In this document: positions 1 through 64,000 of the stretch, piece by piece
Layout: every line of letters begins with the position of its first letter
How positions within the stretch are numbered: position 1 is the first letter of the stretch
Sequence record: OK283619.1
Direction: 5' to 3' (one strand)
Source of the DNA: Escherichia phage LPEK22
Length of the DNA stretch: 64,000 bases
Program-made: the position numbers and the translations under genes
Notes under the pieces: model-generated
Databases searched by the model: none
What the model was told of the DNA's origin: nothing
Seen by the model: the letters and a program-made list of their open reading frames with translations, nothing else

Positions 1-1121
1 AAGCGTTCCAAGTTCGGATAATCGCCTTTTAATGCCAAAGCCAAAATGCGTTTGGCAACGGAAGTTCCGGTGATATCATAGCCACCCCAGCGAACACGAT
101 TGTCTGAAAGGTCAACCATGCCTGTGGTGAATTGTTTGATGGCTTCACGCGGTTTCATCAGAGTGTACGCTGTTTTGACGTCACGATTTTTAATCGCTTC
201 AACAATACGGTCATACGCCTGGTGGCTCGTTGTGATCGTTTCCGGTTTACCATCAACCACGATTACGATACTTTCCGGCAAAATCATGATCTGGTGTTCG
301 TTCAGGAACACAGACAGATCTTTTTCATTAAATGAATTCTGAGTTTGCTTGTCGCCTGTTTCTCCAACAACCGCAACAGTCTTGACCACGAATAATACGG
401 ATGACAATGCCAGACGAAGTGTACGGCCTAAAATTACATCAAAGTAACCCACGCGCCGACGGGCATCAAGGGAACCGCGCATCGGGTATGTTTCGCCGTC
501 ATGTTGTACACTGATTACCACGCCATCATTGACTTTGGTAACGCCATCAACCAGTGCTGTCGCCAATTCGGCCAACGGCGAAATATTTTCTTCATTGAAG
601 CGGCTTGACCGAGTTTCTAACGGTTTCAGTTCTTCGCTTCTGAAAAGTTTGGCCTGAATAGCAGCAGAGCTATCGTAACGCATACAGATAAACACTGTTT
701 GGTTTTCCAGGAAACGGCCAACATACCATTCTTCGCCTTCAGAATCGACAGACACCGAACCTTCCAGAACTTCATAGGTGTCGGGGATTTTCCCTTCTTC
801 AGTCAATTCTTTAATTGGCGAAATCACGACCACGTTATTAGATTCTTTGATGATACGAACCATCAGGGCGCGGGCAATTGTTTTGGCACTGACGCCATAA
901 ACTGATGCCAGAGAAGAATTGCTTTCACCTTTGCTGCTCTTGGTTTGTATTTCTTGAATCTGTTCAGTGGTCAGAGACTTAATCGAAGCTGGATCCACTC
1001 CCAGTTCTTTATCCGACACGCGTTGTATCATTGAGCGCGGTACGCCCAATTCACTGGCTATTGAACTTTGACTTCTGTTCTCATTCAACAGCTTGAGAAT
1101 ACGTTTTTCTATAGCATTCAT
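1..1121 (-). CDS. rIIB-like protein, 3' end beyond window (partial)
   Basis: ATG at 1121 (minus); reverse translation MNAIEKRILKLLNENRSQSSIASELGVPRSMIQRV stays open to position 1; two HTH-like repeats; lies directly downstream of the rIIA-like gene as in T4. Confidence 0.45.
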   Translation of the reverse strand, partial: MNAIEKRILKLLNENRSQSSIASELGVPRSMIQRVSDKELGVDPASIKSLTTEQIQEIQTKSSKGESNSSLASVYGVSAKTIARALMVRIIKESNNVVVISPIKELTEEGKIPDTYEVLEGSVSVDSEGEEWYVGRFLENQTVFICMRYDSSAAIQAKLFRSEELKPLETRSSRFNEENISPLAELATALVDGVTKVNDGVVISVQHDGETYPMRGSLDARRRVGYFDVILGRTLRLALSSVLFVVKTVAVVGETGDKQTQNSFNEKDLSVFLNEHQIMILPESIVIVVDGKPETITTSHQAYDRIVEAIKNRDVKTAYTLMKPREAIKQFTTGMVDLSDNRVRWGGYDITGTSVAKRILALALKGDYPNLER

Positions 1122-1153
1122 CTTGTAGTTCTCACTGTGGGGTAATGGGGCTA

Positions 1154-3895
1154 TTATGCCCCGAGAATACGTTTTGAAATAGCCTTCACAAATCTAGTGG
1201 CATCTTCAATCGCGTTGTGTGCCGAAGGCTGATATGTTGACATCATGAATTTCACCAAACGATGACATTCAACTCGGTATCGGTTTTTGGCCTTTTGCTT
1301 TTGAGATATAGTGCTAGTGACCTTTATCTCATCAAATCCTTCAGCAGTTAATTTTTCATTCAATAAATCAACAACTTGAGTTAACTGGTTACAGGCGCGG
1401 AAAAATCTCGTAGTTGAGAAAGGCATTTCTATATGATAATGTAATTCCTCAACAGCCTTGCGGAAATAACCGTACCCCGATCCAGACGGATTTCGTTTGG
1501 CCAGCATACGAACAATCTTCCATTCTTCTTCAGTGATTTGTTGTTTCGCATAACTGATGATTGCTTTTGCCCTGTGTTGATGATGGGCATAGCCATCCGT
1601 AACTTTTCCATGGGAATCAATCAACAGCTTGGCACCATAATCAATGCGATGAGACATGATGTTTATGCCCTTGCGAAGTTTCAGGAGTTTCTTAGATTCA
1701 AGCGCCTGAAATTCATCTTTATAATGCTCAAGCAACATATCAAACACTGCGTCAATGGGGATGAATACTTCTGGGAATTTCTTCATCATCGGAACAGATT
1801 TACGACGCGCAAGAACGATTGTTGGATGTGCTCCCAGCAAATCAAACAGGTTTTCGTTTCCATTCTCGCCGAACTTCGTTCTTTCCATCGCTTCACGCAA
1901 ATGTCCAGCCGCGGATTGTCGTAAGGTAATACCATGAATTTTATGGATACCTTCTCGGCCAGATACTTCGATATATACGATCTTTTTGCCCGAATCAATA
2001 ATATCTGAAACGGTTTTTCCATCTAATTCATAAACGCTGTCGAAGTTAAATGAATTGTAATGGAAACTAAACATCCCAGGATCTTTTTCAACGGTCGGGC
2101 GAACATATTCCATTTCATGCATGAAATAGACTTCATCCGGATTGAATAAATCGCCAAAAACCTCGATCAGTTTATCGGCAAAGACCAGGTAGTCCGGCGT
2201 TGTTTCTTGTACACCGATCCATGATTCAAAATAAGACTTCAATTCCTCATGGTTGGTAAATGATTCTTTATGTGCCGCCAGCTGATTCCGATTACTGAAA
2301 TAATTTTCATTCGGTTTGACGACGATAACGACATTGAAGTTATTGCGTGCTGTTTGTATCTTCAGGTTTCGAGCACGATTCGAGTTATCAATAATAACAG
2401 CAATTTTTGATTTAGATTTCAACCAATTTCCGACAGAGTTCACATAAATGCTGTCGTGTACTACACCGTTGTCGTGTACTTCAATTTCGTAAGGACTACC
2501 AATAGACCGGAAAGGTGCATCCAAAGAGTAATCGCGCACGACGTCCGGCGCTCCGATATAACGGAACGTGCCTTTGTAGAAACGGTTATCTGCAGGAAAT
2601 TCTCGCTCCACTAATTTACGGAAACCACTACCGAACATATCAGTCAGCTGAGTCTTTTTCATATACAACATAAGAGGACCCATTGACTCCGCTTGGCGAA
2701 GTTCATACATCTTCGCTTGCATGATATTTTCGGCCACATGCTTGAACACGCGGTTCAGGCTTTCACGAGTGAATTCGTCGTATGACAAGTCTTCGCGTGA
2801 AGGCGGTACATTCAGTTCCCCAAGTTCGAAGAAGGTATAGGAACTCGGGAATTTTTCCAGCACGGTGCATATTTCAGAGTCCAATTGGTCGAGATCTATC
2901 GGGTAAGAAACCCCGCCCATGACAGCATAGTGGATGTTGTCGGAATCTGACTTCGGTTGGATATATGTGTTGCCTACACGGTTTTCGAAGTTGATGTCAG
3001 ACCAACGGAAAGCATAACTGGCGTTTTCAACCTTCGGACGCATTGAAGGTCGCATCACTCGACCCAAACGGACCAACTCTTGTTCAAAGGCGGTAAAACG
3101 CTGATTCTTTACAGGAACTTTAACAGTCAGGCCGTTGAACTCATCAGTGTCCTCCGGTTTAGGATCACGGGTATCTAAATCCTTGGTAATGAGATCCACA
3201 GTTGGGATTCTGTCCGCATTCAGATACATCAGGAAGCGATACAGTTTCCCTTCATAGCGACTTTCTACTGTAAATGAATCAGATACCGCAAATGGGGATT
3301 TAGAACCTAGCCCAAACGCCCCTATTTGCCCGTCGTCGTCCTCTTTTGTACTATGGAAGAGTGTTGTATACAAACCAGGACCACGAATGATCTCGCCATC
3401 CTCAGCGCGGAATACCAGTACCCCATTATAATAACCAGGTGTACCAATAACAGCAGTGCTATCAGGGATTTCGTCTTCCTTCACGACGATATTACCTTCA
3501 ACCAGCACTTCATCTTCACGCGCTGTAATAGGCTCGCCGATGATCATTTCTAATGGAAGACCAACCCCATAATCTTTAATTTCCAGCCAGGGTTCCATAA
3601 CATCCGGTAAATGTACAACAACAGGAGTTCCCTTGGGGGCAAGATGTTTGCTGTATCGTTGAGGCATAGGAGTGAGAGGAGCATAATGCGATGGCATCCA
3701 GCGTTGTTGGCGATCACGCATATTATGTGAGTCTATACCATTACACAACGTCTCACGCAAAGACGCCGCCTCTTTATATTTGTAGAGACTTGAAAATAAT
3801 GTTTCAAATAATTTATCCGTCATCTTGACATTGAATGTCTGTCCGACGATGGTAGAAGAAGAGCGCACGAAATGCTCGGACTTGCGCATTTTCAT
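1154..3895 (-). CDS. rIIA: rIIA-like protein with GHKL-type ATPase motifs
   Basis: 913-aa ORF; N-box-like LRETLCNGIDSH, G1-like DYGVGLP, G2-like GAFGLGSKSPF, and LNVPPSREDLSYDEF resembling T4 rIIA as recalled; AGGAA RBS before ATG. Confidence 0.7.
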   Translation of the reverse strand: MKMRKSEHFVRSSSTIVGQTFNVKMTDKLFETLFSSLYKYKEAASLRETLCNGIDSHNMRDRQQRWMPSHYAPLTPMPQRYSKHLAPKGTPVVVHLPDVMEPWLEIKDYGVGLPLEMIIGEPITAREDEVLVEGNIVVKEDEIPDSTAVIGTPGYYNGVLVFRAEDGEIIRGPGLYTTLFHSTKEDDDGQIGAFGLGSKSPFAVSDSFTVESRYEGKLYRFLMYLNADRIPTVDLITKDLDTRDPKPEDTDEFNGLTVKVPVKNQRFTAFEQELVRLGRVMRPSMRPKVENASYAFRWSDINFENRVGNTYIQPKSDSDNIHYAVMGGVSYPIDLDQLDSEICTVLEKFPSSYTFFELGELNVPPSREDLSYDEFTRESLNRVFKHVAENIMQAKMYELRQAESMGPLMLYMKKTQLTDMFGSGFRKLVEREFPADNRFYKGTFRYIGAPDVVRDYSLDAPFRSIGSPYEIEVHDNGVVHDSIYVNSVGNWLKSKSKIAVIIDNSNRARNLKIQTARNNFNVVIVVKPNENYFSNRNQLAAHKESFTNHEELKSYFESWIGVQETTPDYLVFADKLIEVFGDLFNPDEVYFMHEMEYVRPTVEKDPGMFSFHYNSFNFDSVYELDGKTVSDIIDSGKKIVYIEVSGREGIHKIHGITLRQSAAGHLREAMERTKFGENGNENLFDLLGAHPTIVLARRKSVPMMKKFPEVFIPIDAVFDMLLEHYKDEFQALESKKLLKLRKGINIMSHRIDYGAKLLIDSHGKVTDGYAHHQHRAKAIISYAKQQITEEEWKIVRMLAKRNPSGSGYGYFRKAVEELHYHIEMPFSTTRFFRACNQLTQVVDLLNEKLTAEGFDEIKVTSTISQKQKAKNRYRVECHRLVKFMMSTYQPSAHNAIEDATRFVKAISKRILGA

Positions 3896-4002
3896 AGTAT
3901 AGAATTCCTGTTCAGATCAAAGAAGAACACATTATTGGGTAAGGTTATGATACTGGCGGGTGGTTCAATAGAAAAGCCTCCAATCGGAGGCTTTAATCAG
4001 GA

Positions 4003-4356
4003 TTAACTTCCCTGAACGTTTACAACGGTGGCGTTGAAATTGAATATCGGGTGGGTGGCACCTGGCTCTAACGTCTCTTCCAGATAACCCACAATATTGC
4101 GTGTCACAGATTTCGGCTCTGCGCGGGAAGGCTTCGTTGCGCCGAGGTCAATAATGCTCGAAGTGACTTGTTCAACCTGAGTGTGATTGACAACAAAATG
4201 ATAACGACTACCGAAGGCCGCAACTTCAACTTCTGTTATTTCTAAACCACTCAATTCAGAGCTGTTCAACTGCTTCACATTCAATTGAGAGCGGAGGTGC
4301 TCTACAATATTGCTGTAAACATATTGTGGTGTGATCAGCTGTTCAATAGAACTCAT
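4003..4356 (-). CDS. hypothetical protein
   Basis: 117-aa ORF with GAGGA RBS upstream of ATG at 4356. Confidence 0.55.
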   Translation of the reverse strand: MSSIEQLITPQYVYSNIVEHLRSQLNVKQLNSSELSGLEITEVEVAAFGSRYHFVVNHTQVEQVTSSIIDLGATKPSRAEPKSVTRNIVGYLEETLEPGATHPIFNFNATVVNVQGS

Positions 4357-4525
4357 GACATATCCTCATTTCTTTGGGGGTTTATTGTTACTTAAACGGA
4401 TCACCTCTGCTCGAAGGAAGAGGATTTCATCGGCCATCATTTTACCTTCTTGAAACATAACATGACATCGTGATGATCTGGGTTCACCTTCCGATAATGC
4501 GTGAAGGCGATATTCGGGGATGACA

Positions 4526-4732
4526 TCATTTACGGCGTTTCTTTTTGTTCTTTCCATGGGTCTTGGCCTTTTTAGGACGACTGACGGAAGGACGAGCATG
4601 CCCAGGTTCCCCAGGGGTACACCCTTGTGCATAACGATGATCATCCCAGAGACGACCATTATGCGTCATATCTTCAGCCATGGCGGACAAAGCAAGGGTT
4701 GCTACAGCCGCAGCAGATAATGGTTTAGACAT
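4526..4732 (-). CDS. small secreted-type protein with basic C-terminal tail
   Basis: Second in-frame ATG (MSKPLSAAAVATLALSAMA...) has a perfect AAGGAG RBS 7 nt upstream; signal-peptide-like N-terminus; KKRRK-rich tail. Confidence 0.45.
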   Translation of the reverse strand: MSKPLSAAAVATLALSAMAEDMTHNGRLWDDHRYAQGCTPGEPGHARPSVSRPKKAKTHGKNKKKRRK

Positions 4733-5171
4733 TTGTTTCTCCTTTTGCTGCATACGACAGAGCTTTTACGATCATAACAGCCAAACCGATAGGATCGTAT
4801 GCATTGTCGAATTCTTGTTCTATGTTCTGACGAATTTCATCAGAAGATTGTACTTCAGAGCAGTTCTTACTCTGTCTGCGTTGCTCTTGCTCGACTAGAT
4901 CTTTGAACAGAAGGTCTTTGAAAGAATACTCATCGAAGTTTTCAAGATACCGTTGGATGCTTGGTTGTTTTACATCCATCGTTTGACGCAAATTGCTAAT
5001 AGTTGAACTTGCCTGTTCGCGGTGTTTGTTCATAACAGCAAAGTTAACGGGCTTGCCCCAAGCATTCATCACTGGATTAGAGCATACTTGGCCAAAGAGA
5101 TCTTGGAAGGCATCATCCATGTGGATCAACGCAGTGGCCAATTCCTCATAAGTCGGTTTTTGAGTAGTCAT
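4725..5171 (-). CDS. hypothetical protein
   Basis: 148-aa ORF; GGAG RBS; ATGA overlap with upstream gene. Confidence 0.55.
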   Translation of the reverse strand: MTTQKPTYEELATALIHMDDAFQDLFGQVCSNPVMNAWGKPVNFAVMNKHREQASSTISNLRQTMDVKQPSIQRYLENFDEYSFKDLLFKDLVEQEQRRQSKNCSEVQSSDEIRQNIEQEFDNAYDPIGLAVMIVKALSYAAKGETNV

Positions 5172-5551
5172 TTTCGTTTACTCCGATTTTTATATTTCTT
5201 AGCCTGACGTTTATGTTGGGCGGCTCCATATAGGCGCGGCGGCTTTTGATAACGTTGTGACGCAATTATGTCTCTGTCATCGGCTTCTGCTTCACAATAC
5301 GAAATATCTGCCTTCCGTAACTGAGCCACCGCTTGAGATACCAATGTTTTGCGTTCACTTTCTACCAGATCATCACAAATTATCATGCGTTCACCTGGTT
5401 CACAACGACGTTTAGGAATATCGTCTACACTGATACATTCTACTTCAACACCTTTCAACTTTTCTTGAAGGATAATGGCCATAGTCCGAGCGCCGATTCC
5501 TCCTCCAATAATCGCTATCTTTCTTGGCTTGTCTGTCATGTTCTTGTCCAT
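5168..5551 (-). CDS. hypothetical protein with N-terminal GxGxxG dinucleotide-binding-like motif
   Basis: Track ORF starts with a TTG; first ATG at 5551 (MDKNMTDKPRKIAIIGGGIGARTMA); start uncertain. Confidence 0.45.
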   Translation of the reverse strand: MDKNMTDKPRKIAIIGGGIGARTMAIILQEKLKGVEVECISVDDIPKRRCEPGERMIICDDLVESERKTLVSQAVAQLRKADISYCEAEADDRDIIASQRYQKPPRLYGAAQHKRQAKKYKNRSKRK

Positions 5552-5555
5552 GAAA

Positions 5556-5583
5556 AGGGGATAGAGCAATAATACCCTATCCC
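5556..5583 (-). terminator. putative intrinsic terminator (minus-strand transcript)
   Basis: Hairpin GGGGATAG...CTATCCCC followed by a U-run on the minus-strand RNA, just downstream of gene 5601-6023. Confidence 0.4.
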
Positions 5584-5600
5584 CATTTATTGAAGAATTA

Positions 5601-6023
5601 TTAGTCTTCCGAACCTACAACCCCACCACGCAGATCCTGTGCTGGCTTACCATCAGGTGCCATGACATAGATGGTATTGATGGTCTCAAACCAAGACAAT
5701 AAATCAACTCCTTCAGTGTATGGCGTTACCGGAACAGAAGTTTTGATTTCTTTCTGTTCATCCTTCAAATCCGGATGACTTCCCGATAGGGTTAACCAAG
5801 CGAATCTTCCGTTGGGATAAATAATGCCTTCTTTGAACATTACAATCTTTTTGCGAGGATTATTGGCTTCGCCCAGACACACCACCAAATGATGTATCAT
5901 TTCGGGGCGCGTCAACAACGTGTCATCTTTGATAATGCCCTGCTTGACAGCAGAGATTACCACTTCATCCAGTAACGCCTGTTGCTGTTCCAGCGTCAGA
6001 GATTCGGTTAGTTTCACGCTCAT
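5601..6023 (-). CDS. hypothetical protein
   Basis: ORF trimmed to ATG at 6023 (MSVKL...) to avoid overlap with upstream gene. Confidence 0.5.
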   Translation of the reverse strand: MSVKLTESLTLEQQQALLDEVVISAVKQGIIKDDTLLTRPEMIHHLVVCLGEANNPRKKIVMFKEGIIYPNGRFAWLTLSGSHPDLKDEQKEIKTSVPVTPYTEGVDLLSWFETINTIYVMAPDGKPAQDLRGGVVGSED

Positions 6024-6027
6024 AAGA

Positions 6028-6597
6028 TCAGCCTTTGAAGTTAATCGGAGTCTGGACACCAGAGTCAAATGCGGCCTGGGTACGGGTGTCACTCACCACC
6101 TGACATGTCTTGTCAAGATCGATACGCGGATATCCAAAGATTCCTGCTATCAGAGAACCAGGGAACTGGCCAAGTTTAGTTTCATAGATCGCACATGCGT
6201 CCAATTTTTTAGTTTGGCTAATGCGGAATTCATCCCGACCTGAGCTGATAACAACCTGAATCTCTTTGTACAAAGATGAATCAAACTGAATATTCTGTTC
6301 CTGAATCCATTGCATTACTGCTTTGGAACCGTCTGCACCATAACGGCCTTGGAAAGTATCTTTGATCACTTCCTTCAAACCGTTTTTGTACATGTCAGGA
6401 ATCTGCGCCGTCTCCTGAACTTTGAGCGTGTAGTTGCTCAGGTGGTTTTCAGAATCTTTGTTGAACTTTTTGACCTGTTGTTCAATGCGGTTGAAATCAT
6501 TGAAATAGCTAACCACACTGCCAATCCCAATTACAGCAAATGCTAGAATTGCCAACCCAACGATCCAACCAATTGAAATACCTTTACGTTGTGACAT
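6028..6597 (-). CDS. membrane-anchored protein, possibly LemA-like
   Basis: 189 aa; N-terminal TM helix (ISIGWIVGLAILAFAVIGIGSVV) then soluble domain whose start (YFNDFNRIEQQVKKFN) resembles the LemA pattern from memory; GAGGAAG RBS. Confidence 0.45.
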   Translation of the reverse strand: MSQRKGISIGWIVGLAILAFAVIGIGSVVSYFNDFNRIEQQVKKFNKDSENHLSNYTLKVQETAQIPDMYKNGLKEVIKDTFQGRYGADGSKAVMQWIQEQNIQFDSSLYKEIQVVISSGRDEFRISQTKKLDACAIYETKLGQFPGSLIAGIFGYPRIDLDKTCQVVSDTRTQAAFDSGVQTPINFKG

Positions 6598-6612
6598 CTT
6601 TACTTCCTCTTG

Positions 6613-7722
6613 TTAAAACAAACGTTTGTAAGTGCGACCATTGTACTGCATGCGGCCTAATATGAAAACTGCGGTAAATGGGATACATCCAAACAACACG
6701 ACGATAATCACTTCCCAAGTTTTAAGATCTCGCCATTTCAGATATTCCATTTCCTTCATCTCGACTCGGTTGTATCCCTTACTGATATTGACCGCAACTT
6801 CTTGGAACACGGATATGCCCATTGGTTTCCCAGTCAATGAAAGTCCGTTACGAGAATGGAGTTCCATGTTGTTCATGCCGTCGGCAAATGACGTAGACTT
6901 ACCCCAATTAATTTTCATATCCTTTGAAATATCGGTGACTACAATAACATCGTTCTTTTTACCGCCAGACCATGCATATAGAAGTCCCTGAAAATATTCA
7001 ACAGGCTGGCCAGAAGTCACAACCCAAACGATATTAACCTGACGTGAAGCACCTAATGTTTTCAGAGTATTGTTCAGATAATCATTCCAGTAATCAACAG
7101 GAATGTCCATCCCTGACATATTCAGAACACGAGTTACTCGGTAATAATCATACACCCTCGGATATGAAGGGATATGCTCTTTGAACTTCTCGGCGAATTG
7201 CTGGTCAGATTTAGAGAATAATGAATCTTTGTTGCCCAGCACATAATTCATATATGAATGTTCACGTGCCGCAGGTTCCCCGATTTTAACTTGTGCCCAA
7301 CGCGGAGGCTCTGTAGTACCCTGACGATCAATACGGTCAATGCTCAGATCACCGACGGTTGTTAATACGTCCCAATCAACGTCATAAGAGTGCTCATAGC
7401 ATGTGCTGCAATGACGCGTTTGTGTACAAGATCGGTTATTTCCTGAACCAGAGCAAGATGTTGTGTAATAACACATACATTCATAAGAATGTTCACAACC
7501 CACCTTATTCCGTTGCTTATCAGTTACATATCCATTCAGGATTTCCACGTCCCCAGAACTACCAAGGGAGAAAGCAGCATATAATCCCGACTGGATAAGG
7601 CAAGACAATACGATAACAATGGCCGTGGCGATCAAAGTCTCCTTTGGCTCATGGGTCTTGCGGTGATATATTATAAACAAGATGGCCAAAATTACAGGAA
7701 CCACAAACAGAAGGTAAATCAT
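6613..7722 (-). CDS. membrane protein with Cys-rich extracytoplasmic domain
   Basis: 369 aa; hydrophobic N- and C-terminal segments; Cys-rich stretch GCEHSYECMCYYTTSCSGSGNNRSCTQTRHCSTCYEH; ATGA overlap with next gene. Confidence 0.55.
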   Translation of the reverse strand: MIYLLFVVPVILAILFIIYHRKTHEPKETLIATAIVIVLSCLIQSGLYAAFSLGSSGDVEILNGYVTDKQRNKVGCEHSYECMCYYTTSCSGSGNNRSCTQTRHCSTCYEHSYDVDWDVLTTVGDLSIDRIDRQGTTEPPRWAQVKIGEPAAREHSYMNYVLGNKDSLFSKSDQQFAEKFKEHIPSYPRVYDYYRVTRVLNMSGMDIPVDYWNDYLNNTLKTLGASRQVNIVWVVTSGQPVEYFQGLLYAWSGGKKNDVIVVTDISKDMKINWGKSTSFADGMNNMELHSRNGLSLTGKPMGISVFQEVAVNISKGYNRVEMKEMEYLKWRDLKTWEVIIVVLFGCIPFTAVFILGRMQYNGRTYKRLF

Positions 7723-8105
7723 AACACACCATCCACGAGTTGTTCCTTCGTCATACCAAGAAGTTGATTTTTATGCTCAGATTTAGCCCCATTTTTCAAC
7801 AACAGATCCCAACGTTCTTCATGATACTGTGGAGTCATTGCATCGTCAAAAGAAACATGGTGGCGATGCATAATTGTTGCAACGGTATGAAGAACGATTG
7901 CTGTTTCTCTTTTTAAAGCACGTGTATCCGTGATGTGGTCTTCGTATTCGATTCCCATCAAATCGAGTTCTTTTCGGATATATGCTATAGACAAATCACC
8001 TTCAGAATGCAATTTAACAATAGTCGCTTTCTTAGGATGTAACACGCCGTCTGTTTCTTTCATGAACAGATCGTACAAATATTGTTTGTATTCGGGGCGC
8101 TTCAT
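7719..8105 (-). CDS. hypothetical protein
   Basis: 128-aa ORF; ATGA-type overlaps at both ends. Confidence 0.55.
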   Translation of the reverse strand: MKRPEYKQYLYDLFMKETDGVLHPKKATIVKLHSEGDLSIAYIRKELDLMGIEYEDHITDTRALKRETAIVLHTVATIMHRHHVSFDDAMTPQYHEERWDLLLKNGAKSEHKNQLLGMTKEQLVDGVL

Positions 8106-8323
8106 CTCGTAATCCCTCCGGCACAGATGATATTCAGTTCACCGCGACGGAAACCGCCTTGCCCACCGTTCAATTTAGTCGGAAGCGTATCTTGAACTTT
8201 TTGTGCGAACTCTTCCGACACTACCAGATGACCCTTTTCTTGTTTCGGGGTAGATTCAAAATAGTCGCCAAATGTCGCTTCCATATCGAGCACAGACATG
8301 TCTTCAATTCGTTGCATTGCCAT
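8102..8323 (-). CDS. hypothetical protein
   Basis: 73-aa ORF; GAGG RBS. Confidence 0.5.
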   Translation of the reverse strand: MAMQRIEDMSVLDMEATFGDYFESTPKQEKGHLVVSEEFAQKVQDTLPTKLNGGQGGFRRGELNIICAGGITR

Positions 8324-8334
8324 GATATAGGACC

Positions 8335-8526
8335 TCAGTATAATTTCGTATAAACTTGTTTAACGCCAATATCGGCAGGAGCTGTGCTCTGCTGCATATT
8401 ATAGAATGCCAAATCTGCTTGTTCTTTGTTTTCAAAATCAACTACAACTGTGTGTACTGATATTGCTTCACCCTGTCCATAAGCATAACAACGGCTGGTG
8501 ACCAATATTTTGTATTGAGGTGTCAT
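8335..8526 (-). CDS. hypothetical protein
   Basis: 63-aa ORF; AAGGA RBS. Confidence 0.45.
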   Translation of the reverse strand: MTPQYKILVTSRCYAYGQGEAISVHTVVVDFENKEQADLAFYNMQQSTAPADIGVKQVYTKLY

Positions 8527-8607
8527 AAATCAATCCTTGCAAAAAGAAAGGGGAACGGGCTAATAATAACCCATTCCCCTTTATTGAAGAACGCAATCGC
8601 AATCAGA

Positions 8608-8775
8608 TTACTTTTTCTTCAGCTCGTCCAGTTTGGCTTCGATTTGTTCCAGGATGTCTTTACCCTTCTGAACAATCACTTCACCGTCTTGCGCGTGTTT
8701 ACGAAAGACCAGAGCGCCAGCTACGAAGCCGACAACAACGCCAGGAAGCGCGTACACCAACAGATCTTGTAACAT
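8608..8775 (-). CDS. small membrane protein (56 aa)
   Basis: Hand-translated, below the ORF-track cutoff: MLQDLLVYALPGVVVGFVAGALVFRKHAQDGEVIVQKGKDILEQIEAKLDELKKK; AGGA RBS upstream. Confidence 0.45.
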   Translation of the reverse strand: MLQDLLVYALPGVVVGFVAGALVFRKHAQDGEVIVQKGKDILEQIEAKLDELKKK

Positions 8776-8811
8776 GATAATATCCTCACTTTATAGGTGA
8801 GGATATTTATA

Positions 8812-10047
8812 TCAGCGCTTCAACAAAGACATGAGGTTTACACTGGTCGACTTCGGATTGTCCTCTATCTTTCGGACGGGCATTTTCAGATTAGTGTAAA
8901 CCTCAGATGGTTCCCAACGCGTACCCTGCTGTAAATGCCATATATGTAGAGGAACACCCGTCTCAAAGAACACAGGCATCTTCCACTTCTGGACGCCAGG
9001 AACGTGCCCTGCAGGAGCTTTTTCGCACAACAGGGTATCTGGTAGCCAGAGTGAACGGGCTTCCCATAATGCCTTACAGGAGTATTCAGGCCAAATACGT
9101 TCCATATAATCGATCTCGTCCCATGTACGCTCGGCGTCCCACCCGATGTAACGGGTATTCTTCAGTCGGAAGAATTTCTTCAGCCAACAAGCACCGGAGG
9201 TCTCAAAGTTCAGACGATTGATAAACGTGATGTGGCCAAACTCTTCAACGCATTCCTGAAACGCTTTCTCAAGGTCGGTTTCGAGTATATCACATTCTTC
9301 GTCTGTAATAGGACAACCGTTGATCTTTTTCTTCCCGTGCTTGGTCACCCAGTCGTCACGGTTTGACAAGAATGCCGCGCCGTTGCGGTTGGACTCGCTG
9401 CCATCGCGGTCACGCAGCATGAACCCAGGGACGTCGATCTCCCACATGTTGCCGAATACCATGTTCAGGGCTTCCAGGAAGTTCCAGGCGCTCAGGCGGC
9501 CAAAGTATTTCCAGGACATCGCCGTGTCCCACAGATTCGTGAATTGGTGGACAGGGATATCCAATTCAAGCATCGGTCGGAATGCTTCCATCTGAGTACG
9601 CCCAGCCAGCCAATCAATGTAGGACTGAACACACGGGATCATCTTCGACTTACGGTAACGGCAATCGGTATCGAAGCGCATACGCTCAAAGTTCAGGTTG
9701 TACCAATCAGAAAAGCGCTGCATCTCTTCTTTGGACTGAGGAGGCACAGGGAACTCACTGTAGATTGTCCATGGACCGATGGCGTTATAACAGCAGCCCC
9801 AAAGGAACGACATCCAGATCTTGCGCTCGATCTTCTCAAGCTGTGTGATGCCTTCAGTGACTTCGATCGCATAGTCCATCAGACGCATCTGCTGGTTGTG
9901 CTCTTCGGTGTAGGACAGCGCCTCCACCCAAGCCTTGAGCAGGTACATCCGATTCTCAGGCTTGCGATAGTCAACAGCCAGGTCAATCGGGTACTTCCAT
10001 TCAGCCGGGGGCGCATAGCCAGTCGGCATTTTAGAAATGTTATTCAT
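8812..10047 (-). CDS. hypothetical enzyme (411 aa), candidate amino-acid:DNA transferase of a thymidine-hypermodification pathway
   Basis: 411-aa ORF with GGGAG RBS; functional suggestion rests only on size and proximity to the P-loop kinase and polymerase. Confidence 0.55.
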   Translation of the reverse strand: MNNISKMPTGYAPPAEWKYPIDLAVDYRKPENRMYLLKAWVEALSYTEEHNQQMRLMDYAIEVTEGITQLEKIERKIWMSFLWGCCYNAIGPWTIYSEFPVPPQSKEEMQRFSDWYNLNFERMRFDTDCRYRKSKMIPCVQSYIDWLAGRTQMEAFRPMLELDIPVHQFTNLWDTAMSWKYFGRLSAWNFLEALNMVFGNMWEIDVPGFMLRDRDGSESNRNGAAFLSNRDDWVTKHGKKKINGCPITDEECDILETDLEKAFQECVEEFGHITFINRLNFETSGACWLKKFFRLKNTRYIGWDAERTWDEIDYMERIWPEYSCKALWEARSLWLPDTLLCEKAPAGHVPGVQKWKMPVFFETGVPLHIWHLQQGTRWEPSEVYTNLKMPVRKIEDNPKSTSVNLMSLLKR

Positions 10048-10229
10048 CCGATTTTACTCCCGAGTTCAACACGGAACGCCAGATAGAAGAAAGTGGCGAT
10101 AGATACAGGACATATCACCAAGAATGGGCGCTGTTGCACCCCTTCTGTGACCATGACGCCGACCAGCGAAACCGTAAAGATAACGAACATCAACATCATG
10201 AAGATAAAATCAACCTGCTTGATTTTCAT
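10044..10229 (-). CDS. small membrane protein
   Basis: 61 aa, two hydrophobic helices; GAGGAAG RBS. Confidence 0.45.
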   Translation of the reverse strand: MKIKQVDFIFMMLMFVIFTVSLVGVMVTEGVQQRPFLVICPVSIATFFYLAFRVELGSKIG

Positions 10230-10596
10230 CTTTCACTTCCTCTACAGGAGAAACAACTTCAGGCTCAGCTTCGGGAGCCAGCTGAATTTCTTCGGGGCTT
10301 ACTACGGGCTGTCCCAGAGACCAGATAGGCAGGAAACGACGATCATTCGTCACCAACCAAATTTGCTTGGCGGTTTTCGTCTTTTCGGAAATAAAATGCT
10401 GGGCATTGACTTGGGTACGAGACAAACCCACCTGACGCCAAGAACCGAAATCCTTAGAAGAAGGATTGGTATTCAGTTGAAATTGTGGGACGATTTTATT
10501 CTGTTCCGGATAGTAACGGACAGCGTTAATCATCTTCGCATCACCACGGTAATCAATAGCAACAGCGACAACGTTGCGTGGAATGAGGATTTTCAT
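10210..10596 (-). CDS. hypothetical protein
   Basis: 128-aa ORF; AAGGA RBS. Confidence 0.5.
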   Translation of the reverse strand: MKILIPRNVVAVAIDYRGDAKMINAVRYYPEQNKIVPQFQLNTNPSSKDFGSWRQVGLSRTQVNAQHFISEKTKTAKQIWLVTNDRRFLPIWSLGQPVVSPEEIQLAPEAEPEVVSPVEEVKDENQAG

Positions 10597-10597
10597 T

Positions 10598-10801
10598 TTA
10601 ATTCCTTTTGAAACTCTGAATTATGTTATAGACGAAAGGCGTTAATAAGATAGCACCCCCCAAATAATATAACGCGTAAACGTTCAATATTTCGGTTGAA
10701 TCCAACTCAACGATGCCCAAATATTTCATGACACCGACGAGCACAGCTGTGATACACATCACCAATCCGACGAACACAAAATATTTAGACATCTGTTTCA
10801 T
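10598..10801 (-). CDS. small membrane protein
   Basis: 67 aa, hydrophobic throughout. Confidence 0.45.
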   Translation of the reverse strand: MKQMSKYFVFVGLVMCITAVLVGVMKYLGIVELDSTEILNVYALYYLGGAILLTPFVYNIIQSFKRN

Positions 10802-10803
10802 TT

Positions 10804-11709
10804 CTAACCCTTACTCAACAGGCCGAGAAGGGATACAGAGGACTTTGTTACCTCTCCCTTGGCGCTCGCCTTGGTTTTAGATTTGGTCACCTTCTCAGGG
10901 ACTCGATGCGCTAGAGGATCATCCCCACCGACTTCGCGCGTCATTGGGTCAGTTTCACAGAATCCGTAGAAATCTTTGATGTCCAGACCCATGGCGTGAA
11001 ACTCACCACGCATTTGATGATGAATAGCGTTGCCAATCACCCACAAAGGTGCATCAAACGGCATCATGGCTAATTCGCTATCATTTCCTGTTTTGAATTC
11101 TTGAGTGTTTGTAGGCGATTGACGATACAACACGTCTTGCCCGCTGTAGTCATTGACCACCACTTCCCAACCCAGCACCAGCATTTCAGTCTTCGACTTC
11201 TCAAACTCCTTGGAGTAAGATTCGTTGCGTGACCAGCCGGAGTCCCCTGCTTCCTTACCAGAGCGACCACGGATGCGCGCATCATACTGATAGCGGTCTG
11301 GGTATGCAAAATAAAGCAACGCCAGAGATTCAATCGGATAGTTCTTGAACATCCATTCAGGACGCCATTTATCTGACAGCATGAGGGGTTCACCCTCGCA
11401 CACCAAAGTGTAACCCTGAGCCAGCCAGCCTTTGACCAGATCACGGGCGATATCACCCGAGCCTGTGGCGGCGTGGATGGCGTCCATGGAAGTCCAGGAA
11501 GCCAGACCGGATTTGTTGGACACAGTATACTGGCCGACGAAGATTAACTTCAGCTCTTCGAATTTCAGGCCGAATGGGCGCGTCTTGTCACCAATGGTGT
11601 AGGTGAGTTCAGTAGGCTCCAGCTTAGTGCGGAGCCATTCGATGAACTGGACTACTCTCGTACCCTTGCCCACGCCACTTGTTCCTTTCACTACAATTAT
11701 TTTAGCCAT
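10804..11709 (-). CDS. P-loop kinase, candidate 5-hydroxymethyl-dU DNA kinase
   Basis: 301 aa; N-terminal Walker A GTSGVGKGT; GAGGAAG RBS; sits among small genes beside the DNA polymerase. Confidence 0.6.
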   Translation of the reverse strand: MAKIIVVKGTSGVGKGTRVVQFIEWLRTKLEPTELTYTIGDKTRPFGLKFEELKLIFVGQYTVSNKSGLASWTSMDAIHAATGSGDIARDLVKGWLAQGYTLVCEGEPLMLSDKWRPEWMFKNYPIESLALLYFAYPDRYQYDARIRGRSGKEAGDSGWSRNESYSKEFEKSKTEMLVLGWEVVVNDYSGQDVLYRQSPTNTQEFKTGNDSELAMMPFDAPLWVIGNAIHHQMRGEFHAMGLDIKDFYGFCETDPMTREVGGDDPLAHRVPEKVTKSKTKASAKGEVTKSSVSLLGLLSKG

Positions 11710-12014
11710 TATGCATCTTCCTCAATACGCCAGCTCACACCGCCCAACCAGGGAGACCAGAAAACAGCAACCTGTGGGCGATCGTTTTCTACAAACTTCA
11801 CTTTATACTGGTCGTCGAAGTTATAGAAAATTTCATCGTCATCTGGTGCCATACCGTTTTCTATCAGAACACGCTTTAACTCCAGCGCCGCACCAACGGA
11901 AGTGGGTGTGGTTTGTTTACGAATGAAGTTGTTCACATGGATAATAACGCCATCCATATCGCTATCACCGGAACGCTTGTCTGGGGTTTCCCCAAACTTG
12001 GATTGTTCTTGCAC
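11709..12014 (-). CDS. hypothetical protein (start uncertain)
   Basis: Track ORF begins with TTG; a GTG preceded by GAGGAG gives a plausible start at 12014. Confidence 0.35.
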   Translation of the reverse strand: MQEQSKFGETPDKRSGDSDMDGVIIHVNNFIRKQTTPTSVGAALELKRVLIENGMAPDDDEIFYNFDDQYKVKFVENDRPQVAVFWSPWLGGVSWRIEEDA

Positions 12015-12024
12015 GATGTCCTCC

Positions 12025-12807
12025 TCAATGGACGTATTGATAATGGCCAATCAGGCGGTTCACCACTTCGACAATATTGCGGTTCAGGAAGTCGAAGTGG
12101 TTCTGGCCTTCGACTGGTTTAATATAAAGCATATCTTCCGAGTTCGAAAGATCCAGTTTTTCATAATTTCCCTGGGGAACAAAGATGACAAAAATATTGT
12201 TCATCGCACAGGGTTCAACGTATTTCGGGTTATCATCAATTAAAACATCACCTGCCAAAAGATGCTTTTCGTCGGTGCTGACAAACCCGTTGAAGATGCC
12301 AGGGAACTTGTCATAGACAAACTGGCGCTTGCTGCGCTCGTGTTCTGGCTCACACTTAGATACTGCGATCAATTCAACATTTTCAAAGTCTTCGAGAAGG
12401 ATCTTCTTCAGATTCACCAGGAACTCGTAAGCGCCTGGAAGCGGGTTCATCTTGGCATACAGGTCCGGCATGCGCCACCAATCCATAGGATCACGTCCTG
12501 TAGGTGAATCCATCCATTGACCAGCAACAAACACACGGCGCGTCAACCATGCTGGGTGAGCGCGTTCCCGCATGAGGATCGCCAAATCACCAGCATGAGC
12601 CATATAGCACTCTTTGGTGATACGCTGGAAATCATTGGGATAATCATGACAACCCATGTTTTCAGCAGCAGCTTTTGAATTGGAAATATTAAACCAATCC
12701 ACCCAAGGGGAGAGGCTATCAACCAAAGTCAAGTCTACGTCTACCAGGATACGATACATTCCACCGATTTTAGAATTGGCATCATACAGACCAACATGAT
12801 TATTCAT
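12025..12807 (-). CDS. HAD-like hydrolase/phosphatase-like protein
   Basis: Motif VDVDLTLVD (HAD motif I-like DxDxT) and C-terminal GDVLIDDNP (motif IV-like); start set at ATG 12807 with GGAG RBS. Confidence 0.5.
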   Translation of the reverse strand: MNNHVGLYDANSKIGGMYRILVDVDLTLVDSLSPWVDWFNISNSKAAAENMGCHDYPNDFQRITKECYMAHAGDLAILMRERAHPAWLTRRVFVAGQWMDSPTGRDPMDWWRMPDLYAKMNPLPGAYEFLVNLKKILLEDFENVELIAVSKCEPEHERSKRQFVYDKFPGIFNGFVSTDEKHLLAGDVLIDDNPKYVEPCAMNNIFVIFVPQGNYEKLDLSNSEDMLYIKPVEGQNHFDFLNRNIVEVVNRLIGHYQYVH

Positions 12808-13144
12808 CAGACTTCTCCACTTGATCATAACCAGTTGCGGTGCATTGCTCTTCTGTGCAATCTGCATACAGAACCACAGAAGATTCCTTCACGTAAGTGG
12901 TACAGTGATAGGTTTCATCTTCCTGGATGGAATCGTCATAATTGCAAACAGTTTGCAACGGACCAGGAGTGGTGTTATCCAACGCAGCATGTGCCTTGAT
13001 TGTGTCTTCCATCTTATTCACCGCTTGCTGATTGGTGAACGTCGGCGCATCGAGGTCAACAGTAGACGCAACGTCCAGAAGGGTAGAGCATGCAGTGGTA
13101 GAGAAAGCCAGAGCACACACCAGAAGAATCTTATTGAGTTTCAT
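12800..13144 (-). CDS. putative lipoprotein
   Basis: MKLNKILLVCALAFSTTACS: signal peptide with lipobox-like TTAC; track start is a TTG, first ATG at 13144. Confidence 0.5.
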   Translation of the reverse strand: MKLNKILLVCALAFSTTACSTLLDVASTVDLDAPTFTNQQAVNKMEDTIKAHAALDNTTPGPLQTVCNYDDSIQEDETYHCTTYVKESSVVLYADCTEEQCTATGYDQVEKSDE

Positions 13145-13204
13145 AACAATACCTGTTGTCAAAGGGATAACAGGGGGAATTATATCCCCCTTTGGTTTAT
13201 TGAA

Positions 13205-16201
13205 TCAACCTTTCTTGCCCATCATGGACAACAGATTAACTCGACGTTTATGAGACCAACCAACCACATCCAAGATAGACTGAATTGGCTCTATAAAGGT
13301 CTTTTCAAACGTGGTGTGGTAATCCACCCATTTATCCAATCCCAATTCTGGAGGAAGGAAGTCAGGGAAGGCTATGCGATCATTCCCCACAGGATTGCCA
13401 GGTTTCAGGTTGATGATTTTAACCTTATCGCCAGATTCGATAGGGGGAAGACCGAGATCTTCGTGCTTATCGATCAGCTTGTTGTACATAATACAAGCCT
13501 TGGCAGCAAAGTGCGTACCGCTGATGTAATTCCCGTTCGCGTCTAACCACTTCTCAATATCGCTTACACCAGATGCCTGAGCGATATCATCCACGGTGAG
13601 TTCCATATATTCCTTTTTGTATCCAGCGATTAATTCCTGAACCTCTGCCTCAGTACCGAGCAGGACTTTCTCATAACATTTAACCAGACGCTCACGACAC
13701 CACTCAGGAGTGGTTGATTTACGCGCTTCCAGACCTTTGAATTTGATCTTTGGCTTCTCATACTTGATGCCTTCGCTATCGTATACTGCCATGCAATACA
13801 TCTTCTTGGCTCGCCATACAGCAGACGATGCGATGACCTCACGTTCCCAGACCATGCGCTGCTCAAACCCGTTCATGGTATTACACAACAACTGCGCCCA
13901 TTCACTGGTTTTTGGCTGGTAATTCTCTTTGATCCATTGGTCAATGTTATCAACGAGTTTATGATGATCCTTTTCTTCAGGCCACAATTGCTTGACCAGG
14001 CGTTCAATGCAAATGTAGTTGGAGTCTGTATCACCTGCGATAACAAAATCCTGACCAGTAGTACCACAAAGTTTGTTCAGATAATCATCAGTGTGGCGTT
14101 TGTTCCATTTATTGATCAACTGGCCGGAAGTGGTAATTGCTTCAGCGATGTTGATGTTGAAGTATTCTTTAAACCAGACGTTAGAAATTGCACCATATCC
14201 TGCGTTCATCAAGATCTTCAGACCTTGTTGTAACGTATCTTGGGCAACTCCCAAATCTTCCCACTTGTGCATGACTTCAGTCAGGTGATCAAGGTCGATA
14301 TGCTTGTGTTCTTCATACCATTCAGGATCGTAGAAACGAGACTTCATGGCAGATTCAAGGTGGAAATCACCTTTAGACATTTCCTTACACCAACCAGCCC
14401 ATTGCTCATACTTCAGACCAGTTGCTTTCTCTCCTTTACGGTCAGCGTATATGCCTCGCATAATTTCGGAAAGGAAAGACATCTTCTCATTACTGAAGAA
14501 TTGAACGTTCGGGGTAAACGAAACGTTATATCGGCGTAATGTTTCAAAATGGAATTCACCCAGCGCGACCAATTCATCAACAACTTGTATGCGTTCATCA
14601 ATAGCACGCTGCAGCTTGTCGTGAAGATTTTTGAGATGACGGCGCTTGTTCATAGGCGTTGTCATATCATTCATCGCTTTGGTCAATTCTTCACACATGG
14701 ACTCAATGATATCGCGACGTGTGTGCTTGTCAGAAACGATAGTCTCAGGACCAAGGTTGTATTGCTGTATGATGTGGGGATACAGGGAGTTTAAGTCCTC
14801 AGAGAATACCCAGAAATATATCCCTGGTGCAACCTCCATGACATATGCGCCTTCAAAGTCCGTTGGACCATCATATACACGCTGTATTTTAGGGACAATC
14901 CCCTTTTCATAAAGACGATAGTAACACATCGCCAGCCATGGTGCTACAGTCCCAAGACCGTCTTCATAGTTAGATTTGGTGCGATACGCCAATACGAACA
15001 TCAGCTGTATCAAACGCAGCTTTTGTTCTAAACGCCACACGAGTTTGACGTCTTTGATACCATATCGGGTGTGTTTGCAATAATCATTAAAATATAGATC
15101 ATACAATGACTTGCTTTCACTATAATCCAACTTCTTCTCACCGAGTTCACAATAAGCGATCCAATCCAGTGAGTATTTTTCGCGGGTTGTGTACGTGTGT
15201 TTCTTGTAAACTTGCATGTAGTCCATCATAGGACAACCCACGAATTGATAAGAAGTCACGTCGCCTTTACGGTCTTTGATGAAACGTTTCTTGAGTTTGC
15301 CCCAAGGACTGAGGCGCTCTGCCTGAGTTTCACCGAGAACCTGCGTAATACGTTCAACCAAGTACGGGCTATCAAACGTTTCGATGTTCCAGCCAGTCCA
15401 ACCATCAAATTGACGTTCAGACCAATAATCTAAGAAAGCGCGAAGAAGTTCTTGTTCAGTCGTGTATTCTTTGTATTCAACCTCAAGACCACCTATCTCT
15501 TCATCATTTGGATCATATTTGAATTTATGGCGATCCTTAGAACACGGCATACCCCAGACATAGAACTTGTTGGTGTTCATGTCTTGAAGCTGGATGAGCG
15601 TAATAGGGAAGGCGGCATTCATGTTCTGTGTGATCTTACCATTACTATCAATGATAGGGAACTGGTCAGTCACGTTGTTGGAAATAAAGGAACCTGGGAA
15701 GTGCTCTCGAACGAAATCATGGTTGGCCAACACTTGCTTATGGAATCGGCGAACACGCGCCTCGCTCCCCTTAAACGTGTGGGATTCAATCGTCGCGTGA
15801 GGAAATGGGCCTTTAGTCATTTCTCCATCGCGCCACCCAGCCGAGAAAACTTCGATATCCACGTTGGCGATGTGAATATTTGAGTAATCGGGGGTAATCA
15901 TCCCAGGAAAACTATGCGCTATGAATTGATATGCATAATCCGTTTGTCCGTAAACGGCAGCGCCTTCGACCTCCTTATATTCCTCCAGATAGTTGTCGGC
16001 GTCACGCATTGACGCAAATTTTTTAGACACCAACGGTTCATTGAGGAGGCCAATCTTTTCAACTTTGGAATAATCGGCTGTGGGTAAATACAAGGTGGGT
16101 TCGAATTTCTTACGCAACATACGGCGATTGCCGTTGTCGTCTGCAATACGAATCAGAAGGTCGTTACCCTGTCGGGCAACGTTCGTATAGAAAACAGTCA
16201 T
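13205..16201 (-). CDS. DNA polymerase, family B
   Basis: ORF trimmed to ATG at 16201 (MTVFYTN...; GGAG RBS); exonuclease DIE motif (NVDIEVFSAG), motif B KILMNAGYGA, motif C VIAGDTDSNYI. Confidence 0.9.
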   Translation of the reverse strand: MTVFYTNVARQGNDLLIRIADDNGNRRMLRKKFEPTLYLPTADYSKVEKIGLLNEPLVSKKFASMRDADNYLEEYKEVEGAAVYGQTDYAYQFIAHSFPGMITPDYSNIHIANVDIEVFSAGWRDGEMTKGPFPHATIESHTFKGSEARVRRFHKQVLANHDFVREHFPGSFISNNVTDQFPIIDSNGKITQNMNAAFPITLIQLQDMNTNKFYVWGMPCSKDRHKFKYDPNDEEIGGLEVEYKEYTTEQELLRAFLDYWSERQFDGWTGWNIETFDSPYLVERITQVLGETQAERLSPWGKLKKRFIKDRKGDVTSYQFVGCPMMDYMQVYKKHTYTTREKYSLDWIAYCELGEKKLDYSESKSLYDLYFNDYCKHTRYGIKDVKLVWRLEQKLRLIQLMFVLAYRTKSNYEDGLGTVAPWLAMCYYRLYEKGIVPKIQRVYDGPTDFEGAYVMEVAPGIYFWVFSEDLNSLYPHIIQQYNLGPETIVSDKHTRRDIIESMCEELTKAMNDMTTPMNKRRHLKNLHDKLQRAIDERIQVVDELVALGEFHFETLRRYNVSFTPNVQFFSNEKMSFLSEIMRGIYADRKGEKATGLKYEQWAGWCKEMSKGDFHLESAMKSRFYDPEWYEEHKHIDLDHLTEVMHKWEDLGVAQDTLQQGLKILMNAGYGAISNVWFKEYFNINIAEAITTSGQLINKWNKRHTDDYLNKLCGTTGQDFVIAGDTDSNYICIERLVKQLWPEEKDHHKLVDNIDQWIKENYQPKTSEWAQLLCNTMNGFEQRMVWEREVIASSAVWRAKKMYCMAVYDSEGIKYEKPKIKFKGLEARKSTTPEWCRERLVKCYEKVLLGTEAEVQELIAGYKKEYMELTVDDIAQASGVSDIEKWLDANGNYISGTHFAAKACIMYNKLIDKHEDLGLPPIESGDKVKIINLKPGNPVGNDRIAFPDFLPPELGLDKWVDYHTTFEKTFIEPIQSILDVVGWSHKRRVNLLSMMGKKG

Positions 16202-16280
16202 TGTTTGTCTCCGGTTAACCGTGCCGTTAGCACGTCCCCGTAATTTAGCCGAGGAACGTTCAATGACCAAGGAGTTTATT

Positions 16281-16853
16281 ATGGCAATCCCCTTTGTGAG
16301 TATGATCCCAGGGGCGCTCAAGCAACTCTGGAACCTCGGGACTGATTTGATCCAATACAAGCGGGAAGTTGTTCAGGCCAAACACGATGTCAAGCTAGAG
16401 GCTATCAAGTCCTCCTCAGATTGGGAGCTGTCTAAGATCACCGAAGTCGGCGGGTCTTGGAAAGACGAATTCTGGACTATCGTGTTAGCTGTTCCCGCTA
16501 TCCTCGTCATGACTGCTCCGGTTGTGGAACTAATTCTGTTCCCTGATGAGTATCATAAAGGGGATTTCATCAAAGCAGTAATCGACGGCCTCCAGGCGCT
16601 CGATACCACACCTGAATGGTATACCTATTCGTTATTGACAGCAATTAGTGCATCATTCGGTATCAAGGGGTATAACCATTACAAAAGCAACAGCCGGAAG
16701 GCGCAAGCTGTGGATGCTCTCAAGCAGTTTGGGGTCAAAGTGGTTAACAAAGATCCCACTGTTGTTACTCAGTCGGGTTCTCCCGATCTTGAGTCTGCTC
16801 CCCCAGCTGGGTCTACTGCGACCTCTGGTGCGTGGCCTGATCTGAAGAAATAA
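16281..16853 (+). CDS. hypothetical membrane-associated protein
   Basis: AAGGAG RBS 7 nt before ATG 16281 (MAIPFVSMIPG...); hydrophobic segments. Confidence 0.55.
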   Translation: MAIPFVSMIPGALKQLWNLGTDLIQYKREVVQAKHDVKLEAIKSSSDWELSKITEVGGSWKDEFWTIVLAVPAILVMTAPVVELILFPDEYHKGDFIKAVIDGLQALDTTPEWYTYSLLTAISASFGIKGYNHYKSNSRKAQAVDALKQFGVKVVNKDPTVVTQSGSPDLESAPPAGSTATSGAWPDLKK

Positions 16854-16859
16854 GTTAGA

Positions 16860-16885
16860 GGGGAGGAAACTCCCCTTTCTTTTGG
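16860..16885 (+). terminator. intrinsic terminator
   Basis: Hairpin GGGGA-GGAAAC-TCCCC followed by TTTCTTTTGG. Confidence 0.5.
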
Positions 16886-16894
16886 TGTTAAGGA

Positions 16895-17107
16895 ATGAAA
16901 GTGGTAAACAAGAGATTGCTCGTCACCCAAGGCGGGGCGACGATAGTGAGAGGAAGGATTTACGAACAGATTCAGCTGGGTGATCATAAGACACGCCTGA
17001 CTGTCAAAGCACCGGACGGCGGATGGCCCACAAAGGTGGTTGTCCCCGACGGCCTCATAGAACGAGGGACAGCAGTGTACAAAGGAGCAGAGTTCAAAAT
17101 TTATTAA
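16895..17107 (+). CDS. hypothetical protein
   Basis: 70-aa ORF; start may be ATG 16895 or GTG 16901. Confidence 0.4.
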   Translation: MKVVNKRLLVTQGGATIVRGRIYEQIQLGDHKTRLTVKAPDGGWPTKVVVPDGLIERGTAVYKGAEFKIY

Positions 17108-17124
17108 AATATTTATTGAATAAA

Positions 17125-17153
17125 GTTTACTTCTTCAATAACTGGCGTATACT
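17125..17153 (+). promoter_or_regulatory. sigma70-type early promoter candidate (GTTTAC-N17-TATACT) with AT-rich upstream element
   Basis: GTTTAC 17125-17130, 17-nt spacer, TATACT 17148-17153; preceded by TTTATTGAATAAA; about 50 nt upstream of gene 17204. Confidence 0.4.
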
Positions 17154-17203
17154 TCTAATTGTAGTACGAACAAACAACAATCTGAAGAGAAGGAAATACA
17201 TCA

Positions 17204-17760
17204 TGGCAATCGAAATTATCGCTCAATCCAAATCCGGCAAAACTGTATTGTTCGGCACCGAAGAAGGCCGTGTAATCACCACTTTGGGCACAGTTGACGG
17301 CAGCAACCCCGTAAAAGGCGGTCGCTTCCTGGTTGAGTACGGTTCTCGTGTCGTGATGGTAAGTAAAATTGATGGGCGTGATATCACTGCTCCTCGTCAA
17401 GAATTCTTTGATTCACGTTCTGCCGCCATGCAATTCTTTTTCTTCCAGAAACGTCACGAACTGTTCGTTGAAGCGAAAGACGCAGGTCTGGACGACGCAA
17501 CGGCTGAGCTGATTGCCGAAGGTAAAATGACTCTTGAGACTGCTCTGGGAGACATGGATTACGAAGCCGAAGCGCATTATATTGAATATTCCGCATATCA
17601 GAACGAATGTGAAGATGATCCGGAAGATGATGGATTTGATCCAGATCTTCACGGCGGCGAGGATGACAATACTCCTTCTCTGGAAGTTATCATGGCTGGT
17701 GGTCAGGCCGCTTGGGAATGGCAGAATGAAAAGAACGCATGGTTGGATTCCCGCCTCTAA
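17204..17760 (+). CDS. hypothetical protein with acidic C-terminal region
   Basis: AAGGA RBS then ATG 17204 (MAIEIIAQSKSGK...); acidic stretch ECEDDPEDDGFDPDLHGGEDD. Confidence 0.55.
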
Positions 17761-17769
17761 TATGACAAA

Positions 17770-17790
17770 GCCCCTTCGGGGGCTTACTTT
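17770..17790 (+). terminator. intrinsic terminator
   Basis: GCCCC-TTCG-GGGGC hairpin followed by TTACTTT. Confidence 0.5.
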
Positions 17791-17808
17791 GAACTGAAGG
17801 ACTATATT

Positions 17809-17958
17809 ATGATTTTTATCGTGTGGGTAGTATTCGCATTTCTGGCCATGGCCGACATCGGCAAGTATCACCTAATCCCCAGTGACCTGACTGTCCTGCT
17901 GTACGGTATGGTTTCGTACATCCTGGGTTATGTCCGCGCCCGTCTTCTGTCTGAATGA
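17809..17958 (+). CDS. small membrane protein (49 aa)
   Basis: Hand-translated MIFIVWVVFAFLAMADIGKYHLIPSDLTVLLYGMVSYILGYVRARLLSE; shares the leader GAAGGACTATAT with the next gene. Confidence 0.4.
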   Translation: MIFIVWVVFAFLAMADIGKYHLIPSDLTVLLYGMVSYILGYVRARLLSE

Positions 17959-17969
17959 AGGACTATATC

Positions 17970-18512
17970 ATGAATATACCAAAAACTCCTGTCCGTATTG
18001 CCGTCGAGCCTCTGCTGGTTGATGCTGAGAATGCTGCTGAGCAGTACGCGAACAAAGTCATCAAGAACATAATGGACGATCTGGCATCCAACGGCTGGGA
18101 CGTCGAGAAGTGCGCTCCGTGGCCATCTTCGGTTGGTGTCAAGTTTGGTGATCCAGATTACCAACGAATGAAATCAAAACATGCGCTCTACCGTTCTTTG
18201 ACCCAGGCAGTGAATCCTTCTTACATACCTGGGAAGCCGGATATTGTCAAAGCTGATCCTGAGCGCCATGCTCTGTTTGTCAAAGAAGCACGTCGAAACG
18301 CTGCGATGCAATATGAGTCTTTCATTTGTAAACTGGAAGACAAAATTGGTGGGCACAGCGCGGCTGTGCTGAATGGTTCCCATATATGGGGTTATTCAAT
18401 CCTAACCGTGACTACACCAGAGGGGATCGAGCGCTGGAAGACTCAGACGATTATCAATGTGTCCAAGCTGGGCAAACTCTTTAACCAATATCCAACGAGG
18501 AAGGTGAAATGA
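17970..18512 (+). CDS. hypothetical protein
   Basis: ATG 17970 (MNIPKTPVRIAVEP...) preceded by GAAGGACTATATC. Confidence 0.55.
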   Translation: MNIPKTPVRIAVEPLLVDAENAAEQYANKVIKNIMDDLASNGWDVEKCAPWPSSVGVKFGDPDYQRMKSKHALYRSLTQAVNPSYIPGKPDIVKADPERHALFVKEARRNAAMQYESFICKLEDKIGGHSAAVLNGSHIWGYSILTVTTPEGIERWKTQTIINVSKLGKLFNQYPTRKVK

Positions 18513-18883
18513 TGAAAAACTTCGCACAAGAATTACAGACTACGATTGACCAGGCTCAGATTTGGGAAGCCATGGGGATAGTTGAAAAAGCCGTTGATAT
18601 CTTTGTTTGCAAAATGAAGAAGCAACTCGTTTCCCAAGCAAATCGCGGAGTTGAAATTGATGACATGGTGTACGCTGTTGGTGGCCACAGGTTTGACGAA
18701 ATATTAACCGCATTTCAACAGGCATATAAGTCTCAAAAATACCCAACAGACAAGCAAGTCGAAAAGTTCAAAACATTGTTGGTGGCGAGTCTTCTGAAGG
18801 AAGGTTTGAAGTTCGAATTACACAAGGATGAAAGAACAGATGTCGTAACAATGAGATTCACAGTACACACAAACGATATCTAA
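18509..18883 (+). CDS. hypothetical protein
   Basis: 124-aa ORF; GAGGAAGG RBS; ATGA overlap with upstream gene. Confidence 0.55.
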   Translation: MMKNFAQELQTTIDQAQIWEAMGIVEKAVDIFVCKMKKQLVSQANRGVEIDDMVYAVGGHRFDEILTAFQQAYKSQKYPTDKQVEKFKTLLVASLLKEGLKFELHKDERTDVVTMRFTVHTNDI

Positions 18884-18884
18884 A

Positions 18885-18909
18885 ACAAAGGGGCATTAAG
18901 CCCCTTTGT
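18885..18909. terminator. bidirectional terminator between convergent genes
   Basis: ACAAAGGGG-CATTAAG-CCCCTTTGT hairpin flanked by A-runs and T-runs. Confidence 0.5.
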
Positions 18910-19368
18910 TTATTTCCCATCCCAAAAGTCGTCTTCATCGTCTACTTCATCAAACGCAGAATCCAATTCTTCGTCAGAGTACTCTGGAAGACGACCATTC
19001 TGTTTCAGATATTCAATTTCGTCATCTTCCAATTGAAGATCCGTGGCTATAAACAGCGCCCCTGTTTCTTCATCGTGCTCAATACTGTAAGATGTATATT
19101 CAGCACCCTGGACTGTAATGATGATAGACGTCGGGTCTTCTGGGTCCACATGGGCTTCAAACGGGATACCGTCAATCGGGGCGTCCTCTAAAAATGTAGC
19201 AAGAGCTACGGCGGCGCGGACGACGTCTGTCCCTTGCACGGAAGCATAAATCTCTTCAGCGCCTGTTTCCCCGCGCTCAAAGAATTCAATCGTAGTCCCG
19301 TCTTGAACACCAGTCCAGATAGGCATGTCTGCTGGGGAATCCGCTTCAAATAATTTCGAAATTGGCAT
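18910..19368 (-). CDS. highly acidic protein
   Basis: 152 aa, very rich in D/E (EDDEIEYLKQNGRLPEYSDEELDSAFDEVDDEDDFWDGK); GAGGA RBS. Confidence 0.55.
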   Translation of the reverse strand: MPISKLFEADSPADMPIWTGVQDGTTIEFFERGETGAEEIYASVQGTDVVRAAVALATFLEDAPIDGIPFEAHVDPEDPTSIIITVQGAEYTSYSIEHDEETGALFIATDLQLEDDEIEYLKQNGRLPEYSDEELDSAFDEVDDEDDFWDGK

Positions 19369-19403
19369 GGTAATGTCCTCTTGAATAAACCGCTTTGGAC
19401 TAT

Positions 19404-19853
19404 TTAGGCTTCTCTGGTCGCCAACCCTGGCTTAAACACCACCATTTCCTCAACGTTATTGGCACTCATAGAGGCTATAGAATCGAACCCTTTGTTGATA
19501 AGTTCTTTCACATTATCATGTATCTTACCAGGCTTTATCCCCAACTCTCGCATTTTATTTTCCCACACCGAAACATTGTTGGAATCTATTACAAGAGTCT
19601 TCTTGGCCTTGACACGAAATGCCATGACAATAGGTTCACCAGATTGACGATAGCGCACGGCATTTTCTGCGTAGATCTGTGCCTTTTCTGGATCCCCCGT
19701 CAGGTAAAACCCAGCACCCATCGTACCAGAGTCAGTCTGGCCAAATTTTTCAAAATCAAAGATATCGAATTCAACATTAGACCCATGATACAAAACGATA
19801 TTCGTAAAATCAGGTAACGTTGATTCGCGATAAAATTCTAGAAAGGTTTTCAT
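19404..19853 (-). CDS. hypothetical protein with H-G-S motif
   Basis: 149 aa; LYHGSNVEF, GAGFYLTGD and a later EE pair, weakly reminiscent of H-Y-E ADP-ribosyltransferase/Tpt1-like folds. Confidence 0.5.
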   Translation of the reverse strand: MKTFLEFYRESTLPDFTNIVLYHGSNVEFDIFDFEKFGQTDSGTMGAGFYLTGDPEKAQIYAENAVRYRQSGEPIVMAFRVKAKKTLVIDSNNVSVWENKMRELGIKPGKIHDNVKELINKGFDSIASMSANNVEEMVVFKPGLATREA

Positions 19854-19892
19854 AGATACCCCACACTGGTCGTATGGGGTATTTAGGATGGA

Positions 19893-21086
19893 TTAGCTGG
19901 GGACAAACTCATTCACAGGGACATGTTCAGGTATTGATAATTCAGGACAAGCAGCTTTCATCGCTTCCAGATATGGCTTGCTACCCACGATCCAAAACAA
20001 TGAGTTCTCATTAAGCAATTCTGGTTTGTGTTCCTGTATCCATGTCATCACCTTCCCTTCATAACGAGGATGCAACTCAATATCTCCCCACTGGTAATCC
20101 ATGAGGTCGTTGTAACGAACCCAATTAGTGGTATGAAGATCCCAATGGTGTACCTCAAAGCGAGGAAGCACGATATCCGGCTCGTTCTTTGGCCTGATAC
20201 CACTTAGGAGGCCAGCCAGCGAAACGCTCTTAGAGGCATGCTGAAGATCCTTCTTACCATACACATAATCTGGGTTGTCGTGATAGCGACGAGTGAAATC
20301 AGTTATGTGAGGGAGGTTTGCTTGCTTACCGATAATGCGCAAACGACTTTCAATGAAATCTAATCGGTTAGGTCCAATCCCGATCAGATAGACATTCTTC
20401 AGATTTGGTTTCGGATGCATCGCTAAACCTGTCAGGATACTGGTGCATGAATTACAAGAACCAGCAGGAATGATCAGATCAGTGATATGGTCTGGGATAT
20501 TGGCAACCTGCTCGCCACCCAGCATATGGAATCCAGCAATGCGTTCTGGTGAATGAACGGTATGATCCAATGTAATGCCATATTCCAGATAATACGCCTT
20601 TGGATTTAATTGTTCAATGAGTTTCTTACAGCGCGGCTGAATGGTGCTATTGTAACCAGATCCAACAAAGTTGAACTCACTACCAAACCATGCTGACATT
20701 GAAACCATATCATGATTCATGCATGTGGTTGGTTTAGTGGCACCCAGCACAGTGGTTGTCTTGCCGCCGAAATGCCGTGAGACTGCCGTCGCCATAGGGG
20801 ACTGCGGACTACCAACTACAGTACCATGGATAAGATCTGGGGATCCTCCAGCTTTCAGATGCTCCATCATGAGCCAGATGGCCTGGCGGAGTTTGCTGCC
20901 ATTGATCCCCTGCTTGCCATTCATATAGCATGACAAAGGCGCGAAGTAATCTTCACGTTTGAACCAAACCTGCTGATTGGTTTCTGGATTGGCAATAAGT
21001 TCGCACGGGGTGTGTTTGTAGAGATAGTCTTCCCAGTGAACCAGATTACGGTCGAGGGAAAGGGTATCGAAGATGGTTTTGTTCAT
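19893..21086 (-). CDS. PLP-dependent enzyme (fold-type II, ACC-deaminase-like)
   Basis: 397 aa; N-terminal KREDYFAPLSCYMNGKQGINGSKLRQ resembles the ACC deaminase/D-cysteine desulfhydrase lysine-containing motif; AGGAG RBS. Confidence 0.55.
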   Translation of the reverse strand: MNKTIFDTLSLDRNLVHWEDYLYKHTPCELIANPETNQQVWFKREDYFAPLSCYMNGKQGINGSKLRQAIWLMMEHLKAGGSPDLIHGTVVGSPQSPMATAVSRHFGGKTTTVLGATKPTTCMNHDMVSMSAWFGSEFNFVGSGYNSTIQPRCKKLIEQLNPKAYYLEYGITLDHTVHSPERIAGFHMLGGEQVANIPDHITDLIIPAGSCNSCTSILTGLAMHPKPNLKNVYLIGIGPNRLDFIESRLRIIGKQANLPHITDFTRRYHDNPDYVYGKKDLQHASKSVSLAGLLSGIRPKNEPDIVLPRFEVHHWDLHTTNWVRYNDLMDYQWGDIELHPRYEGKVMTWIQEHKPELLNENSLFWIVGSKPYLEAMKAACPELSIPEHVPVNEFVPS

Positions 21087-21155
21087 TCTATTTCTCCTGT
21101 AGGCATTGGCTTATCATAGCGTATCTACAGGAGTATAGAAAAGGAGAATCTCGGA

Positions 21156-21857
21156 TTACTTCTTGAACAGACGAAGGAACTTCATCATGTTATCCATGAA
21201 AGTCGGCTTCTCGACCTTTTGTTTTACCGGAGCGCCCTGATCATTCAGAACACGACTGGCCGGAGGAGTAGGCGGTGTCGGGATTGAACTGTCATGTTTA
21301 ACAACCGGAGCACCACTGGCCAGAGGAGTTGGCTTCAAAGATTTAATTGCCTGATTCAAATCGGAATTATCCACGACACCCACTTCTTCACCGACCGTAA
21401 CGCATGGTTTGATCAGAACGGATTTCTTAGACTGCTCATACTGATGAGCGATGTCCAGATATTTCTTGCGCTCTGTGTAGAAATCAACATTCTTTACTTT
21501 ACGGCGGCGAGCAGTAGAACTCTCTTCACCATAGAAATCATAACCATTTTTGAATAACCAATTCACGGCTTGCTCAAATGTGTTGAACACCATATACAGA
21601 CCGCGTCGACCATTTACCATGTCGTCTTCGCTGGAATAACCAATGAATACCGCTTGCCCTTTCTTGTTGATATCAAAAGGAGTACACACACCAGTTTCTT
21701 CAAGTGATCGCGGAGCAAGATGCCCGTCCCGATAGATATATGCCGGATACAAGAACTCATTAAGAGTACGTTTGTTCCCTTTGTATGTGTACAGGCGAGC
21801 AAATGGAGGCAGGTCACAAACGACATCGTTGTAATCCCAAATCGTAACATTACGCAT
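21156..21857 (-). CDS. hypothetical protein
   Basis: 233-aa ORF; GAGGAAA RBS; Pro/Thr-rich linker PTPPTPPAS. Confidence 0.55.
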   Translation of the reverse strand: MRNVTIWDYNDVVCDLPPFARLYTYKGNKRTLNEFLYPAYIYRDGHLAPRSLEETGVCTPFDINKKGQAVFIGYSSEDDMVNGRRGLYMVFNTFEQAVNWLFKNGYDFYGEESSTARRRKVKNVDFYTERKKYLDIAHQYEQSKKSVLIKPCVTVGEEVGVVDNSDLNQAIKSLKPTPLASGAPVVKHDSSIPTPPTPPASRVLNDQGAPVKQKVEKPTFMDNMMKFLRLFKK

Positions 21858-21928
21858 GTTGTTTCCTCAAATCAATGAAGGGGTTTATAAACGGTTAAAT
21901 TTTAAACCCCTTATTCTCATTGAACAAA

Positions 21929-22447
21929 TCAAATACTAGTCATATAGAGTGGGACAACCTGCTCAGCGATCAACACGACCTCGGTAATGGTAAAGTCACC
22001 ACCATAAGAGTACAGTTTCATTTGCGCTCCGTTGGTCGCCAGGTTCCCATCCTTGTCAACGCTGAAGAATGTAATGAAAGACAAAGTGTCCGGCGGCGGT
22101 ACGCTAGCATCACGACTTCTTGATAACTGGTTCCCCACAGAACCCACAAAATCTAATATCATGGTTCTATTAGAAGTAGACCCAGACCATGATCCGACAA
22201 TATTAACCTTCACCGGAAGAATAGAATCATAGGGAAACGCATGAAATTTGTGATCTGATAATTTAAAAAACGGGGCTAAACCAGTAGGAGAAGAAGGGTT
22301 CGGAGTCTTCCCATCCAACACAGTTAATAAATCTATTCCAGTTGCCCCAGAAGTTAGCAGTTGTGACAACCCAGAAAATCTGACTTCTGTTTTAATGCGG
22401 TGGGTCTGAAGCATATTCCCCAAATAGGGAGATGTCAAAATAGCCAT
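21929..22447 (-). CDS. hypothetical protein
   Basis: 172-aa ORF; AAGGAGG RBS. Confidence 0.55.
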   Translation of the reverse strand: MAILTSPYLGNMLQTHRIKTEVRFSGLSQLLTSGATGIDLLTVLDGKTPNPSSPTGLAPFFKLSDHKFHAFPYDSILPVKVNIVGSWSGSTSNRTMILDFVGSVGNQLSRSRDASVPPPDTLSFITFFSVDKDGNLATNGAQMKLYSYGGDFTITEVVLIAEQVVPLYMTSI

Positions 22448-22456
22448 ACCCCCTCC

Positions 22457-22690
22457 TTAAGAAACGATAACTGTCGCATCAGAATTAATTGCCTTAACCC
22501 AACCCACCGTCGGCGGGGTTAAAACGACCATATTTCCTTGATATACGATGTGCGCGTTGTTACCCGTTGGAATACTAGGGCTATCGCACAAATACACAGA
22601 ACCGTGAGTCACTTGAAGAGTTTTCAAAGATGTTCCGTCTGAGACTTGTGTCCATGTACTTGCGTTTGGTGTGATCTTAGCAGTTGCCAT
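22457..22690 (-). CDS. hypothetical protein
   Basis: 77-aa ORF; AAGGAGG RBS. Confidence 0.5.
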   Translation of the reverse strand: MATAKITPNASTWTQVSDGTSLKTLQVTHGSVYLCDSPSIPTGNNAHIVYQGNMVVLTPPTVGWVKAINSDATVIVS

Positions 22691-22735
22691 AATAGACCTC
22701 CTTTACAAGTCAGATCTATTTATTATAGACAAAAA

Positions 22736-22760
22736 GAAGCCCGATCTTCCTGATCGGGCT
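22736..22760 (-). terminator. intrinsic terminator closing the tRNA-cluster transcript
   Basis: AGCCCGATC-loop-GATCGGGCT hairpin followed by UUCUUUUUGU on the minus-strand RNA. Confidence 0.5.
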
Positions 22761-22986
22761 ATGTTAAACCATCGTGGGGATGGAAAGACTACTCACAGCA
22801 ATTTCTAGTATTAGGCGTTTGGGAGAGTGCGTCGGGAATCGAACCCGAAACCGTCAGGACAATGAAAAGCTATTGCATTTCACCTTGCATATCCTCCGGC
22901 TTTCTTAACTTCCTTAACCCCAGATTGTTATGAAGTCAGCATGCACACCTTCTTCATCTTCAGGAAGTCACACTCATTATTCTGAT

Positions 22987-23071
22987 TGCTTCAACTGGAT
23001 TCGAACCAGTGACCTCAGGCACCTTGTTCTCTCGAAACTTTCCTGCGCTCTACCACTCGAGCTATGAAGCA
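22987..23071 (-). tRNA. tRNA-like element, atypical (85 nt)
   Basis: Perfect 7-bp acceptor stem (TGCTTCA/TGAAGCA), canonical D-arm (GCTC-GAGTGGTA-GAGC) and T-arm (ACTGG-TTCGAAT-CCAGT), but no standard 5-bp/7-nt anticodon arm. Confidence 0.35.
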
Positions 23072-23074
23072 ATT

Positions 23075-23163
23075 TGGCGGAAGGTGAAGGATTCGAACCT
23101 TCGGGGGCTAAAAGCCCCACTCGATTAGCAGTCGAGTCCCTTAAACCTCTCGGGCAACCTTCC
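23075..23163 (-). tRNA. tRNA-Ser (anticodon GCU), type II with long variable arm
   Basis: Hand fold of reverse complement: acceptor GGAAGGT/ACCTTCC, anticodon stem CTCGA/TCGAG, loop CUGCUAA, variable hairpin GGGGC-TTTTA-GCCCC, T-arm GAAGG-TTCGAAT-CCTTC, encoded CCA. Confidence 0.6.
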
Positions 23164-23989
23164 GTATACTGCGCTTCGGTCAAGAATTTCCAAGCCATGA
23201 CCTAAATCTGGGTTCTTGACCTGACCGAAACGACTTATTGGTGCTCGTTAGAGGATTTGAACCCCAGCACTCTGGTGATCAACCCAGAGAGTCGCGCCTC
23301 ATCCATTTGTTAGCCTAAACGAGTCTTGCAAAACCCGCACCGACCGTCTACAAACAGACTGCTTGACCGAGCGTAATATGGACGGGCTTCACACCCGATT
23401 GTGCATTTGATCTGCCGTAGCCCAACTCCCCGCGCTTATCAGCGCCGATTGGTTAACTGACACCAGTGCCTTCTGGTTCGATCTCCTGGAACTTTACAGG
23501 CTTCGCGCCCGACCATTTCTGGAAGTTGGGGCATCGTTTCCGATGTGGAGTCACCCCATTTTATACACAGCTGGCTGCAACGCTTACTGTGTTTGGTCTA
23601 CCACCACGTGCTGGGCCACGCTTGAGGACATCGGCCATCCTTCCTCAGCTAATCCACGCGGTGGTAGATTTTGTATCAGAGTGTCCGGTGTAGCTTTCCG
23701 TGAGGTGCGCACTACTGTAGCCTCTACACTCTGAATTTGGTGGGCGTTACTTTCGTCGGGTTCAGATTCCGTTCGGCTATTAGACGTCGCTCGAGAGAAC
23801 TTGTCGTTCGCGTACTTCGTGCTTACTTGCTTTCGTTTCACACCCATTGTTTGTCGTCGGGCGGGGGATTCAAACCCCAATCTTTAGTTTGTGTTTCTTC
23901 AAAGCTATCATATGTTCACTTTGAATACTAGACTCCCCTGGACATCAAAACAGAATCTCTATTCCATCCTGCAAGACCCGACATAATCC

Positions 23990-24065
23990 TGGCGACGATG
24001 ACAGGACTTGAACCTGCGACATACGATTTAACAGACCGCCGTTCTACCGACTGAACTACATCGTC
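23990..24065 (-). tRNA. tRNA-Asn (anticodon GUU)
   Basis: Hand fold: acceptor GACGATG/CATCGTC, D-arm GTTC-AGTCGGTA-GAAC, anticodon loop CUGUUAA, T-arm GCAGG-TTCAAGT-CCTGT, encoded CCA; close to E. coli tRNA-Asn. Confidence 0.6.
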
Positions 24066-24480
24066 TCTATTCTTACTTTCGTAAACACTCTTTATTCTGC
24101 ATGAAGATCCAGGGCAGGATCATAACGATCGTAAGTTTTTGGATGAGACCCGTTCTTGATGCTCACCATCCGACCTTCCCAACTAGCGCGAATTCTGTTG
24201 GAAATCACCACCCAAATATTCTTCATAATATAGAACCCTTCAACTATGTTTATTCGCTTCGATCGCCCTTAATTGGGCGTCCGCGTCAGCTTTGGTGCCA
24301 TGTGTCCCAAGAACATTAGTCTTGGTGTGGTCAAGGACAACCCACTTATCGCCTCGCTTTTCAACAAACTCAACAATCTCTTTGTTGTCGGTAGCGAGAC
24401 CATCCCACTCAGTAAGAAAATCACCGAACGTTTTCATCATACTCACCAATTGTTTATTGAACAACTGGTTTATTTAGTGG

Positions 24481-24556
24481 TGACCCTGGCTGGACTTGAA
24501 CCAGCGACCAATCGATTATGAGTCGACTGCTCTAACCACTGAGCTACGGGGCCAAA
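24481..24556 (-). tRNA. tRNA-Met (anticodon CAU; Met or Ile2)
   Basis: Hand fold: D-arm GCTC-AGTGGTTA-GAGC, anticodon stem GTCGA/TCGAT with loop CUCAUAA, T-arm GCTGG-TTCAAGT-CCAGC, encoded CCA. Confidence 0.6.
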
Positions 24557-26144
24557 ATTTGGCGGGGTCTGAGGATTTTCACCTCTCCTTGCTGGTTTGG
24601 CCGCCAGCCTGTTCTCTCTGGGGACTCGCTGTCCGGACAGCTGTCCCTTAAACTATCGCCCCATAATTTATTGTGTGACCAACCAAGGTCTCTCAACCCT
24701 TTATCCCGTTTGTGCATGATCAGTTCATGCATGCCTGTTTGTGCGCCTCACGGCAACGCGCTTCTGTGGGTCTTTGGCTTGCACCGTAGCCTCACCACAG
24801 GCGTTTATTTTTCCAGGGCTTTCCACTTGCAAGTCTTGACCATACAGGGATACGGGCTTGCAAGATCGGGTTGGACACAACTTTGATGGCTCTGGTACTA
24901 AAGATCCCGCGTCACCCATAGACATGGTTTATGAAATCCAGAGCCATCAAAGTTGCAACCAAATGTCACAACTCGCATTCAATGTCTTCGTCACACCGAA
25001 TACTTGTCCTCTATCGCTCGGACCAAACGAGGCTGGCCGACAGAAACATAACACCACTCATCACTAGAGCGAGGATGTGGTTGATGGCCACGATGTAATG
25101 TCTCTATCGAAGAGTGATCACACTTGTCAGATGATCACTGTTTTGCGAACTCGAGAATACTGCGCCTGTCTCGGGTTTCCCCTTAGTTCGGCCTCTCATT
25201 GTTCGTCTAGTCAGGGAGCTACCCTTGATGACCAGCTTATATTGAGATCTTCGCCAGCGCCCACCAGTGTCTAGAATGTGTAGGCGTCGAGGTCTGCAAG
25301 GCATTGCCCTATTTCATACAACGCTCTCTCAAGTACGCAAATCGAAGTTCTCTGGGCTTAACAGGTTCGACCCAACATGTTGTATATCGCCTAACTTACT
25401 CATGGGACGGCCACTTCTGTGTACAGACCTTGAGGGTTAAAAGATATACCCAGAGAACTTCGATTTGCGTTGCCCTTCACTTGCCAGAGATCAGGGCAAT
25501 TGGTAAGACTTCGCTCACATCTTAGAGGACACTGCACGGGACTCGAACCCGCCACGAACATTTGGCGCCAAATGCTTCCACCTGTCAATGTCCTCTAAGA
25601 TGTGGAGCCGTTTTAGGGAGTCGAACCCAAATGCTTGGCCAGCGCTGACCTTACATCCCATCTGACTTAGGCAACCCACCTCTGCCTACTCAGGAGCTTA
25701 TCCCCTTTGGACAGTCAGATATAACGGCTTTGGGATTGGAGGAAGGACTCGAACCTTCTCATGTACGCTCCTGATTTCTCAGAAGTAGTCTGCTCCCATC
25801 GACCTATTAAGTACACGCTCCGCTCATTGTCGGCGGGAGATTATTAATCACACCCTCCCGCCTATTTTAGTGCGCCGAATTTTGTTATGAGGAATCGGAA
25901 GACCTCACTGGTGTATGGCTATTAAGCTACTGCCAGGAACGTGTTATCATTAGCGATTATTTTTGTGGTCAGTTTCTAAAAACCCGCAAAGTCACGCACA
26001 ACGAAAACGAAAACCTGTTTGAGTCCTAAACCTACCTGTCTTGGTCTCACATCGCTATGAGTGGCCAGGACTCAAACAGCTTGCCGTTCAGTGAGTTAAC
26101 TATACTTTGTAACCCGTTATTGATAAAACCTTTTATTTTTGTTG

Positions 26145-26244
26145 ACGAGGGTGTGGAATCGAACCACACTTCTGAGCGCTGCCCCGTGTCACCAATGCAC
26201 CACCTCACCATCGATTTGCCGGAACTTACGCATCCGGCCTCGTC
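26145..26244 (-). ncRNA. tRNA-like element, about 100 nt
   Basis: 6-bp acceptor-type stem (ACGAGG/CCTCGT) plus T-arm GTGTGG-TTCGATT-CCACAC, but about 25 nt too long for a tRNA; inner hairpin CCGGA-N9-TCCGG. Confidence 0.3.
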
Positions 26245-26872
26245 CTGTCGGTGTTCTTCTGAATCCGGGAAGATCAGCAGGAACTATGAATCAAGTTAAT
26301 TCAACCAACAGGAATCCTCTTGTTGCCCTTTGACGCAACATTATGAACCCTCTATGAAGATTCATAATGTTGTCGGCGTGATGGAGATTAGCGCCCCCGA
26401 CCTCCCCTTATATGTTGGTGTCGACTTGCCAACGGGGTGCTCTCGTTTTTCTGAGCTAATCACGCTACAACAGGGAGTTTCGTTCTCCGACGGTCAAGTG
26501 CGTCCACTGACACCAGCGAGGTGGCTATTACGCCTCTATTCACACAAGCCCCTGAGACTAGGGGTTAACTGGTTTTGGGCTGCAAACCCGACTCCCACTG
26601 TGTTATTTCCCTCATGTTTAATACTTTACCGCAGCCCAGCTAATTTGAAAAGTCCTCTCCCCTTTGAGCTACACTGCCCACAGCAGTGCGGACGAACCTT
26701 CACTCAAAACCGGATGCGCCGAAGTGGGCAACTGTTTACCGGACTGATCAGGTAGACCCAGGAGAGAGCAGGTAATCCCGATCAGGAGGATGAGGAGTAA
26801 CATCATGTAAAACATAGTGTTCCCTCCCTTCCATGCAACTAACTTTACTACAATTATTTATTGAATAAAGCG

Positions 26873-27442
26873 TTATTTTAACACTTCTAACTTCACAACA
26901 CGACGCAGAAGGTAAACATATTCGCCAGCAGCTTCATGCGTCATATAATGGGTAGAAGGTGTGGAATGATTGTTCTGGGTTTCTTTTAATCCAACACGTT
27001 CTACCCAACCATTAATAGAGTTCCCATAGAAACCGATAATCGCGCCAAAATAAATGCGCTGGCTTTCTGGCTCTAAAACATAGTTGACAGTGAAGCAAAT
27101 ATCAGAACGAATAGACTCCAGTTTCATACCAACACGACCTTCGGAGAATTCGTTACGAACATATAAATGACGGAAACGATCGCGCCGCGCTTGTGATGAT
27201 TCTTCCAATTCTTGTCGAAGTGAAGAAGTTACGTCAATATTAAATGAAAATGTTGGATTTTGTAAATCAGAACGGGCCAACTCTAACGCAGATTCAACAA
27301 CGCGACGGAAATTGATACTTTTACCTGTCAGGCGTTTCACTTCATCTGTGATTGTTCCAAAAGGGATTTTCGTGGCGCGTTCCCCTTCGTATTTTGCCAA
27401 TAAAGGAATAATGTGTTTCATGATTGCTGTGTTAATGTGCAT
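26873..27442 (-). CDS. hypothetical protein
   Basis: 189-aa minus-strand ORF isolated between the tRNA cluster and the late operon. Confidence 0.5.
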   Translation of the reverse strand: MHINTAIMKHIIPLLAKYEGERATKIPFGTITDEVKRLTGKSINFRRVVESALELARSDLQNPTFSFNIDVTSSLRQELEESSQARRDRFRHLYVRNEFSEGRVGMKLESIRSDICFTVNYVLEPESQRIYFGAIIGFYGNSINGWVERVGLKETQNNHSTPSTHYMTHEAAGEYVYLLRRVVKLEVLK

Positions 27443-27758
27443 TCCGGAGCCTCACCGAATTGATTAAATGTCTCCATTATTATATTGGAGATACGTTTAT
27501 TGAATATAAACGCAGGAATGGCCAATAAAATAATGACAGTGATTATTAATAGGTAAAAACTACTTTTCTACAACATCAAGAAACTGTATCTTAACGCGGT
27601 GCCCTTCGAGTTGTGAGTGTTAACGAACAACGAGAAGCAGCCTCCATGGCTGTGGAATGGGACTGCCTGTCAAGGCGGTGTTACGAGCGAGGGCGTCAGC
27701 CCCCTCGCGAGTATATTCGAATAAATTAAACGCGCGCGAGCGTTTTGATTCCCGTTGG

Positions 27759-27766
27759 CTAAATAT
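27759..27766 (+). promoter_or_regulatory. late promoter motif CTAAATAT
   Basis: CTAAATAT about 40 nt upstream of the first late gene; same motif recurs before other late genes. Confidence 0.45.
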
Positions 27767-27805
27767 CTTCAACACCATATTCAAACTCAGGTGATGGAGA
27801 TTATC

Positions 27806-29587
27806 ATGGCCACGCAAACAGTTCCTTCACTCGACGTCAGAGCATTTGAATACATTATTAAACAGCGAATGAAAGCTGATCCCACCTTTAAAGATTATGA
27901 CTTTGAAGGTTCTGGTCTTAGTGCGATTATTCGTTTGTTGGCATCTGACGCGAACGCCATAGCCTTTATGCAAAACATGCTTAATGGTGAAGGCCATTTG
28001 AAGACAGCAAATCAACGTTCAAACGTCGGTTTATCTGCTGCATTTCTTTCCTACACGCCTGACAACTATCGGGCAGCATACATGTATGTCAACATCAAAG
28101 TTACGCCTTATGACGCCAGCACAGCCCCCAATGAGATCATCATGGATCGGCGCGTAATGTTCGTTGGGGCAAAAGACGGCAGTTCCTACAACTTTACTGT
28201 TGAGAAACCAGTGTCGGCAACGTTGACTGCAGACGGTTATTACATGTTCAACAATGTAAAGTTGGTACAGGGGAATTGGTTGTACAAGACATATGATGTT
28301 GAAGGAAGCGCGATTTCAACATATACGATTCCTTCTGGGAATGTCGATATCAATCATATGGTCGTGCAAGTACAAGAATCAGAGTCTTCCGACGTTTCGA
28401 CGACATATCAACGTTACAACAGTCCATTTGATCTGAGCCAATATGCCTACCTGTATTTCGTAGAATTGGGTATTGATGGTCTGTATGTGTTTGAATTCGG
28501 AGATGGTTATCTTTCGCGTCGAGTAGAAGATGGGAACGTCATATTCCTTCAATACTTAGAAACTTCTGGTGCTGATGGGAATGATATTACAAGCCTGTCA
28601 TCAGCGTCATCCATAGGCGGGTTTAACCAGGTCGACGTAGAATTGGTTTCCGAACGTAGCGCAGGTGGAGACGATCCGGAATCTATTGAGGACACTAAAC
28701 GGTTGGCTCCTTTAGCTTATCAGGCTGATGGTGCGGCGGTTACAGAAACAGATTATGGTGTATTGACTGAAAGGTTATTCTCCAACGTCTCCCGAGCTAA
28801 ATCATATGGTGGTGACACGCTGTCTCCTCCTGATTCTGGCTATGTTTACATCGCTGTTATACCTTCTGTTGGTGAGACACTTTCGGACGCTGAGAAGGCC
28901 GATATCGTTGCTGCTCTGGACAAGTATAATGTGGGATCTATTACCCCCAAAGTGGTAGACTCCGAGATCACATATATCCAAGTCTCAACGACTATATTTT
29001 GGGATCCTACTTCTACAGTCTACGTTGAAGAACAGATGAAAGTTGTTGTTGGAAACAGTATCGTTAAATGGGGTGAAAATAATCTCGGCGGATTTGACCA
29101 ATTGTTTGACAAAGAAATATTGCAGGAAGCAATTACAAAAATGGAACGTTCTATCAACTCGAATATTACTTCAGTTGGTTATAAACGCCATTTTAAACCT
29201 GATTATGGAGTCTTAGACAGTTTCACATTCAGTTATGGACGAAGTATCAAACCTGGTTCTGTGAAAATAACGGGGTTCAAACCGCTTCCTGCCGAGGTGG
29301 ATTTCACTTACTACATGCGCGACAATAATGGCGATTTGAACATGTATAAAGTGAATAACAATGACACGACAAAAGAGTTTTTAGTTCAAAAAACAGGGGT
29401 TGTGGATTATGCAAATGGGGTTGTAGACCTTCAGCAGATCACGGTCTCTAACTATAACCCTGAAGGGGTGACCATAGTCGTGTTACCGGATGGACTGAAC
29501 CAGAACATACAGGCTACACAAAACCAAGTATTCAAGATTGGTGATGTGGTTGTTACGCCAGAGGTGCGCTATGTCCAAAGATCTTAA
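27806..29587 (+). CDS. baseplate wedge protein (gp6/Baseplate-J-like), putative
   Basis: 594 aa from ATG 27806 (GGAG RBS; MATQTVPSLD...); first gene of the late block; size and position fit a baseplate wedge subunit; no motif verified. Confidence 0.45.
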   Translation: MATQTVPSLDVRAFEYIIKQRMKADPTFKDYDFEGSGLSAIIRLLASDANAIAFMQNMLNGEGHLKTANQRSNVGLSAAFLSYTPDNYRAAYMYVNIKVTPYDASTAPNEIIMDRRVMFVGAKDGSSYNFTVEKPVSATLTADGYYMFNNVKLVQGNWLYKTYDVEGSAISTYTIPSGNVDINHMVVQVQESESSDVSTTYQRYNSPFDLSQYAYLYFVELGIDGLYVFEFGDGYLSRRVEDGNVIFLQYLETSGADGNDITSLSSASSIGGFNQVDVELVSERSAGGDDPESIEDTKRLAPLAYQADGAAVTETDYGVLTERLFSNVSRAKSYGGDTLSPPDSGYVYIAVIPSVGETLSDAEKADIVAALDKYNVGSITPKVVDSEITYIQVSTTIFWDPTSTVYVEEQMKVVVGNSIVKWGENNLGGFDQLFDKEILQEAITKMERSINSNITSVGYKRHFKPDYGVLDSFTFSYGRSIKPGSVKITGFKPLPAEVDFTYYMRDNNGDLNMYKVNNNDTTKEFLVQKTGVVDYANGVVDLQQITVSNYNPEGVTIVVLPDGLNQNIQATQNQVFKIGDVVVTPEVRYVQRS

Positions 29588-30425
29588 TAATGGACACAAC
29601 GGGGTTAAGTATGAAACTCCGTTGTTCTACCAGAATGATTTCCCTCTGTTCATAGAATTTATGGACACGTTCTTCAATTGGTTGTATAGACAGCAGGGGT
29701 TCACTCAAGAAGAGATCTTGGCATATCTGGCAGATACGTCTAGTTGGATGAATCCTGAGAGTGAAGATTCTCCGGTTAAACAGCTGATTGATTTAAAGGC
29801 TGACAAGACTCCAGGCTCAGAGGCCAAGGATTATTTGTCTGATAAATTCTTGGTTCGTACCTTTGAGAACATGATGGCTCTGGATGCCGAAGAACTTTTA
29901 GATGCCGACGGAAGGCCGCTACTGTCAATAGAAGATAAGAACAAACAGATAGATGACTGGTATAATGATTTTGGTTTCCAACGAACCGTTGATAAATCAT
30001 TTCAGGAATTTGGTCATTTTATCCCAGTTGGTTCGGATTCTTTGTTGACAACCACGGGCGATACGTTCTCTGTTTATATCGAAGGAACTAAACGAAGAAC
30101 TCTGGATCATCCGCGTTGGCTGAAATTGTTGAAACACATCTATAAAATACGTGGAACAAAGAAAGCGATTGAATTGTTCTTTTGGATATATTTCGGTTGT
30201 CCAGTCAGCGTCTATTTTACGAAAGAAGACATAGGCGGTCTGGACGGAAATTTTGAATGTGACGGCACGACAGGGATGCGTGATGATTACTATTATGATG
30301 AATACACTTATGTTATAGGAGTCCCAGGCGACGTATCTGATTTTGAAGGTGTGTTTGAGCGCGTCTTCCGTCAGCATTTTCATCCTGCTGGATTTACTGT
30401 ATTCCTAGAAAGCACAAGGAGCTAA
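29571..30425 (+). CDS. baseplate/tail-fibre-associated protein, putative
   Basis: About 284 aa from internal ATG (MSKDLNNGHNG...), overlapping the upstream gene end. Confidence 0.4.
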   Translation: MSKDLNNGHNGVKYETPLFYQNDFPLFIEFMDTFFNWLYRQQGFTQEEILAYLADTSSWMNPESEDSPVKQLIDLKADKTPGSEAKDYLSDKFLVRTFENMMALDAEELLDADGRPLLSIEDKNKQIDDWYNDFGFQRTVDKSFQEFGHFIPVGSDSLLTTTGDTFSVYIEGTKRRTLDHPRWLKLLKHIYKIRGTKKAIELFFWIYFGCPVSVYFTKEDIGGLDGNFECDGTTGMRDDYYYDEYTYVIGVPGDVSDFEGVFERVFRQHFHPAGFTVFLESTRS

Positions 30426-30427
30426 AA

Positions 30428-31618
30428 ATGGCCGATTTCCTGAGTCAATATACAGGTCAGCAGATAGATCAGATATTGGGTTCTGTTGACGACAAAGTAA
30501 GTAAAAACGACGTCATTGATGATTTTGAAGTCAGCGACCCATTGTTTCCACCGTCTGCTCGCCTGACATACGAGTTGAAAAGATCTGTTGACACAATCAA
30601 TGATACTTTGGCCAACAAAGTTATTCGGACAGATAGTGGTGAACAAACAATCAATGGCAAAAAGACTTTCAATGCTTTGTTGGTGACCAATGGGGGTATA
30701 CAAGTCCCTGCTGGAAAATCCGTTTCAATCACAGATGAACCAACGAACTCGACAGATGGTGTTAACCTGAGTATGTTGAGAAAGCATGGCGTCAGTGAAG
30801 ACACTACCCCGCCTGGTTCTGGTTTGGCTGGGGAGTTGTTGACATCCGGATATTACAAATTCAATTTGGATTTCACCAGATTGTCTGCGTATACCGGACC
30901 AACGTTGCCGACTTCAGTTCCAGTACAAACAGATTCTGGAGCGCGTTATTGGGCAATGACTGCATTTTTTGATGCGTTGTTTGCAGATAACCGATTTAAT
31001 GGATATGTGACAACGACAGCGTATGATGCAGATATGCTGAGTTTAGAGTCTCAAATTAATAACATCAACACGTCGTTGAACGGGAAAGTCAACACCTCGA
31101 CTTACAACACTAAGATGGCGTCGTTGGATTTGAGTATCTCCAATATCAACACGTCTCTGGGTAATAAAGTCGAGGTCAGCACATATAATACGAAGATGAC
31201 TTCCTTGGACGGCAGTATCAGTTCTCTCACGACTGGTAAGGTCGATGTATCAACGTATAATGCCAAAATGACCACAATTGATAACAGTTTAGGGAACGCA
31301 GTTTATCGCACAAAAACAAACTTGTCGTCATACACGGTTTCGGCTTCTGGAACGACGGCTCTTCCAGATTTTGATTTGGTGAACCTTTGTCAAATACTGG
31401 TAACTGCGCAATGGGGGACGGGTAACGTTGTTGACACATATCGAGTAACCATAACTCGTGACGGAACGATCAAATCAGAGTTGTTGGTTCAGAAAAGTAC
31501 GAGTGGTACAGTGACGTTCACAGGGGCTGTGGTGGGTGGTAAATTGAGAATTTCCGTTGTTAATGCGAATACAACAACCGCTTGTTCTGTCGATTATTCT
31601 ATTGCAGCTTCTTTCTAA
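30428..31618 (+). CDS. tail-fibre-like protein with internal tandem repeats
   Basis: 396 aa; four imperfect repeats of about 26 aa (STYNTKM[AT]SLD.SIS.INTSLGNKV); Ser/Thr/Asn-rich. Confidence 0.55.
   Translation: MADFLSQYTGQQIDQILGSVDDKVSKNDVIDDFEVSDPLFPPSARLTYELKRSVDTINDTLANKVIRTDSGEQTINGKKTFNALLVTNGGIQVPAGKSVSITDEPTNSTDGVNLSMLRKHGVSEDTTPPGSGLAGELLTSGYYKFNLDFTRLSAYTGPTLPTSVPVQTDSGARYWAMTAFFDALFADNRFNGYVTTTAYDADMLSLESQINNINTSLNGKVNTSTYNTKMASLDLSISNINTSLGNKVEVSTYNTKMTSLDGSISSLTTGKVDVSTYNAKMTTIDNSLGNAVYRTKTNLSSYTVSASGTTALPDFDLVNLCQILVTAQWGTGNVVDTYRVTITRDGTIKSELLVQKSTSGTVTFTGAVVGGKLRISVVNANTTTACSVDYSIAASF
31010..31300 (+). repeat. imperfect tandem repeats (about 78 nt unit) inside the fibre-like gene
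   Basis: Repeated DNA coding the YNTKM-SLD-SIS-INTSL-NKV peptide unit; coordinates approximate. Confidence 0.5.
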
Positions 31619-31620
31619 AA

Positions 31621-31631
31621 CTAAATACCCC
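31621..31631 (+). promoter_or_regulatory. late promoter motif CTAAATACCCC with downstream 5'UTR hairpin
   Basis: CTAAATACCCC then inverted repeat TACCCCTA...TAGGGGTA immediately before ATG 31665. Confidence 0.5.
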
Positions 31632-31664
31632 TAGATGACATGAATACATTTAGGGGTATTACAA

Positions 31665-34600
31665 ATGGCCAACAAACCAACACAGCCTCTTTTCCCTTTG
31701 GGTTTAGAAACTTCTGAGTCTTCGAACATAAAAGGCTTCAACAACTCCGGCACTATTGAGCATTCCCCTGGTGCCGTAATGACATTTCCTGAAGATACTG
31801 AAGTTACAGGTCTTCCATCTTCTGTACGTTACAATCCTGATAGTGATGAATTTGAAGGTTATTACGAAAACGGTGGTTGGTTGTCTTTGGGGGGCGGTGG
31901 AATACGCTGGGAAACGCTCCCTTACGCTCCCTCTAGCAATTTGTTAGAAGGTCGTGGTTATCTCATTAATAATACCACAGGGACATCTACAGTGGTTCTC
32001 CCTTCCCCTACGCGTATTGGGGATTCCGTTACTATTTGTGATGCTTATGGGAAATTTGCCACTTACCCATTGACCGTGTCTCCTTCTGGAAATAATTTGT
32101 ATGGCTCCACTGAAGACATGGCTATAACAACTGATAACGTATCAGCAACGTTCACTTGGTCTGGACCTGAACAAGGTTGGGTTATCACATCCGGCGTCGG
32201 TCTTGGCCAAGGCCGTGTCTACAGTCGTGAAATCTTTACACAAATTTTGGCGTCTGAAACAAGTGCTGTCACTCTCAATACTCCACCAACAATCGTGGAC
32301 GTGTATGCTGACGGAAAACGTCTTGCGGAATCCAAATATTCACTAGATGGGAATGTAATCACTTTCAGTCCTTCTTTGCCAGCCAACACAGAACTTCAGG
32401 TGATTGAATATACTCCGATTCAATTGGGTAATGGCGGTGGTTCTGGTTCTTCTACGATTACCTGGGTCTATAATGGGGGTTCAGCGATTGGCGGTGAAAC
32501 CGAAATCACGTTAGACATCGTTGTTGATGATGTTCCGGCCATTGATATAAACGGAAGTCGCCAGTATAAAAATCTGGGGTTCACATTCGATCCATTAACC
32601 AGTAAAATCACTCTTGCGCAAGAACTGGATGCAGAGGATGAAGTTGTTGTAATTATCAATGGAACGCCAAACATCTATAATCAAATTGATTATACTTTGC
32701 GGGAAGTGGCTCGTGTAACCAATGTTAAAGATACAGAGGTCGTTTATTTTAGTGTTGGTGCTGTGTTAAGCGGGTATAAAGTTATCTACGATAAAATAAC
32801 ACAGAGATCATATTTTATTCCAGAGTTACCGACTGGAACCACGGCAGTCAGCCTTAGTTCTTCGGCTGTGCTTGTACATTCTGCTGGTAGTGTTGATCTG
32901 GGCGCATTAGCTGTATCTCGTGAAGAATATGTTACCTTGGCTGGGACATTTGATTCTGGTGCTGTCATCAATACTAAAAATGAATTACTCACCCATACTG
33001 ATGGAAAGTATCGTTGGGATGGTACACTTCCTAAAACTGTAGCTGCTGGCTCAACACCTGCAACAACTGGAGGCGTTGGTTCGGGAGCGTGGTTGAGTGT
33101 TGGTGATGCCACTGCCCGCCAGTGGGTAGCTAATAATTATATCAATAGTAAATTCGAGAAGTTTGGGTCTTTCTTGCAAGGTTCAGTTTTAACCACCAAC
33201 GAGCAAGCTCTTGTTGATTCAAGTGGTCTTTTCTGGGTTAAATATGGTGCTATACAAAGTGGTGGTTATACAGTAGCGCCGGGAACTGTTCCAGACTATC
33301 CCGATTTTTACTGTGTTGGATATTTAACAGATTATGATTGGCAGTCTGTTACAAACTGGGGTGCTGATAACAACTATTCTATCGCAGATAAGATCGGTGT
33401 AGACGCGGTCGATGCTATAAACCTCGCAGGTTATCATGCGGAGAAACGTGCGGAACTATTCGGATCCCAGCAAGTTGTCATGGTTCCTGCTGGCACTTAT
33501 CTGTTGGATAAAACGACTCTTGTGGAAGGCACGGCGCATGGTCTGACTATTTATCGTAATCAGGAAGTTATGATTTTTCTTCGCAACAACGTTACTTTCA
33601 TCGGCGATGGCGACGCAACGTTACTGTATGTTGCCGATGGTGTTGTTGAGCGCAATAAGGAAAACGGGGGCACTAAAGGCTTTGTAGTTTTCGGTGATGG
33701 TATTCGTGAAATTCAGAACGCATATGTCCACGATATGCTAATTGATGAAAATGGTGACAATAACCTTGTCCCGCCATTGAACTGGTCTGGAGCACAAGCT
33801 CATTGTCCAGCAGTAGCTTGTTACGAAGGTAGTAATGGTGTGACTGTTTCTGGAGTTAACGTCAAGAATGCTCCTGGTGCAAACGTAATGGTATTCCAGG
33901 AAGCTCAGGCAGCGTTCAACAGCTACAATACGCGTGTAGAGAATTGCAACTTCTATCGCGTTGCTGACGCTGTGACTGGAAACAGTAACCTAATAGACCA
34001 CTCATCAATAAGAATTCATTCCGATGGCTACGTTATAAATAACGTTAAATGTATCCAGCCAACCATGTCAGACATGTGTACGGTATTTGAGTGTCATGGT
34101 AATGGGATCGTTGATGGATGCATCACCAAAAAAGCTCGCTACCCATTCCTGAAGGCTAACGACGGTGCTACATCGACATCTATAGTCACCTTCACAAATA
34201 ACGTCTGTGAGGACGCAGGTAGTGCTTTGGTTCTGGATACCGTACCTAACGTTACAACTGTTGCCAGATTTATTGGTAATACTGTAACGCTACGATCAGA
34301 AAAGCAAGTTATCGGGTATCCTAATACTGCGGCATTCACAACACAGCAGCCGTCTGTTTTGTCATCTGACCCAACCACTATTAATGCAATTATTTACTCT
34401 GCAAATAATAACATATTGCAAAAAAACAGAGCCGCAGATTGGACAACTGAACAAAAAGCTGCAAACGTTGCTTATGACCTGGACTATTTCAAAGAAGTTG
34501 TTAGTGAAAATAACACTTTCTCAGGTTTTTGGGGGTGTGTTCGCTTGGGTAAACAAAAAACAGGTGCTACTTTCAACAGCAATGACTCTTTTGTCTCTTG

Positions 34601-35168
34601 CGGGACCAACGGTTCACCTCAATTATCAGACAACACAGCCATAAGGTTTACCAATAAATTTGCCAACGATTATCTTGTTCACCTTGATGAAATGCATATT
34701 AAATGGAATATGACAAAATGTCAGTTTGGTGGTGTCCTGGGTTTATTGCAACAAGCAGCAGGAGTGACTGTTGGTGTTGTGCAATTCACTGCTGATATTA
34801 AAACAGATAGATGGATGCATCCAGCGCTTGGGATAGCTCCACTATCCGTACAGGATTACTACTTCAACATTGATGTATACAGTGATGTGAATACCAGTGA
34901 ACCTTTATACGGATACGCTGGTATTCATGGGCAAATTAATGTTGACTCGCCAACTCAACCATATGTTAAACAATTTTACAAATACAAACCAAACACCCAG
35001 AATGGATGGTGGTTTAAAGGCATTTTAGCAACTGACACAACTTCTGTTCCTGACAGGCCTTTTGGTAATGCGTCTGGTGACAGATATGATGTTATTGCTG
35101 GGGCATCAAATATTTTCGGGTATCGACATAATGGTACAACATGGGATGCAATGAAATTTACATCATAG
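31665..35168 (+). CDS. tailspike protein, long form (N-terminal anchor region + shared module + C-terminal catalytic/receptor-binding domain)
   Basis: 1167 aa; shares the module VKDTEVVYFSVGAVLSGYKVIYDKITQRSY...KYRWDGTLPK...GAWLSVGDA with the three downstream genes; Gly/Asn-rich C-terminal region. Confidence 0.75.
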   Translation: MANKPTQPLFPLGLETSESSNIKGFNNSGTIEHSPGAVMTFPEDTEVTGLPSSVRYNPDSDEFEGYYENGGWLSLGGGGIRWETLPYAPSSNLLEGRGYLINNTTGTSTVVLPSPTRIGDSVTICDAYGKFATYPLTVSPSGNNLYGSTEDMAITTDNVSATFTWSGPEQGWVITSGVGLGQGRVYSREIFTQILASETSAVTLNTPPTIVDVYADGKRLAESKYSLDGNVITFSPSLPANTELQVIEYTPIQLGNGGGSGSSTITWVYNGGSAIGGETEITLDIVVDDVPAIDINGSRQYKNLGFTFDPLTSKITLAQELDAEDEVVVIINGTPNIYNQIDYTLREVARVTNVKDTEVVYFSVGAVLSGYKVIYDKITQRSYFIPELPTGTTAVSLSSSAVLVHSAGSVDLGALAVSREEYVTLAGTFDSGAVINTKNELLTHTDGKYRWDGTLPKTVAAGSTPATTGGVGSGAWLSVGDATARQWVANNYINSKFEKFGSFLQGSVLTTNEQALVDSSGLFWVKYGAIQSGGYTVAPGTVPDYPDFYCVGYLTDYDWQSVTNWGADNNYSIADKIGVDAVDAINLAGYHAEKRAELFGSQQVVMVPAGTYLLDKTTLVEGTAHGLTIYRNQEVMIFLRNNVTFIGDGDATLLYVADGVVERNKENGGTKGFVVFGDGIREIQNAYVHDMLIDENGDNNLVPPLNWSGAQAHCPAVACYEGSNGVTVSGVNVKNAPGANVMVFQEAQAAFNSYNTRVENCNFYRVADAVTGNSNLIDHSSIRIHSDGYVINNVKCIQPTMSDMCTVFECHGNGIVDGCITKKARYPFLKANDGATSTSIVTFTNNVCEDAGSALVLDTVPNVTTVARFIGNTVTLRSEKQVIGYPNTAAFTTQQPSVLSSDPTTINAIIYSANNNILQKNRAADWTTEQKAANVAYDLDYFKEVVSENNTFSGFWGCVRLGKQKTGATFNSNDSFVSCGTNGSPQLSDNTAIRFTNKFANDYLVHLDEMHIKWNMTKCQFGGVLGLLQQAAGVTVGVVQFTADIKTDRWMHPALGIAPLSVQDYYFNIDVYSDVNTSEPLYGYAGIHGQINVDSPTQPYVKQFYKYKPNTQNGWWFKGILATDTTSVPDRPFGNASGDRYDVIAGASNIFGYRHNGTTWDAMKFTS
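32700..33125 (+). repeat. shared tailspike N-terminal module, copy 1
   Basis: DNA/protein similarity to 35325-35750 and 40360-40790; approximate coordinates. Confidence 0.6.
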
Positions 35169-35174
35169 TAAAAA

Positions 35175-35195
35175 CCCCGCTTCGGCGGGGTTCTT
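35175..35195 (+). terminator. intrinsic terminator CCCCGC-TTCG-GCGGGG
   Basis: Hairpin followed by TTCTT; same stem-loop reused at four other sites. Confidence 0.6.
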
Positions 35196-35231
35196 ATTAT
35201 ATCCATGTTTATAAAATTTTGTTAATTCAGA

Positions 35232-35242
35232 CTAAATACCCC
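35232..35242 (+). promoter_or_regulatory. late promoter motif CTAAATACCCC
   Basis: Motif followed by hairpin CCCCATA-N12-TATGGGG that ends 7 nt before ATG 35272. Confidence 0.5.
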
Positions 35243-35271
35243 ATATTGGTCATCCTTTATGGGGTATTATC

Positions 35272-37368
35272 ATGATTTCTCAATTCAATCAACCACGCGG
35301 CTCCACTTCCATAGAAGTTAACAAACAATCTATCGCTCGAAATTTCGGTGTCAAAGAAGACGAAGTCATTTATTTCACTGTCGGTATTGATCTCAGCGGA
35401 TTTAAAGTAATTTATGATGAGTCTACCCAACGGGCTTATTCTCTTCCTTCAGGTATTGTTTCAGGAACGACTGCGATAAGTCTGAACGAACAAGCCATCC
35501 TTACTCATTCTTCTGGCTCTGTTGATCTCGGGGAATTAGCAGTAAGCCGCGAAGAATATGTGACTTTACCTGGTTCTTTTAATTTCGGCCATACTATTAA
35601 TGTGAAAAATGAACTTCTTGTTCACGATGATGAAAAATATCGATGGGATGGTGCATTACCTAAAGTTGTTCCTGCTGGTTCAACTCCAGCATCAACTGGT
35701 GGCGTTGGTTTAGGTGCTTGGGTTAGTGTTGGTGATGCTGCATTTAGGCAGGAAGCTAATAAGAAATTCAAATATTCAGTAAAGTTATCTGATTATTCTA
35801 CATTACAGGATGCAGCGACAGCAGCCGTAGATGGATTGCTTATTGATGTTGACTACACTTTTACTGCAGATGAGAATGTAGATTTTAGCGGTAAAGTTTT
35901 AATCATTGAATGCAAAGGAAAATTCATTGGCGATGGTATGTTGGTTTGGAATGGTTTGGGTGCGGGCTCAGTAATTAAGAAACCGCACATGCATACTAAA
36001 ACTACGCCGTATACTGTTTACCGATTCGATGCAAACGGTAATTGGGTTACAGACCCAACACAAGTTCTGGCATCTGTTCAGCAGCGTTTGGATGTTGGAT
36101 ATAAGCCAAATATTAACGATTTAGATATTTGGGACGACCTTCCTGATAATGTAAAAAATCAGGTTGCTGGTGCTACTTTGCGAATAATGAGCGGCGATAA
36201 TATCATCGTAGAGAACCCAGAAGCTACATTTGGTGGTTATCTATTTACTTTATGTAATAGGATTCTTGTTAAGAATCCACGCAATTTTATTGCTTTGGAA
36301 TCGGGCATTACATTTGAGAACCATCATACAACTGCATGGGGTACTGGCAACTGGGTTGTTGGGGGTGAGATAAAATATGGCTCTGGTTCCGCTGTACTGT
36401 TCATTCGCAATGATGGTGGTACAGACCATGATGGTGGAGTAAGGGATTTAATCTCATACCGTGTTGGAGAATCAGGTATTAAAACCTATCAGAACGAAAT
36501 TGGAGGTCGTTCAGCCAGGAACTACCGTTTAGTGTTCGACAATATAACTACAATCCAGTGTTACTATGATGGTATTGATGTTAATGCTGACACAGGGTCG
36601 CCAACTGAACGTGTGGATGACTACTCACTCGCAGAGTATCCATGGTTCCACCTACCTACTCAACATATCATCCGTAATATTATTACTCGTGATTGTATGG
36701 GGATTGGTGCTTGGTGGGATGGTCAGAAAAATATTATTGATAATGTTGTTACTTATGAGGCCCATAAGGAAGGCGTCTTCGATAGGGGTACTAACAATGA
36801 TATTACTAACATTACTGTAGTAGGTGCGAATAAGGATTTAACTAACCTAAATCAGCTTACCTGTGAGGGAGGTAGTAGACTTCGTGGTATTAACATCCAT
36901 GCATATACTACACAAGGTTACGCTATATACGCTCCGTCTTCAGAAGTAAGTAATGTTTCCTGTGCTGGTTCCGGTACTAAGAAATTACTATGTACCTATA
37001 TAAGCGATATTCAGGGAGGTAATATCAATGTTCAGCATAGTGCCAACCAAATGACACTTGCAATGCAACCTGCTATGGGTGGTACTACAAACCCATCTTT
37101 GCTTATGACGGCAGATTGCCAGGTTGCTACACCAGGGGGTGAGGCAAGTATTGTCAAGCTTTCGGCAATTCAGGAGGGTGTACGTGTAGGTGAGTTTCAG
37201 CTTAACCGCTTAGGCTTTAAGCATATGAGTATACCTGCTGCCCCTTTACAATTACCAGAGAGCGCTCTGGAACATAATTCATCTATAGGATTCTTCTTCG
37301 GAAGTGACGGAGCATTGAGGTTGCTTGCTAAAAAACCAGATGGAAGTTATGTAACATACACACTTTAA
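35272..37368 (+). CDS. tailspike protein, short form (shared module at extreme N-terminus)
   Basis: 698 aa; begins directly with VKEDEVIYFTVGIDLSGFKVIYDESTQRAYSLP...KYRWDGALPK...GAWVSVGDA; distinct C-terminal domain. Confidence 0.75.
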   Translation: MISQFNQPRGSTSIEVNKQSIARNFGVKEDEVIYFTVGIDLSGFKVIYDESTQRAYSLPSGIVSGTTAISLNEQAILTHSSGSVDLGELAVSREEYVTLPGSFNFGHTINVKNELLVHDDEKYRWDGALPKVVPAGSTPASTGGVGLGAWVSVGDAAFRQEANKKFKYSVKLSDYSTLQDAATAAVDGLLIDVDYTFTADENVDFSGKVLIIECKGKFIGDGMLVWNGLGAGSVIKKPHMHTKTTPYTVYRFDANGNWVTDPTQVLASVQQRLDVGYKPNINDLDIWDDLPDNVKNQVAGATLRIMSGDNIIVENPEATFGGYLFTLCNRILVKNPRNFIALESGITFENHHTTAWGTGNWVVGGEIKYGSGSAVLFIRNDGGTDHDGGVRDLISYRVGESGIKTYQNEIGGRSARNYRLVFDNITTIQCYYDGIDVNADTGSPTERVDDYSLAEYPWFHLPTQHIIRNIITRDCMGIGAWWDGQKNIIDNVVTYEAHKEGVFDRGTNNDITNITVVGANKDLTNLNQLTCEGGSRLRGINIHAYTTQGYAIYAPSSEVSNVSCAGSGTKKLLCTYISDIQGGNINVQHSANQMTLAMQPAMGGTTNPSLLMTADCQVATPGGEASIVKLSAIQEGVRVGEFQLNRLGFKHMSIPAAPLQLPESALEHNSSIGFFFGSDGALRLLAKKPDGSYVTYTL
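35325..35750 (+). repeat. shared tailspike N-terminal module, copy 2
   Basis: See copy 1; approximate coordinates. Confidence 0.6.
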
Positions 37369-37385
37369 TTTATCTTGAGCAAAAA

Positions 37386-37406
37386 CCCCGCTTTGGCGGG
37401 GTTCTT
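37386..37406 (+). terminator. intrinsic terminator CCCCGC-TTTG-GCGGGG
   Basis: Hairpin followed by TTCTT. Confidence 0.6.
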
Positions 37407-37441
37407 ATTATACCTTTGTTCATAAATTTTATTAGTTCAGA

Positions 37442-37452
37442 CTAAATACCCC
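37442..37452 (+). promoter_or_regulatory. late promoter motif CTAAATACCCC
   Basis: Same arrangement as upstream of gene 35272. Confidence 0.5.
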
Positions 37453-37483
37453 ATATTGGCAAATCCTTATGGGGTATTTTCAA

Positions 37484-40249
37484 ATGACCAGAAATGTAGA
37501 AGAATTATTCGGCGGCGTAATCACAGCTCCCCACCAGATTCCTTTCACGTATAAATCAAATGTCGGTGGAGAAACTTTCCTTTCTTTGCCGTTCCATCCC
37601 GTCACTGGTGTTATCACAATCAACGGTGGTATGCAAGTTCCGTTAGACAACTTTGAAATCGAAGGAAATACATTGAATCTCGGACGCGCATTGTCCAAAG
37701 GCGATGTTGTGTATTGCTTATTCGATAAAATTCTTTCGCCAGAAGATACAGCCAAAGGTATCCGCATATACAAATTTCAGGCCGTAGGAGGTGAAACCGA
37801 GTTCACTCCTGATTTCACATCTTATGGAGTCCAATCTCTTTATATCGGTGGCGAGTACAAAACCCCCGAAATTGAATATTCCTATGACAGTACGACAGGA
37901 AAAGTATCTTTGCAAACTGCACTGACTGCAGGCGTTTGGGTAGTCGCTGAAATGTCTGTTAAACAACCGAATATCAGTCCGGCGTTTGACCGAAGTATTC
38001 AAGAAATCGCCCGTTCTGCTAATGTAAAAGACTCTGAAGTCATCGTTAGTACGGACACCATATCTTTGTTGGATGGGAAGAAAGTTGTTTATGACATAGC
38101 GGCGCAAACCAGTTATGGTTTACCAACCATTCCTGATGGTTCTGTCATTTCTTCTGTATCTGCTGGGAAATTGAATTACAATCCAGGTGATGTGCAGGTT
38201 GATTTGTTGCCTTTAGAAGATTCATTTATTAATGTGATAAACACTCTGGGGCGAAATGATGGTGCCAAGTATATTGGAGAATGCCATTCTGTTGCTGATC
38301 TCAGGAATACTGAACCCACTATGGATGGACAACGCATTATTCTTAAGCAACACACTGCGGGTACTCTTCTTGGTGGAGGGGTATTCCGTGCGTTAATTGA
38401 TGGTACAGGAAAGACTGATAATAACGGTACTGTGATCAAAACTGTTGGCGGCGCAGCATGGTTACGTGTTAATGCTGATAGAGTTAACCCATTCATGTTT
38501 GGTGCTTTGGGTGGTTCTAATGATGATACTATTCCAGTACAATCTTGTGTGGATAGTGGTAAGGCCACACAATTAACTGGTGTACATTACGTTAGCAATA
38601 TCCAGTTAAAATATAATACGTCGTCTATTTATGGGTCTGGATTACATTACTCAAGGTTGCATCAGTTGCCTTCTGCTACTGGGAATTGTATTACCATAAA
38701 AGATACATGCTCCCTTATTGTATTAGACGCCTTTGGGGTATATGGCACAGGTGCACAACAAGGCACGTCATTTACTGCGGGCACAACAGGTATCTATGTA
38801 GAAACTCCTTCAGGTCTCTCAGCCGATTATCCGTTCCACACTACCGCAGACCCAAGACGGGACTTGTGTATTTCTAAGGTCCATATAGCAGGTTTTGATG
38901 AATATGGGTTAAATATTGATAGTGGTAACTTTAGTGTTACTACAGATTCTCTTTTAGTCAACCACATCAATCAGGTGGGTGTCCGTTGTGCTACTACTGA
39001 TTGGACTTGGACAAATATCCAGGTTAATACCTGCGGTAAACAATGTCTAGTTCTTGATGGTTGTGGTAATGGTCGTATTATTGGCGGTAAATTCATTTGG
39101 GCTAACTGGCAACCTTATGGTACAGTAGGACAGTTCCCAGGCATTACTATTAATAACAGCCAGAATATGGTTATTAATGGTATTGAGGTACAAGATTGTG
39201 GCGGGAATGGTATTGAGATTAGCGAGTCATATTCAATTTCCATGAACGGATTGAACACCAATCGTAACGGCATCAATGCTAACAACACTTTCTACAACAT
39301 CGTATTTAACAAAAGTGATGCAGTTATCAACGGATTCGTAGGACTCAATTATGCCGCGAATAGTGGTTCAGGTGCTAACTCTAGTGCAGGCAATTTTCAG
39401 TTCCTGTCTAATGATTGTAGTGTCACCATTAATGGTGTGGTTGAGACTGGTTATATGGGCATTAACTTTATTGGTGATAACAATATTATCAACCCCACCA
39501 ATTCCGACCTGAGCATTAACGGATTGGTTAATTATTCCAAGACTGGTTTGCAAACCATGAACGAGACCCCTACATTTGATGGTGTTAGCACTACACCTGT
39601 TTATGTAAGTGTCCCATCTTCTGTAGGGCAAGTAAATGGTCTGAGACTATCACAAGCCAACAAAGATAAATTACTGTATTCAAGAACAGCAGGTCCAGAA
39701 GGTATTACCATGGCTGCTGTTGTAGTACCCACCATATCTGGAGCTGAAGTATTTAACTTCATGGCCATTGGTTCAGGGTTTAGTGATACATCCAACAGTC
39801 TTCATCTTCAATTAGTTATAGACGCTTCTGGAAAACAAACAATTGCTTTGCTATTGGGGGGCGATGGTACAACCCAAATTTTATCTGGGGATTTACCTAA
39901 CGACCTTAAACTACAAAGTGGTGTACCATATCATATAGCTATTGGTGCTAAACCTGGATATTTCTGGTGGAGTATTCTTAATATTCAGACGGGTAAGAGA
40001 ATCAGACGGTCATTCCGAGGCGCTTATTTAGCCGTACCATTTAATTCTATATTCGGATTAACTTCTTCATTAACATTCTTCTCGGATAGCAATGCTGGTG
40101 GGGATGCTTGTTCTGGGGTGGGCGCTAAAGTGTATGTTGGTATGTTCTCTTCCGAGAACGATTATGTAGCTTCACGATACTACAATCTGATTAATCCGGT
40201 AGACCCTACTAAGTTAATTAGTTACCGTATATTGGATTCTTCTATTTAA
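37484..40249 (+). CDS. tailspike protein, long form (diverged copy of the shared module)
   Basis: About 921 aa; start set at second in-frame ATG 37484 (MTRNVEELF) by analogy with the neighbouring gene, track start is 37469; diverged module IQEIARSANVKDSEVIV; Asn/Gly-rich C-terminal region. Confidence 0.7.
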   Translation: MTRNVEELFGGVITAPHQIPFTYKSNVGGETFLSLPFHPVTGVITINGGMQVPLDNFEIEGNTLNLGRALSKGDVVYCLFDKILSPEDTAKGIRIYKFQAVGGETEFTPDFTSYGVQSLYIGGEYKTPEIEYSYDSTTGKVSLQTALTAGVWVVAEMSVKQPNISPAFDRSIQEIARSANVKDSEVIVSTDTISLLDGKKVVYDIAAQTSYGLPTIPDGSVISSVSAGKLNYNPGDVQVDLLPLEDSFINVINTLGRNDGAKYIGECHSVADLRNTEPTMDGQRIILKQHTAGTLLGGGVFRALIDGTGKTDNNGTVIKTVGGAAWLRVNADRVNPFMFGALGGSNDDTIPVQSCVDSGKATQLTGVHYVSNIQLKYNTSSIYGSGLHYSRLHQLPSATGNCITIKDTCSLIVLDAFGVYGTGAQQGTSFTAGTTGIYVETPSGLSADYPFHTTADPRRDLCISKVHIAGFDEYGLNIDSGNFSVTTDSLLVNHINQVGVRCATTDWTWTNIQVNTCGKQCLVLDGCGNGRIIGGKFIWANWQPYGTVGQFPGITINNSQNMVINGIEVQDCGGNGIEISESYSISMNGLNTNRNGINANNTFYNIVFNKSDAVINGFVGLNYAANSGSGANSSAGNFQFLSNDCSVTINGVVETGYMGINFIGDNNIINPTNSDLSINGLVNYSKTGLQTMNETPTFDGVSTTPVYVSVPSSVGQVNGLRLSQANKDKLLYSRTAGPEGITMAAVVVPTISGAEVFNFMAIGSGFSDTSNSLHLQLVIDASGKQTIALLLGGDGTTQILSGDLPNDLKLQSGVPYHIAIGAKPGYFWWSILNIQTGKRIRRSFRGAYLAVPFNSIFGLTSSLTFFSDSNAGGDACSGVGAKVYVGMFSSENDYVASRYYNLINPVDPTKLISYRILDSSI

Positions 40250-40299
40250 AAAATACACCCCTCTTAGGAGGGGCTTACTAGAAAAACAAAGAGGTATGT

Positions 40300-42612
40300 A
40301 TGAACGAGATGTTTAGTCAAGGTGGTAAGGGTTCAACTGGAATCCTAACCAACAAACAAGCAGTAGCTAGACACTTTGGGGTTAAGCAATCTGAGATTGT
40401 TTACTTTTCGGTTGGTGTAGATTTAGGGGGGTATAAAGTTATCTATGACAAGGAAACGCAAAGAGCTTATTCCTTACCTGCTGGTATTGCTTCTGGTACT
40501 ACTGCCGTCAGTCTTAATACTGCTGCTGTACTTGTACATTCAGCAGGTTCTGTAGACTTAGGTGCATTAGCTGTATCTCGTGAAGAATACGTAACCTTAC
40601 CTGGTTCGTTTGATTCTGGCTCTACGCTTAACGTTAAAAATGAATTACTCACTTATACAGATGGTAAGTATCGCTGGGATGGAGCATTACCTAAAGCTGT
40701 CCCTGCCGGTTCAACTCCTGCATCAACTGGTGGTATTGGTCTTGGCGCGTGGGTTAGTGTTGGTGATGCTTCTTTGAGAACACAACTGGCAAACGGCAAT
40801 GGCTCGTTGATTGGAATTCACCCGCAGGGAACGCTAAATAATGTATTAACTGTGCGCACACCTGAACAGTACAATGCGGTAGGCGACGGAATAGATGACG
40901 ATACTTCAAAATTAAAAGAAATGCTTTCAGACATAAACAACGTTCCTGAAACACTTCCTGATGCTGCGGCTGTAAACTCGTACATGGAGCAAGTAGCAGT
41001 AAAAATTAACCTGACCAAGTTATACCGATTCACAGAGACGCTATACATACCCCCAGGTGTTTCAATTGAAATGCCAGCACCAAACTTTTTTACTCGTGAG
41101 TGTAAGCAAGGATTGTTTTATGACCCAGTAGATAAGAATACAGCAGCAATCAGCTTAATGGTGTACCGTAAACAACCTGATGGTTCATACAAACTCAATA
41201 AAGATGTAGATTATTATCCTACTGGGTTAGATATTGATAATGGGTACGCTGTAACATGTGCCAGAAAAATTGATATTAGTAACCTTAACCTGATTACAGC
41301 ACCAGGTGTAAAGGTTGGTGTTAAATGGATAGGTGGGGCAGGTTGCACTACAAAAGGGTTATCTATTGGGGAGAATACAGGGAGCGATATTACAACAGCA
41401 AGACTGCCAAGAGTAGGATTGTTGCAGTCAGCATCATGGGGTTCTGTTCATGAAAATCTACGCATCCTGTATAAAACTCAGGGCGCAGTGTTCATTGACT
41501 CTAATGGCGGTGCTACTGTAAACAATGCTTACATTTCCCGCCTTGGTAATACCAATGGTGAGCTAGAACAAGCGGTGTATAAACCAGCAGGGTTTACTGA
41601 GGTAGGTGATGTTGCCATCACTCAGTTTGCAGGTTCAGAGGTTAAGTTTAATAGCCCAATCATCGAACAAGCATCATTCGACTTTGTTCACGCTGGCCGG
41701 GATACTGATTCCTACGGTTTATTTATGGTTGATAAACCCCACATTGAATCATCTGGTGGGAAGAAAAAACATAGTTTCTACCTGATCAATACCAGTTCAG
41801 ATGTTACGTTGTCAGGGGTAGGTCTTTCCGGACAAGACCCTGATCTAGATAGTATGTACTTCCTTAAAAACTGCCCAGAAACTGCCCGAAATGTTGTCAG
41901 AGGACAAATGCCAGTAGGTGGTTTAAAACTCGTTAGAGGTACTGGTAACTACCCTACATTGGTACTCGACTGTACAAATATGGGAAGTCAATTCCAATTT
42001 GGGGAAGTTGGTGACATTTTCTATATCAAAGATGTTGTTGGTGTAAAAGCAGACACTCTATACATAGATCCTGTAAATGGTAATAACTACAACTGGGGAT
42101 TTAACGGAACCAAACCTATAAGAGAGCTACTTAATATTTCAAAGTTATGCCAGCTATTCAAGTGCAAAAGAGTTTATCTTAACCCAGGTGAGATAGCCAT
42201 TACCTCTAACACGGAGTTGCCGATGGTTAATTTTGAAGGTACTGGTAGCTTGAAGGCAAATTCTGGTAGTAGCTTCCTTATCAAAACCGGTGGGACATTA
42301 TCATTAATTGGGCTTGCTGGTATATCTACAGATGGCGGCCATATGTTTAGAGTCTCCACCACGGAAAAAGTAAACATACATACTAACTGCCCAGTGGATT
42401 CTGGTGCGGCCTATGTTGTACTAAGTGAGATTCAGGGTAATATTGAATACAGGCAATTATTCTATTCTGTAAATTGTTCTAAGTATGTAGGTGCAACAGC
42501 TGGACAAACTATCGCTGGTGTCATGGTTAAGACAGCGTCAAGACCGACAGGAATAGATGCTGATCCAGTTGATGGTAATACTTCTCTAACCTATAAAATT
42601 ATAGGATCATAG
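40300..42612 (+). CDS. tailspike protein, short form (shared module at N-terminus)
   Basis: 770 aa; N-terminus VKQSEIVYFSVGVDLGGYKVIYDKETQRAYSLP...KYRWDGALPK...GAWVSVGDA; distinct C-terminal domain. Confidence 0.75.
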   Translation: MNEMFSQGGKGSTGILTNKQAVARHFGVKQSEIVYFSVGVDLGGYKVIYDKETQRAYSLPAGIASGTTAVSLNTAAVLVHSAGSVDLGALAVSREEYVTLPGSFDSGSTLNVKNELLTYTDGKYRWDGALPKAVPAGSTPASTGGIGLGAWVSVGDASLRTQLANGNGSLIGIHPQGTLNNVLTVRTPEQYNAVGDGIDDDTSKLKEMLSDINNVPETLPDAAAVNSYMEQVAVKINLTKLYRFTETLYIPPGVSIEMPAPNFFTRECKQGLFYDPVDKNTAAISLMVYRKQPDGSYKLNKDVDYYPTGLDIDNGYAVTCARKIDISNLNLITAPGVKVGVKWIGGAGCTTKGLSIGENTGSDITTARLPRVGLLQSASWGSVHENLRILYKTQGAVFIDSNGGATVNNAYISRLGNTNGELEQAVYKPAGFTEVGDVAITQFAGSEVKFNSPIIEQASFDFVHAGRDTDSYGLFMVDKPHIESSGGKKKHSFYLINTSSDVTLSGVGLSGQDPDLDSMYFLKNCPETARNVVRGQMPVGGLKLVRGTGNYPTLVLDCTNMGSQFQFGEVGDIFYIKDVVGVKADTLYIDPVNGNNYNWGFNGTKPIRELLNISKLCQLFKCKRVYLNPGEIAITSNTELPMVNFEGTGSLKANSGSSFLIKTGGTLSLIGLAGISTDGGHMFRVSTTEKVNIHTNCPVDSGAAYVVLSEIQGNIEYRQLFYSVNCSKYVGATAGQTIAGVMVKTASRPTGIDADPVDGNTSLTYKIIGS
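40360..40790 (+). repeat. shared tailspike N-terminal module, copy 3
   Basis: See copy 1; approximate coordinates. Confidence 0.6.
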
Positions 42613-42618
42613 TAAAAA

Positions 42619-42640
42619 CCCCGCTTCGGCGGGGGTTTTA
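42619..42640 (+). terminator. intrinsic terminator CCCCGC-TTCG-GCGGGG
   Basis: Hairpin followed by GTTTTATTT. Confidence 0.6.
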
Positions 42641-42666
42641 TTTCTATCCTGTTTGTTGGCTGTATA

Positions 42667-42674
42667 CTAAATAT
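42667..42674 (+). promoter_or_regulatory. late promoter motif CTAAATAT (TATAAATG nearby)
   Basis: Upstream of ATG 42706; GGAG RBS. Confidence 0.4.
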
Positions 42675-42705
42675 CTCTATAAATGGCACTCTATGGAGCA
42701 TCAAA

Positions 42706-45700
42706 ATGCAATCTACAAATTTAAACCGTCGCCCGTATTGGGATGACTGGAATCCTGGGAAACGTTTTTCACGGATTCTTTTTCGTCCGATGCCTATCAA
42801 GGTTCAGACTCGAGAACTGAACCAGATGCAGACTATTCTTCAGGATCAAATTGAAAAACTAGGCAACCATTTGTTCAAAGATGGTTCTATGGTTATCCCT
42901 GGCGGTCTGACGATTACCAATGCCGCAGTCTCTTTGAAATTCACTTTGGCTGGTGGTACTGAATTCACTGATCTGGAAGGTATTTCTGAACTCTACGTTT
43001 TGGGGAAGGACAATAATGCCAAAGCACGTGTGTTGTCTCTTGAACGTGATCTGTCTGCTCCTGATACGATGCTGGCTATCCTTGAGATGACTGAAGCGGG
43101 TAATGCTGACGGATTCCATGTTAACGATAATCTGTATTTCCAGACTTACGACGTGAATGATAATTTCATTCGTATTGGTTATGGTATCGCAGCTGCAGTA
43201 ACTGGTTCTATCGTCGCTCGTATGACGAAAGGCGTTTACTTCATTCGTGGGATGTTCCTAGACGTTGATGACGCAACTCTTATCGTTGATAAAACTTCTA
43301 ACATCACTTCCCACCGCATCGGATTTAAAGTCACCGAAACTATTGTCACCGAAACAGAAGATGAATCCCTTTATTCAAATGCTCAGGGAACGATTAACTC
43401 CAAAGCCCCAGGCGCTCATCGTCTTCGAATAGATCTGGTCTTATCTCGATTTGATTATGACGCCGTGGTTGAAGATTTTGTTGAACTGGCCAAAGTTCGT
43501 GATGGTAAAATCCAGTCTATGGTGACTCAGTCCACCTATAATATTCTGGAAGACACGTTGGCCCAACGGACGTATGAAACCAACGGCGATTACAACGTTT
43601 CAACGCACCAGATCGACATCCGCGAACACCTGAAAGTCAATAACAATGGCGGGGTATTCAATGCCGCTGATGGCGGTGACGAGAGCAAATTTGTTTCTGT
43701 GATGAAACCAGGCATCTCCTATGTTCGCGGTCGACGTATCGAAAATGTCGGGGAAGAACTGGTTATTGTCGACAAGGCGCGGGATACCGATGTCCTGAAT
43801 AACACCCCTGTTGCGGTGGCCACAGGCAATTATCTGGTCACTAAGAATTCTAAAGGTGTGCCAGTGATATCCCGCACCGTTCGATACAAATTACTGAATG
43901 CTTCAGGCGTTACCCAGGCTACAGCACTTTGTATATCAGCTGAACGTAATTCAACAGAATTTCGTCTGTATATGCGCGACCTGGTCGTTACTGGCGATGC
44001 ATCCACTATCACCAAAGTGTCTTACGAAGAAAGCGGTATCACCATGTTCTCTGCTGAACTGGAATCCAATCAGTTTAACCAGAGTTCTATGATAGATCTG
44101 ATCTTCTCTCTTCCGGTATTCGGTGTCAAGACTTTAGCACCAACTGGCTCCGTGGATATCAACTACACTGTTCTCAGAACGTATAAAGTGACGTTGGACA
44201 ACAGCGGCGCGGGTTCTATTTCTGCTCCATTGGGATATAGTTTTTCCCCAGAATTTTCGTTGTACTCTGCAGCGAAATCTGATGGTTCTGAAGCGCAGTT
44301 CGATATCTCTGGTTCTTTGTCTTTGACTGGTTCTCCGGTCGGTTCGGCGCTGCAGATTTCTCTGGGCAGTGGTAATGCTAACCAGTCAATCAATTTGCTG
44401 GCGCTGATGATTCGTACCACGGCCACAATCAAAACGAAGACCATCACTGAAACAACTGAAACAGTGACATTCACCTCGCAGACTAGCCGTCCTTTGGCGA
44501 ATCACGATGGTTGGAAATTGGTGTCGGTCAAAAACGATACTGGCGCAGACGTGACCTCCAGCTTCGTCCTAGATGGCGGACAGCGTGATGCAGGGTATTA
44601 CAAGTCTAACTTGTTATCCAGCGCTGGAGCAATCTCAGGGACGTATACAGTGGTGTATCAATACTTCGCCCACAGTTCCGGTGATTTCTTCTCTGCTGAT
44701 TCGTATACTTCGATGGATTATAAAGATATCCCGAATTATACATCTTCTACATCAGGCGCGGTGTACGGCCTGGCAGATAGTTTGGATTTCCGTCCGAAAA
44801 TCACCAACGGAACTTCTGACACAGATATGGTTCGTCCAAACACTGCAGTTATTCTGGACACAGAATATTATCTGCCGCGTATCGACGCGATTTATCTGGC
44901 AGACAACGGCGTGTTTGGTGTGGCTCGTGGCATCAGTTCTAATAATCTGGCTTCTCCAGCAATCCCAGCGAACGCCATGCGTTTGTATGAATTGTTGATC
45001 CCGCCGTATACACCGAATATTGATGATATCCAAATTCGAACTATTGATAATCGTCGTTATACAATGCGCGATATCGGTAAACTGGAAACCCGTATTTCCA
45101 ATGTTGAATACTATACCTCTCTGTCACAGCTGGAATCTTCAGCGATGACACAGCAAGTGTTCGACCCCATTACGGGTAATCCTCGTTTCAAAAATGGTAT
45201 CGCAGCTGATCCGTTCAAAGACTTCCGGTTGATTGATGACTTGTCTGAAGATTGGATGGGTTCTATCGATACCGAAAACGGACGTCTGCGCCCGTTTGTA
45301 CAACAAAACGTTGTTGACATGACTCCGGTTGGCTGGAACAAAGTGATGGATGGGATGGTGGTTTGTAATTACACGCCTGAAATCTCGGTGAACCAAGAAT
45401 ATGCGACGACGACGATCAACGTTAACCCGTATGCAGTATTCAATTGGGAAGGTTTCTTGAAGATTAACCCGACCACAGACTACTGGTTCGAAAACTATTA
45501 TGTTGCGCCGCGTATTATCAATGAAACGATCAACACCCGTGGTACTGTACAAGAAGGTTCAGTGTACGGAACATGGCGTACTGTTTCTGTTTCTGATCGT
45601 GTTTGGGAACCGCATGGTGCTGGTGGTGTGTGGTGGGGATATCGTTACCGCACGACTGTTTCTGCCCGTGATGTCACCACATATACATACACGGACAAAA

Positions 45701-47544
45701 CAACCACGACCATGACTGGTGAACAGATTGTGGAGACGCAAGTTATCCCATACATGCGCGAGATCGATATTTCTTTCGACGCATCTGGGCTGCGACCTTT
45801 CACTCGTATGTATGCGTTCTTCTCTGGTCGTGACGTCAATCTGTATTGCAAACCGAATGGTGGTAATTTCGGAGACCCAATCACCACTGATGCCAATGGT
45901 GCTGTTAAAGGTGTATTCCGCGTTCCACAGAACGATACAATCAAGTTCAACACAGGCGACAACGTGTTCCGCTTAACGGATAGCCCTGTTGACAGTAAAT
46001 CTGCGGATGATACACTGACCAATGCAGAAATTGTTCATAAATCTTTCGGTAAGAAACAAGGTATTCAAAAGACCTTTGTCAACACTCGTGTCCTGGGTTA
46101 CACTGCTAGTACTCGCACCGAAACTTCTACTTCTGAAGTGGTTGTTGATCAATGGCGTGATCCGATTGCCCAATCGTTTATGGTGGCGACTAAGATTGGC
46201 GGCGAGTATATCGAAGGCGTGGAAGTATTCTTCTCTACCAAGTCACGTGATGTTCCGATCACTCTGGAAATTCGCGAGATGGAGAATGGCTTACCTTCTC
46301 ATACAGTCATTACTCGTAAAACTTTGAACCCGTCTGAAGTGACGATCTCTACAGACTCTTCCGGCGGTACGAAGTTCACCTTTGATTATCCGGTGTATCT
46401 GCAAGCATCGACTGAGTTTGCTATCGTTTTGTTGGCGAATACTCAGGATTACAACGCGTATATCGCGGAAATGGGCAAGAAAAACCTTCTGTCCAACGAA
46501 TATATCGCCAAACAACCGTATACAGGGGTGTTCTTCACTTCTTCAAACGGTTCTACATGGTCTCCAAACCAAATGGCTGATATGAAATTCCGCATATATC
46601 GTTGTAACTTCGCTGCGGGACAGAACGTTGTAACATTTGATCCGAAGCTCGGGCCAAAACAACGTCCGTTGGGATTGAACACTCTGAACTGCGTAAGCGG
46701 GTCTTCTGTTGTGACTGTGTTTGCAACTGGTCATGGTTTGGTTGCTGGGAACAATGTTACTCTTTCTGAATTGACAGGCGGTTGTGGCTTTACTCCTGAA
46801 CAACTTAACAAAACGTTTACTGTGACAGATGCGAGCTATACTTCATTCAAGATTGACGTCGGTACGGCAGCAGACAGCAATGGACAAATCGGTGGAGATA
46901 ATGCTTCTTTCTTGGGCAATTATCTAGTTGATATGTTCTATGCCAGCGTTACCAATTCGGCTCTGGAAGGTTCAATTCTGAAATTGGAATACCGTTATCG
47001 CGATGCCACTTCAAATTCTATGTCTGATTGGGCTGAGTTTGAAACTGACACTGACGTGGCATTGCCGACTGAAGGTATCTATCGCCAGGTCGGGGATTTC
47101 CAAATCCGAGCCACCATGACGCGTAGTGAAAACAACGTGTACACTGCTCCAATGATTGATGGCGATGACCTGAGCGTAATCTTCAACTCATACGGTGTGG
47201 ATCCATTTGAAGATGTCTTCAAATACGTGACAAAGGACATCGGATTTGATAATCCGTGTTCTACTGTGAAGTTGTTCTTTGGTGCAATGCTCCCATCTCA
47301 GTCTTCGATGAAGGTGCAGGTGAAACTTCTACGAGCAGGGCAAGAGATGGATAGTGTGGCTTGGGAAGACGTCACCCCAACTTCGCCTCTGGTTAACGAC
47401 GGTTCCACATTCTTTGAATATGAGTATGACAAGACTGTGGCGAGCAATAACCCGTTTGTTGGCCTGAAAGTCCGAGCGCTTGTACGGGGGAACCGCGTTG
47501 CTCCTCCATCATTCAAAGACTTCCGTCTTATTGCTCTGGCATAA
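42706..47544 (+). CDS. large virion-associated protein (1612 aa), function unknown
   Basis: Single uninterrupted 1612-aa ORF inside the late operon between tailspikes and neck genes; no motif recognised. Confidence 0.65.
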   Translation: MQSTNLNRRPYWDDWNPGKRFSRILFRPMPIKVQTRELNQMQTILQDQIEKLGNHLFKDGSMVIPGGLTITNAAVSLKFTLAGGTEFTDLEGISELYVLGKDNNAKARVLSLERDLSAPDTMLAILEMTEAGNADGFHVNDNLYFQTYDVNDNFIRIGYGIAAAVTGSIVARMTKGVYFIRGMFLDVDDATLIVDKTSNITSHRIGFKVTETIVTETEDESLYSNAQGTINSKAPGAHRLRIDLVLSRFDYDAVVEDFVELAKVRDGKIQSMVTQSTYNILEDTLAQRTYETNGDYNVSTHQIDIREHLKVNNNGGVFNAADGGDESKFVSVMKPGISYVRGRRIENVGEELVIVDKARDTDVLNNTPVAVATGNYLVTKNSKGVPVISRTVRYKLLNASGVTQATALCISAERNSTEFRLYMRDLVVTGDASTITKVSYEESGITMFSAELESNQFNQSSMIDLIFSLPVFGVKTLAPTGSVDINYTVLRTYKVTLDNSGAGSISAPLGYSFSPEFSLYSAAKSDGSEAQFDISGSLSLTGSPVGSALQISLGSGNANQSINLLALMIRTTATIKTKTITETTETVTFTSQTSRPLANHDGWKLVSVKNDTGADVTSSFVLDGGQRDAGYYKSNLLSSAGAISGTYTVVYQYFAHSSGDFFSADSYTSMDYKDIPNYTSSTSGAVYGLADSLDFRPKITNGTSDTDMVRPNTAVILDTEYYLPRIDAIYLADNGVFGVARGISSNNLASPAIPANAMRLYELLIPPYTPNIDDIQIRTIDNRRYTMRDIGKLETRISNVEYYTSLSQLESSAMTQQVFDPITGNPRFKNGIAADPFKDFRLIDDLSEDWMGSIDTENGRLRPFVQQNVVDMTPVGWNKVMDGMVVCNYTPEISVNQEYATTTINVNPYAVFNWEGFLKINPTTDYWFENYYVAPRIINETINTRGTVQEGSVYGTWRTVSVSDRVWEPHGAGGVWWGYRYRTTVSARDVTTYTYTDKTTTTMTGEQIVETQVIPYMREIDISFDASGLRPFTRMYAFFSGRDVNLYCKPNGGNFGDPITTDANGAVKGVFRVPQNDTIKFNTGDNVFRLTDSPVDSKSADDTLTNAEIVHKSFGKKQGIQKTFVNTRVLGYTASTRTETSTSEVVVDQWRDPIAQSFMVATKIGGEYIEGVEVFFSTKSRDVPITLEIREMENGLPSHTVITRKTLNPSEVTISTDSSGGTKFTFDYPVYLQASTEFAIVLLANTQDYNAYIAEMGKKNLLSNEYIAKQPYTGVFFTSSNGSTWSPNQMADMKFRIYRCNFAAGQNVVTFDPKLGPKQRPLGLNTLNCVSGSSVVTVFATGHGLVAGNNVTLSELTGGCGFTPEQLNKTFTVTDASYTSFKIDVGTAADSNGQIGGDNASFLGNYLVDMFYASVTNSALEGSILKLEYRYRDATSNSMSDWAEFETDTDVALPTEGIYRQVGDFQIRATMTRSENNVYTAPMIDGDDLSVIFNSYGVDPFEDVFKYVTKDIGFDNPCSTVKLFFGAMLPSQSSMKVQVKLLRAGQEMDSVAWEDVTPTSPLVNDGSTFFEYEYDKTVASNNPFVGLKVRALVRGNRVAPPSFKDFRLIALA

Positions 47545-47596
47545 ATAATGTTGAAAGGTGGGCGTAAAGCCCACCAAACCAATAGAGGATAAAGAT

Positions 47597-47845
47597 ATGC
47601 GTGGAGTGAAAGTACAGGGGCACGCATCCATGTTGAGAAGCAGTTCTTGCCCTGGCGCGATTATTTGCACCGATCACGCCGCTGGCATGGCTGCATTGCA
47701 AGCCCGTCAACGCAATGAAACCCGTGAAGCCACCATTGTTGAACAATCAAACCAGATATCTAATCTGGAGGCGACAATCAAAATGATGGCCGAAAAGTTG
47801 GGGATCGAAATCCCCGAAGGAGGTCAGAATGGCGACGCAAGCTGA
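47597..47845 (+). CDS. hypothetical coiled-coil protein
   Basis: Start at ATG 47597 (GAGGA RBS); Ala/Gln/Glu-rich. Confidence 0.45.
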   Translation: MRGVKVQGHASMLRSSSCPGAIICTDHAAGMAALQARQRNETREATIVEQSNQISNLEATIKMMAEKLGIEIPEGGQNGDAS

Positions 47846-48170
47846 AAGAACGGGGCTTGACATCCGTGGTATCTTAACCGCTGTCGTGGCTTCTGCATTG
47901 GTCTCGGCAGCATCGTTCCTTTGGTTCATGGGCGGGATGGAAACGCGCGTGAATGTATTGGAACGAGATTCCAACAAGATGGATCAAGTTCTTCAGAAAG
48001 TGAATGACATGAGTGAACGTATGGCGATCATGAATACTGACCTCGCATATGTCAAACAAAACATGGCTGAGTTAAAACTCAATAGCAGCAGTCTTTCAGA
48101 TGATGTTCGCACACTGCGGATTACTGTATCTGATTTGCAGCAAAAGGGGAATAACAATGGCCGTCAATAA
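47829..48170 (+). CDS. membrane-anchored coiled-coil protein
   Basis: 113 aa; TM-like segment ILTAVVASALVSAASFLWFMGG then heptad-like sequence. Confidence 0.5.
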   Translation: MATQAERTGLDIRGILTAVVASALVSAASFLWFMGGMETRVNVLERDSNKMDQVLQKVNDMSERMAIMNTDLAYVKQNMAELKLNSSSLSDDVRTLRITVSDLQQKGNNNGRQ

Positions 48171-48909
48171 GATTCGAGACAAAAAATCTTTTATGAATTA
48201 TGTCTTGCGTAAATTGGGTGCTCCTGTGATCCAAATTAACCTTGACAGTTCACAAGTCGAAGATGCAGTCGATGATGCTCTGCAGAAATTTTGGGAATAT
48301 CATCGTGATGGTAGCCAAGATGCGTTCTTCCTGTACCAAGTTAAACAAGAAGATATCGACAAGGGATATATAGAATTTCCCGATGATATTGACGATGTGA
48401 TTGAAGTTATCCCTGGACCTCCTATTGAGTCAATCGGAAACTGGGCAACTCCTCAATGGCAAATGGCTCAAGCAATGCTTGTCCCCAAAGCAGCGCTGGT
48501 TTCTATTCGTCTCATTGATTATGTTTCCATGCAACAACGCCTGTCGGATATCACAAGCGTCTTAAATGTTCGCCGTAATTTTGTGTACAAGAAGTTCCAG
48601 CGACGCCTTTACCCGCAGTTTGCTGCCATTGTTGATGAAACTCTGGCTTTTCGTTGTTATCAAAATATCGACCCCGAATCGGAAGAAAACGCTGAAGCAT
48701 GGAATGATATGTGGTTGAAAGCGTATGCGACTGCATTGGTCAAGCGCCGTTGGGCAGAGGTGCTTAAGAAGGCAAGAGGCATCCGTCTCCCTGGTGGTAT
48801 CGAACTGGATGGTGATAGTATGTTCAGTGAGGCCGAGACCGAGATAGAGCGGCTGGAGGAAGAATTGCGTACTGGTCAGCAATACCCCATTGATTTTATG
48901 ATGGGATAA
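48157..48909 (+). CDS. neck/head-completion protein (gp13-like by position), putative
   Basis: 250 aa from ATG 48157 (MAVNKIRDKK...); fourth gene upstream of terminase, matching T4 order 13-14-15-16-17. Confidence 0.45.
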   Translation: MAVNKIRDKKSFMNYVLRKLGAPVIQINLDSSQVEDAVDDALQKFWEYHRDGSQDAFFLYQVKQEDIDKGYIEFPDDIDDVIEVIPGPPIESIGNWATPQWQMAQAMLVPKAALVSIRLIDYVSMQQRLSDITSVLNVRRNFVYKKFQRRLYPQFAAIVDETLAFRCYQNIDPESEENAEAWNDMWLKAYATALVKRRWAEVLKKARGIRLPGGIELDGDSMFSEAETEIERLEEELRTGQQYPIDFMMG

Positions 48910-48911
48910 GA

Positions 48912-48937
48912 GAAGGCGGGTTATCCCGCCTTTCTTT
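48912..48937. terminator. bidirectional terminator hairpin
   Basis: AAGGCGGG-TTAT-CCCGCCTT followed by TCTTTTTA; between convergent genes. Confidence 0.5.
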
Positions 48938-49150
48938 TTATAACTTGATGTCGCGTCCGGAAGGATCTGAATTTGCTAGAATATAACCATCAACCACGTT
49001 CTTTTCGTCCCACCATTCAATAAAATCATTTCCCTTTTCGCCTTTGATAAGACCCACAATGTTATATGAACCATCGGCGATTTTAGCATCTACACAGATA
49101 ATTCTCACACGCCTTCCGTCACGAGTTTCTTTAATATCTTCAACCTTCAT
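48938..49150 (-). CDS. small protein on the opposite strand inside the late operon
   Basis: 70-aa ORF with strong GAGGAA RBS 8 nt before ATG 49150. Confidence 0.5.
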   Translation of the reverse strand: MKVEDIKETRDGRRVRIICVDAKIADGSYNIVGLIKGEKGNDFIEWWDEKNVVDGYILANSDPSGRDIKL

Positions 49151-49181
49151 TTATCAATTCCTCAAAAGAATTAATGATTGA

Positions 49182-49190
49182 CTAAATACC
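49182..49190 (+). promoter_or_regulatory. late promoter motif CTAAATACC
   Basis: About 22 nt upstream of ATG 49212. Confidence 0.45.
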
Positions 49191-49211
49191 TTCAAAATTG
49201 AGGGTAAAGTC

Positions 49212-49853
49212 ATGGCTACTTCAAAATATTTCAACTATACAGCACATCAAGGTACTCAAAAATTAATTGATGACTTGGTGGTCGAGATGATACAATTGCG
49301 TGGGATTGACGTCAAGTATATCCCACGTTCTATTGTTGAAAAATACCCAATTTTAAACGAGGCCGAACACAAATTCGACCAAGCGTTTGACATCGAAGTG
49401 TATATGCAGGATTATCAAGGCTTCAACACACAGATGTGGGAAAAGTTCGGCGGTATCCAATTACAAGATGAAGTGACATTCACTATTGCTCGTCGTCGTT
49501 TTTCAGAAGTTATTGGTAATGGTCCAGGCCTTGAACAAATGCCTCAAGAAGGTGATTTGATATATCTGCCTATGGCTAACAAAATATTTAAAGTGAATAA
49601 CCCGAATAACGATGAAGAATTCATGCAATTTGGGAAATGGTACACATATTCCCTACCATGTACGTTGTTCCAATACGGTAACGAAGATTTCGATACAGGT
49701 GTATCTGAAATAGACGATATTGATAAACGATTGCAGGATCTGGAAGGAGACGGTGTGTACAAAGACGCCAGCCTGCAAACGGATAACCAATTTGCGGACG
49801 AAATAGAGAAAGATCTTTCGCCCAATAAAATGAAGATAGACTTCGGGGAATAA
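49212..49853 (+). CDS. neck protein (gp14-like by position), putative
   Basis: 213-aa ORF; synteny only. Confidence 0.45.
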   Translation: MATSKYFNYTAHQGTQKLIDDLVVEMIQLRGIDVKYIPRSIVEKYPILNEAEHKFDQAFDIEVYMQDYQGFNTQMWEKFGGIQLQDEVTFTIARRRFSEVIGNGPGLEQMPQEGDLIYLPMANKIFKVNNPNNDEEFMQFGKWYTYSLPCTLFQYGNEDFDTGVSEIDDIDKRLQDLEGDGVYKDASLQTDNQFADEIEKDLSPNKMKIDFGE

Positions 49854-49855
49854 TC

Positions 49856-50554
49856 ATGGCCAGACCATTTGAAAAATATTTCTATCATGAATCATTGTTG
49901 AAATACATACATGTGTTCAACGCTATCATGTCAGATTTAAAAGTCAAAACCGAACGTGGCTTGATGGAAATCCCGCTGCATATGGCCATTGGCCGCCGTA
50001 ATGACCTCAACAGGAACGTGCCAGCCAATATGCTGCCATTTGCAACAATGTCCTTTGGTCAGTTCGAAATCAATAAACAGGTGACGAAGTCATACCACAA
50101 CCAAATATCGACCGCTACGGCACGGTCCAAACAACGCATTCCGATCATTATAGATTTTGAATACAATATCAGAACTAAAAAATTGGTCGAAATGTTGCAA
50201 GTATTAGAACAAATTTATTCTGTGTTCACTCCTTCTGTTGACTGTCAGATAAAGGACAACGATACTTTATCTCAAGATCAGAACGTGAAGATAATGTTGG
50301 TAAATCACACGATTTCTGACAACTGGGAAGGGGACGCAACAGAATCACCACACATAGATTGTTCATTCAATTTTCAATTACATGGTCACATCTATGGAGA
50401 AGATTATTGGGTTGATGATGGTTCGGGCGGTGGGGATCCAAACGTCATCAAAGAGATAATTATTGAAATGTCTAATGATTTGAACATGCCATGGTCGGAA
50501 CTTCCTGAGTGGTTCCGAGTTGATAAAGACGGCATACATCATCCGGAGGATTGA
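49856..50554 (+). CDS. tail completion/sheath stabiliser (gp15-like by position), putative
   Basis: 232-aa ORF; synteny only. Confidence 0.45.
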   Translation: MARPFEKYFYHESLLKYIHVFNAIMSDLKVKTERGLMEIPLHMAIGRRNDLNRNVPANMLPFATMSFGQFEINKQVTKSYHNQISTATARSKQRIPIIIDFEYNIRTKKLVEMLQVLEQIYSVFTPSVDCQIKDNDTLSQDQNVKIMLVNHTISDNWEGDATESPHIDCSFNFQLHGHIYGEDYWVDDGSGGGDPNVIKEIIIEMSNDLNMPWSELPEWFRVDKDGIHHPED

Positions 50555-50556
50555 TC

Positions 50557-51237
50557 ATGAGCAATATGTCAGAAAGGTTACTCGCCACGCTTGATGCAGT
50601 GACCGCCCGAGACGAAGTCGGGAAGGAGGCGATGGAGGCTGTCGCCCCTCGTCCAGGTATTGACTTCGATGAAAATACAGGTGAATGGTTTGGTGAACGT
50701 CCGGAAGGGTATCAGCCGATTCCTGAACCTCCTTCATTGGAGGATATTGCTTCCAAGGAATCCAAAGTACCTGAGTTTGCGGACACTGATGCTACAACGG
50801 ATTACAAACGGATACGCGACACAACATATGCCATGCAAGAAGCCACAATGTTCATGATGGGACAAGCCGCTAAATTGGCTGCATCCACAGAAGCTCCGCG
50901 AGCATTTTCTGTTTTCCGTGAATTGGGTGAACTCATGCGCGGTCTGAATAAAGACTTGATGGAAAACCAGAAAACCATCAAGGCAGTAACAGGTGATAAA
51001 GAACCACCTGTTGATGACACGACAGTGGATGTTACAACTTCACCAGACGGAACAACAACAGTATCGGTTGGGAAAAAGGCGCGATCTTCTCGCGATTTAT
51101 TGAAGACGATTGAAGATGCCCGCCGTCGCGCTGAAGAAAGATCACAAGCAAAGGCCGCACAACAACCAGAAGATGAAATCATTGATGGTGAAACAGTTGA
51201 TGTGAAGGAAGAAGACGATGGCGTATCAGAAGCGTGA
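50557..51237 (+). CDS. terminase small subunit (gp16-like by position), putative
   Basis: 226 aa from ATG 50557 (GGAGG RBS); immediately upstream of and overlapping the terminase large subunit; acidic C-terminus. Confidence 0.5.
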   Translation: MSNMSERLLATLDAVTARDEVGKEAMEAVAPRPGIDFDENTGEWFGERPEGYQPIPEPPSLEDIASKESKVPEFADTDATTDYKRIRDTTYAMQEATMFMMGQAAKLAASTEAPRAFSVFRELGELMRGLNKDLMENQKTIKAVTGDKEPPVDDTTVDVTTSPDGTTTVSVGKKARSSRDLLKTIEDARRRAEERSQAKAAQQPEDEIIDGETVDVKEEDDGVSEA

Positions 51238-53428
51238 TATAGAATATGCCCCAATTAAAACGGGGTTCAAAATAGACGATGTGAAATTGCGTATGGACCA
51301 AACGTTCATGCGCAAACCTTCTGTGCGTGCTCCCCGAGTCGAGTTAATGCTGACAGATGAACAAGAAGACGAATTCGTTGAATGTTCAATGGACGCGCAT
51401 TACTTCGCCGCCAACTATTACAAGATAACCACGATCGATAAAGGCTTTATCCTTTTCGATATGCATGATTATCAGAAGCAGTTGTTCCATGACTTTCAGG
51501 ACTATCGATTCAATGCGGTCGTCCAGGCTCGTCAGTCCGGTAAATGCGTCCGTGGTGATACTCTTGTTTATGTCTATGATACAATCAGTCAACAAGAGTT
51601 GCATCTCACCATAGAAGAGCTTCACAAGCGCTTCGAAGGACCTAACCATGCTGTGCCACTGAATACCATTGGCAACCACAATAAGTTTGTAGACAGCCGT
51701 TTCGGGAAACGATATTTTGTTGAGTCCGACACTGGCTGGGTTCCGGTTATTGCCGCTCATAAAACGAAAGAATACGCTGAATACGTTGTCAGGACTGAAA
51801 CCGGACGCACAATTCATGTCGCAGATGAGCACATGTTCTTCAATGAATATGGGCGCGAAGTATTTGCTAAAGACATGGAGGCCGGAGATGCCATAATGAC
51901 CCAGGAGGGAATAGAATTCATCTCTGAGATCTGGGAGACTGGTGAGTACCACCACATGTATGACTTGCAAGTCAAGTCCAGCGATCAACGTTATTACACG
52001 AATGGGTTCCTCAGCCATAATACCACGGTCGTGGCTGCGTTTCTTCTTTGGTATGCGATGTTCCACTCAGACAAAGAAATCGCGGTACTGGCAAACAAAG
52101 AGAAACAAGCGATTGAAATTCTTGACCGTATCAGGAAGGCGTATCAGGACCTCCCATTCTTCCTTCAGCAGGGTTGTGAGAAGTTTGGTTCTACACTGAT
52201 AGAGTTTGAGAACGGCTCTAAGATATATGCTTATGCAACGTCTTCGGACTCTATTCGTGGTCGTTCTGTATCTCTCTTGTACGTGGACGAAGTAGCGTTC
52301 ATCGAAAATGACTTTGAATTTTGGGAATCAACATTCCCAGCGATCGCATCTGCTGATACTTCACGTTGTATCCTGACCAGTACTCCGAAAGGCCAGCGAG
52401 GGTTGTTCTACGATATCGTTACAAAAGCCGACCCACGCCATCCACAATACAACGATTTCCATCTTACCGAAGTCCCTTGGTACAAGGTTCCGGCGTACAC
52501 CAAAGACCCTGATTGGGAAACCAAACAACGCGCTCGTCTGGGGGATGCTCGTTTCGATCAAGAATTTGGCATTAAGTTCCGTGGTTCCGTGGGTTCATTG
52601 ATTCCGGCCAAATGCTTAGATAAAATGACGTCCAAGTTGTATCGGGAACCTAATGAATTCACCAAGATTTATAAGGAATACGACCCACAACGTCTCTACT
52701 TTGGGATTGCGGACACTGGGAAGGGGGTGGAAGGAGATTATTCCGTCTTAACAATTCTGGATATAACTGAATATCCGCATGTCATAGCAGCCAAGTACAG
52801 GAATAACACGATACCTCCTATGATGTATGCATACACGATAGCTGATATGTGCACCGAATACGGGGAATGCCCTGTCCTTGTTGAAACAAACAACGACGTC
52901 GGTGGACAGGTTATCACGATCTTGTATCAAGAAATTGAGTATCCAGAGATCATATTCACGTCGACGGATAACAAAGGGACAGGGAAACGGATTGGTGGTC
53001 GTAAACCAGAGCCAGGCATTAACACCAACAGGAAAGTGCGATCTATTGGTTGTGCTAACCTGAAAGCGCTTATTGAGAAAGAAATGTTGGTGATCGAAGA
53101 CCAAGACACGATAGATGAACTCAGCACATTCGTGTTCCGTGGTGCGCGTTATGAAGCAGATGATGGATGCCACGACGACTGCGTTATGCCGTTGGTATTA
53201 TATTCTTGGGCAGTTAAACAAGAATGGTTCAGTGATCTGACTTCTACCAGTATTTCTCAAGACATGAGAAATAGAATGTCTTCGACTGAGTCACAACAAG
53301 TATTCCCGTTTGGTGGTTTAGTCGTGGGAGACACTCCATCTGGAACTGAGCATCTCCCTGGGTTCGGTGGTGTTCAAGTCTTCGACGAACGTTCAGGGAT
53401 GACAATGGACGAGTGGTTTAAGAATTGA
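51218..53428 (+). CDS. terminase large subunit, interrupted by an in-frame mini-intein
   Basis: 736-aa ORF; Walker A split as VVQARQSGK | intein | TTVVAAFLLWYAMF, which rejoins as RQSGKTT; overall T4 gp17-like position. Confidence 0.85.
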   Translation: MAYQKRDIEYAPIKTGFKIDDVKLRMDQTFMRKPSVRAPRVELMLTDEQEDEFVECSMDAHYFAANYYKITTIDKGFILFDMHDYQKQLFHDFQDYRFNAVVQARQSGKCVRGDTLVYVYDTISQQELHLTIEELHKRFEGPNHAVPLNTIGNHNKFVDSRFGKRYFVESDTGWVPVIAAHKTKEYAEYVVRTETGRTIHVADEHMFFNEYGREVFAKDMEAGDAIMTQEGIEFISEIWETGEYHHMYDLQVKSSDQRYYTNGFLSHNTTVVAAFLLWYAMFHSDKEIAVLANKEKQAIEILDRIRKAYQDLPFFLQQGCEKFGSTLIEFENGSKIYAYATSSDSIRGRSVSLLYVDEVAFIENDFEFWESTFPAIASADTSRCILTSTPKGQRGLFYDIVTKADPRHPQYNDFHLTEVPWYKVPAYTKDPDWETKQRARLGDARFDQEFGIKFRGSVGSLIPAKCLDKMTSKLYREPNEFTKIYKEYDPQRLYFGIADTGKGVEGDYSVLTILDITEYPHVIAAKYRNNTIPPMMYAYTIADMCTEYGECPVLVETNNDVGGQVITILYQEIEYPEIIFTSTDNKGTGKRIGGRKPEPGINTNRKVRSIGCANLKALIEKEMLVIEDQDTIDELSTFVFRGARYEADDGCHDDCVMPLVLYSWAVKQEWFSDLTSTSISQDMRNRMSSTESQQVFPFGGLVVGDTPSGTEHLPGFGGVQVFDERSGMTMDEWFKN
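51545..52021 (+). mobile_element. mini-intein (159 aa, Hint domain, no endonuclease domain) in the terminase P-loop
   Basis: Starts CVRGDTLVYVYD (block A with Cys1), internal TIHVADEH (block B-like), ends YDLQV...YYTNGFLSHN with +1 Thr. Confidence 0.8.
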
Positions 53429-53431
53429 TCA

Positions 53432-53439
53432 CTAAATAT
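53432..53439 (+). promoter_or_regulatory. late promoter motif CTAAATAT
   Basis: About 42 nt upstream of ATG 53481. Confidence 0.45.
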
Positions 53440-53480
53440 CTTTCAAATTGAGCGAAACTCTACCGAGAAGGAATAACATT

Positions 53481-55376
53481 ATGGCAACTCAAAGCTTCAG
53501 CGTTGCGCCGTCCGTTCAGTGGACTGAGCGTGATGCCACGCTTCAGACGTCCCCGTCCGTTGTTGTTCAGGGCGCGACCGTCGGCAAATTTCAATGGGGT
53601 GAAGTTGAACTTCCAGTGCTGGTGACTGGTGGTGAGACAGGTTTGGTGAAGAAATTCTTCAAACCCAACGACAGTACTGCGACAGATTTCCTTGTGATTG
53701 CAGACTTTTTGTCTTACAGCTCTATGGCATGGGTGACTCGTGTTGTTGGTCCTCTGGCCAAGAACTCTGTCACCAAAGGCCAGACAGCCATCACGATCAA
53801 AAACAAGCTGGATTTTGAAACAGCAAGTCCGTCAGCGTCTATCACTTGGGCTGGTCGTTATCCAGGTTCCCTGGGTAATGATATTGCTATCAATGTTTGT
53901 GACTCCGCTGGATTTCCGACCTGGGAATTCCGCAACAACTTTGCGTACGCACCTCAGTCTGGTGAATTCCATGTTGTGGTTGTAGACAAAGTTGGGCGCA
54001 TTACTGACTCTGAAGGCGCAGTCGGTCAGGTTGATCGTATATCTGTTTCTGGCACGGCAACTGCAGCTGGCACCATCAGTGTGGCAGGTGAAGATATTGC
54101 ATATCTGGATACTGATACTCCGGCCACTTTGGCGACCAAAATCGGCGCGGCGCTGACGGCGCTGACAGATGTTTATTCTTCTGTCGTTGTTAAGTCTAAC
54201 ACTGTCATCGTGACCCATAAAGCTATTGGTCCCCAGACAGTTACTGCTATTGTTCCAGATGATAAGGGGCTGACTGCAACCGCCGTGATTACCACTGTTG
54301 GCGCATCTGGTTCTATTATCGAAAAATACGAACTCATGCAGAACACACAGGGTTCCAAAAAGTCCGATGGCGCGAATGCGTACTTCAAAGATGTCATCAA
54401 TGATACATCAAATTGGGTGTACACCTTCGCTACCGCTCTGGCCGCAGGTGTTGTTGAATTAGAAGGCGGCGTAGACGATTATAACATCAACCGCGTGGCG
54501 GCTATCCAAGTCTTGAACAATGCCGAAGCATATGATGCGAAGCCAGTATTTGCATACTGTGAAGAGTTGATTGAGCAACAAGCATTGATCGACTTATCTA
54601 CTGAGCGAAAAGATACAGTATCTTTCGTATCCCCGCTCCGTGATACGGTTGTTGGCAACCGTGGTCGTGAAATGGATGATGTCGTTGCTTGGCGTGAAAG
54701 CCTTGTTCGCGACTCTTCTTATTTCTTCATGGATGATAACTGGGCATATGTGTACGACAAGTACAACGACAAAATGCGTTGGATTCCGGCTTGTGGTGGC
54801 ACCGCAGGTGTTTGGGCGCGAAGCATTGAAATCGCGGGTATCTACAAATCTCCGGCGTTCCACAACCGTGGTAAATACAACAACTATAATCGAATGGCGT
54901 GGTCTGCGTCTTCTGATGAACGTGCTGTGTTGTACCGCAATCAGATCAACAGCATCGTAACCTTCTCCAATGAAGGCATCGTCCTGTATGGTGACAAAAC
55001 TGGCCTGACCCGCCCGTCGGCGTTTGACCGTATCAACGTTCGTGGCCTGTTCATCATGGCTGAGCAGAACATCGCCGCAATCGCCAAATACTATCTTGGT
55101 GAGAACAATGACGCGTTTACACGTAGTCTGTTCAGCAATGCGGTTCGTCCATATATTCGCCAGCTGGCAAATATGGGCGCGATTTACGATGGTAAAGTCA
55201 AGTGTGATGAAGATAACAACACTGCTGATGTCATTGCGGCAAACCAAATGGTTGCTGGTATCTGGTTGAAGCCTGAGTACAGCATAAATTGGGTGTATCT
55301 TGACTTTGCTGCAGTTCGACCAGATATGGAGTTCAGCGAAATCGAATCCGGTGGCGGCATCGTTGCTGCTTCATAA
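53481..55376 (+). CDS. tail sheath protein (gp18-like)
   Basis: 631 aa from ATG 53481 (AAGGA RBS; MATQSFSV...); follows terminase as in T4; size fits sheath. Confidence 0.65.
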   Translation: MATQSFSVAPSVQWTERDATLQTSPSVVVQGATVGKFQWGEVELPVLVTGGETGLVKKFFKPNDSTATDFLVIADFLSYSSMAWVTRVVGPLAKNSVTKGQTAITIKNKLDFETASPSASITWAGRYPGSLGNDIAINVCDSAGFPTWEFRNNFAYAPQSGEFHVVVVDKVGRITDSEGAVGQVDRISVSGTATAAGTISVAGEDIAYLDTDTPATLATKIGAALTALTDVYSSVVVKSNTVIVTHKAIGPQTVTAIVPDDKGLTATAVITTVGASGSIIEKYELMQNTQGSKKSDGANAYFKDVINDTSNWVYTFATALAAGVVELEGGVDDYNINRVAAIQVLNNAEAYDAKPVFAYCEELIEQQALIDLSTERKDTVSFVSPLRDTVVGNRGREMDDVVAWRESLVRDSSYFFMDDNWAYVYDKYNDKMRWIPACGGTAGVWARSIEIAGIYKSPAFHNRGKYNNYNRMAWSASSDERAVLYRNQINSIVTFSNEGIVLYGDKTGLTRPSAFDRINVRGLFIMAEQNIAAIAKYYLGENNDAFTRSLFSNAVRPYIRQLANMGAIYDGKVKCDEDNNTADVIAANQMVAGIWLKPEYSINWVYLDFAAVRPDMEFSEIESGGGIVAAS

Positions 55377-55386
55377 AAATGACCAA

Positions 55387-55410
55387 CCCCGCTTCGGCGG
55401 GGTTTTCCTT
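55387..55410 (+). terminator. intrinsic terminator CCCCGC-TTCG-GCGGGG
   Basis: Hairpin followed by TTTTCCTTT. Confidence 0.6.
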
Positions 55411-55434
55411 TGTCTTATTGATTTGAGTTATTGA

Positions 55435-55893
55435 ATGATATACGCATACAAAATTGAAACGATAACTAATGGAAAGGTCTACATCGGTGTGACCAATCAC
55501 CCACAACGAAGATATGATCAGCATTTTGCGAATGCTTTTCATCATGGAGTCCAAAGTGAATTGTATGATGCTATGCGTAAGTATGGAACATCTGGATTTA
55601 CTTTCGTTGTAATTGCTCAGACCGATGAAGTCCATAAATGGGAATTAGAGAAGCAACTCATCGCTCAATATAATTCTTATGAGATGGGTTACAACATGAA
55701 TAAAGGCGGTAATGATGGAAGTCATATGCTGGGTAAAACTGCAGCAAAATTGACATCCACAGGTGAACACATTGGTCTTGTTTCTCTCATAGATCCCCGT
55801 TGGGAATTGTGTGAAATCGAACCTGTTTCAAGTAATGTTCATCATGGTTTCGATCTTTCTTCCATGAAGATTAAAAGATTGACGACTAATTAG
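55435..55893 (+). CDS. GIY-YIG homing endonuclease (free-standing)
   Basis: 152 aa; N-terminal IYAYKIETITNGKVYIGVTNHPQRRYDQH matches the GIY-(N10)-YIG motif with conserved Arg; inserted between sheath and tube genes. Confidence 0.75.
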   Translation: MIYAYKIETITNGKVYIGVTNHPQRRYDQHFANAFHHGVQSELYDAMRKYGTSGFTFVVIAQTDEVHKWELEKQLIAQYNSYEMGYNMNKGGNDGSHMLGKTAAKLTSTGEHIGLVSLIDPRWELCEIEPVSSNVHHGFDLSSMKIKRLTTN

Positions 55894-55923
55894 AATTGTG
55901 TACTCTTATTTGGAGATATAAAA

Positions 55924-56457
55924 ATGGCGACAGTCAATGAGTTTCGCGCAGCCATGTCACGAGGGGGCGGCGTACAACGCCAACACCGCTGGCGTGTGAC
56001 TGTAAACTTTCCTTCTTTTGTTGCTGGTTCCGACACAATTCGTGACGTGTCCTTGCTGGCTGTAACCACCAACACCCCAACAGGTCAGCTGGGCGAAATT
56101 CTGGTGCCCTGGGGTGGTCGTGAACTTCCGTTCCCAGGGGATCGTCGTTTCGAAGCGCTTCCTGTGACGTTCATTAACGTGGTGAACAACGCTCCATACA
56201 ATGCTTTTGAAGTGTGGCAGCAATTCATCAACGGTAGTGAAAACAACCGCGCCAGCGCGAATCCAGATGATTATTTCCGTGATATCATCATGGAACTTCT
56301 GGACGCGAATGACAACGTGACTAAGACATGGACTTTACAGGGCGGCTGGCCTCAAAACCTCGGCCAACTGGAACTCGATATGTCGGCAATGGACTCTTAC
56401 ACACAGTTCACTGTCGACTTGCGTTATTTCCAAGCCGTTTCTGACAAGTCATTGTAA
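55924..56457 (+). CDS. tail tube protein (gp19-like)
   Basis: 177 aa; position after sheath; C-terminal GQLELDMSAMDSYTQFTVDLRYF resembles recalled T4 gp19 C-terminus. Confidence 0.6.
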   Translation: MATVNEFRAAMSRGGGVQRQHRWRVTVNFPSFVAGSDTIRDVSLLAVTTNTPTGQLGEILVPWGGRELPFPGDRRFEALPVTFINVVNNAPYNAFEVWQQFINGSENNRASANPDDYFRDIIMELLDANDNVTKTWTLQGGWPQNLGQLELDMSAMDSYTQFTVDLRYFQAVSDKSL

Positions 56458-56524
56458 TGTCCTCGGTGCTGGGGGAATGTTATTCCCCCTCACTAATTAC
56501 AAGAAAACGTTGAGGACTTAGATC

Positions 56525-58207
56525 ATGGCTGGATACGGCATGGGGTTCTTCGGTTTGTTTGGTGGCGGCGGTTTAGTCAATGCCAAAGTCGACACCGATA
56601 AGTTAGCCCAAAAACAAGATGAATTGTTGCTCACCAAGGCGACAGTTGTTGCTCTGGACGATGCTCAAGACGGTTCTATAATCCTTCAGGGCGGTGCAAA
56701 CACCTACAACTATGTTGGCGTTGAGAGTGAACTTCTCAGCGTTAAAACAGTTGTGGAAGAATATCAGTCCATGGCTCAACAGCCTGAAATTCGCAAAGCT
56801 GTGGACATTATTGTCAATGATGTTGTCACCTGTGAGGAAGATGAAACTCCAGTGACAGTAAACCTTGACAAAGTTGAAGGGATATCTGATACTGTTAAAG
56901 AATCTATCACCGAATGCTTCAAAGAAGTTATGCACTTGATGGACTTTGACAATACAGCATATCAGAAGATCCGGAAATGGTATGTTGACGGTCGACAAGC
57001 ATATCATGTCATCGTTGATCCCACGAATAAAAAAGGCGGGATCAAGAAATTGGTTATGCTTGATTCTCGTTGCATTCGTCCTGTCTATATCGTTGAGAAG
57101 GCGATGCGTGAAGGCGGTATTGAAGCAATAGAATCTGTAACATTGAAGTATTATTACAACCCGAATTATAATCGAAACCAATTCACTGGCCAATCTGGTA
57201 CTTCTCAAAACTTCCAGCCTTCACAGCAAGAACTCGTATTCGATGACGAAAGCATTGTTTACATCGATAGTGGTGAAGAGCCATTGGCCAATGGTATTGT
57301 CCCAGGCCTTTTAAATCCTGCTATCCGTCCGTTGAACAACCTGGTTACGACTGAAGATGCGACTGTAATTTATGCCATCACTCGCGCCCCTGAGAAACGC
57401 GCATTCTATCTTGACGTCGGTACTCTCGGTAAGAAATCTGCTGAAGAATACATGACCATGATGATGGGTAAATTCAAAAACCGCAACGCATATGACCGCA
57501 CCACTGGTAAGATAACAGGTAATGCCCATCTTATGGGTATTGCAGAGGATTATTGGTTGCCGCGCCGCGAAGGTCAGAATGCTACAGAGATTGCGACTGT
57601 TGGGGGTGGGAATCAATTGGGCGAAATGGATCACGTGAACTATTTCCGTGAAAAACTCTATGATGCTCTAATGATCCCTAAGAGCCGCCTCCAAGAGGAA
57701 GGATCTATTAACATTGGGGGTTCTAACCTTGCGGAGATTACACAGGAAGAGCTGCGCTTCAGCAAGTTCTGTGCTGGGTTACGACGCCGTTACTCCCATT
57801 TCTTTATGGAATTCTTGCGCCGCCAGTTAATTTTGAAAGGCGTTACGGATGAAAAGGATTGGAATGAGAAGATCAAACCGTTTATAAAGTTTGAATTCAC
57901 ATCCGATAGTTACATTCGTGAACAACAAGAAAACGCTATCTTGAATGATCGTCTGGCTTCATTGAACACTGTTGAGCCATTTGTTGGTTCCATTTTCTCC
58001 ATAGACTACGTCATGAGAAATGTATTGCGTATGTCTGATGAAGAAGTTAAAGAACAACAAACGAAGATCGCGGAAGAGAAGAAGAAAGGTCTCTATCCGA
58101 AGGTTCAAGCAGATGAAACTGGCAATTATAGCGGTTCAGATGTTAGTCCGTTGAAGTTTAAACCTGAGACTATCCCATTCTCCGGTTCAACAGACGATAG
58201 TATTTAA
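56525..58207 (+). CDS. portal protein (gp20-like)
   Basis: 560 aa; position between tube and prohead-core genes; size fits portal. Confidence 0.6.
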   Translation: MAGYGMGFFGLFGGGGLVNAKVDTDKLAQKQDELLLTKATVVALDDAQDGSIILQGGANTYNYVGVESELLSVKTVVEEYQSMAQQPEIRKAVDIIVNDVVTCEEDETPVTVNLDKVEGISDTVKESITECFKEVMHLMDFDNTAYQKIRKWYVDGRQAYHVIVDPTNKKGGIKKLVMLDSRCIRPVYIVEKAMREGGIEAIESVTLKYYYNPNYNRNQFTGQSGTSQNFQPSQQELVFDDESIVYIDSGEEPLANGIVPGLLNPAIRPLNNLVTTEDATVIYAITRAPEKRAFYLDVGTLGKKSAEEYMTMMMGKFKNRNAYDRTTGKITGNAHLMGIAEDYWLPRREGQNATEIATVGGGNQLGEMDHVNYFREKLYDALMIPKSRLQEEGSINIGGSNLAEITQEELRFSKFCAGLRRRYSHFFMEFLRRQLILKGVTDEKDWNEKIKPFIKFEFTSDSYIREQQENAILNDRLASLNTVEPFVGSIFSIDYVMRNVLRMSDEEVKEQQTKIAEEKKKGLYPKVQADETGNYSGSDVSPLKFKPETIPFSGSTDDSI

Positions 58208-58214
58208 AGTTCAA

Positions 58215-58222
58215 CTAAATAT
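58215..58222 (+). promoter_or_regulatory. late promoter motif CTAAATAT
   Basis: About 27 nt upstream of ATG 58249. Confidence 0.45.
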
Positions 58223-58248
58223 AGAAAATTAATTCGGAGATCAAAATC

Positions 58249-58419
58249 ATGAGCGCAATTGATATCGTTCGTGCAGTAATTGACGGTGACACTGAAACTG
58301 CTGTTGCAGAATGCAACATGGAACTTGATGCACGTAGTCAAGAACTATTAAACCAAGGCACAGCATATGTTCTGGATTCTATCGCAGCTGATATGAATTC
58401 AAACAACAACGGCCAGTAA
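58249..58419 (+). CDS. small acidic prohead core protein (gp67-like), putative
   Basis: Hand-translated 56-aa ORF (MSAIDIVRAVIDGDTETAVAECNMELDARSQELLNQGTAYVLDSIAADMNSNNNGQ), below track cutoff; GGAG RBS. Confidence 0.45.
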   Translation: MSAIDIVRAVIDGDTETAVAECNMELDARSQELLNQGTAYVLDSIAADMNSNNNGQ

Positions 58420-58427
58420 GGAGATGC

Positions 58428-58745
58428 ATGATGGAAATCACAGAGATCGCCACGTTCGCTGATTTCCTGGCCTCTCGTATGGACGAGCAGCGAGTCATCG
58501 ATAAAGTGAACGCTCGTGGTAAACGCCGCCGCCGCTTGAAATGTGCCCCTGGGTTCAAATTGTCGGCTGATGGTTCACGTTGTGAAGTCATGGATGCCAG
58601 CGAACGTCGTGTGCGCAAAATCGGCAACCGAAAAGCTCTTCGCTCCAAAAAGCGTATGGGTATGGGCTACCAACGAAAAATCGAGCGTCGTAAGAAAAAG
58701 GCTATGAAGTTCCGCAAAATGATGGGACTGAGTAAGAACAAGTAA
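58428..58745 (+). CDS. basic prohead core protein (gp68-like), putative
   Basis: 105 aa, very Arg/Lys-rich; AAGGAG RBS; between portal and protease. Confidence 0.5.
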   Translation: MMEITEIATFADFLASRMDEQRVIDKVNARGKRRRRLKCAPGFKLSADGSRCEVMDASERRVRKIGNRKALRSKKRMGMGYQRKIERRKKKAMKFRKMMGLSKNK

Positions 58746-58752
58746 GGAGTTT

Positions 58753-59421
58753 ATGATGAAACTGTTGCGTGAGATCACAGCGATAGGGAAGGATCTTCAA
58801 ATCGGTGAGGATACGACCTCAACTGGTGGGAAGGCCATGTTCATCGAAGGTCCGTTTGTGATGTGTAACCAAGTAAACCGGAACGGGCGTAACTATGATC
58901 TACAGAAAGTGGGTATCCCTGCTGTCGAAGCATATGACAAAGAGTATATCCAAGATCGTCGCGCAATCGGTGAAGTCACACATCCTGACTATCCTTTCCC
59001 TAATCTGGTGGAAGCAGCGCTCAAAACCGAATCCCTTCGCTGGGAAGGCACCAATGCCATCGGTCGGGCGCGAATTTTAAATACACCAAAAGGCCAAATC
59101 ATACGTGCATTGGCTGAAGCAGACTTCAATCTGGCCGTGTCTACACGTGGTCTGGGTGAGACCAAGTCAGTAAACGGTTATGACGACGTTCAACCTGGCT
59201 TTATGCTCACCGCTGTTGATGCAGTCGACCGTCCTTCTGGACAAGTTTGTTATGTTAAGGCTGTGAGTGAATCTGTTGAATGGCAGCTTGATGAGGCTTC
59301 TGGTATTTGGATGCCTCGGGATGTTAAAGGAAACGTTGTTGATCAGTTGGTGAAAGCCAATATTCAAGTAGAAGACGACTTCCTGCGCCGCCTTGATGCA
59401 GCATTGAATCATCTGGGCTGA
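58753..59421 (+). CDS. prohead core protease (gp21-like)
   Basis: 222 aa; position before scaffold and capsid; GPFVMCNQVNRNGRNY...GEVTHPD...STRGLGE fits the T4 gp21 pattern as recalled. Confidence 0.65.
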   Translation: MMKLLREITAIGKDLQIGEDTTSTGGKAMFIEGPFVMCNQVNRNGRNYDLQKVGIPAVEAYDKEYIQDRRAIGEVTHPDYPFPNLVEAALKTESLRWEGTNAIGRARILNTPKGQIIRALAEADFNLAVSTRGLGETKSVNGYDDVQPGFMLTAVDAVDRPSGQVCYVKAVSESVEWQLDEASGIWMPRDVKGNVVDQLVKANIQVEDDFLRRLDAALNHLG

Positions 59422-59432
59422 AATTCAGCTCA

Positions 59433-59440
59433 CTAAATAC
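59433..59440 (+). promoter_or_regulatory. late promoter motif CTAAATAC
   Basis: About 28 nt upstream of ATG 59468. Confidence 0.45.
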
Positions 59441-59467
59441 TGAAAAATCGTTCAGAAGGAAACTATC

Positions 59468-60307
59468 ATGAAACCTGAATTGCAAAAACTGTTTGAAGGC
59501 GTTAATGGCCTCAGCACCGATTTCTTGGACAAAGTATCTGGTCTGCTGGAATCTAAAGTTGAAGCCGCCCGTCTGCAAGCTATTCAAGAAACTGAAGCGG
59601 CTGGTAACGTTGAGCGCCTGACTCTGGTAGAAGCCCACCAGAAAGAAGTCGCAGACCTTAAAGAAAATTTCACTCTTCAGTTGGCGGAAAAAGTTGATTC
59701 GTTCCTCAACGCGGTTGTTGAAGAATGGGCTAACAAAAATGCTCCGGCTATTGACGCTCAGATCAAAACCGAAGCTGCTGAACGCTTCCTCACTGGTTTC
59801 TCTAATGTTCTGAAAGAAGCAGGTGTTAGTTTCGCCACTGACCCAGACGGTCAGATTGCAGCTCTCACCAACCGCCTGGCTGAAGCAGAGCAACGCGCCA
59901 GCATTGCCAATACTGAATTGGCTCAGCTCAAAGAAAGTGAAACCAAACGCCAGCGCAATGATGTCATTGATCGTATTTGTGAAGGTATGGTTGACACCAA
60001 GAAAGACACTGTTGTCAACCTGCTGGAAGGTATTGAATTCCAGACCGAGTCTGAATTTGAATCCCGTGTGCGCACCTTCCGTAACCTGGTAGAAGGCAAA
60101 GATGACTTCTCTGATAAAGTCGGCAAAGACAATGAAAAAGGCAAGCCGGATGGCGACAAGTCTGAAAAAGACATCAAAGAAGGTAAAAAACCGAAGAAAG
60201 AAGGTGAAGCCGACGATGATGACGATGACGATGATGACAAAGACGAAGTTGGCAAAGAAGTCAACGAAGCCGTCCGTCGCCAGATCAGTGCTTTGCTGAA
60301 CGGCTAA
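59468..60307 (+). CDS. prohead scaffold protein (gp22-like)
   Basis: 279 aa, highly charged, ends in EADDDDDDDDKDE; immediately upstream of the major capsid gene. Confidence 0.6.
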   Translation: MKPELQKLFEGVNGLSTDFLDKVSGLLESKVEAARLQAIQETEAAGNVERLTLVEAHQKEVADLKENFTLQLAEKVDSFLNAVVEEWANKNAPAIDAQIKTEAAERFLTGFSNVLKEAGVSFATDPDGQIAALTNRLAEAEQRASIANTELAQLKESETKRQRNDVIDRICEGMVDTKKDTVVNLLEGIEFQTESEFESRVRTFRNLVEGKDDFSDKVGKDNEKGKPDGDKSEKDIKEGKKPKKEGEADDDDDDDDDKDEVGKEVNEAVRRQISALLNG

Positions 60308-60398
60308 TTTTAGCAGCCACAGCCCTCGAAAGGGGGCTTGATTTTGAACTACTAAGTAATTTCAACTTAACTGAATATCAATGTAAGGAACGAGCATC

Positions 60399-61721
60399 AT
60401 GACTAAGAAACTTGTAACCGAAGAAATGCGCAAACAGTGGCTGCCAGTTCTCCAAAAAGAATCTGAAGCTATTCAACCTCTGTCTGCCGAAAACGTAACC
60501 ATCCGTCTGATGCAGAACCAGGCTGAATGGAACGCAAAAAACCTGGGCGAATCTGACGCACCTGGTTCTGTGAACAGCACTGTCGGTAAATGGCAGCCAG
60601 TTCTGATCGACATGGCAAAACGTCTGGCGCCGATCAACATCGCGATGGACTTCTTCGGTGTTCAGCCGCTGTCTGGTCCTGACGGTCAGATCTTTGCACT
60701 GCGCGCTCGCCAGGGTATTGGTGACAGTTCCAACACCGCACAGTCTCGTAAAGAACTGTTCATGCAGGAAGCCGATTCCGGCTATTCCGGTGATGGTACT
60801 GTACAGGCTGGCGACCCGTCAGGCTTTAGTCAGGCTGAGATCGAAGGTTCCGGCTCTGGCGTGACCACTATCGGTAAAGGTATGCCGTCAACCGACGCGG
60901 AACTGCTGGGTACTACCACCAATCCGTGGGCGCGTGTTGGTATCACCGTTCAGAAAGCGACCGTTACTGCCAAGTCTCGCGGCCTGTATGCTGATTACAG
61001 CCATGAACTGCGTCAGGATATGATGGCAATTCACGGCGAAGACGTGGATAATATCCTGTCTGACGTGATGGTAACTGAAATTCAGGCGGAAATGAACCGT
61101 GAATTCATCCGTACCATGAACTTCAGTGCTGTTCGCTTCAAAAAATTCGGCACCAACGGTGTTGTTGATATCGCGCAGGACATCTCTGGTCGTTGGGCGC
61201 TGGAAAAATGGAAGTTCCTGACTTTCATGCTGGAAGTTGAAGCGAACGGTATCGGTGTTGACACCCGTCGTGGTAAAGGCAACCGTGTTCTGTGTTCTCC
61301 GAACGTGGCATCCGCTCTGGCGATGTCTGGCATGCTGGACTATGCTCCAGTTCTGCAGGAAAACACTAAACTGGCTGTTGACCCGACTGGCCAGACCTTC
61401 GCTGGTGTTCTGTCCAACGGTATGCGCGTCTATGTTGACCCGTATGCTGTAGCAGAATATATCACTCTGGCATACAAAGGCGCAACTGCGCTGGATGCCG
61501 GTATCTTCTTCGCGCCGTATGTGCCGCTGGAAATGTACCGCACCCAGGGTGAAACCACCTTCGCTCCGCGTATGGCGTTCAAAACCCGTTACGGCATCTG
61601 TGCTAACCCGTTCGTACAGATTCCGGCTAACCAAGACCCGCAGGTTTACGTGACTGCTGACGGTATTGCTCAAGACAGCAACCCGTATTTCCGCAAAGGT
61701 CTGATCAAATCTCTGTTCTAA
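60399..61721 (+). CDS. major capsid protein (gp23-like)
   Basis: 440 aa; DFFGVQPLSGPDGQIFALRARQG matches T4 gp23 FDICGVQPMNSPTGQVFALRAVYG as recalled; high-expression-type codon usage; terminator follows. Confidence 0.8.
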   Translation: MTKKLVTEEMRKQWLPVLQKESEAIQPLSAENVTIRLMQNQAEWNAKNLGESDAPGSVNSTVGKWQPVLIDMAKRLAPINIAMDFFGVQPLSGPDGQIFALRARQGIGDSSNTAQSRKELFMQEADSGYSGDGTVQAGDPSGFSQAEIEGSGSGVTTIGKGMPSTDAELLGTTTNPWARVGITVQKATVTAKSRGLYADYSHELRQDMMAIHGEDVDNILSDVMVTEIQAEMNREFIRTMNFSAVRFKKFGTNGVVDIAQDISGRWALEKWKFLTFMLEVEANGIGVDTRRGKGNRVLCSPNVASALAMSGMLDYAPVLQENTKLAVDPTGQTFAGVLSNGMRVYVDPYAVAEYITLAYKGATALDAGIFFAPYVPLEMYRTQGETTFAPRMAFKTRYGICANPFVQIPANQDPQVYVTADGIAQDSNPYFRKGLIKSLF

Positions 61722-61742
61722 TCGACAGGTTTTGATAACAAA

Positions 61743-61768
61743 CCCCGCTTCGGCGGGGTTTTTCTTTA
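61743..61768 (+). terminator. intrinsic terminator CCCCGC-TTCG-GCGGGG
   Basis: Hairpin followed by TTTTTCTTT after the capsid gene. Confidence 0.65.
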
Positions 61769-61815
61769 TAGGGATATGTAAGATAATAAAGCCTCATTTA
61801 TCAAAGGAGGTTAAA

Positions 61816-62052
61816 ATGTCTCATCAATTATCTGGCGGTGCAGTCGATACTCTATTCGTTCTTTTCTGGTTTGGACCTCGTGAAGCTGGGGAAATACCTG
61901 CTAAATCTGGAGAAGCCGAATTGGCCTCCCTGGGGTTTTGTAAACGAGTTGATGTTAAAAACGTACCAAAAGGTCGAGATACACATCTGTGTGTACTCAC
62001 CGAGGAAGGTTACAAATACGCATATCTGAAATATGTTTCTCAAAATGCGTGA
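61816..62052 (+). CDS. hypothetical protein
   Basis: 78 aa from ATG 61816 with AAGGAGG RBS. Confidence 0.5.
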   Translation: MSHQLSGGAVDTLFVLFWFGPREAGEIPAKSGEAELASLGFCKRVDVKNVPKGRDTHLCVLTEEGYKYAYLKYVSQNA

Positions 62053-62139
62053 TTGTTTATCGTAACGATTTAATACGCGAATAGTTCAATAACAATTCCT
62101 GTTGTACGATATAACTTTCTTACAACAGGAGTATCAGTC

Positions 62140-62454
62140 ATGACAACCCGAAATATTACCTCTGAACAATCCGTGTCACAAATCCTCATTAATTCCCGCA
62201 CCCAAAAAGAACGTCTTTTTGACATCCTCACTAATGTGATCAATATTCGTCGACAATTAGATGGTGAATTTCCCGAATCTGATTCTGAAGAAAAATCAAC
62301 ACACAATCCAGGTCTTGTTGGTGCTATCCTTAACATACAAGGAGAGCAGGACGATATCATCGATAGAATCAATGCCCACATGGACGTCATCCATACTAAA
62401 CTGGGAACGTTTTATCACCCAAATTGTGAAGACGAGTCTAAAGATAATTGTTAA
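62140..62454 (+). CDS. hypothetical protein
   Basis: 104-aa ORF; AGGAG RBS sits in the 3' arm of an upstream hairpin. Confidence 0.5.
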   Translation: MTTRNITSEQSVSQILINSRTQKERLFDILTNVINIRRQLDGEFPESDSEEKSTHNPGLVGAILNIQGEQDDIIDRINAHMDVIHTKLGTFYHPNCEDESKDNC

Positions 62455-62515
62455 TGTTTTCAATAAATGGGTAATGAACCATCATTACCCAACTTTCACA
62501 ATAGGAATACAACTC

Positions 62516-62710
62516 ATGGCAAAAGAAACTCTTAACAATGAAAACTCCAACTTTGCAGAATGGCATACCGAATTAGAGCGCGTTGCCCGTTCTCAACATG
62601 GTTCTGCCGCTGATGCAGATGCTTGGCGTGAAGATTATGAATCTGGAAAAACTCCACGTCAGGCTTGGGAAGACGAATGGGGGTGGGATGATGCCGACTC
62701 TAATCCGTAA
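62516..62710 (+). CDS. hypothetical Trp-rich small protein
   Basis: 64 aa from ATG 62516 (MAKETLNNENSNFAEWHTELERVARSQHG...WEDEWGWDDADSNP). Confidence 0.45.
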   Translation: MAKETLNNENSNFAEWHTELERVARSQHGSAADADAWREDYESGKTPRQAWEDEWGWDDADSNP

Positions 62711-62921
62711 GATATATCTGGATAAGAACTATTTGGAATCTAAAATCGAAGTTTTCACGGCTCAAAAAATATTTGAAGACGGTGAAACGAGATATTATCT
62801 GAATCCAGACCTTTATCTCCCAGGAAGTAATTTGAATCGCGACATATCCCAAATAGACGGCACAATCATTCGTTGGGAAATAGCGACGCAAGAAGACAAC
62901 TGTCACAACATAACACTTTGA
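62688..62921 (+). CDS. hypothetical protein
   Basis: 77 aa from ATG 62688; overlaps end of previous gene. Confidence 0.4.
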   Translation: MMPTLIRKIYLDKNYLESKIEVFTAQKIFEDGETRYYLNPDLYLPGSNLNRDISQIDGTIIRWEIATQEDNCHNITL

Positions 62922-62936
62922 AGAGAGAACTACATC

Positions 62937-63383
62937 ATGTCTAAACAAAATTATATCTTTATTAGTCCAGGACGTTCCCAGTTTTTTCGTAGCGACATCG
63001 ATACACCTATCGAAGGTTTTCGCATTTTCAAATGCTATAAATTGGCCAGCGGTGACATTGATTATCAAAGTCACGACAATGACCGCCAAGACTTGGTTGA
63101 TAACGGTTGGGAAGAAATAGATTCTCCTCAATATCTGACCGTCAACCTTTATTATATGAAGGAAAGCGGTAAATATTATTCGACTGGGGAGTTGAAAATC
63201 CGAGTTTCAGAAGCCCAATCCAATCCAGCAAAAAGTTGGTATGACACGCAAGAGTTAGTGCGTGATCTCCTGAAGAAAGGCGAACTGCCTGGCTTGGTTA
63301 AAGGTTCCCGTTTTGATACCTTCATGTCCTGTGAACAACACCCGTGCTATGTTCCGACTTTATTTAAAATCAGCAACATGTGA
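62937..63383 (+). CDS. hypothetical protein
   Basis: 148-aa ORF. Confidence 0.5.
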   Translation: MSKQNYIFISPGRSQFFRSDIDTPIEGFRIFKCYKLASGDIDYQSHDNDRQDLVDNGWEEIDSPQYLTVNLYYMKESGKYYSTGELKIRVSEAQSNPAKSWYDTQELVRDLLKKGELPGLVKGSRFDTFMSCEQHPCYVPTLFKISNM

Positions 63384-63394
63384 GAGATTAATAT

Positions 63395-63769
63395 ATGAGC
63401 AATTTACCACTGCTTCAAGTCGGCGATGTGTTCGTTCTCACAGAAGAAATGACCATTGAAACTCAGGTGCCTAAGCATTTCTTGTATTCTAATTGCAAGG
63501 GAGATTGGCAAACGGACTCTGGTTATATCACCCCTGAGGGATTCTTCGGTTACATGCAAGGGCATTATGTCGTTACCAAAACAGCTCTACAAGGAGGTAG
63601 CGCTGGTCACGACCCATACCCAGACGGTCATCATGTTTGGGCACAGCATACCGAAAATGAACGCATCAGGATCTGTTTTTATCAGACAGGCAGCTTCAGA
63701 AACATGCACCGTAACGTTCCAGTAGTCGGAAAAGCCAAGGCGCAAACATGGACTTGGGAGAAATTATGA
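63395..63769 (+). CDS. hypothetical protein
   Basis: 124-aa ORF. Confidence 0.5.
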   Translation: MSNLPLLQVGDVFVLTEEMTIETQVPKHFLYSNCKGDWQTDSGYITPEGFFGYMQGHYVVTKTALQGGSAGHDPYPDGHHVWAQHTENERIRICFYQTGSFRNMHRNVPVVGKAKAQTWTWEKL

Positions 63770-64000
63770 GAATCAAAAAGATTGGAGCAAGCCCGTTGAC
63801 GGGCACTATCTTCCAAGGTACATTGAATACCAAAACCAGTATGTGGGTAGGTGAGAAGACCGACGTGACTAACGACTGTGTAGCGGCTACGGCTGAACAT
63901 ATGCGCCACATCAAGAAAGACTACTGCTTCCCTACTAAAGACGGCAAGTTCCTGGTGCTGAGCGCTGAGGTTCACGACACTCTTCCTGATCGCTTCAAAT
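63766..64000 (+). CDS. hypothetical protein, 3' end beyond window (partial)
   Basis: ATG 63766 with ATGA overlap; open to the window edge. Confidence 0.45.
   Translation, partial: MRIKKIGASPLTGTIFQGTLNTKTSMWVGEKTDVTNDCVAATAEHMRHIKKDYCFPTKDGKFLVLSAEVHDTLPDRFK

What the first reader, a model, noticed from the sequence alone, without database searches (positions are those of the whole stretch)
24882..25602. Long perfect inverted repeats inside the tRNA-like block
Three stems far longer than tRNA helices occur: 14 bp at 24882-24895 / 24938-24951 (42-nt loop), 21 bp at 25336-25356 / 25449-25469 (92-nt loop), and 14 bp at 25518-25531 / 25589-25602 (57-nt loop). The last loop contains a T-arm-like segment and the 16-nt palindrome CATTTGGCGCCAAATG. 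Such stems suggest processing substrates or an uncharacterised structured RNA; tRNA genes alone do not explain them.
Basis: seen in the sequence. Interest (0 to 1): 0.55.

Follow-up and report, generated by a model that had tools for sequence, protein, structure and literature searches.

The report
Conserved long RNA hairpins, phage RNA island
The three long inverted repeats are real, evolutionarily conserved RNA hairpins in a 2-kb gene-less "RNA island" next to the tRNA genes of a Vi01-like Salmonella phage. They most likely mark the boundaries of, and carry, swappable small structured RNAs, one of which looks like the coding half of a tmRNA.

Summary
**Observation:** confirmed, and the stems are longer than reported. 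The perfect cores are 18, 22 and 16 bp; with G-U pairs or mismatches the stems reach 25, 22 and 19 bp. Shuffled sequence never gives 14 bp or more.

**Conservation:** all three stems are kept across Ackermannviridae genera by compensatory changes. 97-99% of cells are paired, against 18-56% in slid controls. G-U pairs outnumber A-C pairs 130 to 2, so the hairpins are RNA of the minus strand, co-oriented with the tRNAs. Rfam and ARAGORN recognise none of them.

[quoted passage not shown] This region is a mosaic of structured RNA modules:
- a fourth long stem;
- tRNA-like units;
- a tmRNA-like tag-plus-pseudoknot module (tag ANDNTFLAVA**), shared with unrelated phage families;
- a 205-nt block present in every relative examined.

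**Key details:** homology breakpoints cluster at the stem edges. The third stem keeps its base while its tip is swapped (41-132 nt). It also resembles a hairpin "cassette" family that flanks the tmRNA-like module in siphophage-type contigs.

**Best reading (about 0.5):** these are punctuation and processing stems, of a length suited to RNase III, in a polycistronic non-coding RNA/tRNA precursor, and they also act as scaffolds for variable tips. Cleavage and discrete RNA species are not shown.

The parts
24869..24964 (-). Hairpin I2. The stem arms are 24871-24895 / 24938-24962 (25 bp including G-U pairs and one mismatch; 18-bp perfect core). The 42-nt tip carries the conserved motif UAUGGGUGAC.
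   Evidence: Found; core measured. It is present in all 18 relatives aligned, including Dickeya phage, where the tip is shortened. Of 22 pairs, 99.0% of cells are paired, 7 pairs show changes on both sides, and slid controls give 31-45%. There are 35 G-U cells against 2 A-C cells.
25335..25470 (-). Hairpin I1. It has a 22-bp perfect basal stem (25335-25356 / 25449-25470) and a 92-nt branched tip with 4 small helices.
   Evidence: Found. Alignment A2 gives 36 pairs in 5 helices with 99.3% of cells paired. With Agtrevirus added (A6; three sequence variants of the stem), 8 of the 20 basal pairs show changes on both sides, 97.9% of cells are paired, and slid controls give 18-47%. There are 95 G-U cells and 0 A-C cells.
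25516..25604 (-). Hairpin I5. It has a 19-bp basal stem (25516-25534 / 25586-25604). Its tip is a closed tRNA-like mini-domain: a D-loop-like ACAGGUGGAAG, the palindromic hairpin GCAUUUGGCGCCAAAUGU, and a T-arm GCGGG-UUCGAGU-CCCGU.
   Evidence: Found. The basal stem is kept in 8 sequences representing 5 kinds of tip, 41 to 132 nt long. Of 18 pairs, 97.2% of cells are paired, 7 pairs show changes on both sides, and slid controls give 38-56%. The tip and upper stem are homologous to a cassette in siphophage-type contig L126. The only Rfam matches are weak ones to tRNA-Sec and mascRNA (16-18 bits).
26005..26089 (-). Its 3' arm is the conserved 5' end (CAAACAGGUUUUCGUU) of the tmRNA-like module.
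   Evidence: Found (its pair I4). Alignment A5 gives 27 conserved pairs, 2 with changes on both sides, and many G-U pairs. In siphophage-type contigs the same module 5' end is preceded either by the 3' arm of a cassette stem or by a TTGACA-17-TAGATT/TATAGT promoter.
25835..26020 (-). tmRNA-like module. It contains a resume-like AUAAUC followed by a 10-codon tag ORF, GCU AAU GAU AAC ACG UUC CUG GCA GUA GCU UAA UAG (25954-25919, ANDNTFLAVA**). A helix-5-like hairpin holds the stop codon in its loop, and two H-type pseudoknots follow.
   Evidence: ARAGORN finds it at a lowered threshold. Rfam tmRNA families match below threshold, at 20-30 bits, here and in five unrelated phages. Of 24 pairs, 97.4% of cells are paired and 15 pairs show changes on both sides. 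Across the loci there are 54 distinct modules carrying 13 different tags.
25607..25732 (-). tRNA-like unit (c): GCCGUU...GGGUUCGACUCCCUAAAACGGC-U-CCA. It folds as a four-way junction with a T-arm and an encoded CCA that overlaps the first base pairs of I5.
   Evidence: It is nearly invariant across the 7 aligned relatives that carry it (from Klebsiella, Serratia, E. coli and Salmonella phages), and the fold is. ARAGORN does not call it a tRNA at default settings. It has no G3:U70 pair.
24665..24868 (-). A 205-nt structured block immediately 3' of I2, conserved in every relative examined.
   Evidence: A 329-nt match that includes this block (window 24887-24559) is 91% identical to Dickeya phage Ds25CZ. 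The alignment shows compensatory changes: CUUGCAAG/CUUGCAAG versus CUUACAAG/CUUGUAAG, and CUGUGG/CCACAG versus CUGGGAU/AUCCAG. There is no Rfam match.
24478..24553 (-). tRNA-Met (CAT), the first canonical tRNA downstream of the RNA island.
   Evidence: Found by ARAGORN and by Rfam at 68.4 bits.
26099..26126 (-). A sigma-70-like promoter candidate (TTATCA-16-TATAGT) just upstream of I4.
   Evidence: This is a consensus scan only, matching 9 of 12 positions; it is not evidence of function.

Best explanation
The three inverted repeats, plus a fourth at 26005-26089, are long RNA hairpins transcribed from the minus strand. They belong to a roughly 2.1-kb non-coding RNA island that lies upstream of, and is probably co-transcribed with, the phage tRNA cluster.

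The island is a string of independently exchangeable structured RNA modules: tRNA-like units, a tmRNA-like tag/pseudoknot module, a conserved 205-nt RNA and, in Taipeivirus phages, an STnc100 small RNA.

The 19-25-bp stems act as punctuation. They sit at module borders, hold variable tip 'cargo', and are the likely substrates of a double-strand-specific endonuclease. Host RNase III is the obvious candidate. Cutting would release the individual RNAs and define their ends.

Shown: the hairpins exist, are conserved by covariation, are strand-specific RNA, and lie at homology breakpoints. Also shown: one stem's 3' arm coincides with an RNA 5' end that a promoter sets elsewhere.

Inferred: co-transcription, cleavage, and the enzyme.
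For: 1. Structure is under selection.
- I2: 99.0% of cells paired, 7 pairs changed on both sides.
- I1: 97.9% paired, 8 such pairs across three sequence variants.
- I5: 97.2% paired, 7 such pairs across five kinds of tip.
- Slid controls give 18-56%.

2. The structures are RNA of the minus strand. There are 130 G-U cells against 2 A-C cells. The flanking ORFs and all tRNAs are on the minus strand.

3. Each stem is about two helical turns of near-perfect duplex.

4. Eight of 22 homology-breakpoint clusters between the window and 13 relatives fall within 10 nt of a stem-arm edge (P = 0.016). The tip of I5 is replaced while its base is kept.

5. The 3' arm of I4 is the conserved 5' end of the tmRNA-like module. 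In other phages that same end follows either a cassette-stem 3' arm or a sigma-70 promoter.

6. In Agtrevirus and in several siphophage-type contigs, an I5-type or cassette stem begins within a few bases of the module's last pseudoknot. Long stems therefore bracket the module on both sides.

7. No ORF longer than 73 aa lies in the island on either strand. Only one weak terminator-like site is found on the minus strand.

8. The CBA120 authors noted the same region as gene-less (PMC3184105).
Against: - No transcript, RNA-end or RNase III data exist for any Ackermannviridae phage in the searchable literature.
- The tips of I1 and I2 are themselves conserved and structured. A mere processing signal would not need that, so the hairpins may be functional RNAs in their own right.
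- RNase III sequence determinants were not evaluated.
- A weak terminator-like site at 25054-25072 and a promoter-like site at 26099-26126 suggest there may be more than one transcription unit.
- The breakpoint enrichment is modest and was counted by hand on blastn blocks.
Confidence: 0.5

Rival explanations
1. The hairpins are themselves the functional small RNAs. In this reading they are Y-RNA-like or tRNA-mimic decoys. The long stem is a protein-binding or stabilising scaffold. The variable tip, a closed tRNA-elbow mimic in I5, is the effector; for example, it could titrate a host tRNA-recognising enzyme or a tRNA-targeting defence nuclease. The swapping of tips would then reflect an arms race.
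For: - The I5 tip has a canonical 5-bp T-stem with a UUCGAGU loop, a GG-containing D-loop-like segment and a closed hairpin.
- Other variants carry other T-arms, for example CCGGUUCGAAUCCGG in IME250.
- The tips are hypervariable on a conserved stem, both in Ackermannviridae and in 26 siphophage-type cassettes.
- Bacterial YrlA Y RNAs share the design of a long stem plus a tRNA-like domain (PMC4201824).
- The tips of I1 and I2 are conserved.
Against: - Rfam gave no Y-RNA match up to E = 10.
- The YrlA motif GNCGAAN0-1G is absent from I5, I2 and I4. I1 has only AUCGAAG, and that stretch covaries to AGUAGAG in Agtrevirus.
- The neighbouring ORFs give no Pfam match of any kind, so no Ro60/TROVE gene is seen next to the island.
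- Most tips carry no T-arm.
- This rival does not exclude processing; both readings could be true.
Confidence: 0.3
2. The repeats act at the DNA level. They would be single-strand DNA hairpins or recombination and homing sites, such as attC-like sites, MITE terminal repeats or homing-endonuclease targets. In this reading they drive module shuffling, and any RNA structure is incidental.
For: - The region is strongly mosaic, with modules present or absent.
- HNH endonuclease genes are inserted at module borders in relatives: in SeF3a at window 26006-26015 and in KpS110 just before tRNA-Met.
- Homology breakpoints sit at stem edges.
Against: - The G-U versus A-C asymmetry, 130 to 2, is not expected for double-stranded DNA repeats. 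It would be compatible only with a hairpin formed on one particular DNA strand.
- No presence/absence polymorphism is seen that removes exactly one hairpin.
- The stems are embedded among T-arms, pseudoknots and tRNAs, all on the transcribed strand.
- No integrase or transposase gene is nearby.
Confidence: 0.08
3. The stems are decayed tRNA genes or other non-functional relics of a once larger tRNA cluster.
For: - T-arm-like GGTTCGAnTCC motifs are scattered through the island.
- The CBA120 paper mentions 'a degenerate tRNA' in the cluster.
- Relatives carry different tRNA sets.
Against: - Pseudogenes would not keep 97-99% pairing through compensatory changes across genera.
- The 18-22-bp perfect stems are not tRNA helices.
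- Parts of the island are better conserved between Kuttervirus and Limestonevirus (91%) than most of the rest of the island.
Confidence: 0.04
4. The stems are intrinsic terminators or attenuators that regulate read-through into the tRNA genes.
For: They are stable hairpins (-45 to -60 kcal/mol) upstream of tRNA-Met and on the same strand.
Against: - None is followed by a U-run, and the terminator scan lists none of them.
- Loops of 42-92 nt and stems of 19-25 bp are not typical of terminators.
Confidence: 0.03

Closest known systems
RNase III processing stems (rRNA operon flanking stems, phage T7 early-mRNA sites R1-R5, cleavage of phage T4 species I RNA). The comparison rests on my own knowledge of these systems.
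   Same: Both are duplexes of about two helical turns formed by sequences that flank or separate functional RNAs in a polycistronic transcript. In both, pairing is conserved rather than sequence. The stems here lie at module borders.
   Different: No cleavage has been shown here. The tips are themselves conserved or are swappable cargo. Sequence determinants and antideterminants for RNase III were not evaluated.
Phage T4 stable RNAs C and D (species 1 and 2), encoded inside the T4 tRNA cluster. This rests on my own knowledge.
   Same: Both are small non-coding RNAs of unknown function, encoded beside and co-oriented with phage tRNA genes, in a myovirus that shares many core genes with T4 (PMC3121705).
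   Different: The island here is far larger (about 2.1 kb, at least 8 modules) and mosaic. No sequence comparison with the T4 RNAs was made.
Bacterial Y RNAs (YrlA)
   Same: Both combine a long stem, formed by the 5' and 3' parts of the RNA, with a tip that mimics tRNA through a T-arm and a D-loop-like segment (I5; PMC4201824).
   Different: The Ro60-binding motif is absent. No rsr/TROVE gene is adjacent. Rfam gave no Y-RNA match. In I5 the T-arm adjoins the 3' arm, which is the standard tRNA order, so the long stem takes the place of the acceptor stem.
tmRNA (SsrA), including two-piece (permuted) forms and the TLD-only RNA of mycobacteriophage DS6A
   Same: The neighbouring module has a resume-codon context, a 10-codon ANDxxxLxxA tag, a stop codon in a hairpin loop, and pseudoknots.
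   Different: No tRNA-like domain with a G3:U70 acceptor stem was found attached to it. All Rfam and ARAGORN scores are below threshold. It is the converse of DS6A, which has a TLD only (PMC4131195). This module is a neighbour of the three stems, not one of them.
STnc100 / PasD prophage small RNAs (Rfam RF02076)
   Same: In Taipeivirus phages an STnc100 match above the Rfam gathering score (48.7-54 bits; cut-off 47) occupies the slot just 5' of hairpin I2. The island therefore hosts small RNAs also known from prophages (bioRxiv 10.64898/2026.05.13.724894).
   Different: The window itself has no STnc100 match. Only about 20 nt of the element's end remain.
GOLLD and ROOL large RNAs, which are encoded near tRNAs in phages. 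This rests on my own knowledge; both families are in Rfam.
   Same: Both are large, ornate non-coding regions adjacent to phage tRNA genes.
   Different: Rfam gives no match. The island is modular, with modules present or absent independently, which argues against one single folded RNA.

Membership tests
tRNA | A cloverleaf with a 7-bp acceptor stem, D, anticodon and T arms, scoring above the ARAGORN and Rfam RF00005 thresholds. | tested here: not met
   ARAGORN at default settings and Rfam at the gathering score call only 23075-23163, 23990-24065 and 24478-24553; Rfam in E-value mode adds 22986-23071. On the three stems the best match is tRNA-Sec at 18.2 bits against a gathering score of 47.
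Any Rfam 15 family | A score at or above the curated gathering threshold. | tested here: not met
   The only matches on 24865-25592 are to microRNA-precursor (simple hairpin) models at 16-28 bits (gathering scores 55-88), and to tRNA-Sec and mascRNA at 16-18 bits.
RNase III substrate | About 20 bp or more of largely uninterrupted double-stranded RNA. | tested here: met
   The stems are 25, 22 and 19 bp, with perfect cores of 18, 22 and 16 bp. Pairing is maintained by covariation.
RNase III substrate | Staggered cleavage within the stem in vivo or in vitro, and dependence on the rnc gene. | not testable with these tools
   No RNA-end data are available, and no transcriptome paper on these phages was found.
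Bacterial Y RNA (YrlA) | The GNCGAAN0-1G Ro60-binding motif in the 5' strand of the long stem. | tested here: not met
   The motif is absent from I5, I2 and I4. I1 has AUCGAAG, lacking the first G, and that stretch changes to AGUAGAG with compensation in Agtrevirus.
Bacterial Y RNA (YrlA) | Being encoded within about 4 kb of a Ro60/TROVE gene on the same strand. | tested here: not met
   Pfam and PHROG scans of nine neighbouring ORFs, spanning 19893-29587, find no TROVE domain.
Bacterial Y RNA (YrlA) | A tRNA-like domain with a T-arm at the tip of the stem. | tested here: met
   Met for I5 only: T-stem GCGGG/CCCGU with loop UUCGAGU. Some variants have a different T-arm or none.
Intrinsic terminator | A G+C-rich hairpin with a short loop, followed by a U-run. 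| tested here: not met
   The scan lists none of the three stems. The loops are 42-92 nt, and no T-run follows.
tmRNA (applies to the neighbouring module, not to the stems) | A tag reading frame with a resume codon and an in-frame stop, followed by pseudoknots. | tested here: met
   A 10-codon tag is kept in 54 distinct modules with 13 different peptides. Helix-5-like and pseudoknot pairs are 97.4% paired, and 15 pairs show changes on both sides.
tmRNA (applies to the neighbouring module, not to the stems) | A tRNA-like domain: an acceptor stem with G3:U70 and a CCA end, plus a T-arm, joined to the coding part. | tested here: not met
   ARAGORN at default settings and all Rfam tmRNA families are below threshold. 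About half of the 35 non-Ackermannviridae loci examined have no T-loop-like motif within 400 nt upstream or 900 nt downstream. Unit (c) has a CCA but no G3:U70. Only wV8 has an adjacent tRNA-like with G3:U70, and it is a separate unit.
MITE or insertion-sequence terminal inverted repeats | DNA-level repeats with no strand preference, target-site duplication, and precise presence/absence. | tested here: not met
   There are 130 G-U cells against 2 A-C cells. No relative lacks exactly one hairpin with the flanks joined.
Retron non-coding RNA (a1/a2 repeats) | An adjacent reverse-transcriptase gene. | tested here: not met
   No ORF longer than 73 aa lies in the island, and the neighbouring ORFs show no reverse-transcriptase domain.

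The most novel reading that the evidence does not exclude
The 'gene-less 2 kb' of Ackermannviridae, and shorter counterparts in Felixounavirus, Schitoviridae, Drexlerviridae and phage 7-11 relatives, would be a previously undescribed kind of phage locus. It would be an array of exchangeable structured-RNA cassettes. In this array, conserved long stems (I1, I2, I4, I5 and the CACAACAGGUAAGAGCAUUG...CAGUGCUCUUUCCGUUGUG family) serve both as processing punctuation and as scaffolds displaying hypervariable tips. The array would be built around a tmRNA-derived tag/pseudoknot RNA that lacks its own tRNA-like domain. If so, the phage would be manipulating ribosome rescue or tRNA-directed host functions with RNA alone.
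Probability: 0.35. Interest if true: 0.85.

Novelty: new variant of a known kind. Interest (0 to 1): 0.7.

Why it matters
The CBA120 genome paper (2011) noted about 2 kb with no genes next to the tRNAs and left it unexplained. Kuttervirus, Taipeivirus and Limestonevirus phages are widely studied for biocontrol and therapy.

This work shows that the region is dense with selected RNA structure. It gives a concrete, testable model: long stems as punctuation or cassette holders, probably cut by RNase III.

The same analysis turned up a tmRNA-like tag/pseudoknot RNA shared by unrelated enterobacterial phage families. The two tmRNA surveys consulted do not list it; they report phage ssrA only in mycobacteriophages and Bacillus phage G. 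If that RNA is translated, these phages would feed their own degradation tag into ribosome rescue. If it is not, it is a mimic of the coding half of tmRNA.

Either outcome can be tested directly with RNA-seq, rnc/smpB/ssrA host mutants and mass spectrometry for the tag.

Tried and rejected
**tRNAs with introns or odd tRNAs.** ARAGORN with introns allowed and lowered thresholds gave only implausible calls, such as tRNA-Val with a 31-nt intron spanning I5. I rejected these.

**tmRNA calls over the stems.** ARAGORN -m -ps80 also proposed tags ATSLVSVDALDRRRTKLPVVA and ACGEATVQAKDPQKRVAVRRTNRHA. I treated these as chance. The second lies in the 205-nt block, whose conservation is explained by base pairing.

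**Protein coding.** Only ORFs of 73 aa or less lie in the island. The 'hypothetical proteins' annotated there in SeF3a are PHROG singletons.

**Y RNA.** The motif and the Ro60 neighbour are absent.

**Neighbouring proteins as RNA-processing factors.** The hits are phrog_3788 and phrog_8415, both of unknown function, and a baseplate wedge protein. They give no lead.

**A tRNA-like domain for the tmRNA-like module.** I examined units (a), (b), (c), the tips of I4 and I5, and 35 flanking regions in other phages. None has a G3:U70 acceptor stem joined to the module. This remains unresolved.

**Literature.** Searches for STnc100, for Ackermannviridae non-coding RNA, for phage tmRNA or tmRNA-like RNAs, for Kuttervirus transcriptomes and for YrlA found no description of these hairpins or of the module.

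**IMG/VR scan for more Ackermannviridae.** It returned mostly the same isolate genomes, so it added little diversity.

**STnc100-like repeats in BUCT610.** They look STnc100-like by eye, but Rfam does not match them at E = 1 or better. I make no claim about them.
Full report
**What the window is.** The 1.8 kb around the finding is 100% identical to Salmonella phages STP55 and Liang dang 541. It is 93-99.9% identical to many other Kuttervirus (Vi01-like, Ackermannviridae) genomes. All annotated neighbours run on the minus strand. These are a 189-aa ORF (26873-27442), a 48-aa ORF (26669-26815), and the tRNAs Met (24478-24553), Asn and Ser, plus a fourth tRNA at 22986-23071 that only Rfam detects. 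Between 26668 and 24554 there is no ORF longer than 73 aa on either strand. [quoted passage not shown]

**The observation.** All three repeats are present and are longer than reported.
- Stem 1: 24871-24895 / 24938-24962, 25 nt at 88%.
- Stem 2: 25335-25356 / 25449-25470, 22 nt at 100%.
- Stem 3: 25516-25534 / 25586-25604, 19 nt at 95%; the exception is a T-G wobble.

The perfect cores are 18, 22 and 16 bp. Sixty dinucleotide-preserving shuffles of the island never produced a perfect inverted repeat of 14 bp or more; the mean longest was 8.9 and the maximum 13. The whole 64-kb window holds only eight perfect inverted repeats of 12 bp or more, and five of them are in this 2.1 kb. I call it I4, with arms 26006-27 / 26067-88.

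**Are the stems selected, and on which strand?** I fetched the homologous intergenic region from 13 other Ackermannviridae: Taipeivirus, Agtrevirus, Limestonevirus, unclassified Aglimvirinae and divergent Kuttervirus. I added further copies from IMG/VR.

| Stem | Window coordinates | Sequences | Pairs | Cells paired | Pairs changed on both sides | Slid controls |
|---|---|---|---|---|---|---|
| I2 | 24869-24964 | 19 (all relatives aligned, incl. Dickeya phage) | 22 | 99.0% | 7 | 31-45% |
| I1 | 25335-25470 | 17 (three sequence variants) | 20 basal | 97.9% | 8 | 18-47% |
| I5 | 25516-25604 | 8 (five kinds of tip) | 18 | 97.2% | 7 | 38-56% |

- The branched tip of I1 forms four further small helices that are always paired.
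- Agtrevirus changes AAAUCGAAGU/ACUUCGAUUU in I1 to AAAGUAGAGU/ACUCUACUUU.
- Across the I2 and I1 alignments there are 130 G-U cells against 2 A-C cells. The structures therefore form in an RNA, or at least a single strand, with the sense of the window's minus strand, the same strand as the tRNAs.
- Neither ARAGORN nor any of the 4227 Rfam families reaches threshold on these intervals. The best matches are generic microRNA-precursor hairpin models, and tRNA-Sec and mascRNA at 16-18 bits on the I5 tip.

**Anatomy of the island (minus strand, 5' to 3').**
1. A conserved 470-nt stretch after the 48-aa ORF.
2. A tRNA-like unit with a perfect 7-bp acceptor stem, GACGAGG/CCUCGUC, and a T-arm (26243-26148).
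3. A promoter-like site (26126-26099).
4. Hairpin I4 (26089-26005).
5. A tmRNA-like module (26020-25835).
6. A 96-nt tRNA-like indel module ending CUCCAAUCCCA (25826-25731).
7. A nearly invariant 126-nt tRNA-like unit ending AACGGC-U-CCA (25732-25607).
8. Hairpin I5.
9. Hairpin I1.
10. A variable 370-nt stretch.
11. Hairpin I2.
12. A 205-nt block (24868-24665), conserved with covariation; a 329-nt match that includes it is 91% identical to Dickeya phage Ds25CZ.
13. A further movable unit (24664-24554).
14. tRNA-Met.

Pairwise blastn shows the island is a mosaic in which modules are present, absent or replaced independently. In Taipeivirus phages, an Rfam STnc100 small RNA (48.7-54 bits; gathering score 47) is inserted just 5' of I2, between window positions 25002 and 24977. 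STnc100 is otherwise a prophage-encoded small RNA (bioRxiv 10.64898/2026.05.13.724894). HNH endonuclease genes interrupt the island at module borders in some relatives.

**What the stems do: evidence.** Three observations point to a punctuation or cassette role.

First, eight of 22 clusters of homology breakpoints lie within 10 nt of a stem-arm edge. About 3.5 would be expected by chance (binomial P = 0.016). For example, the XDRKpn-1 and KpS110 homology blocks begin exactly at the base of I1 (25470).

Second, the base of I5 is conserved while its tip is exchanged. It is a bare 41-nt hairpin in RPN242, P01 and PH4, the 88-nt T-arm-bearing form here, and 89-, 120- and 132-nt forms elsewhere.

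Third, the 3' arm of I4 is the conserved 5' end (CAAACAGGUUUUCGUU) of the tmRNA-like module. In unrelated phages that carry this module, the same 5' end is preceded in one of two ways. Either a sigma-70 promoter sits there (TTGACA-17-TAGATT in BUCT610, TTGACA-17-TATAGT in wV8). Or the 3' arm of another long stem sits there (...CAGUGCUCUUUCC|AGUUUUCG).

That other stem belongs to a family of at least 26 distinct hairpins in siphophage-type IMG/VR contigs. They have the form CACAACAGGUAAGAGCAUUG [tip of 40-170 nt, sometimes with a T-arm] CAGUGCUCUUUCCGUUGUG, and they flank the module on either side. The tip and upper stem of one member, L126, are homologous to the window's I5; they share AUUGACAGGUGGA...GGGUUCGAGUCCC. 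In Agtrevirus, I5 starts within a few bases of the module's last pseudoknot.

Long stems therefore bracket the module in several phage families. A stem about two helical turns long is the classical substrate of RNase III; this last point rests on established knowledge, not on a test here. No terminator-like site separates the modules except a weak one at 25072-25054.

I therefore favour processing or punctuation stems that double as scaffolds for variable tips, with a confidence of about 0.5. Co-transcription, cleavage and the enzyme are all inferred.

**Rivals.**
- *Functional small RNAs in their own right (0.3).* A Y-RNA-like or tRNA-mimic decoy reading fits the I5 tip and the hypervariability. 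It is not exclusive of processing. Membership of the YrlA family fails, because the motif and the Ro60 neighbour are absent.
- *DNA-level recombination or homing sites (0.08).* These would explain the mosaicism, but not the G-U bias.
- *Decayed tRNA genes (0.04) and terminators (0.03).* These are contradicted by the covariation and by the absence of U-runs.

**The neighbour that raises the stakes.** A distant blastn search showed that window 25840-26008 matches unannotated DNA in Felixounavirus, Schitoviridae, Drexlerviridae and phage 7-11. ARAGORN at a lowered threshold reads there a tmRNA-type tag, ANDNTFLAVA**.

Across Ackermannviridae, those phages and IMG/VR contigs I found 54 distinct copies with 13 different tags. 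Among them are ANDNTFLAVA, ANDDVVLMAA, ANDEQFLAVA, ANDSEVLMAA, ANEEMYLAVA and ANDDLMLMAA. Every copy has 10 codons plus a stop, with synonymous changes in codons 1, 2, 7 and 10. For comparison, the E. coli tag is ANDENYALAA (my own knowledge).

The stop codon sits in the loop of a helix-5-like hairpin, and two H-type pseudoknots follow. Of 24 pairs, 97.4% of cells are paired and 15 pairs show changes on both sides, against 32-45% in slid controls. Rfam tmRNA families match every copy tested, but only at 15-30 bits and only over the resume, tag and pseudoknot part.

I could not find a tRNA-like domain with a G3:U70 acceptor stem joined to the module. About half of the 35 non-Ackermannviridae loci examined have no T-loop-like motif nearby. 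The two tmRNA surveys I read list phage ssrA only in mycobacteriophages and Bacillus phage G, with DS6A as a TLD-only form (PMC4131195, PMC11915505). This module is not part of the finding's coordinates, but it is the RNA that the long stems bracket.

**Verdict.** The stems are new instances and a new variant of a known kind of element: conserved processing or scaffold hairpins in a phage non-coding RNA/tRNA operon. They sit in a locus that appears not to have been described. Interest is 0.7.

Noticed in passing
window 25835-26020 (-); tag ORF 25954-25919: A tmRNA-like module: a resume context, a 10-codon tag (ANDNTFLAVA**), a stop codon in a hairpin loop, and two covarying pseudoknots. No attached tRNA-like domain was found. 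The module is shared with Felixounavirus, Schitoviridae, Drexlerviridae, phage 7-11 and many 45-65-kb IMG/VR contigs, giving 54 distinct copies with 13 different tags. It also occurs in Rosenbergiella, Pseudocitrobacter and Erwinia assemblies.
   Followed up: yes
window 25607-25732 (-): A 126-nt tRNA-like unit: GCCGUU...GGGUUCGACUCCCUAAAACGGC-U-CCA. It is nearly invariant across the Klebsiella, Serratia, E. coli and Salmonella phages aligned, but absent from Agtrevirus and Dickeya phages. Its encoded CCA overlaps the first base pairs of hairpin I5, and it has no G3:U70 pair.
   Followed up: partly
window 24665-24868 (-): A 205-nt block directly after hairpin I2. It is conserved in all relatives examined; a 329-nt match that includes it is 91% identical to Dickeya phage Ds25CZ. 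Compensatory changes are visible in at least three helices. It has no Rfam match, and its function is unknown.
   Followed up: partly
window 26148-26243 (-) and 25731-25826 (-): Two further non-canonical tRNA-like units. The first has a perfect 7-bp acceptor stem GACGAGG/CCUCGUC, a T-arm and no CCA. The second is a 96-nt indel module with a GAAA-capped 'anticodon' stem and a T-arm, ending CUCCAAUCCCA. Both are present in some relatives and absent from others.
   Followed up: partly
window 22986-23071 (-): A fourth tRNA that ARAGORN misses. Rfam tRNA scores it at 48.7 bits, with 22 nt where the model has the 9-nt anticodon loop and its closing pair. It may be the 'degenerate tRNA of undetermined specificity' mentioned for CBA120.
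   Followed up: no
L001:2867-3081, L004:2750-2964, L007:2755-2968 (the slot between window 25002 and 24977): Taipeivirus phages carry a copy of the prophage small RNA STnc100 just 5' of hairpin I2. It scores above the Rfam gathering threshold (RF02076, 48.7-54 bits). The window retains only about 20 nt of its end.
   Followed up: partly
L014, L043-L126 (siphophage-type IMG/VR contigs and Klebsiella phage BUCT610): A family of at least 26 long-stem cassettes, CACAACAGGTAAGAGCATTG[tip of 40-170 nt]CAGTGCTCTTTCCGTTGTG, with hypervariable tips, some bearing T-arms. They flank the tmRNA-like module. The L126 cassette is homologous to the window's I5 tip.
   Followed up: partly
L018:1365-1448 (Escherichia phage wV8): An unannotated tRNA-like unit about 60 nt downstream of the tmRNA-like module. 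Its acceptor stem is CGGGGCG/CGCCUCG with a G3:U70 wobble, and it has discriminator A and CCA, which are the alanine identity elements. Rfam tRNA scores it at 31.7 bits. It could be a tRNA-like domain supplied in cis or in trans.
   Followed up: no
L013:1175-1690 (SeF3a), L012:3215-3628 (KpS110); window equivalents about 26006-26015 and just 5' of tRNA-Met: Free-standing HNH endonuclease genes are inserted at module borders of the RNA island in some relatives. One sits exactly at the 3' arm of I4, which is also the 5' end of the tmRNA-like module.
   Followed up: no
window 24554-24664 (-): A unit beginning GGGGCGAUAGUUUAAGGGACAGCUGUCCGGACAGC and ending ACCCCGCCA lies before tRNA-Met here and in Dickeya phage. 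In several other relatives (for example fGh-Ecl02, L024 and L025) it lies after the first tRNA. It is a movable module with a stem whose loop is too short to hold an anticodon.
   Followed up: no
window 25054-25072 (-): The only terminator-like site on the minus strand inside the island. It is a 6-bp stem followed by UGUUAUGUUU, in a segment that varies between relatives. It could split the island into two transcription units.
   Followed up: no

Follow-up and report, generated by a model that had tools for sequence, protein, structure and literature searches.

What lies in the divergent spacer between the start of a minus-strand gene (27442) and the start of gp6 (27806) in Escherichia phage LPEK22? 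We analysed this locus within a 64,000-nt stretch of record OK283619.1 (the window), which is ~100% identical to Se-B and Det7 and belongs to the Kuttervirus lineage. The initial annotation had singled out positions 27600–27750 as a GC-rich segment carrying two imperfect palindromes, and the sequence and coordinates it gave for this segment agree with the window. Its GC-richness is borne out, with 53.6% G+C compared to a window mean of 44.6%; in the left half of this spacer, which is AT-rich, the value is ~30%. The best 100 nt (from 27610) reach 60% G+C, matched by only 0.39% of 100-nt windows, and the best 60 nt (from 27648) reach 66.7%, matched by 0.06% of windows. The extent proposed for the segment needs correction: it falls within, and is the core of, a larger element of ~215 nt (27545–27758) that begins at ~27545.

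As the annotation had it, the segment is located just upstream of the first CTAAATA (27759–27765, plus strand), the late-promoter motif of gp6, which is a downstream neighbour outside the folded core. CTAAATA has 15 matches in the window for 7.5 expected, and nine of them lie 16–47 nt upstream of plus-strand late ORF starts. The sequence CTAAATATCTYCAACACCATAT at the gp6 late promoter is unchanged across genera, and a late promoter is annotated at the corresponding position of LIMEstone1.

Conservation and paralogous copies

Positions 27543–27700 are near-invariant in Kuttervirus, Agtrevirus, Limestonevirus and Taipeivirus, in a spacer whose flanks diverge, and the element is recognisable in two genera beyond these four. 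Conservation in relatives had been suggested as a check on the segment; across the Ackermannviridae genera compared, it stands far above its flanks. Three paralogs were found in each genome examined, upstream of gp6 (copy A), gp5 (copy B) and gp45 (copy C), that is, ahead of the sliding-clamp gene gp45 and of two baseplate genes. The GC-rich segment is the core of one of these three structured paralogs, which are promoter-linked and conserved across Ackermannviridae. A covariance model run on a whole Kuttervirus genome equivalent returned exactly three copies (129.5, 71 and 23.1 bits), and phiMAM1 likewise carries three. The model misses copy B of phiMAM1 or phiEa2809, and the Vibrio phages. 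A repeat search found no second copy inside the window; the paralogs are located outside it. When viral contigs were searched with a pattern combining hairpin P4 and the box CGCGCGAG (see below), most matches were GC-rich coding false positives and the genuine additional ones were third copies. One match to an ‘Enterococcus phage’ could have pointed to a wider host range, an idea that we dropped since the contig is a mislabelled Kuttervirus.

These paralogs do not agree with the specific association with an early/late boundary put forward initially, since they precede gp5, where there is no strand switch, and the early gene gp45. Copies A and C occupy divergent spacers, and copy B has no divergent promoter. 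Information on the requirement for the copies is provided by selz_497L, a viable genome-reduced mutant in which copy B is absent and P4 of copy A is damaged by an 11-nt deletion (27702–27712) removing its 3′ arm. Both are therefore non-essential in the laboratory.

The element matched no curated RNA family of Rfam 15. At the gathering threshold, only three tRNAs were detected in the window, and a permissive scan of 27400–27850 gave chance matches only (E = 3.9 and 8.7); scans of the B copies and of one divergent copy A returned nothing relevant. The region carries no annotation in Det7, CBA120, Vi01, Menlow or LIMEstone1. We found no Rfam family, annotation or paper describing the element, and nothing relevant in the literature searched on Ackermannviridae transcriptomes or small RNAs. 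Finally, a search for host mimicry gave zero matches among 5,426 Escherichia coli genomes.

Promoter-like layout and folding of the plus strand

The left part of the element has the layout of a sigma-70-like promoter on the plus strand. A UP-element-like A-tract, AAAAA (27555–27559), is located just upstream of a weak −35-like hexamer, TTTTCT (27564–27569), which is followed by a sigma-70-like −10 hexamer of the form TAnnnT, TATCTT (27587–27592). This layout is common to 16/16 copies compared from six genera, as judged by sequence. In all of them an A-tract lies 3–8 nt upstream of the −35-like hexamer, and the spacer is 17 bp in 15 copies and 16 bp in the remaining one. The −35-like hexamer varies among copies A, B and C (TTTTCT, TTTTCA, TTGTCA, TTCTCA, TTTCTT, TTGGAC), as does the −10-like hexamer (TATCTT, TATCGT, TATGCT, TACAGT, TATGGT, TATAAT, TAATAT, TACTAT, and CATGCT in one copy), but in every copy compared position −11 is A and position −7 is T. 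The position of the −10-like hexamer would place a transcription start near 27599; the corresponding predicted starts in Det7 lie at ~21,195 (plus strand) for copy C and ~67,400 (minus strand) for copy B. A candidate recurring promoter motif, box1 (CTTTTCWA), showed no enrichment in the window (8 matches for 6.5 expected).

Both strands of a 154-nt stretch were folded. The plus strand reached −57.7 kcal/mol (z −2.6) and the minus strand −47.6 kcal/mol (z −2.2), each better than shuffled sequences. The G·U and G·A pairs of the element function on the plus strand only; the U·G pair of P3, for example, becomes a C·A mismatch on the opposite strand. Because of these G·U and tandem G·A pairs, together with the fold more stable by 10 kcal/mol, the plus strand is favoured.

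Hairpin P1 (27604–27637), part of the minimum free energy (MFE) fold, pairs CUUC-GA-GUUGU-GA-G with C-GA-ACAAC-GA-GAAG across a UGUUAA loop and includes two tandem G·A mismatches. All 10 Watson–Crick pairs are preserved in all A copies, one of them changing from C-G to U-A. Compensatory changes occur in CRW-SP2 (UUUC/GAAA and GUUAU/AUAAC), and further compensatory variants were observed in phiMAM1, phiEa2809 and the C copies. In P2 (27638–27652; CAGCC/GGCUG with a UCCAU loop), every pair is preserved in 15 sequences, with A-U replaced by U-A between copies A and B. The P2 loop bases CCAU (27644–27647) form a pseudoknot (27644–27660) with AUGG (27657–27660): all four positions pair in 15/15 sequences, and copies A and B of Taipeivirus have CCCU/AGGG, replacing A-U by C-G (11:4). 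P3 (27662–27679; ACUGCC/GGCGGU, including the U·G pair, with a UGUCAA loop) keeps six of six pairs with a variable loop; C-G becomes U-A in Menlow copy B and U·G becomes C·G in two sequences. RNAalifold extended P3 by UGG/UUA. We preferred the pseudoknot and dropped this extension because it breaks in Taipeivirus, where the pseudoknot covaries.

P4 (27683–27712) has a base of AC-GA-GC and GC-GA-GU with tandem G·A; this base, ACGAGC/GCGAGU, becomes AUGAGC/GCGAAU in copy B of Agtrevirus and Limestonevirus. Above it, Kuttervirus alone has a GC-rich extension (27689–27706), which corresponds to the first palindrome of the initial annotation. Elsewhere, in other genera and other copies, there is only a loop, GAA, GUA, AAC or UUCA. 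This first palindrome, CGAGCGAGGGCGTCAGCCCCCTCGCGAG (27684–27711), is a genuine hairpin found in the MFE fold, and Kuttervirus strains differ in its loop only (GCGTCAGC, GCTTTAGC, GCGCCAGC and GCTTCAGC). The second palindrome, CGCGCGCGAGCG (27731–27742), fared less well: it is located within a 6-bp hairpin followed by TTTTGATT, but the 3′ tail that contains it had no folding advantage over shuffled sequence (z = 0.05). This weak terminator-like hairpin (27728–27750; AAACGC, loop GCGCGA, GCGUUU, then UGAUU) is restricted to Kuttervirus and is not present in other genera. Conservation at this place in those genera concerns a sequence box, CGCGCGAG (27733–27740), lying inside the Kuttervirus hairpin; the box occurs once in the window and is kept in A copies and in the B copies of phiMAM1 and phiEa2809. 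Between P4 and this hairpin lies an AT-rich linker (27713–27730) containing the palindrome TATTCGAATA; an AT-rich stretch of 20–60 nt follows P4 in every copy, with TATAAT-like runs in several. Copies B and C have at the place equivalent to 27728–27750 a clear hairpin, P5, with a U-rich, interrupted tail. In copy B, P5 shows covariation (GGAAGC/GCUUCC, GGAUGC/GCAUCC and GGCGGC/GCCGCC). Copy A has no conserved terminator, its Kuttervirus-only hairpin folding like shuffled sequence.

With the structure so defined, 99.7% of cells pair, compared to 31–62% in a control with partners slid. Five pairs changed on both sides, one in each of five helices, pseudoknot included. The covariation score was reached by 0/500 shuffles, although with this tool related sequences may beat shuffles without any structure. 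The core being nearly invariant, covariation is thin and amounts to one pair per helix.

GC-GNA-GC loops and Py-GA-Pu tandem mismatches belong to the classic motifs of hyperstable DNA. In most copies P4 reads C-GA-GC-GAA-GC-GA-G, that is, a d(GCGAAGC)-type mini-hairpin flanked by Py-GA-Pu tandem G·A, and the Py-GA-Pu tandem sheared G·A motif is repeated in P1. These are structural motifs rather than a gene family; they imply unusual hairpin stability, as DNA too, and are silent on function. REP-like hairpin clusters of Bradyrhizobiaceae carry the same hairpin core at their tips, a recurrence which hints at a general single-stranded DNA hairpin module that replication proteins would recognise or that would resist them.

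Candidate functions of the element

The initial annotation had considered a regulatory structure or a small RNA. This is partly supported: the segment is non-coding and conserved and has compensatory helices, a pseudoknot and a promoter-like layout; ‘small RNA’ and ‘regulatory’ are what we infer. Two features expected of a small-RNA gene were found, a same-orientation promoter directly upstream, as predicted from its hexamers, and a compensatory structure on one strand. We tentatively favour, at somewhat less than even probability, an early-transcribed structured small RNA. Its transcription, 3′ end, protein binding and function are inferred as follows. Host sigma-70 RNA polymerase would initiate near 27599, using the UP-like A-tract, the weak −35 TTTTCT, the 17-bp spacer and TATCTT. 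The first ~115 nt would fold into P1 with its two tandem sheared G·A, P2 engaged in an H-type pseudoknot, P3, and P4, whose tandem G·A would lie beneath a GNA-type loop or, in Kuttervirus, beneath the GC-rich extension. Transcripts of copies B and C would end at the covarying hairpin and U-rich tail, giving an RNA of ~110–130 nt. That of copy A may stop at the weak hairpin 27728–27750 (~150 nt) or read through towards gp6. The repeated C-GA-G ... C-GA-G hairpin modules could then serve as a recognition surface for a putative protein partner, whose binding would mediate the action of the RNA.

Short, structured, non-coding RNAs made by host polymerase have precedents in T4 RNA C and RNA D (species 1 and 2), which form a pair, and in lambda 6S/oop, 6S being a ~190-nt RNA produced just upstream of the late genes; for the present element these properties are predicted from sequence. 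To our knowledge, the function of RNA C and RNA D is not yet known. Neither the T4 nor the lambda RNAs have sequence or model similarity to the element, nor any counterpart to its tandem G·A hairpins and pseudoknot. The T4 RNAs are moreover processed from a tRNA cluster, whereas the copies here would have their own promoter and lie 3 kb away from the tRNAs.

The main rival reading takes the same architecture at the DNA level, as an R-loop-type replication origin. Primer RNA made from the promoter would stay on the template, and the displaced plus strand would fold into very stable mini-hairpins that keep the R-loop open. The unwinding element would be the AT-rich stretch after P4, and the three copies would be the three origins of the genome. 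We consider this unlikely, though with an appreciable probability. The T4 origins oriF and oriG are ~100 bp long, combine a promoter with a sigma-70-type −10 and an AT-rich unwinding element and act through R-loops; oriE needs an early promoter, and active T4 origins lie near transcriptional divergence points and a skew shift (PMC3016281). Like oriF(uvsY), oriG(34) and oriE, the element has a promoter-like layout and a conserved AT-rich stretch, occurs as dispersed copies, lies near divergence in copies A and C and is individually dispensable, the loss of copy B being expected to be tolerated given recombination-dependent replication. The phage also encodes RNase H, UvsW, UvsX, UvsY and a helicase loader. 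The cumulative GC skew of the window has its minimum at ~27 kb, but this is explained just as simply by the switch in gene orientation, and the plus-strand GC skew (+0.02 to +0.32) and purine bias (48–59%) are only modest. The T4 origins share no common sequence motif and no conserved folded core. Here, the AT-rich stretch is separated from the promoter by ~100 nt of conserved GC-rich hairpins, in contrast to the T4 unwinding elements, which directly follow the promoter. An H-type pseudoknot and a near-invariant P2/P3 block are features seen more typically in a folded RNA, and, unlike T4 origins, copies B and C finish in covarying hairpins with U-rich tails resembling RNA-releasing terminators. 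One observation goes the other way. The 5′ arm of P1 lies against the −10 hexamer, or overlaps it, in each of the four C copies (TAATAT directly followed by ACGAG), so that a start ~7 nt downstream would exclude the outer P1 stem from the RNA. Such an overlap, possible for a DNA hairpin and impossible for an RNA one, fits a DNA-level hairpin better. That the three elements are the Ackermannviridae origins, in a variant of the T4 R-loop mechanism whose displaced non-template strand is locked open by hyperstable DNA mini-hairpins (GNA loops, tandem sheared G·A), is a proposal that we regard as doubtful.

Other readings keep the element as a cis-acting signal or a gene. A nut-, put- or attenuator-like leader would set the choice between stopping at the next hairpin and reading through into gp45, gp5 or gp6. 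Its order of promoter, 110–190-nt structured RNA, hairpin and genes resembles lambda pR′–6S RNA–tR′ and nut sites. Kutter et al. raised the possibility that delayed-early genes are controlled by antitermination in these phages, which lack MotA and AsiA (PMC3184105). As in lambda nut (boxA and boxB) and HK022 put, a structured RNA would come right after an early promoter. Some copies have a boxA-like stretch after the predicted start: CGCUCUUA, which we take to be the lambda boxA consensus, is exact only in copy B of Agtrevirus and Limestonevirus, and the remaining A and B copies carry degenerate versions (CGCCUUUA, CCGUCUUA or UGCCCUUYGA). The stretch is kept neither in the C copies nor in copy B of phiEa2809. 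A lambda-type nut site would have a boxA in every copy, together with a boxB and an N-like protein. The loops are GAA, GUA, UUU, UGUUAA and similar, with no boxB-type GNRA-like pentaloop among them, and no N or Q homologue appears among the annotations of Det7 outside the window, which may be incomplete. Each downstream gene also has a promoter of its own, located after the element and before the start codon: a late promoter (CTAAATA or CATAAATA) for gp6 and gp5, and a sigma-70-like promoter for gp45, in phiMAM1 a strong TTGCAT-17-TATAAT. The late operons restart at their own late promoters after each terminator. We regard a leader as distinctly improbable. An operator or enhancer bound by protein as duplex DNA, serving the divergent or late promoters and conserved for its sequence, without a role for single-stranded structure, would account for the very high sequence-level conservation, for the boxes CGCGCGAG and AUUCCCGUU retained without pairing partner and for the location between two promoters. 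We nevertheless judge it very unlikely. P1, P2, P3, P4, P5 and the pseudoknot change in sequence while staying complementary, which duplex binding does not need; the CGAG...CGAG arms are direct, not inverted, repeats and therefore pair only via G·A mismatches on one strand; and copy B has no divergent promoter. A short coding gene is hardly credible. The ORF list made by program contains a 45-aa ORF (27657–27794, plus strand) and a 65-aa ORF (27620–27817, minus strand), but both lack a ribosome-binding site and their lengths and stop positions vary between genera. The 45-aa ATG ORF is missing in Agtrevirus and lies in a different frame in Taipeivirus, where ATG is replaced by AAG, and the minus-strand ORF begins inside gp6. 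The segment, with no conserved ORF, is non-coding as judged from these comparisons.

Further candidates were examined and set aside. Mini-hairpins with 3-nt loops recall N4-type hairpin promoters, in which a phage virion RNA polymerase uses a 5–7-bp hairpin with such a loop as promoter, but no giant virion RNA polymerase is annotated in Det7 14–110 kb, and no ORF of that size was found among those of the window. CCUCCAU of P2 could be an anti-Shine–Dalgarno sequence masking AUGGAG, the ribosome site of gp6; this was rejected because the both-side change in Taipeivirus gives a C·C mismatch and gp5 has no matching site. Mimicry of type I-E/I-F CRISPR repeats or of tRNA-Asn/tRNA-Asp anticodon loops (UGUUAA, UGUCAA) was dropped as well, since the loops are not conserved among copies.

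Implications for Ackermannviridae

Ackermannviridae such as ViI, CBA120, Det7, LIMEstone and their relatives are in wide use for biocontrol and therapy, and the signals for early transcription, the regulatory RNAs and the replication origins of these phages are as yet essentially undescribed. According to Kutter et al., early promoters could not be identified, and MotA and AsiA were not found (PMC3184105). The element offers a conserved early-type promoter layout, made of an A-tract, TTTTCN, 17 bp and TAnnnT. The tolerance of selz_497L indicates parts that could be removed in the engineering of such phages. The three-member folded family, located ahead of the sliding-clamp gene and of two baseplate operons, is more conserved than most proteins of the phage. 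If it acts as RNA, Ackermannviridae would gain their first regulatory RNA family; if its members are origins, they would be the first origins of this family of phages.

A conserved folded element in the spacer upstream of gp6

The GC-rich segment lies in a 363-nt spacer (27443-27805) between a minus-strand hypothetical gene (26873-27442, a Vi01_177 homologue) and a T4 gp6-like baseplate wedge gene that starts with an ATG at 27806. A 701-nt query round the segment matched 283 phage records, nearly all Ackermannviridae, with 100% identity to Salmonella phages Se-B and STP55 and 99.9% to Det7; the spacer alone matched 274. The initial annotation had reported a high GC content and two imperfect palindromes at 27600-27750, and this observation is real. 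The G+C content is 53.6% compared to a window mean of 44.6%; the richest 100-nt window reaches 60%, matched by just 0.39% of windows, and the richest 60-nt window 66.7%, matched by 0.06%. Since the left half of the spacer has only about 30% G+C, the contrast is sharp. Both palindromes were found in the sequence.

Compared with the separate genera Agtrevirus, Limestonevirus and Taipeivirus, the spacer shows 74-82% identity from about 27543 on (query position about 101). In a ten-genome alignment, 27543-27700 was near-invariant, the remaining spacer being freely variable and of unequal length.

The conserved unit is an element of about 215 nt on the plus strand (27545-27758), composed in order of an A-tract (AAAAA, 27555-27559), a -35-like hexamer (TTTTCT, 27564-27569), a 17-bp spacer, a -10-like hexamer (TATCTT, 27587-27592) and four hairpins. 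P1 (27604-27637, CUUC-GA-GUUGU-GA-G [UGUUAA] C-GA-ACAAC-GA-GAAG) carries two symmetrical tandem G.A mismatches. It is followed by P2 (27638-27652), whose loop CCAU (27644-27647) forms a pseudoknot with AUGG (27657-27660), by P3 (27662-27679) and by P4 (27683-27712, AC-GA-GC ... GC-GA-GU). Beyond P4 are an AT-rich linker, a CGCGCGAG box (27733-27740) within a weak hairpin, a C-rich stretch and the late-promoter motif CTAAATA at 27759. The first palindrome is the portion 27689-27706 of P4. In all other genera and paralogs the P4 loop has only 3-4 nt (GAA, GUA, AAC or UUCA) at this place, so the high GC is largely due to additional stem that Kuttervirus alone adds to the conserved base of the hairpin.

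P1 to P4 were recovered in the minimum-free-energy fold of 27597-27750, and the plus strand folded better than its complement by 10 kcal/mol. On the opposite strand a U.G pair of P3 becomes a C.A mismatch and every G.A pair a C.U or U.C mismatch. These strand-specific pairs, together with the better fold, indicate that the strand which folds is oriented like the genes downstream.

Structure statistics were obtained with a 15-sequence alignment of the copies upstream of gp6 (A) and gp5 (B). Standard pairs occupied 99.7% of cells, as against 31-62% when the 3′ partners were slid by 1-3 columns. Covariation is thin because the core barely varies: one pair has changed on both sides in each of five helices, pseudoknot included. 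The observed covariation score was reached by none of 500 column shuffles, a control which does not amount to a probability. All four Taipeivirus sequences, whether of copy A or copy B, have C-G instead of A-U at one pseudoknot pair; the alternative P3 extension proposed by RNAalifold is broken in these same sequences and was rejected. Compensatory P1 variants occur in CRW-SP2 (UUUC/GAAA, GUUAU/AUAAC), phiMAM1 (GUUC/GAAC), phiEa2809 (AUUUC/GAAAU, AUUUAU/AUAAAU) and the copies upstream of gp45 (AUAC/GUAU, AUUC/GAAU), with the tandem G.A steps unchanged throughout.

The element is unannotated in 11 records (Det7, CBA120, EspM4VN, RC-2014, Menlow, MK-13, ChubbyThor, May, Vi01, pertopsoe and LIMEstone1), and no description of it was found in Rfam 15, these annotated genomes or the searchable literature. 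An Rfam scan of the window returned three tRNAs only, and a permissive scan nothing further. These minus-strand phage genes, Ser(gct) 23075-23163, Asn(gtt) 23990-24065 and Met(cat) 24478-24553, form a cluster on the strand opposite to the element, 3 kb away from it. Beside them, an ORF-poor stretch carries a 25-nt inverted repeat (24871-24962, 88% complementary, 42-nt spacer).

Paralogs upstream of gp5 and gp45

With a degenerate pattern for the P2-P3 core, many Kuttervirus genomes matched twice. The second match, copy B, lies directly upstream of CATAAATA and in the orientation of gp5, the hub-lysozyme gene that follows. On its other side is the gp26 hub gene, with a small ORF and a strong terminator in between. 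In four genera it lacks P1, keeps P2, pseudoknot, P3 and P4, and gains a clear additional hairpin, P5, then UAUAAUAU. This P5 covaries (GGAAGC/GCUUCC, GGAUGC/GCAUCC, GGCGGC/GCCGCC).

A second pattern, P4 plus CGCGCGAG, revealed copy C, initially in phiMAM1 and May, upstream of the gp45 sliding-clamp gene; it is conserved in Kuttervirus, Limestonevirus, Taipeivirus and Miltonvirus. Its parts are P1, in which a GA-GC-UUU-GC-GA tip is nested, P4 and a P5 of 7-9 bp (AAAUGCC-GUCA-GGCAUUU plus AUUUAU). The A and B copies were used to build a covariance model. Searched against the window and Det7 14,000-110,000, together a whole genome, it gave exactly three matches: A (129.5 bits), B (71 bits) and C (23.1 bits, E = 1.4e-4). 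The element is therefore not specific to the early/late boundary, where the initial annotation had placed it. The proposal of a regulatory structure or small RNA was right in spirit: a conserved structured non-coding element is present, extending beyond 27600-27750.

Vibrio Ackermannviridae have a different, 780-nt spacer before gp6, still with a GGGGUGAGCGAAGCGAACCCC hairpin, and the covariance model detected nothing in their spacers. Within those of L049 (660-1452) and L050 (550-1446) are hairpins of the GGGGUGAGCGAAGCGAACCCC type, along with a stretch of about 190 nt duplicated in tandem; the late motif there is apparently CCTAAGTA, not CTAAATA.

Some records call for comment. In a metagenome contig (CYGL01000298.1, compared with CYGL01000502.1) the promoter and P1 of copy C are joined to P4/P5 of copy B and gp5, reflecting either paralog recombination or chimeric assembly over the repeat that they share, which is about 130 nt long. 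Product names round copy C in Det7 (20.7-23.6 kb) look shifted: minus-strand DET7_30 is named 'clamp loader subunit, T4 gp45-like', and DET7_31, labelled gp44-like, is the one aligning with gp45 of other genera. OR844944.1 and OR844942.1, named 'Enterococcus phage Efm 3-10' (UNVERIFIED_ORG), are actually Kuttervirus contigs, one with copy B and gp5, the other with a gp6 100% identical to the window.

Promoters, terminators and dispensability

An A-tract followed by a -35-like hexamer (TTTTCT, TTTTCA, TTGTCA, TTCTCA, TTTCTT, TTTCCT or TTGGAC) was present in all 16 copies compared. It is separated by 17 bp (16 bp in one copy) from TAnnnT; phiEa2809 copy B has TATAAT at this place and one copy CATGCT. 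Judged by sequence, the retention of A(-11) and T(-7) with drifting inner positions looks like a real -10 element, and the A-tract is similar to an UP element. Among the genes of Det7 is one for an RNA polymerase ADP-ribosylase. According to Kutter et al. (PMC3184105), informatics failed to locate the early promoters of these phages, which lack MotA and AsiA. The LIMEstone1 authors annotated late promoters beside copies A and B and a terminator upstream of B, leaving the element itself unannotated (PMC3296691). CTAAATA occurs 15 times in the window (7.5 expected), nine of them 16-47 nt upstream of plus-strand late ORFs, which fits the late promoter of these phages.

A strong terminator family (AAAACCCCGCTTCGGCGGGGTT) was observed on the plus strand at 35167, 37378, 42611, 55379 and 61735. 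In three cases CTAAATACCCC and another hairpin come no more than about 60 nt later, making the late tail-spike genes separate terminator-to-promoter units. Direct repeats of 91 nt and 277 nt with 65-78% identity (32724-33109, 35350-35738, 40381-40769) look like N-terminal modules common to consecutive tail-spike genes.

In selz_497L, the smallest viable genome-reduced SenALZ1 clone (MZ375358.1; PMC9825161), the upstream terminator and entire copy B are cleanly deleted, with the CATAAATA promoter and gp5 retained, and copy A carries an 11-nt deletion (27702-27712) removing the 3′ arm of P4. Both copies are intact in less reduced clones. Copy B and an intact P4 of copy A are thus nonessential in the laboratory, a limited conclusion: burst size was 194 compared to 622 for wild type, in a mutant with dozens of other deletions.

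Possible functions of the element

No curated RNA family in Rfam matches the element. Closest in type are the small stable RNAs of phages, whose function is unknown (T4 RNA C and D, lambda 6S), the R-loop origins of T4 and nut/put leaders; it has layout features common to each and belongs to none. From its sequence and predicted fold, it may well be a small early RNA. A co-oriented conserved promoter, a compact pseudoknotted fold, covarying hairpins that resemble terminators in copies B and C, and the lack of a conserved ORF all fit this reading, and the repeated C-GA-G modules would provide a protein-binding surface. A short ORF, given that none is conserved in the element, is highly improbable, and a duplex DNA operator is improbable.

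A cis-acting antitermination or attenuation leader seems quite unlikely: some copies have a boxA-like stretch, but it is not kept in all paralogs, there is no boxB and all downstream genes have promoters of their own. The main rival is a T4-type R-loop origin with the displaced plus strand folding, which we regard as possible if rather unlikely. Such origins combine a promoter with an AT-rich unwinding element, occur in several dispersed, dispensable copies and sit near transcriptional divergence (PMC3016281). Three points here count against an RNA and fit this origin instead. P1 starts 0-1 nt past the -10 in all C copies, so that a normal start site would exclude its outer stem from the RNA, and copy A has no conserved terminator. 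Moreover, GC-GNA-GC loops are a textbook example of a hyperstable DNA motif, as are Py-GA-Pu tandem mismatches.

Outside phages, the exact P1 core (CGAGTTGTGAG-N-CGA[A/G]CAACGAG) tips nested GC-rich hairpin clusters in one alphaproteobacterial MAG and, at a number of separate loci, in Bradyrhizobiaceae-like metagenome contigs (ccctctcccc..gggagagggtgg / core / ccgggtgagggg..cccctcacccgg). These clusters, absent from Rfam, look like REP-type repeats. They suggest that the double tandem-G.A hairpin is a reusable module, and weakly support a single-stranded-DNA role.

Whether as the small early RNA that we favour or otherwise, the element represents a new family that is clean and testable, in a group of phages with applied uses, with a non-trivial chance that it marks the replication origins.

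What the first reader, a model, noticed from the sequence alone, without database searches (positions are those of the whole stretch)
27759..59440. Recurrent CTAAATA(c/t) motif 20-45 nt upstream of late structural genes
CTAAATA followed by C or T occurs at 27759, 31621, 35232, 37442, 42667, 49182, 53432, 58215 and 59433, always in the leader of a plus-strand structural gene. It is a variant of the T4 late promoter TATAAATA and matches the late-promoter motif reported for ViI-like phages. I did not find it in the minus-strand early block.
Basis: partly seen in the sequence, partly recalled or inferred. Interest (0 to 1): 0.45.

Follow-up and report, generated by a model that had tools for sequence, protein, structure and literature searches.

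The report
Phage late promoters with built-in translation locks
The repeated CTAAATA(C/T) signal is real and is the known late-gene promoter of this phage family, and about half the copies sit inside a hairpin that should hide the ribosome-binding site on transcripts started further upstream, as phage T4 does at a few genes.

Summary
The window is a Kuttervirus (family Ackermannviridae), about 99% identical to Salmonella phages S115 and SFP10. All nine reported CTAAATA(C/T) sites exist at the stated coordinates, each 23-42 nt before a plus-strand start codon.

The motif is far from chance. In the near-identical S115 genome, CTAAATA is the most leader-enriched of all 7-mers (17 of 23 copies, p=7e-21). 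It is 96% conserved across six genera where its flanks are about 50% conserved. The genome type encodes gp55, gp33 and gp45 homologues.

So the late-promoter reading is supported, but it is already known: the LIMEstone1 GenBank record marks the orthologous hexamers as putative late promoters.

CTAAATACCCC at 19886(-) and five A/C-TAAATA variants precede genes there.

One thing is added here. At about half the sites the bases just after the motif pair with the gene's own Shine-Dalgarno sequence. With T4 spacing, late transcripts would start inside the 5' arm and leave that sequence free. This matches T4 genes e, soc, 49 and I-TevI. In S115 it occurs at the endolysin and a RuvC-like resolvase. 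Transcript starts are inferred, not measured.

The parts
27759..27808 (+). Late promoter CTAAATAT (27759-27766). The hairpin at 27765-27801 has a 3' arm that contains the Shine-Dalgarno GGAG. ATG is at 27806 (gp6 baseplate wedge). This is the first plus-strand gene after the divergent junction.
   Evidence: MFE -11.6 kcal/mol; probability that the Shine-Dalgarno hexamer is unpaired: 0.00 on the long RNA, 0.35 on the predicted late RNA. Conserved in Limestonevirus.
31621..31667 (+). Late promoter CTAAATAC (31621-31628). The 14-bp hairpin at 31624-31660 (AATACCCCTAGAT/ATTTAGGGGTATT) includes the Shine-Dalgarno GGGG. ATG is at 31665 (tailspike 4).
   Evidence: (-19.1 kcal/mol). Orthologues in four genera.
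35232..35274 (+). Late promoter CTAAATAC (35232-35239). The hairpin at 35235-35268 (AATACCCCATA/TATGGGGTATT) includes the Shine-Dalgarno GGGG. ATG is at 35272 (tailspike 3).
   Evidence: (-19.6 kcal/mol).
37442..37486 (+). Late promoter CTAAATAC (37442-37449). The hairpin at 37444-37479 includes the Shine-Dalgarno GGGG. ATG is at 37484 (tailspike 2). Tailspike 1 (ATG 40300) has no motif of its own and is probably co-transcribed.
   Evidence: (-16.7 kcal/mol).
35167..35272 (+). A cassette of about 110 nt: a canonical terminator (CCCCGCTTCGGCGGGG plus T-rich tail, 35173-35192), a spacer, then the promoter and hairpin. It is duplicated at 37378-37482 with 86-87% identity. The terminator part alone recurs at 42611-42663.
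42667..42708 (+). Late promoter CTAAATAT (42667-42674). A weak 7-bp hairpin at 42675-42698 (CTCTATA/TATGGAG) includes the Shine-Dalgarno GGAG. ATG is at 42706 (VriC-like 1612-aa structural protein).
   Evidence: -4.5 kcal/mol; only the motif, the Shine-Dalgarno sequence and the spacing are conserved across seven phages.
49182..49214 (+). Late promoter CTAAATAC (49182-49189). The hairpin at 49187-49206 (CCTTCA/TGAGGG) includes the Shine-Dalgarno GAGGG. ATG is at 49212 (gp14 neck protein).
   Evidence: -9.2 kcal/mol; hairpin kept in Taipeivirus and Agtrevirus, lost in Limestonevirus, MAM1 and Bue1.
53432..53483 (+). Late promoter CTAAATAT (53432-53439). A weak stem at 53439-53472 (TCTTTC/GAAGGA) touches the Shine-Dalgarno sequence. 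ATG is at 53481 (gp18 tail sheath).
   Evidence: (-6.0 kcal/mol).
58215..58251 (+). Late promoter CTAAATAT (58215-58222) with no hairpin. ATG is at 58249 (56-aa ORF, PHROG 4097, unknown function).
59433..59470 (+). Late promoter CTAAATAC (59433-59440). A 5-bp stem at 59440-59455 (CTGAA/TTCAG) abuts but does not cover the Shine-Dalgarno AAGGA. ATG is at 59468 (prohead scaffold).
   Evidence: (-3.5 kcal/mol).
19851..19886 (-). Late promoter CTAAATAC (19886 to 19879 on the minus strand) lies 7 nt after the stop of the upstream co-directional gene. The 11-bp hairpin at 19856-19882 includes the Shine-Dalgarno GGGG. ATG is at 19853 (149-aa ART-PolyVal ADP-ribosyltransferase-domain protein).
   Evidence: -18.0 kcal/mol; PF18760, 2.2e-10.
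8773..8810 (-). Variant late promoter ATAAATAT (8810 to 8803). The hairpin at 8779-8807 includes the Shine-Dalgarno GAGGA. ATG is at 8775 (55-aa ORF, annotated as a putative membrane protein in S115).
   Evidence: -14.4 kcal/mol; probability that the Shine-Dalgarno hexamer is unpaired: 0.00 then 0.43.
22688..22723 (-). Variant late promoter ATAAATAG (22723 to 22716). The hairpin at 22691-22720 includes the Shine-Dalgarno AGGAGG. ATG is at 22690 (77-aa ORF). The next gene (21929-22447, minus strand) is 83% identical to a LIMEstone1 protein that the record's note calls a confirmed structural protein.
   Evidence: LIMEstone1 annotates the orthologous TAAATA as a putative late promoter.
19366..19407 (-). 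Candidate late promoter CTAAATAG (19407 to 19400), 38 nt (T of TAAATA to ATG) before ATG 19368 (152-aa ORF). No Shine-Dalgarno hairpin.
24435..24477 (-). Candidate late promoter CTAAATAA (24477 to 24471), starting one base after the 3' end of tRNA-Met. There is a hairpin at 24445-24469. ATG is at 24437 (65-aa ORF). This call is weaker.
   Evidence: The same arrangement occurs in Dickeya phage Kamild.
60352..60358 (+). CTAAGTA, a one-mismatch promoter candidate 40 nt before the gp23 major capsid ATG (60399). It is orthologous to perfect CTAAATA in Serratia phage MAM1 and Erwinia phage Bue1.
56493..56499 (+). CTAATTA, a one-mismatch promoter candidate before the gp20 portal gene (ATG 56525). It is orthologous to CTAAATA in MAM1 and Bue1.
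55886..55892 (+). CTAATTA, a one-mismatch promoter candidate before the gp19 tail tube gene (ATG 55924). It is orthologous to CTAAATA in MAM1 and Bue1.
10781..10788 (-). CTAAATAT inside a coding sequence (codons 5-7 of a small ORF). Probably a chance copy and not counted as a promoter.

Best explanation
(A/C/T)TAAATA(C/T), most often aCTAAATAy, is the -10-type element of the late promoters of this Kuttervirus. It would be read by host RNA polymerase carrying the phage gp55-like late sigma, helped by the gp33-like co-activator and the gp45-like sliding clamp, with no -35 element. By T4 geometry the motif occupies -12 to -6, and transcription would start at the conserved A about six bases after it.

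At roughly half of the sites the promoter is built into the 5' arm of a hairpin. The bases that follow the motif (CCCCATA, CTCTATA, CCTTCA, TCCTCAC) pair with the gene's own Shine-Dalgarno sequence 7-10 nt before the ATG. Often ATA of the motif also pairs with TAT after the Shine-Dalgarno sequence.

An RNA that enters from upstream carries both arms, so its ribosome-binding site is sequestered. Where a T-run follows the 3' arm, transcription may also terminate there. An RNA started at the embedded late promoter lacks the 5' arm and can be translated. Expression of these genes is thereby tied to their own late promoter.

Shown here: the motif, its position, its enrichment and its cross-genus conservation; the hairpins and their gene-specific complementarity; the presence of the late transcription proteins.

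Inferred: dependence on gp55, the transcript start point, and the effect on translation.
For: Promoter:
- The window holds 11 CTAAATAY copies against 3.8 expected.
- Across S115, CTAAATA is the top leader-enriched 7-mer: 17 of 23 copies fall in 3.3% of strand space (p=7e-21). For CTAAATAY the figure is 15 of 17 (p=1e-18).
- All leader copies are co-oriented with the gene below.
- TAAATA elements stand at divergent late-gene junctions: gp6, gp48, gp2/gp19-like and gp26.
- The 40-kb late regions of five further genera each have 10-13 properly placed plus-strand copies, and the 22-kb Vibrio phage locus has 5. Properly placed minus-strand copies number 0 in five of the six and 4 in Kamild.
- Pairwise identity is 0.96 in the motif against 0.49 and 0.53 in the flanks. 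The sixth base after the motif is 0.90 conserved and is mostly A, which fits +1.
- There is no information content upstream of -13.
- The gp55-like protein matches PHROG 234 (1.6e-53), the gp33-like protein matches PF16805 (4.6e-19), and the gp45-like protein matches PHROG 223 (1.5e-65).
- LIMEstone1 annotates the orthologous hexamers as late promoters.
- Aeh1 uses CTAAATA (PMC1524935).

Hairpin:
- The segment after each motif pairs with its own Shine-Dalgarno region at -9.7 kcal/mol, against -5.45 for other genes' regions. No permutation out of 20,000 reached this (p=5e-5).
- The mean probability that the Shine-Dalgarno hexamer is unpaired is 0.22 for 21 TAAATAY genes and 0.47 for 182 others. 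It is below 0.3 in 15 of 21 against 43 of 182 (Fisher 2e-5).
- Twenty distinct hairpins from six genera keep pairing through compensatory changes: 35 double-change cells against 10.6 in shuffles, 0 of 500 reaching the observed value.
- Predicted late RNAs raise the probability that the Shine-Dalgarno hexamer is unpaired from 0.00 to 0.19-0.43 at gp6, tailspikes 2-4 and the 55-aa gene.
- The strongest hairpins in S115 sit at the endolysin and a RuvC-like resolvase. These are functional counterparts of T4 e and 49, which use this mechanism (PMC3014915; PMC2988022).
Against: - No transcript 5' ends, timing data or gp55 dependence are available for this family in the literature that could be searched.
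- The start point is borrowed from T4.
- Tailspikes 3 and 2 and VriC already have strong canonical terminators about 40 nt upstream of the promoter. Little read-through should therefore reach their hairpins, and any that does would itself be late RNA, so temporal control is not an obvious need there.
- Several hairpins are followed by T-runs and could act mainly as terminators.
- In the predicted late RNAs the Shine-Dalgarno sequence becomes only partly open. At the ADP-ribosyltransferase gene the probability rises only from 0.00 to 0.09.
- The GC-rich CCCC directly after the -10 element differs from the AT-rich downstream segment of T4 late promoters (PMC2988020).
- The loop of the tailspike-class leader is conserved across genera. 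A plain hairpin does not explain this.
- The covariation alignment was built from predicted stems and therefore leans towards pairing.
Confidence: 0.8

Rival explanations
1. The hairpins act mainly as intrinsic terminators or insulators for transcription arriving from upstream. The overlap with the Shine-Dalgarno sequence is secondary. The promoter in the 5' arm simply restarts transcription past the terminator.
For: The stems are GC-rich at the base and flanked by an A-tract (the motif itself). Several have a T-run after them, such as GGGGTATTTTC, GGGGGTATTTTTATG and GGAGGTATTTTCTT. At S115 58532 the motif lies in the loop of a terminator, and at S115 58942 it directly abuts one. This shows that promoter and terminator are often packed together.
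Against: About half of the hairpins lack a T-run, including gp14, gp6, the 55-aa gene and the ADP-ribosyltransferase gene. The constant feature is that the 3' arm is the only Shine-Dalgarno sequence, at a fixed 7-10 nt from the ATG. Tailspikes 3 and 2 already have a dedicated terminator upstream. The simple terminator scan did not call these hairpins. The two functions are not exclusive.
Confidence: 0.2
2. CTAAATA is an RNA-level signal rather than a promoter. It could be a processing site, or the operator of a translational regulator such as the RegA-like protein.
For: The motif is strand-specific and lies at a fairly fixed distance from the start codon. The genome type encodes a RegA-like protein.
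Against: The motif matches the T4 and Aeh1 late -10 element in sequence (PMC1524935; PMC2988020). It stands at divergent junctions, where a promoter is required. It lies 23-42 nt before the ATG, upstream of the translation initiation region where RegA competes with the ribosome (PMC3014915). The genome carries the complete late transcription protein set.
Confidence: 0.05
3. The inverted repeats work at the DNA level, as a palindromic binding site for a dimeric regulator or as a cruciform that modulates opening of the late promoter.
For: The repeat includes part of the -10 element itself (AAATACCCC/GGGGTATTT). The tailspike-class leader, including its loop, is about 90-95% conserved across genera.
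Against: Arm sequences differ from gene to gene while staying complementary. That pattern fits selection for pairing, not for a common protein-binding sequence. G-U pairs are tolerated (CTCTATA/TATGGAG, CCTTCA/TGAGGG, CCCTCAC/GTGGGGG), which points to RNA. Loop lengths range from 4 to 13 nt.
Confidence: 0.07
4. The recurrence is a by-product of AT-rich intergenic composition or of chance.
For: The motif is short and AT-rich. One CTAAATAY copy and several TAAATA copies do lie inside coding sequence.
Against: 0 of 100 shuffles reach the observed count. CTAAATA is the top-ranked leader 7-mer at p=7e-21. There is a strict orientation bias. It forms a 96%-conserved island within leaders that are otherwise about 50% conserved, across six genera.
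Confidence: 0.01

Closest known systems
T4 late promoters (TATAAATA at -13 to -6, read by gp55 with gp33 and the gp45 clamp)
   Same: The core TAAATA is the same, it sits in the -10 position, and there is no -35 element. It lies upstream of virion and lysis genes on either strand. Homologues of gp55, gp33 and gp45 are present (PMC2988020).
   Different: C rather than A is preferred at -12 (14 of 21 TAAATAY sites). The segment just downstream is often GC-rich (CCCC) instead of AT-rich. The gp55 homologue is very diverged: Pfam and PDB sequence searches give nothing, and cyanophage gp55 proteins match at only about 27% identity.
Aeromonas phage Aeh1 late promoter consensus, (a/g)CTAAATA
   Same: The heptamer is identical, with the same preference for a purine before the C. 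In both cases it was found by motif discovery upstream of late-gene orthologues (PMC1524935; PMC2988020).
   Different: Aeh1 belongs to a different phage family. No Aeromonas phage appears among the tblastn hits of the Kuttervirus gp55-like protein as tallied by organism or among the rows shown. The shared C at -12 is therefore not explained by close sigma relatedness.
Putative late promoters annotated in Dickeya phage LIMEstone1 (HE600015) and, from memory, the CTAAATAcCcc consensus of Adriaenssens et al. 2012 for 'Viunalikevirus'
   Same: Same family, same hexamer and orthologous positions: scaffold, gp18, VriC, tailspikes and gp6. SFP10, about 99% identical to this window over the 20 kb compared, was to my recollection part of that comparison.
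   Different: The record marks only six bases as a -10 signal and says nothing about the hairpin or the Shine-Dalgarno pairing. A few of its features are misplaced by several bases. The 2012 paper could not be read here.
T4-type translational control by an RBS-sequestering hairpin with an embedded late promoter (T4 e, soc, 49, I-TevI/II/III, segB; Aeh1 mobE)
   Same: A late promoter lies in the 5' strand of a stem whose 3' strand holds the Shine-Dalgarno sequence. The genes sit downstream of co-directional non-late genes. The same functional classes are hit: a cell-wall lysin and a junction resolvase (PMC3014915; PMC2988022).
   Different: It is used at many more genes here, including tailspikes, baseplate gp6 and neck gp14, which lie inside the late block. 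The proteins are not homologous to the T4 ones: a PF11860 muramidase rather than T4 lysozyme, and a RuvC-like protein rather than endonuclease VII. The stem often extends into the -10 element itself. Nothing has been tested experimentally.

Membership tests
gp55-dependent T4-type late promoter | The phage encodes the late sigma gp55, the co-activator gp33 and the sliding clamp gp45. | tested here: met
   In S115 (99% identical over the 20 kb compared; these genes lie outside the window): PHROG 234 'late sigma transcription factor' at 1.6e-53, PF16805 at 4.6e-19, and PHROG 223 at 1.5e-65.
gp55-dependent T4-type late promoter | A short, conserved, TATAAATA-like element with no conserved -35 element. 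| tested here: met
   TAAATA was the search anchor for the 21 leader sites. Among them C is preferred at -12 and Y follows the motif. Information content is near zero upstream of -13. CTAAATA is the top leader 7-mer.
gp55-dependent T4-type late promoter | Located upstream of late genes (virion, lysis), on either strand. | tested here: met
   gp6, tailspikes, VriC, gp14, gp18 and scaffold in the window. gp2, gp5, gp26, gp48, endolysin and UvsW elsewhere in S115.
gp55-dependent T4-type late promoter | Transcripts start about 6 nt after the element, late in infection, and depend on gp55 and DNA replication. | not testable with these tools
   There is only an indirect hint: the sixth base after the motif is 90% conserved across genera and is mostly A. 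No transcript mapping for this family was found in the papers that could be searched or read.
T4 e/soc/49/I-TevI-type RBS-sequestering hairpin with embedded late promoter | A stable stem whose 3' strand contains the Shine-Dalgarno sequence and/or the start codon. | tested here: met
   In S115, 10 of 21 TAAATAY genes have a probability of 0.03 or less that the Shine-Dalgarno hexamer is unpaired. In the window this holds for gp6, tailspikes 2-4, gp14, the ADP-ribosyltransferase gene and the 55-aa gene. Cognate specificity gives p=5e-5.
T4 e/soc/49/I-TevI-type RBS-sequestering hairpin with embedded late promoter | The late promoter is placed so that late transcripts lack the 5' strand of the stem. 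| tested here: inconclusive
   The 5' arm begins 0-2 nt after the motif, or inside it. With T4 spacing the start falls inside or beyond the arm. The start site itself is assumed, not measured.
T4 e/soc/49/I-TevI-type RBS-sequestering hairpin with embedded late promoter | The gene lies on longer transcripts that start at upstream early or middle promoters. | tested here: inconclusive
   This is plausible for the ADP-ribosyltransferase gene, whose promoter lies 7 nt after a co-directional gene, and for the 55-aa gene, the endolysin and the resolvase. It is not evident for tailspikes 3 and 2 and VriC, which have terminators upstream and late genes before them.
T4 e/soc/49/I-TevI-type RBS-sequestering hairpin with embedded late promoter | Translation is repressed on the long transcript and permitted on the late transcript. 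| not testable with these tools
   This needs reporter fusions, toeprinting or ribosome profiling.

The most novel reading that the evidence does not exclude
Across the Ackermannviridae the late promoter is not a free-standing -10 box. It is one half of a portable 'promoter-in-stem' cassette: terminator, then aCTAAATA, then an anti-Shine-Dalgarno arm, a loop, the Shine-Dalgarno arm and the ATG. This cassette would make translation conditional on where the transcript started.

The tailspike version of this leader is about 90-95% conserved, loop included, between genera whose gp14 neck protein is only 56-81% identical. It might also bind an unknown factor, or serve as the recombination joint through which tailspike modules are swapped.
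Probability: 0.25. Interest if true: 0.5.

Novelty: new member of a known kind. Interest (0 to 1): 0.3.

Why it matters
The motif gives a simple, reliable way to mark late genes in Kuttervirus and related therapeutic or biocontrol phages. That includes late genes hidden inside 'early' blocks, such as a possible virion-delivered ADP-ribosyltransferase.

The hairpin arrangement suggests that the origin-dependent translation control shown in T4 at a handful of genes is a general design rule in a second phage family. It covers the endolysin, a resolvase and the host-range-determining tailspikes here.

This matters for engineering. Swapping tailspike genes without their roughly 110-nt leader cassette, or driving them from foreign promoters upstream of the hairpin, could silence them.

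Tried and rejected
Papers that could not be read:
- Adriaenssens 2012 (PMID 22707043 / PMC4174289).
- The phiMAM1 paper (PMC4178657).
- Gibb & Edgell 2007 (PMC1913452).

Because of this, the published ViI-family consensus and a mapped start for a CTAAATA promoter rest on my memory or on secondary sources.

Literature searches:
- Two searches were too broad and gave nothing useful.
- Searches for late promoters or hairpins in Ackermannviridae returned only annotation names.

Protein searches:
- Pfam has no model that matches the gp55-like protein, and phmmer against PDB chains found nothing. PHROGs was used instead.
- Comparing window tailspike 3 with Bue1 gene 10023 showed no similarity. I had picked the wrong paralogue; its first codons match tailspike 2.

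Ideas rejected or weakened:
- The sigma-70 promoter scan showed no excess at 27000-46999 (42 found against 47.2 +/- 5.9 expected). It did show an excess at 47000-64000 (50 against 27.2 +/- 5.0), which I did not follow up. No listed site in either scan centres on the late motif, although one weak 9-of-12 match at 59440-59469 overlaps the scaffold leader.
- The idea that the promoter-proximal hairpins are the only terminators was weakened by finding canonical terminators about 40 nt upstream.
- A special relationship between the Kuttervirus and Aeh1 gp55 proteins was looked for and not seen.

Full report
**Identity of the window.** Megablast of 27000-47000 finds more than 400 Ackermannviridae records. 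The best are Salmonella phages S115 (100% cover, 99.0% identity), BPS7 and SFP10, all genus Kuttervirus. From gene order and coordinates I inferred that the window corresponds to the reverse complement of S115 from about 97.8 kb, through the record end, to 3.9 kb. No full-length alignment was run. It holds a minus-strand block (rIIA, DNA polymerase, tRNAs, many small genes; 1-27.4 kb) and the plus-strand virion block (gp6 to gp23 and beyond; 27.8-64 kb). I rebuilt the whole S115 genome with its 204 annotated genes, so that genome-wide tests could be run on a 99%-identical sequence.

**The observation.** CTAAATA(C/T) occurs 11 times in the window against 3.84 +/- 1.77 in dinucleotide shuffles, with none of 100 shuffles reaching 11. 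Each ends 23-42 nt before the start codon of gp6, tailspike 4, 3 or 2, VriC, gp14, gp18, a 56-aa ORF or the scaffold gene. The one at 19886 is CTAAATACCCC, 26 nt (motif end to ATG) before the ATG of a 149-aa gene. The one at 10788 lies inside coding sequence.

**More than chance, and positional.** In S115, 14 of 17 CTAAATAY copies are fully intergenic and one more straddles a stop codon, although 91.7% of the genome is coding. All 15 point at a start codon 30-85 nt away. An unbiased scan of every 7-mer in the -70 to -13 leaders of all genes ranks CTAAATA first. Seventeen of its 23 genome copies fall in 3.3% of strand space (p=7e-21). Next come its overlaps TAAATAC and ACTAAAT. ATAAATA also scores.

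Other late genes of S115 use A or T before TAAATA:
- gp19-like, gp26 and gp5-like: ATAAATA.
- gp2, the endolysin and a DUF7217 gene: TTAAATA.
- gp48: CTAAATAG.

In the window, minus-strand genes are preceded by ATAAATAT (8810), ATAAATAG (22723), CTAAATAG (19407), CTAAATAA (24477) and ATAAATAA (26861). The gene after the 22723 site is followed by a protein 83% identical to a LIMEstone1 protein that the record labels a confirmed structural protein. The 'early block' therefore contains late genes.

The gp23, gp20 and gp19 genes have no TAAATA. They carry CTAAGTA (60352) and CTAATTA (56493, 55886) exactly where Serratia phage MAM1 and Erwinia phage Bue1 have CTAAATA.

**Comparative evidence.** I fetched 22-41 kb around gp14 from six phages: Klebsiella phage 0507-KN2-1 (Taipeivirus), Shigella phage Gloob (Agtrevirus), Dickeya phage Kamild (Limestonevirus), Serratia phage MAM1, Erwinia phage Bue1 and Vibrio phage 144E46.1. 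Five of them have 10-13 plus-strand TAAATA copies properly placed before late genes, and the shorter Vibrio locus has 5. On the other strand there are none, except four before minus-strand genes in Kamild.

I anchored eight orthologous leaders on the motif. Mean pairwise identity is 0.49 for the 20 nt before it, 0.96 within it and 0.53 for the 20 nt after it. The base before the C is 0.83 conserved (A). The sixth base after the motif is 0.90 conserved and mostly A. In T4 the box spans -13 to -6 (PMC1524935; PMC2988020), so that base is where +1 would fall.

**Machinery and precedent.** S115 encodes three relevant proteins:
- a gp55-like protein (PHROG 234 'late sigma transcription factor', 1.6e-53);
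- a gp33-like co-activator (PF16805, 4.6e-19);
- a gp45-like clamp (PHROG 223, 1.5e-65).

The sigma is highly diverged. It has no Pfam or PDB sequence match, and its nearest relatives outside the family are cyanophage gp55 proteins at about 27% identity.

CTAAATA is exactly the late consensus derived for Aeromonas phage Aeh1 (PMC1524935). In 2011 the CBA120 paper stated that the ViI-family late sequence was not yet identified (PMC3184105), and the AG3 paper searched with TATAAATA (PMC3121705). By 2012 the LIMEstone1 record carried 'putative late promoter' -10 features. Most of those in the fetched region read TAAATA preceded by C at the orthologous scaffold, gp18, VriC, tailspike and gp6 sites. 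From memory, Adriaenssens et al. 2012 give CTAAATAcCcc for the genus; that paper could not be read here.

**What is added: a hairpin that joins promoter and ribosome-binding site.** Directly after the motif comes a run that is complementary to the gene's own Shine-Dalgarno sequence.
- Tailspikes 3 and 2: AAATACCCCATA...TATGGGGTATTT.
- Tailspike 4: AATACCCCTAGAT...ATTTAGGGGTATT.
- gp14: CCTTCA...TGAGGG.
- VriC: CTCTATA...TATGGAG.
- gp6: TCTTCAA.CACC...GGTG.ATGGAGA.
- The gene at 19853(-): ATACCCCATAC...GTGTGGGGTAT.
- The gene at 8775(-): ATATCCTCAC...GTGAGGATAT.

Predicted free energies range from -9 to -20 kcal/mol, except VriC at -4.5.

Two tests do not depend on choosing the stems.
- The 15 nt after each of 21 TAAATAY motifs pair with their own Shine-Dalgarno region at -9.7 kcal/mol on average, against -5.45 with other genes' regions. 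None of 20,000 permutations reached this.
- The probability that the Shine-Dalgarno hexamer is unpaired averages 0.22 for these genes and 0.47 for the other 182. It is below 0.3 in 15 of 21 against 43 of 182 (Fisher 2e-5).

Twenty distinct hairpins from six genera keep pairing while the arms change (CA/TG, CAT/ATG, CAC/GTG, CTGA/TCAG, ATAAC/GTTAT). There are 35 double-change cells against 10.6 in shuffles. That alignment was built from predicted stems and so leans towards pairing.

**Likely mechanism.** If transcription starts six bases after the motif, the late RNA lacks CCCC or its equivalent. In that case the probability that the Shine-Dalgarno hexamer is unpaired rises from 0.00 to 0.19-0.43 at gp6, tailspikes 2-4 and the 55-aa gene. 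RNAs that enter from upstream would keep the ribosome-binding site closed.

This is the arrangement shown experimentally for T4 e and I-TevI. It is also reported for soc, 49, I-TevII, I-TevIII and segB, and for Aeh1 mobE (PMC3014915; PMC2988022).

In S115 the most stable examples outside the tailspikes are the endolysin (PF11860 muramidase plus PG_binding_1, -18.0 kcal/mol) and a RuvC-like resolvase (-15.3 kcal/mol). These are the functional counterparts of T4 e and 49. Both lie co-directionally inside non-late gene runs. The UvsW-like helicase also has a CTAAATA promoter. From memory, uvsW is a late gene in T4.

**Caveats and rivals.**
- Tailspikes 3 and 2 and VriC have strong canonical terminators about 40 nt before the promoter. 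The whole cassette of about 110 nt (terminator, promoter, hairpin) is duplicated before tailspikes 3 and 2 at 86-87% identity. A temporal role is less obvious there. Insulating each gene from its neighbour is a possible role, but this is inference.
- About half the hairpins are followed by T-runs and may also terminate transcription. At S115 58532 the motif lies in a terminator loop, and at S115 58942 it directly abuts a terminator.
- The tolerated G-U pairs and the gene-specific arms argue for RNA pairing rather than a DNA-binding site.
- The tailspike-class leader is about 90-95% conserved from CTAAATA to the ATG across five genera, loop included, while the sequence before the motif cannot be aligned. 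That loop conservation is unexplained.

**Verdict.** The minus-strand claim is wrong. The hairpin coupling is a new set of instances of a known T4 mechanism. I found no description of it for Ackermannviridae in the literature I could search. Everything about transcript starts, timing and translation remains inference.

Noticed in passing
window 19404-19853 (-): A 149-aa protein with an ART-PolyVal ADP-ribosyltransferase domain (PF18760, 2.2e-10). It is driven by CTAAATACCCC plus a Shine-Dalgarno hairpin, 7 nt after the stop of the upstream co-directional gene. It could be a late-made, virion-delivered analogue of T4 Alt. The CBA120 paper states that ViI-like phages lack Alt and ModA homologues.
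   Followed up: partly
window 27504, 13204, 8588, 5594 (all minus strand); many more in S115: Sigma-70-like promoters of the form TTCAATAA, then 12-16 nt, then TATAAT or TATTAT. The -10 hexamer sits in the loop of a GC-rich stem followed by a T-run. TTCAATA is the fourth most leader-enriched 7-mer. From memory, they resemble the promoter-stem-loop (PeSL) cassettes of RB49/RB43-type phages. The CBA120 paper reported that early promoters could not be identified.
   Followed up: partly
S115 (L002) upstream of the ligase gene 26461-27885 (-): An early-type promoter (TTGAAG...TATAAT) lies in the 5' arm of a stem (TCTCTAGGGTTAT/ATAACCCTGGAGA) whose 3' arm holds the Shine-Dalgarno GGAG. The promoter-in-stem layout is therefore not restricted to late promoters.
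   Followed up: no
window 35232-35274 and 37442-37486; L006 3848, L007 6394 and 8613, L008 10271, L010 9984: The tailspike-class leader, including its loop (TTGGnnATCCTT), is about 90-95% conserved between five genera, while the sequence 5' of the motif cannot be aligned (alignment A2). A simple hairpin model does not explain the loop conservation.
   Followed up: partly
window 60352, 56493, 55886: The genes for the major capsid (gp23), portal (gp20) and tail tube (gp19) proteins carry off-consensus CTAAGTA or CTAATTA in Kuttervirus, Taipeivirus, Agtrevirus and Limestonevirus. Serratia phage MAM1 and Erwinia phage Bue1 have perfect CTAAATA at the same places.
   Followed up: partly
window 24470-24553 (-): tRNA-Met (24478-24553) ends one base before CTAAATAA (24477). 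The same junction is present in Dickeya phage Kamild.
   Followed up: no
window 21929-22447 (-): A 172-aa protein in the 'early' block is 83% identical to LIMEstone1 ORF169, which the record's note calls a confirmed structural protein. It lies downstream of the ATAAATAG promoter candidate at 22723.
   Followed up: yes
window 40250-40300: Tailspike 1 has no TAAATA. Its leader holds the stem CCCCTCTTAGGAGGGG, which the scan calls a terminator on the minus strand only (40274-40257). In S115 this gene is split by a frameshift, while the window copy is intact (770 aa).
   Followed up: no
window 42619-42634 and 55385-55404: GC-rich stem-loops (CCCCGCTTCGGCGGGG) are called as terminators on both strands. 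They are bidirectional terminator candidates inside the late block.
   Followed up: no
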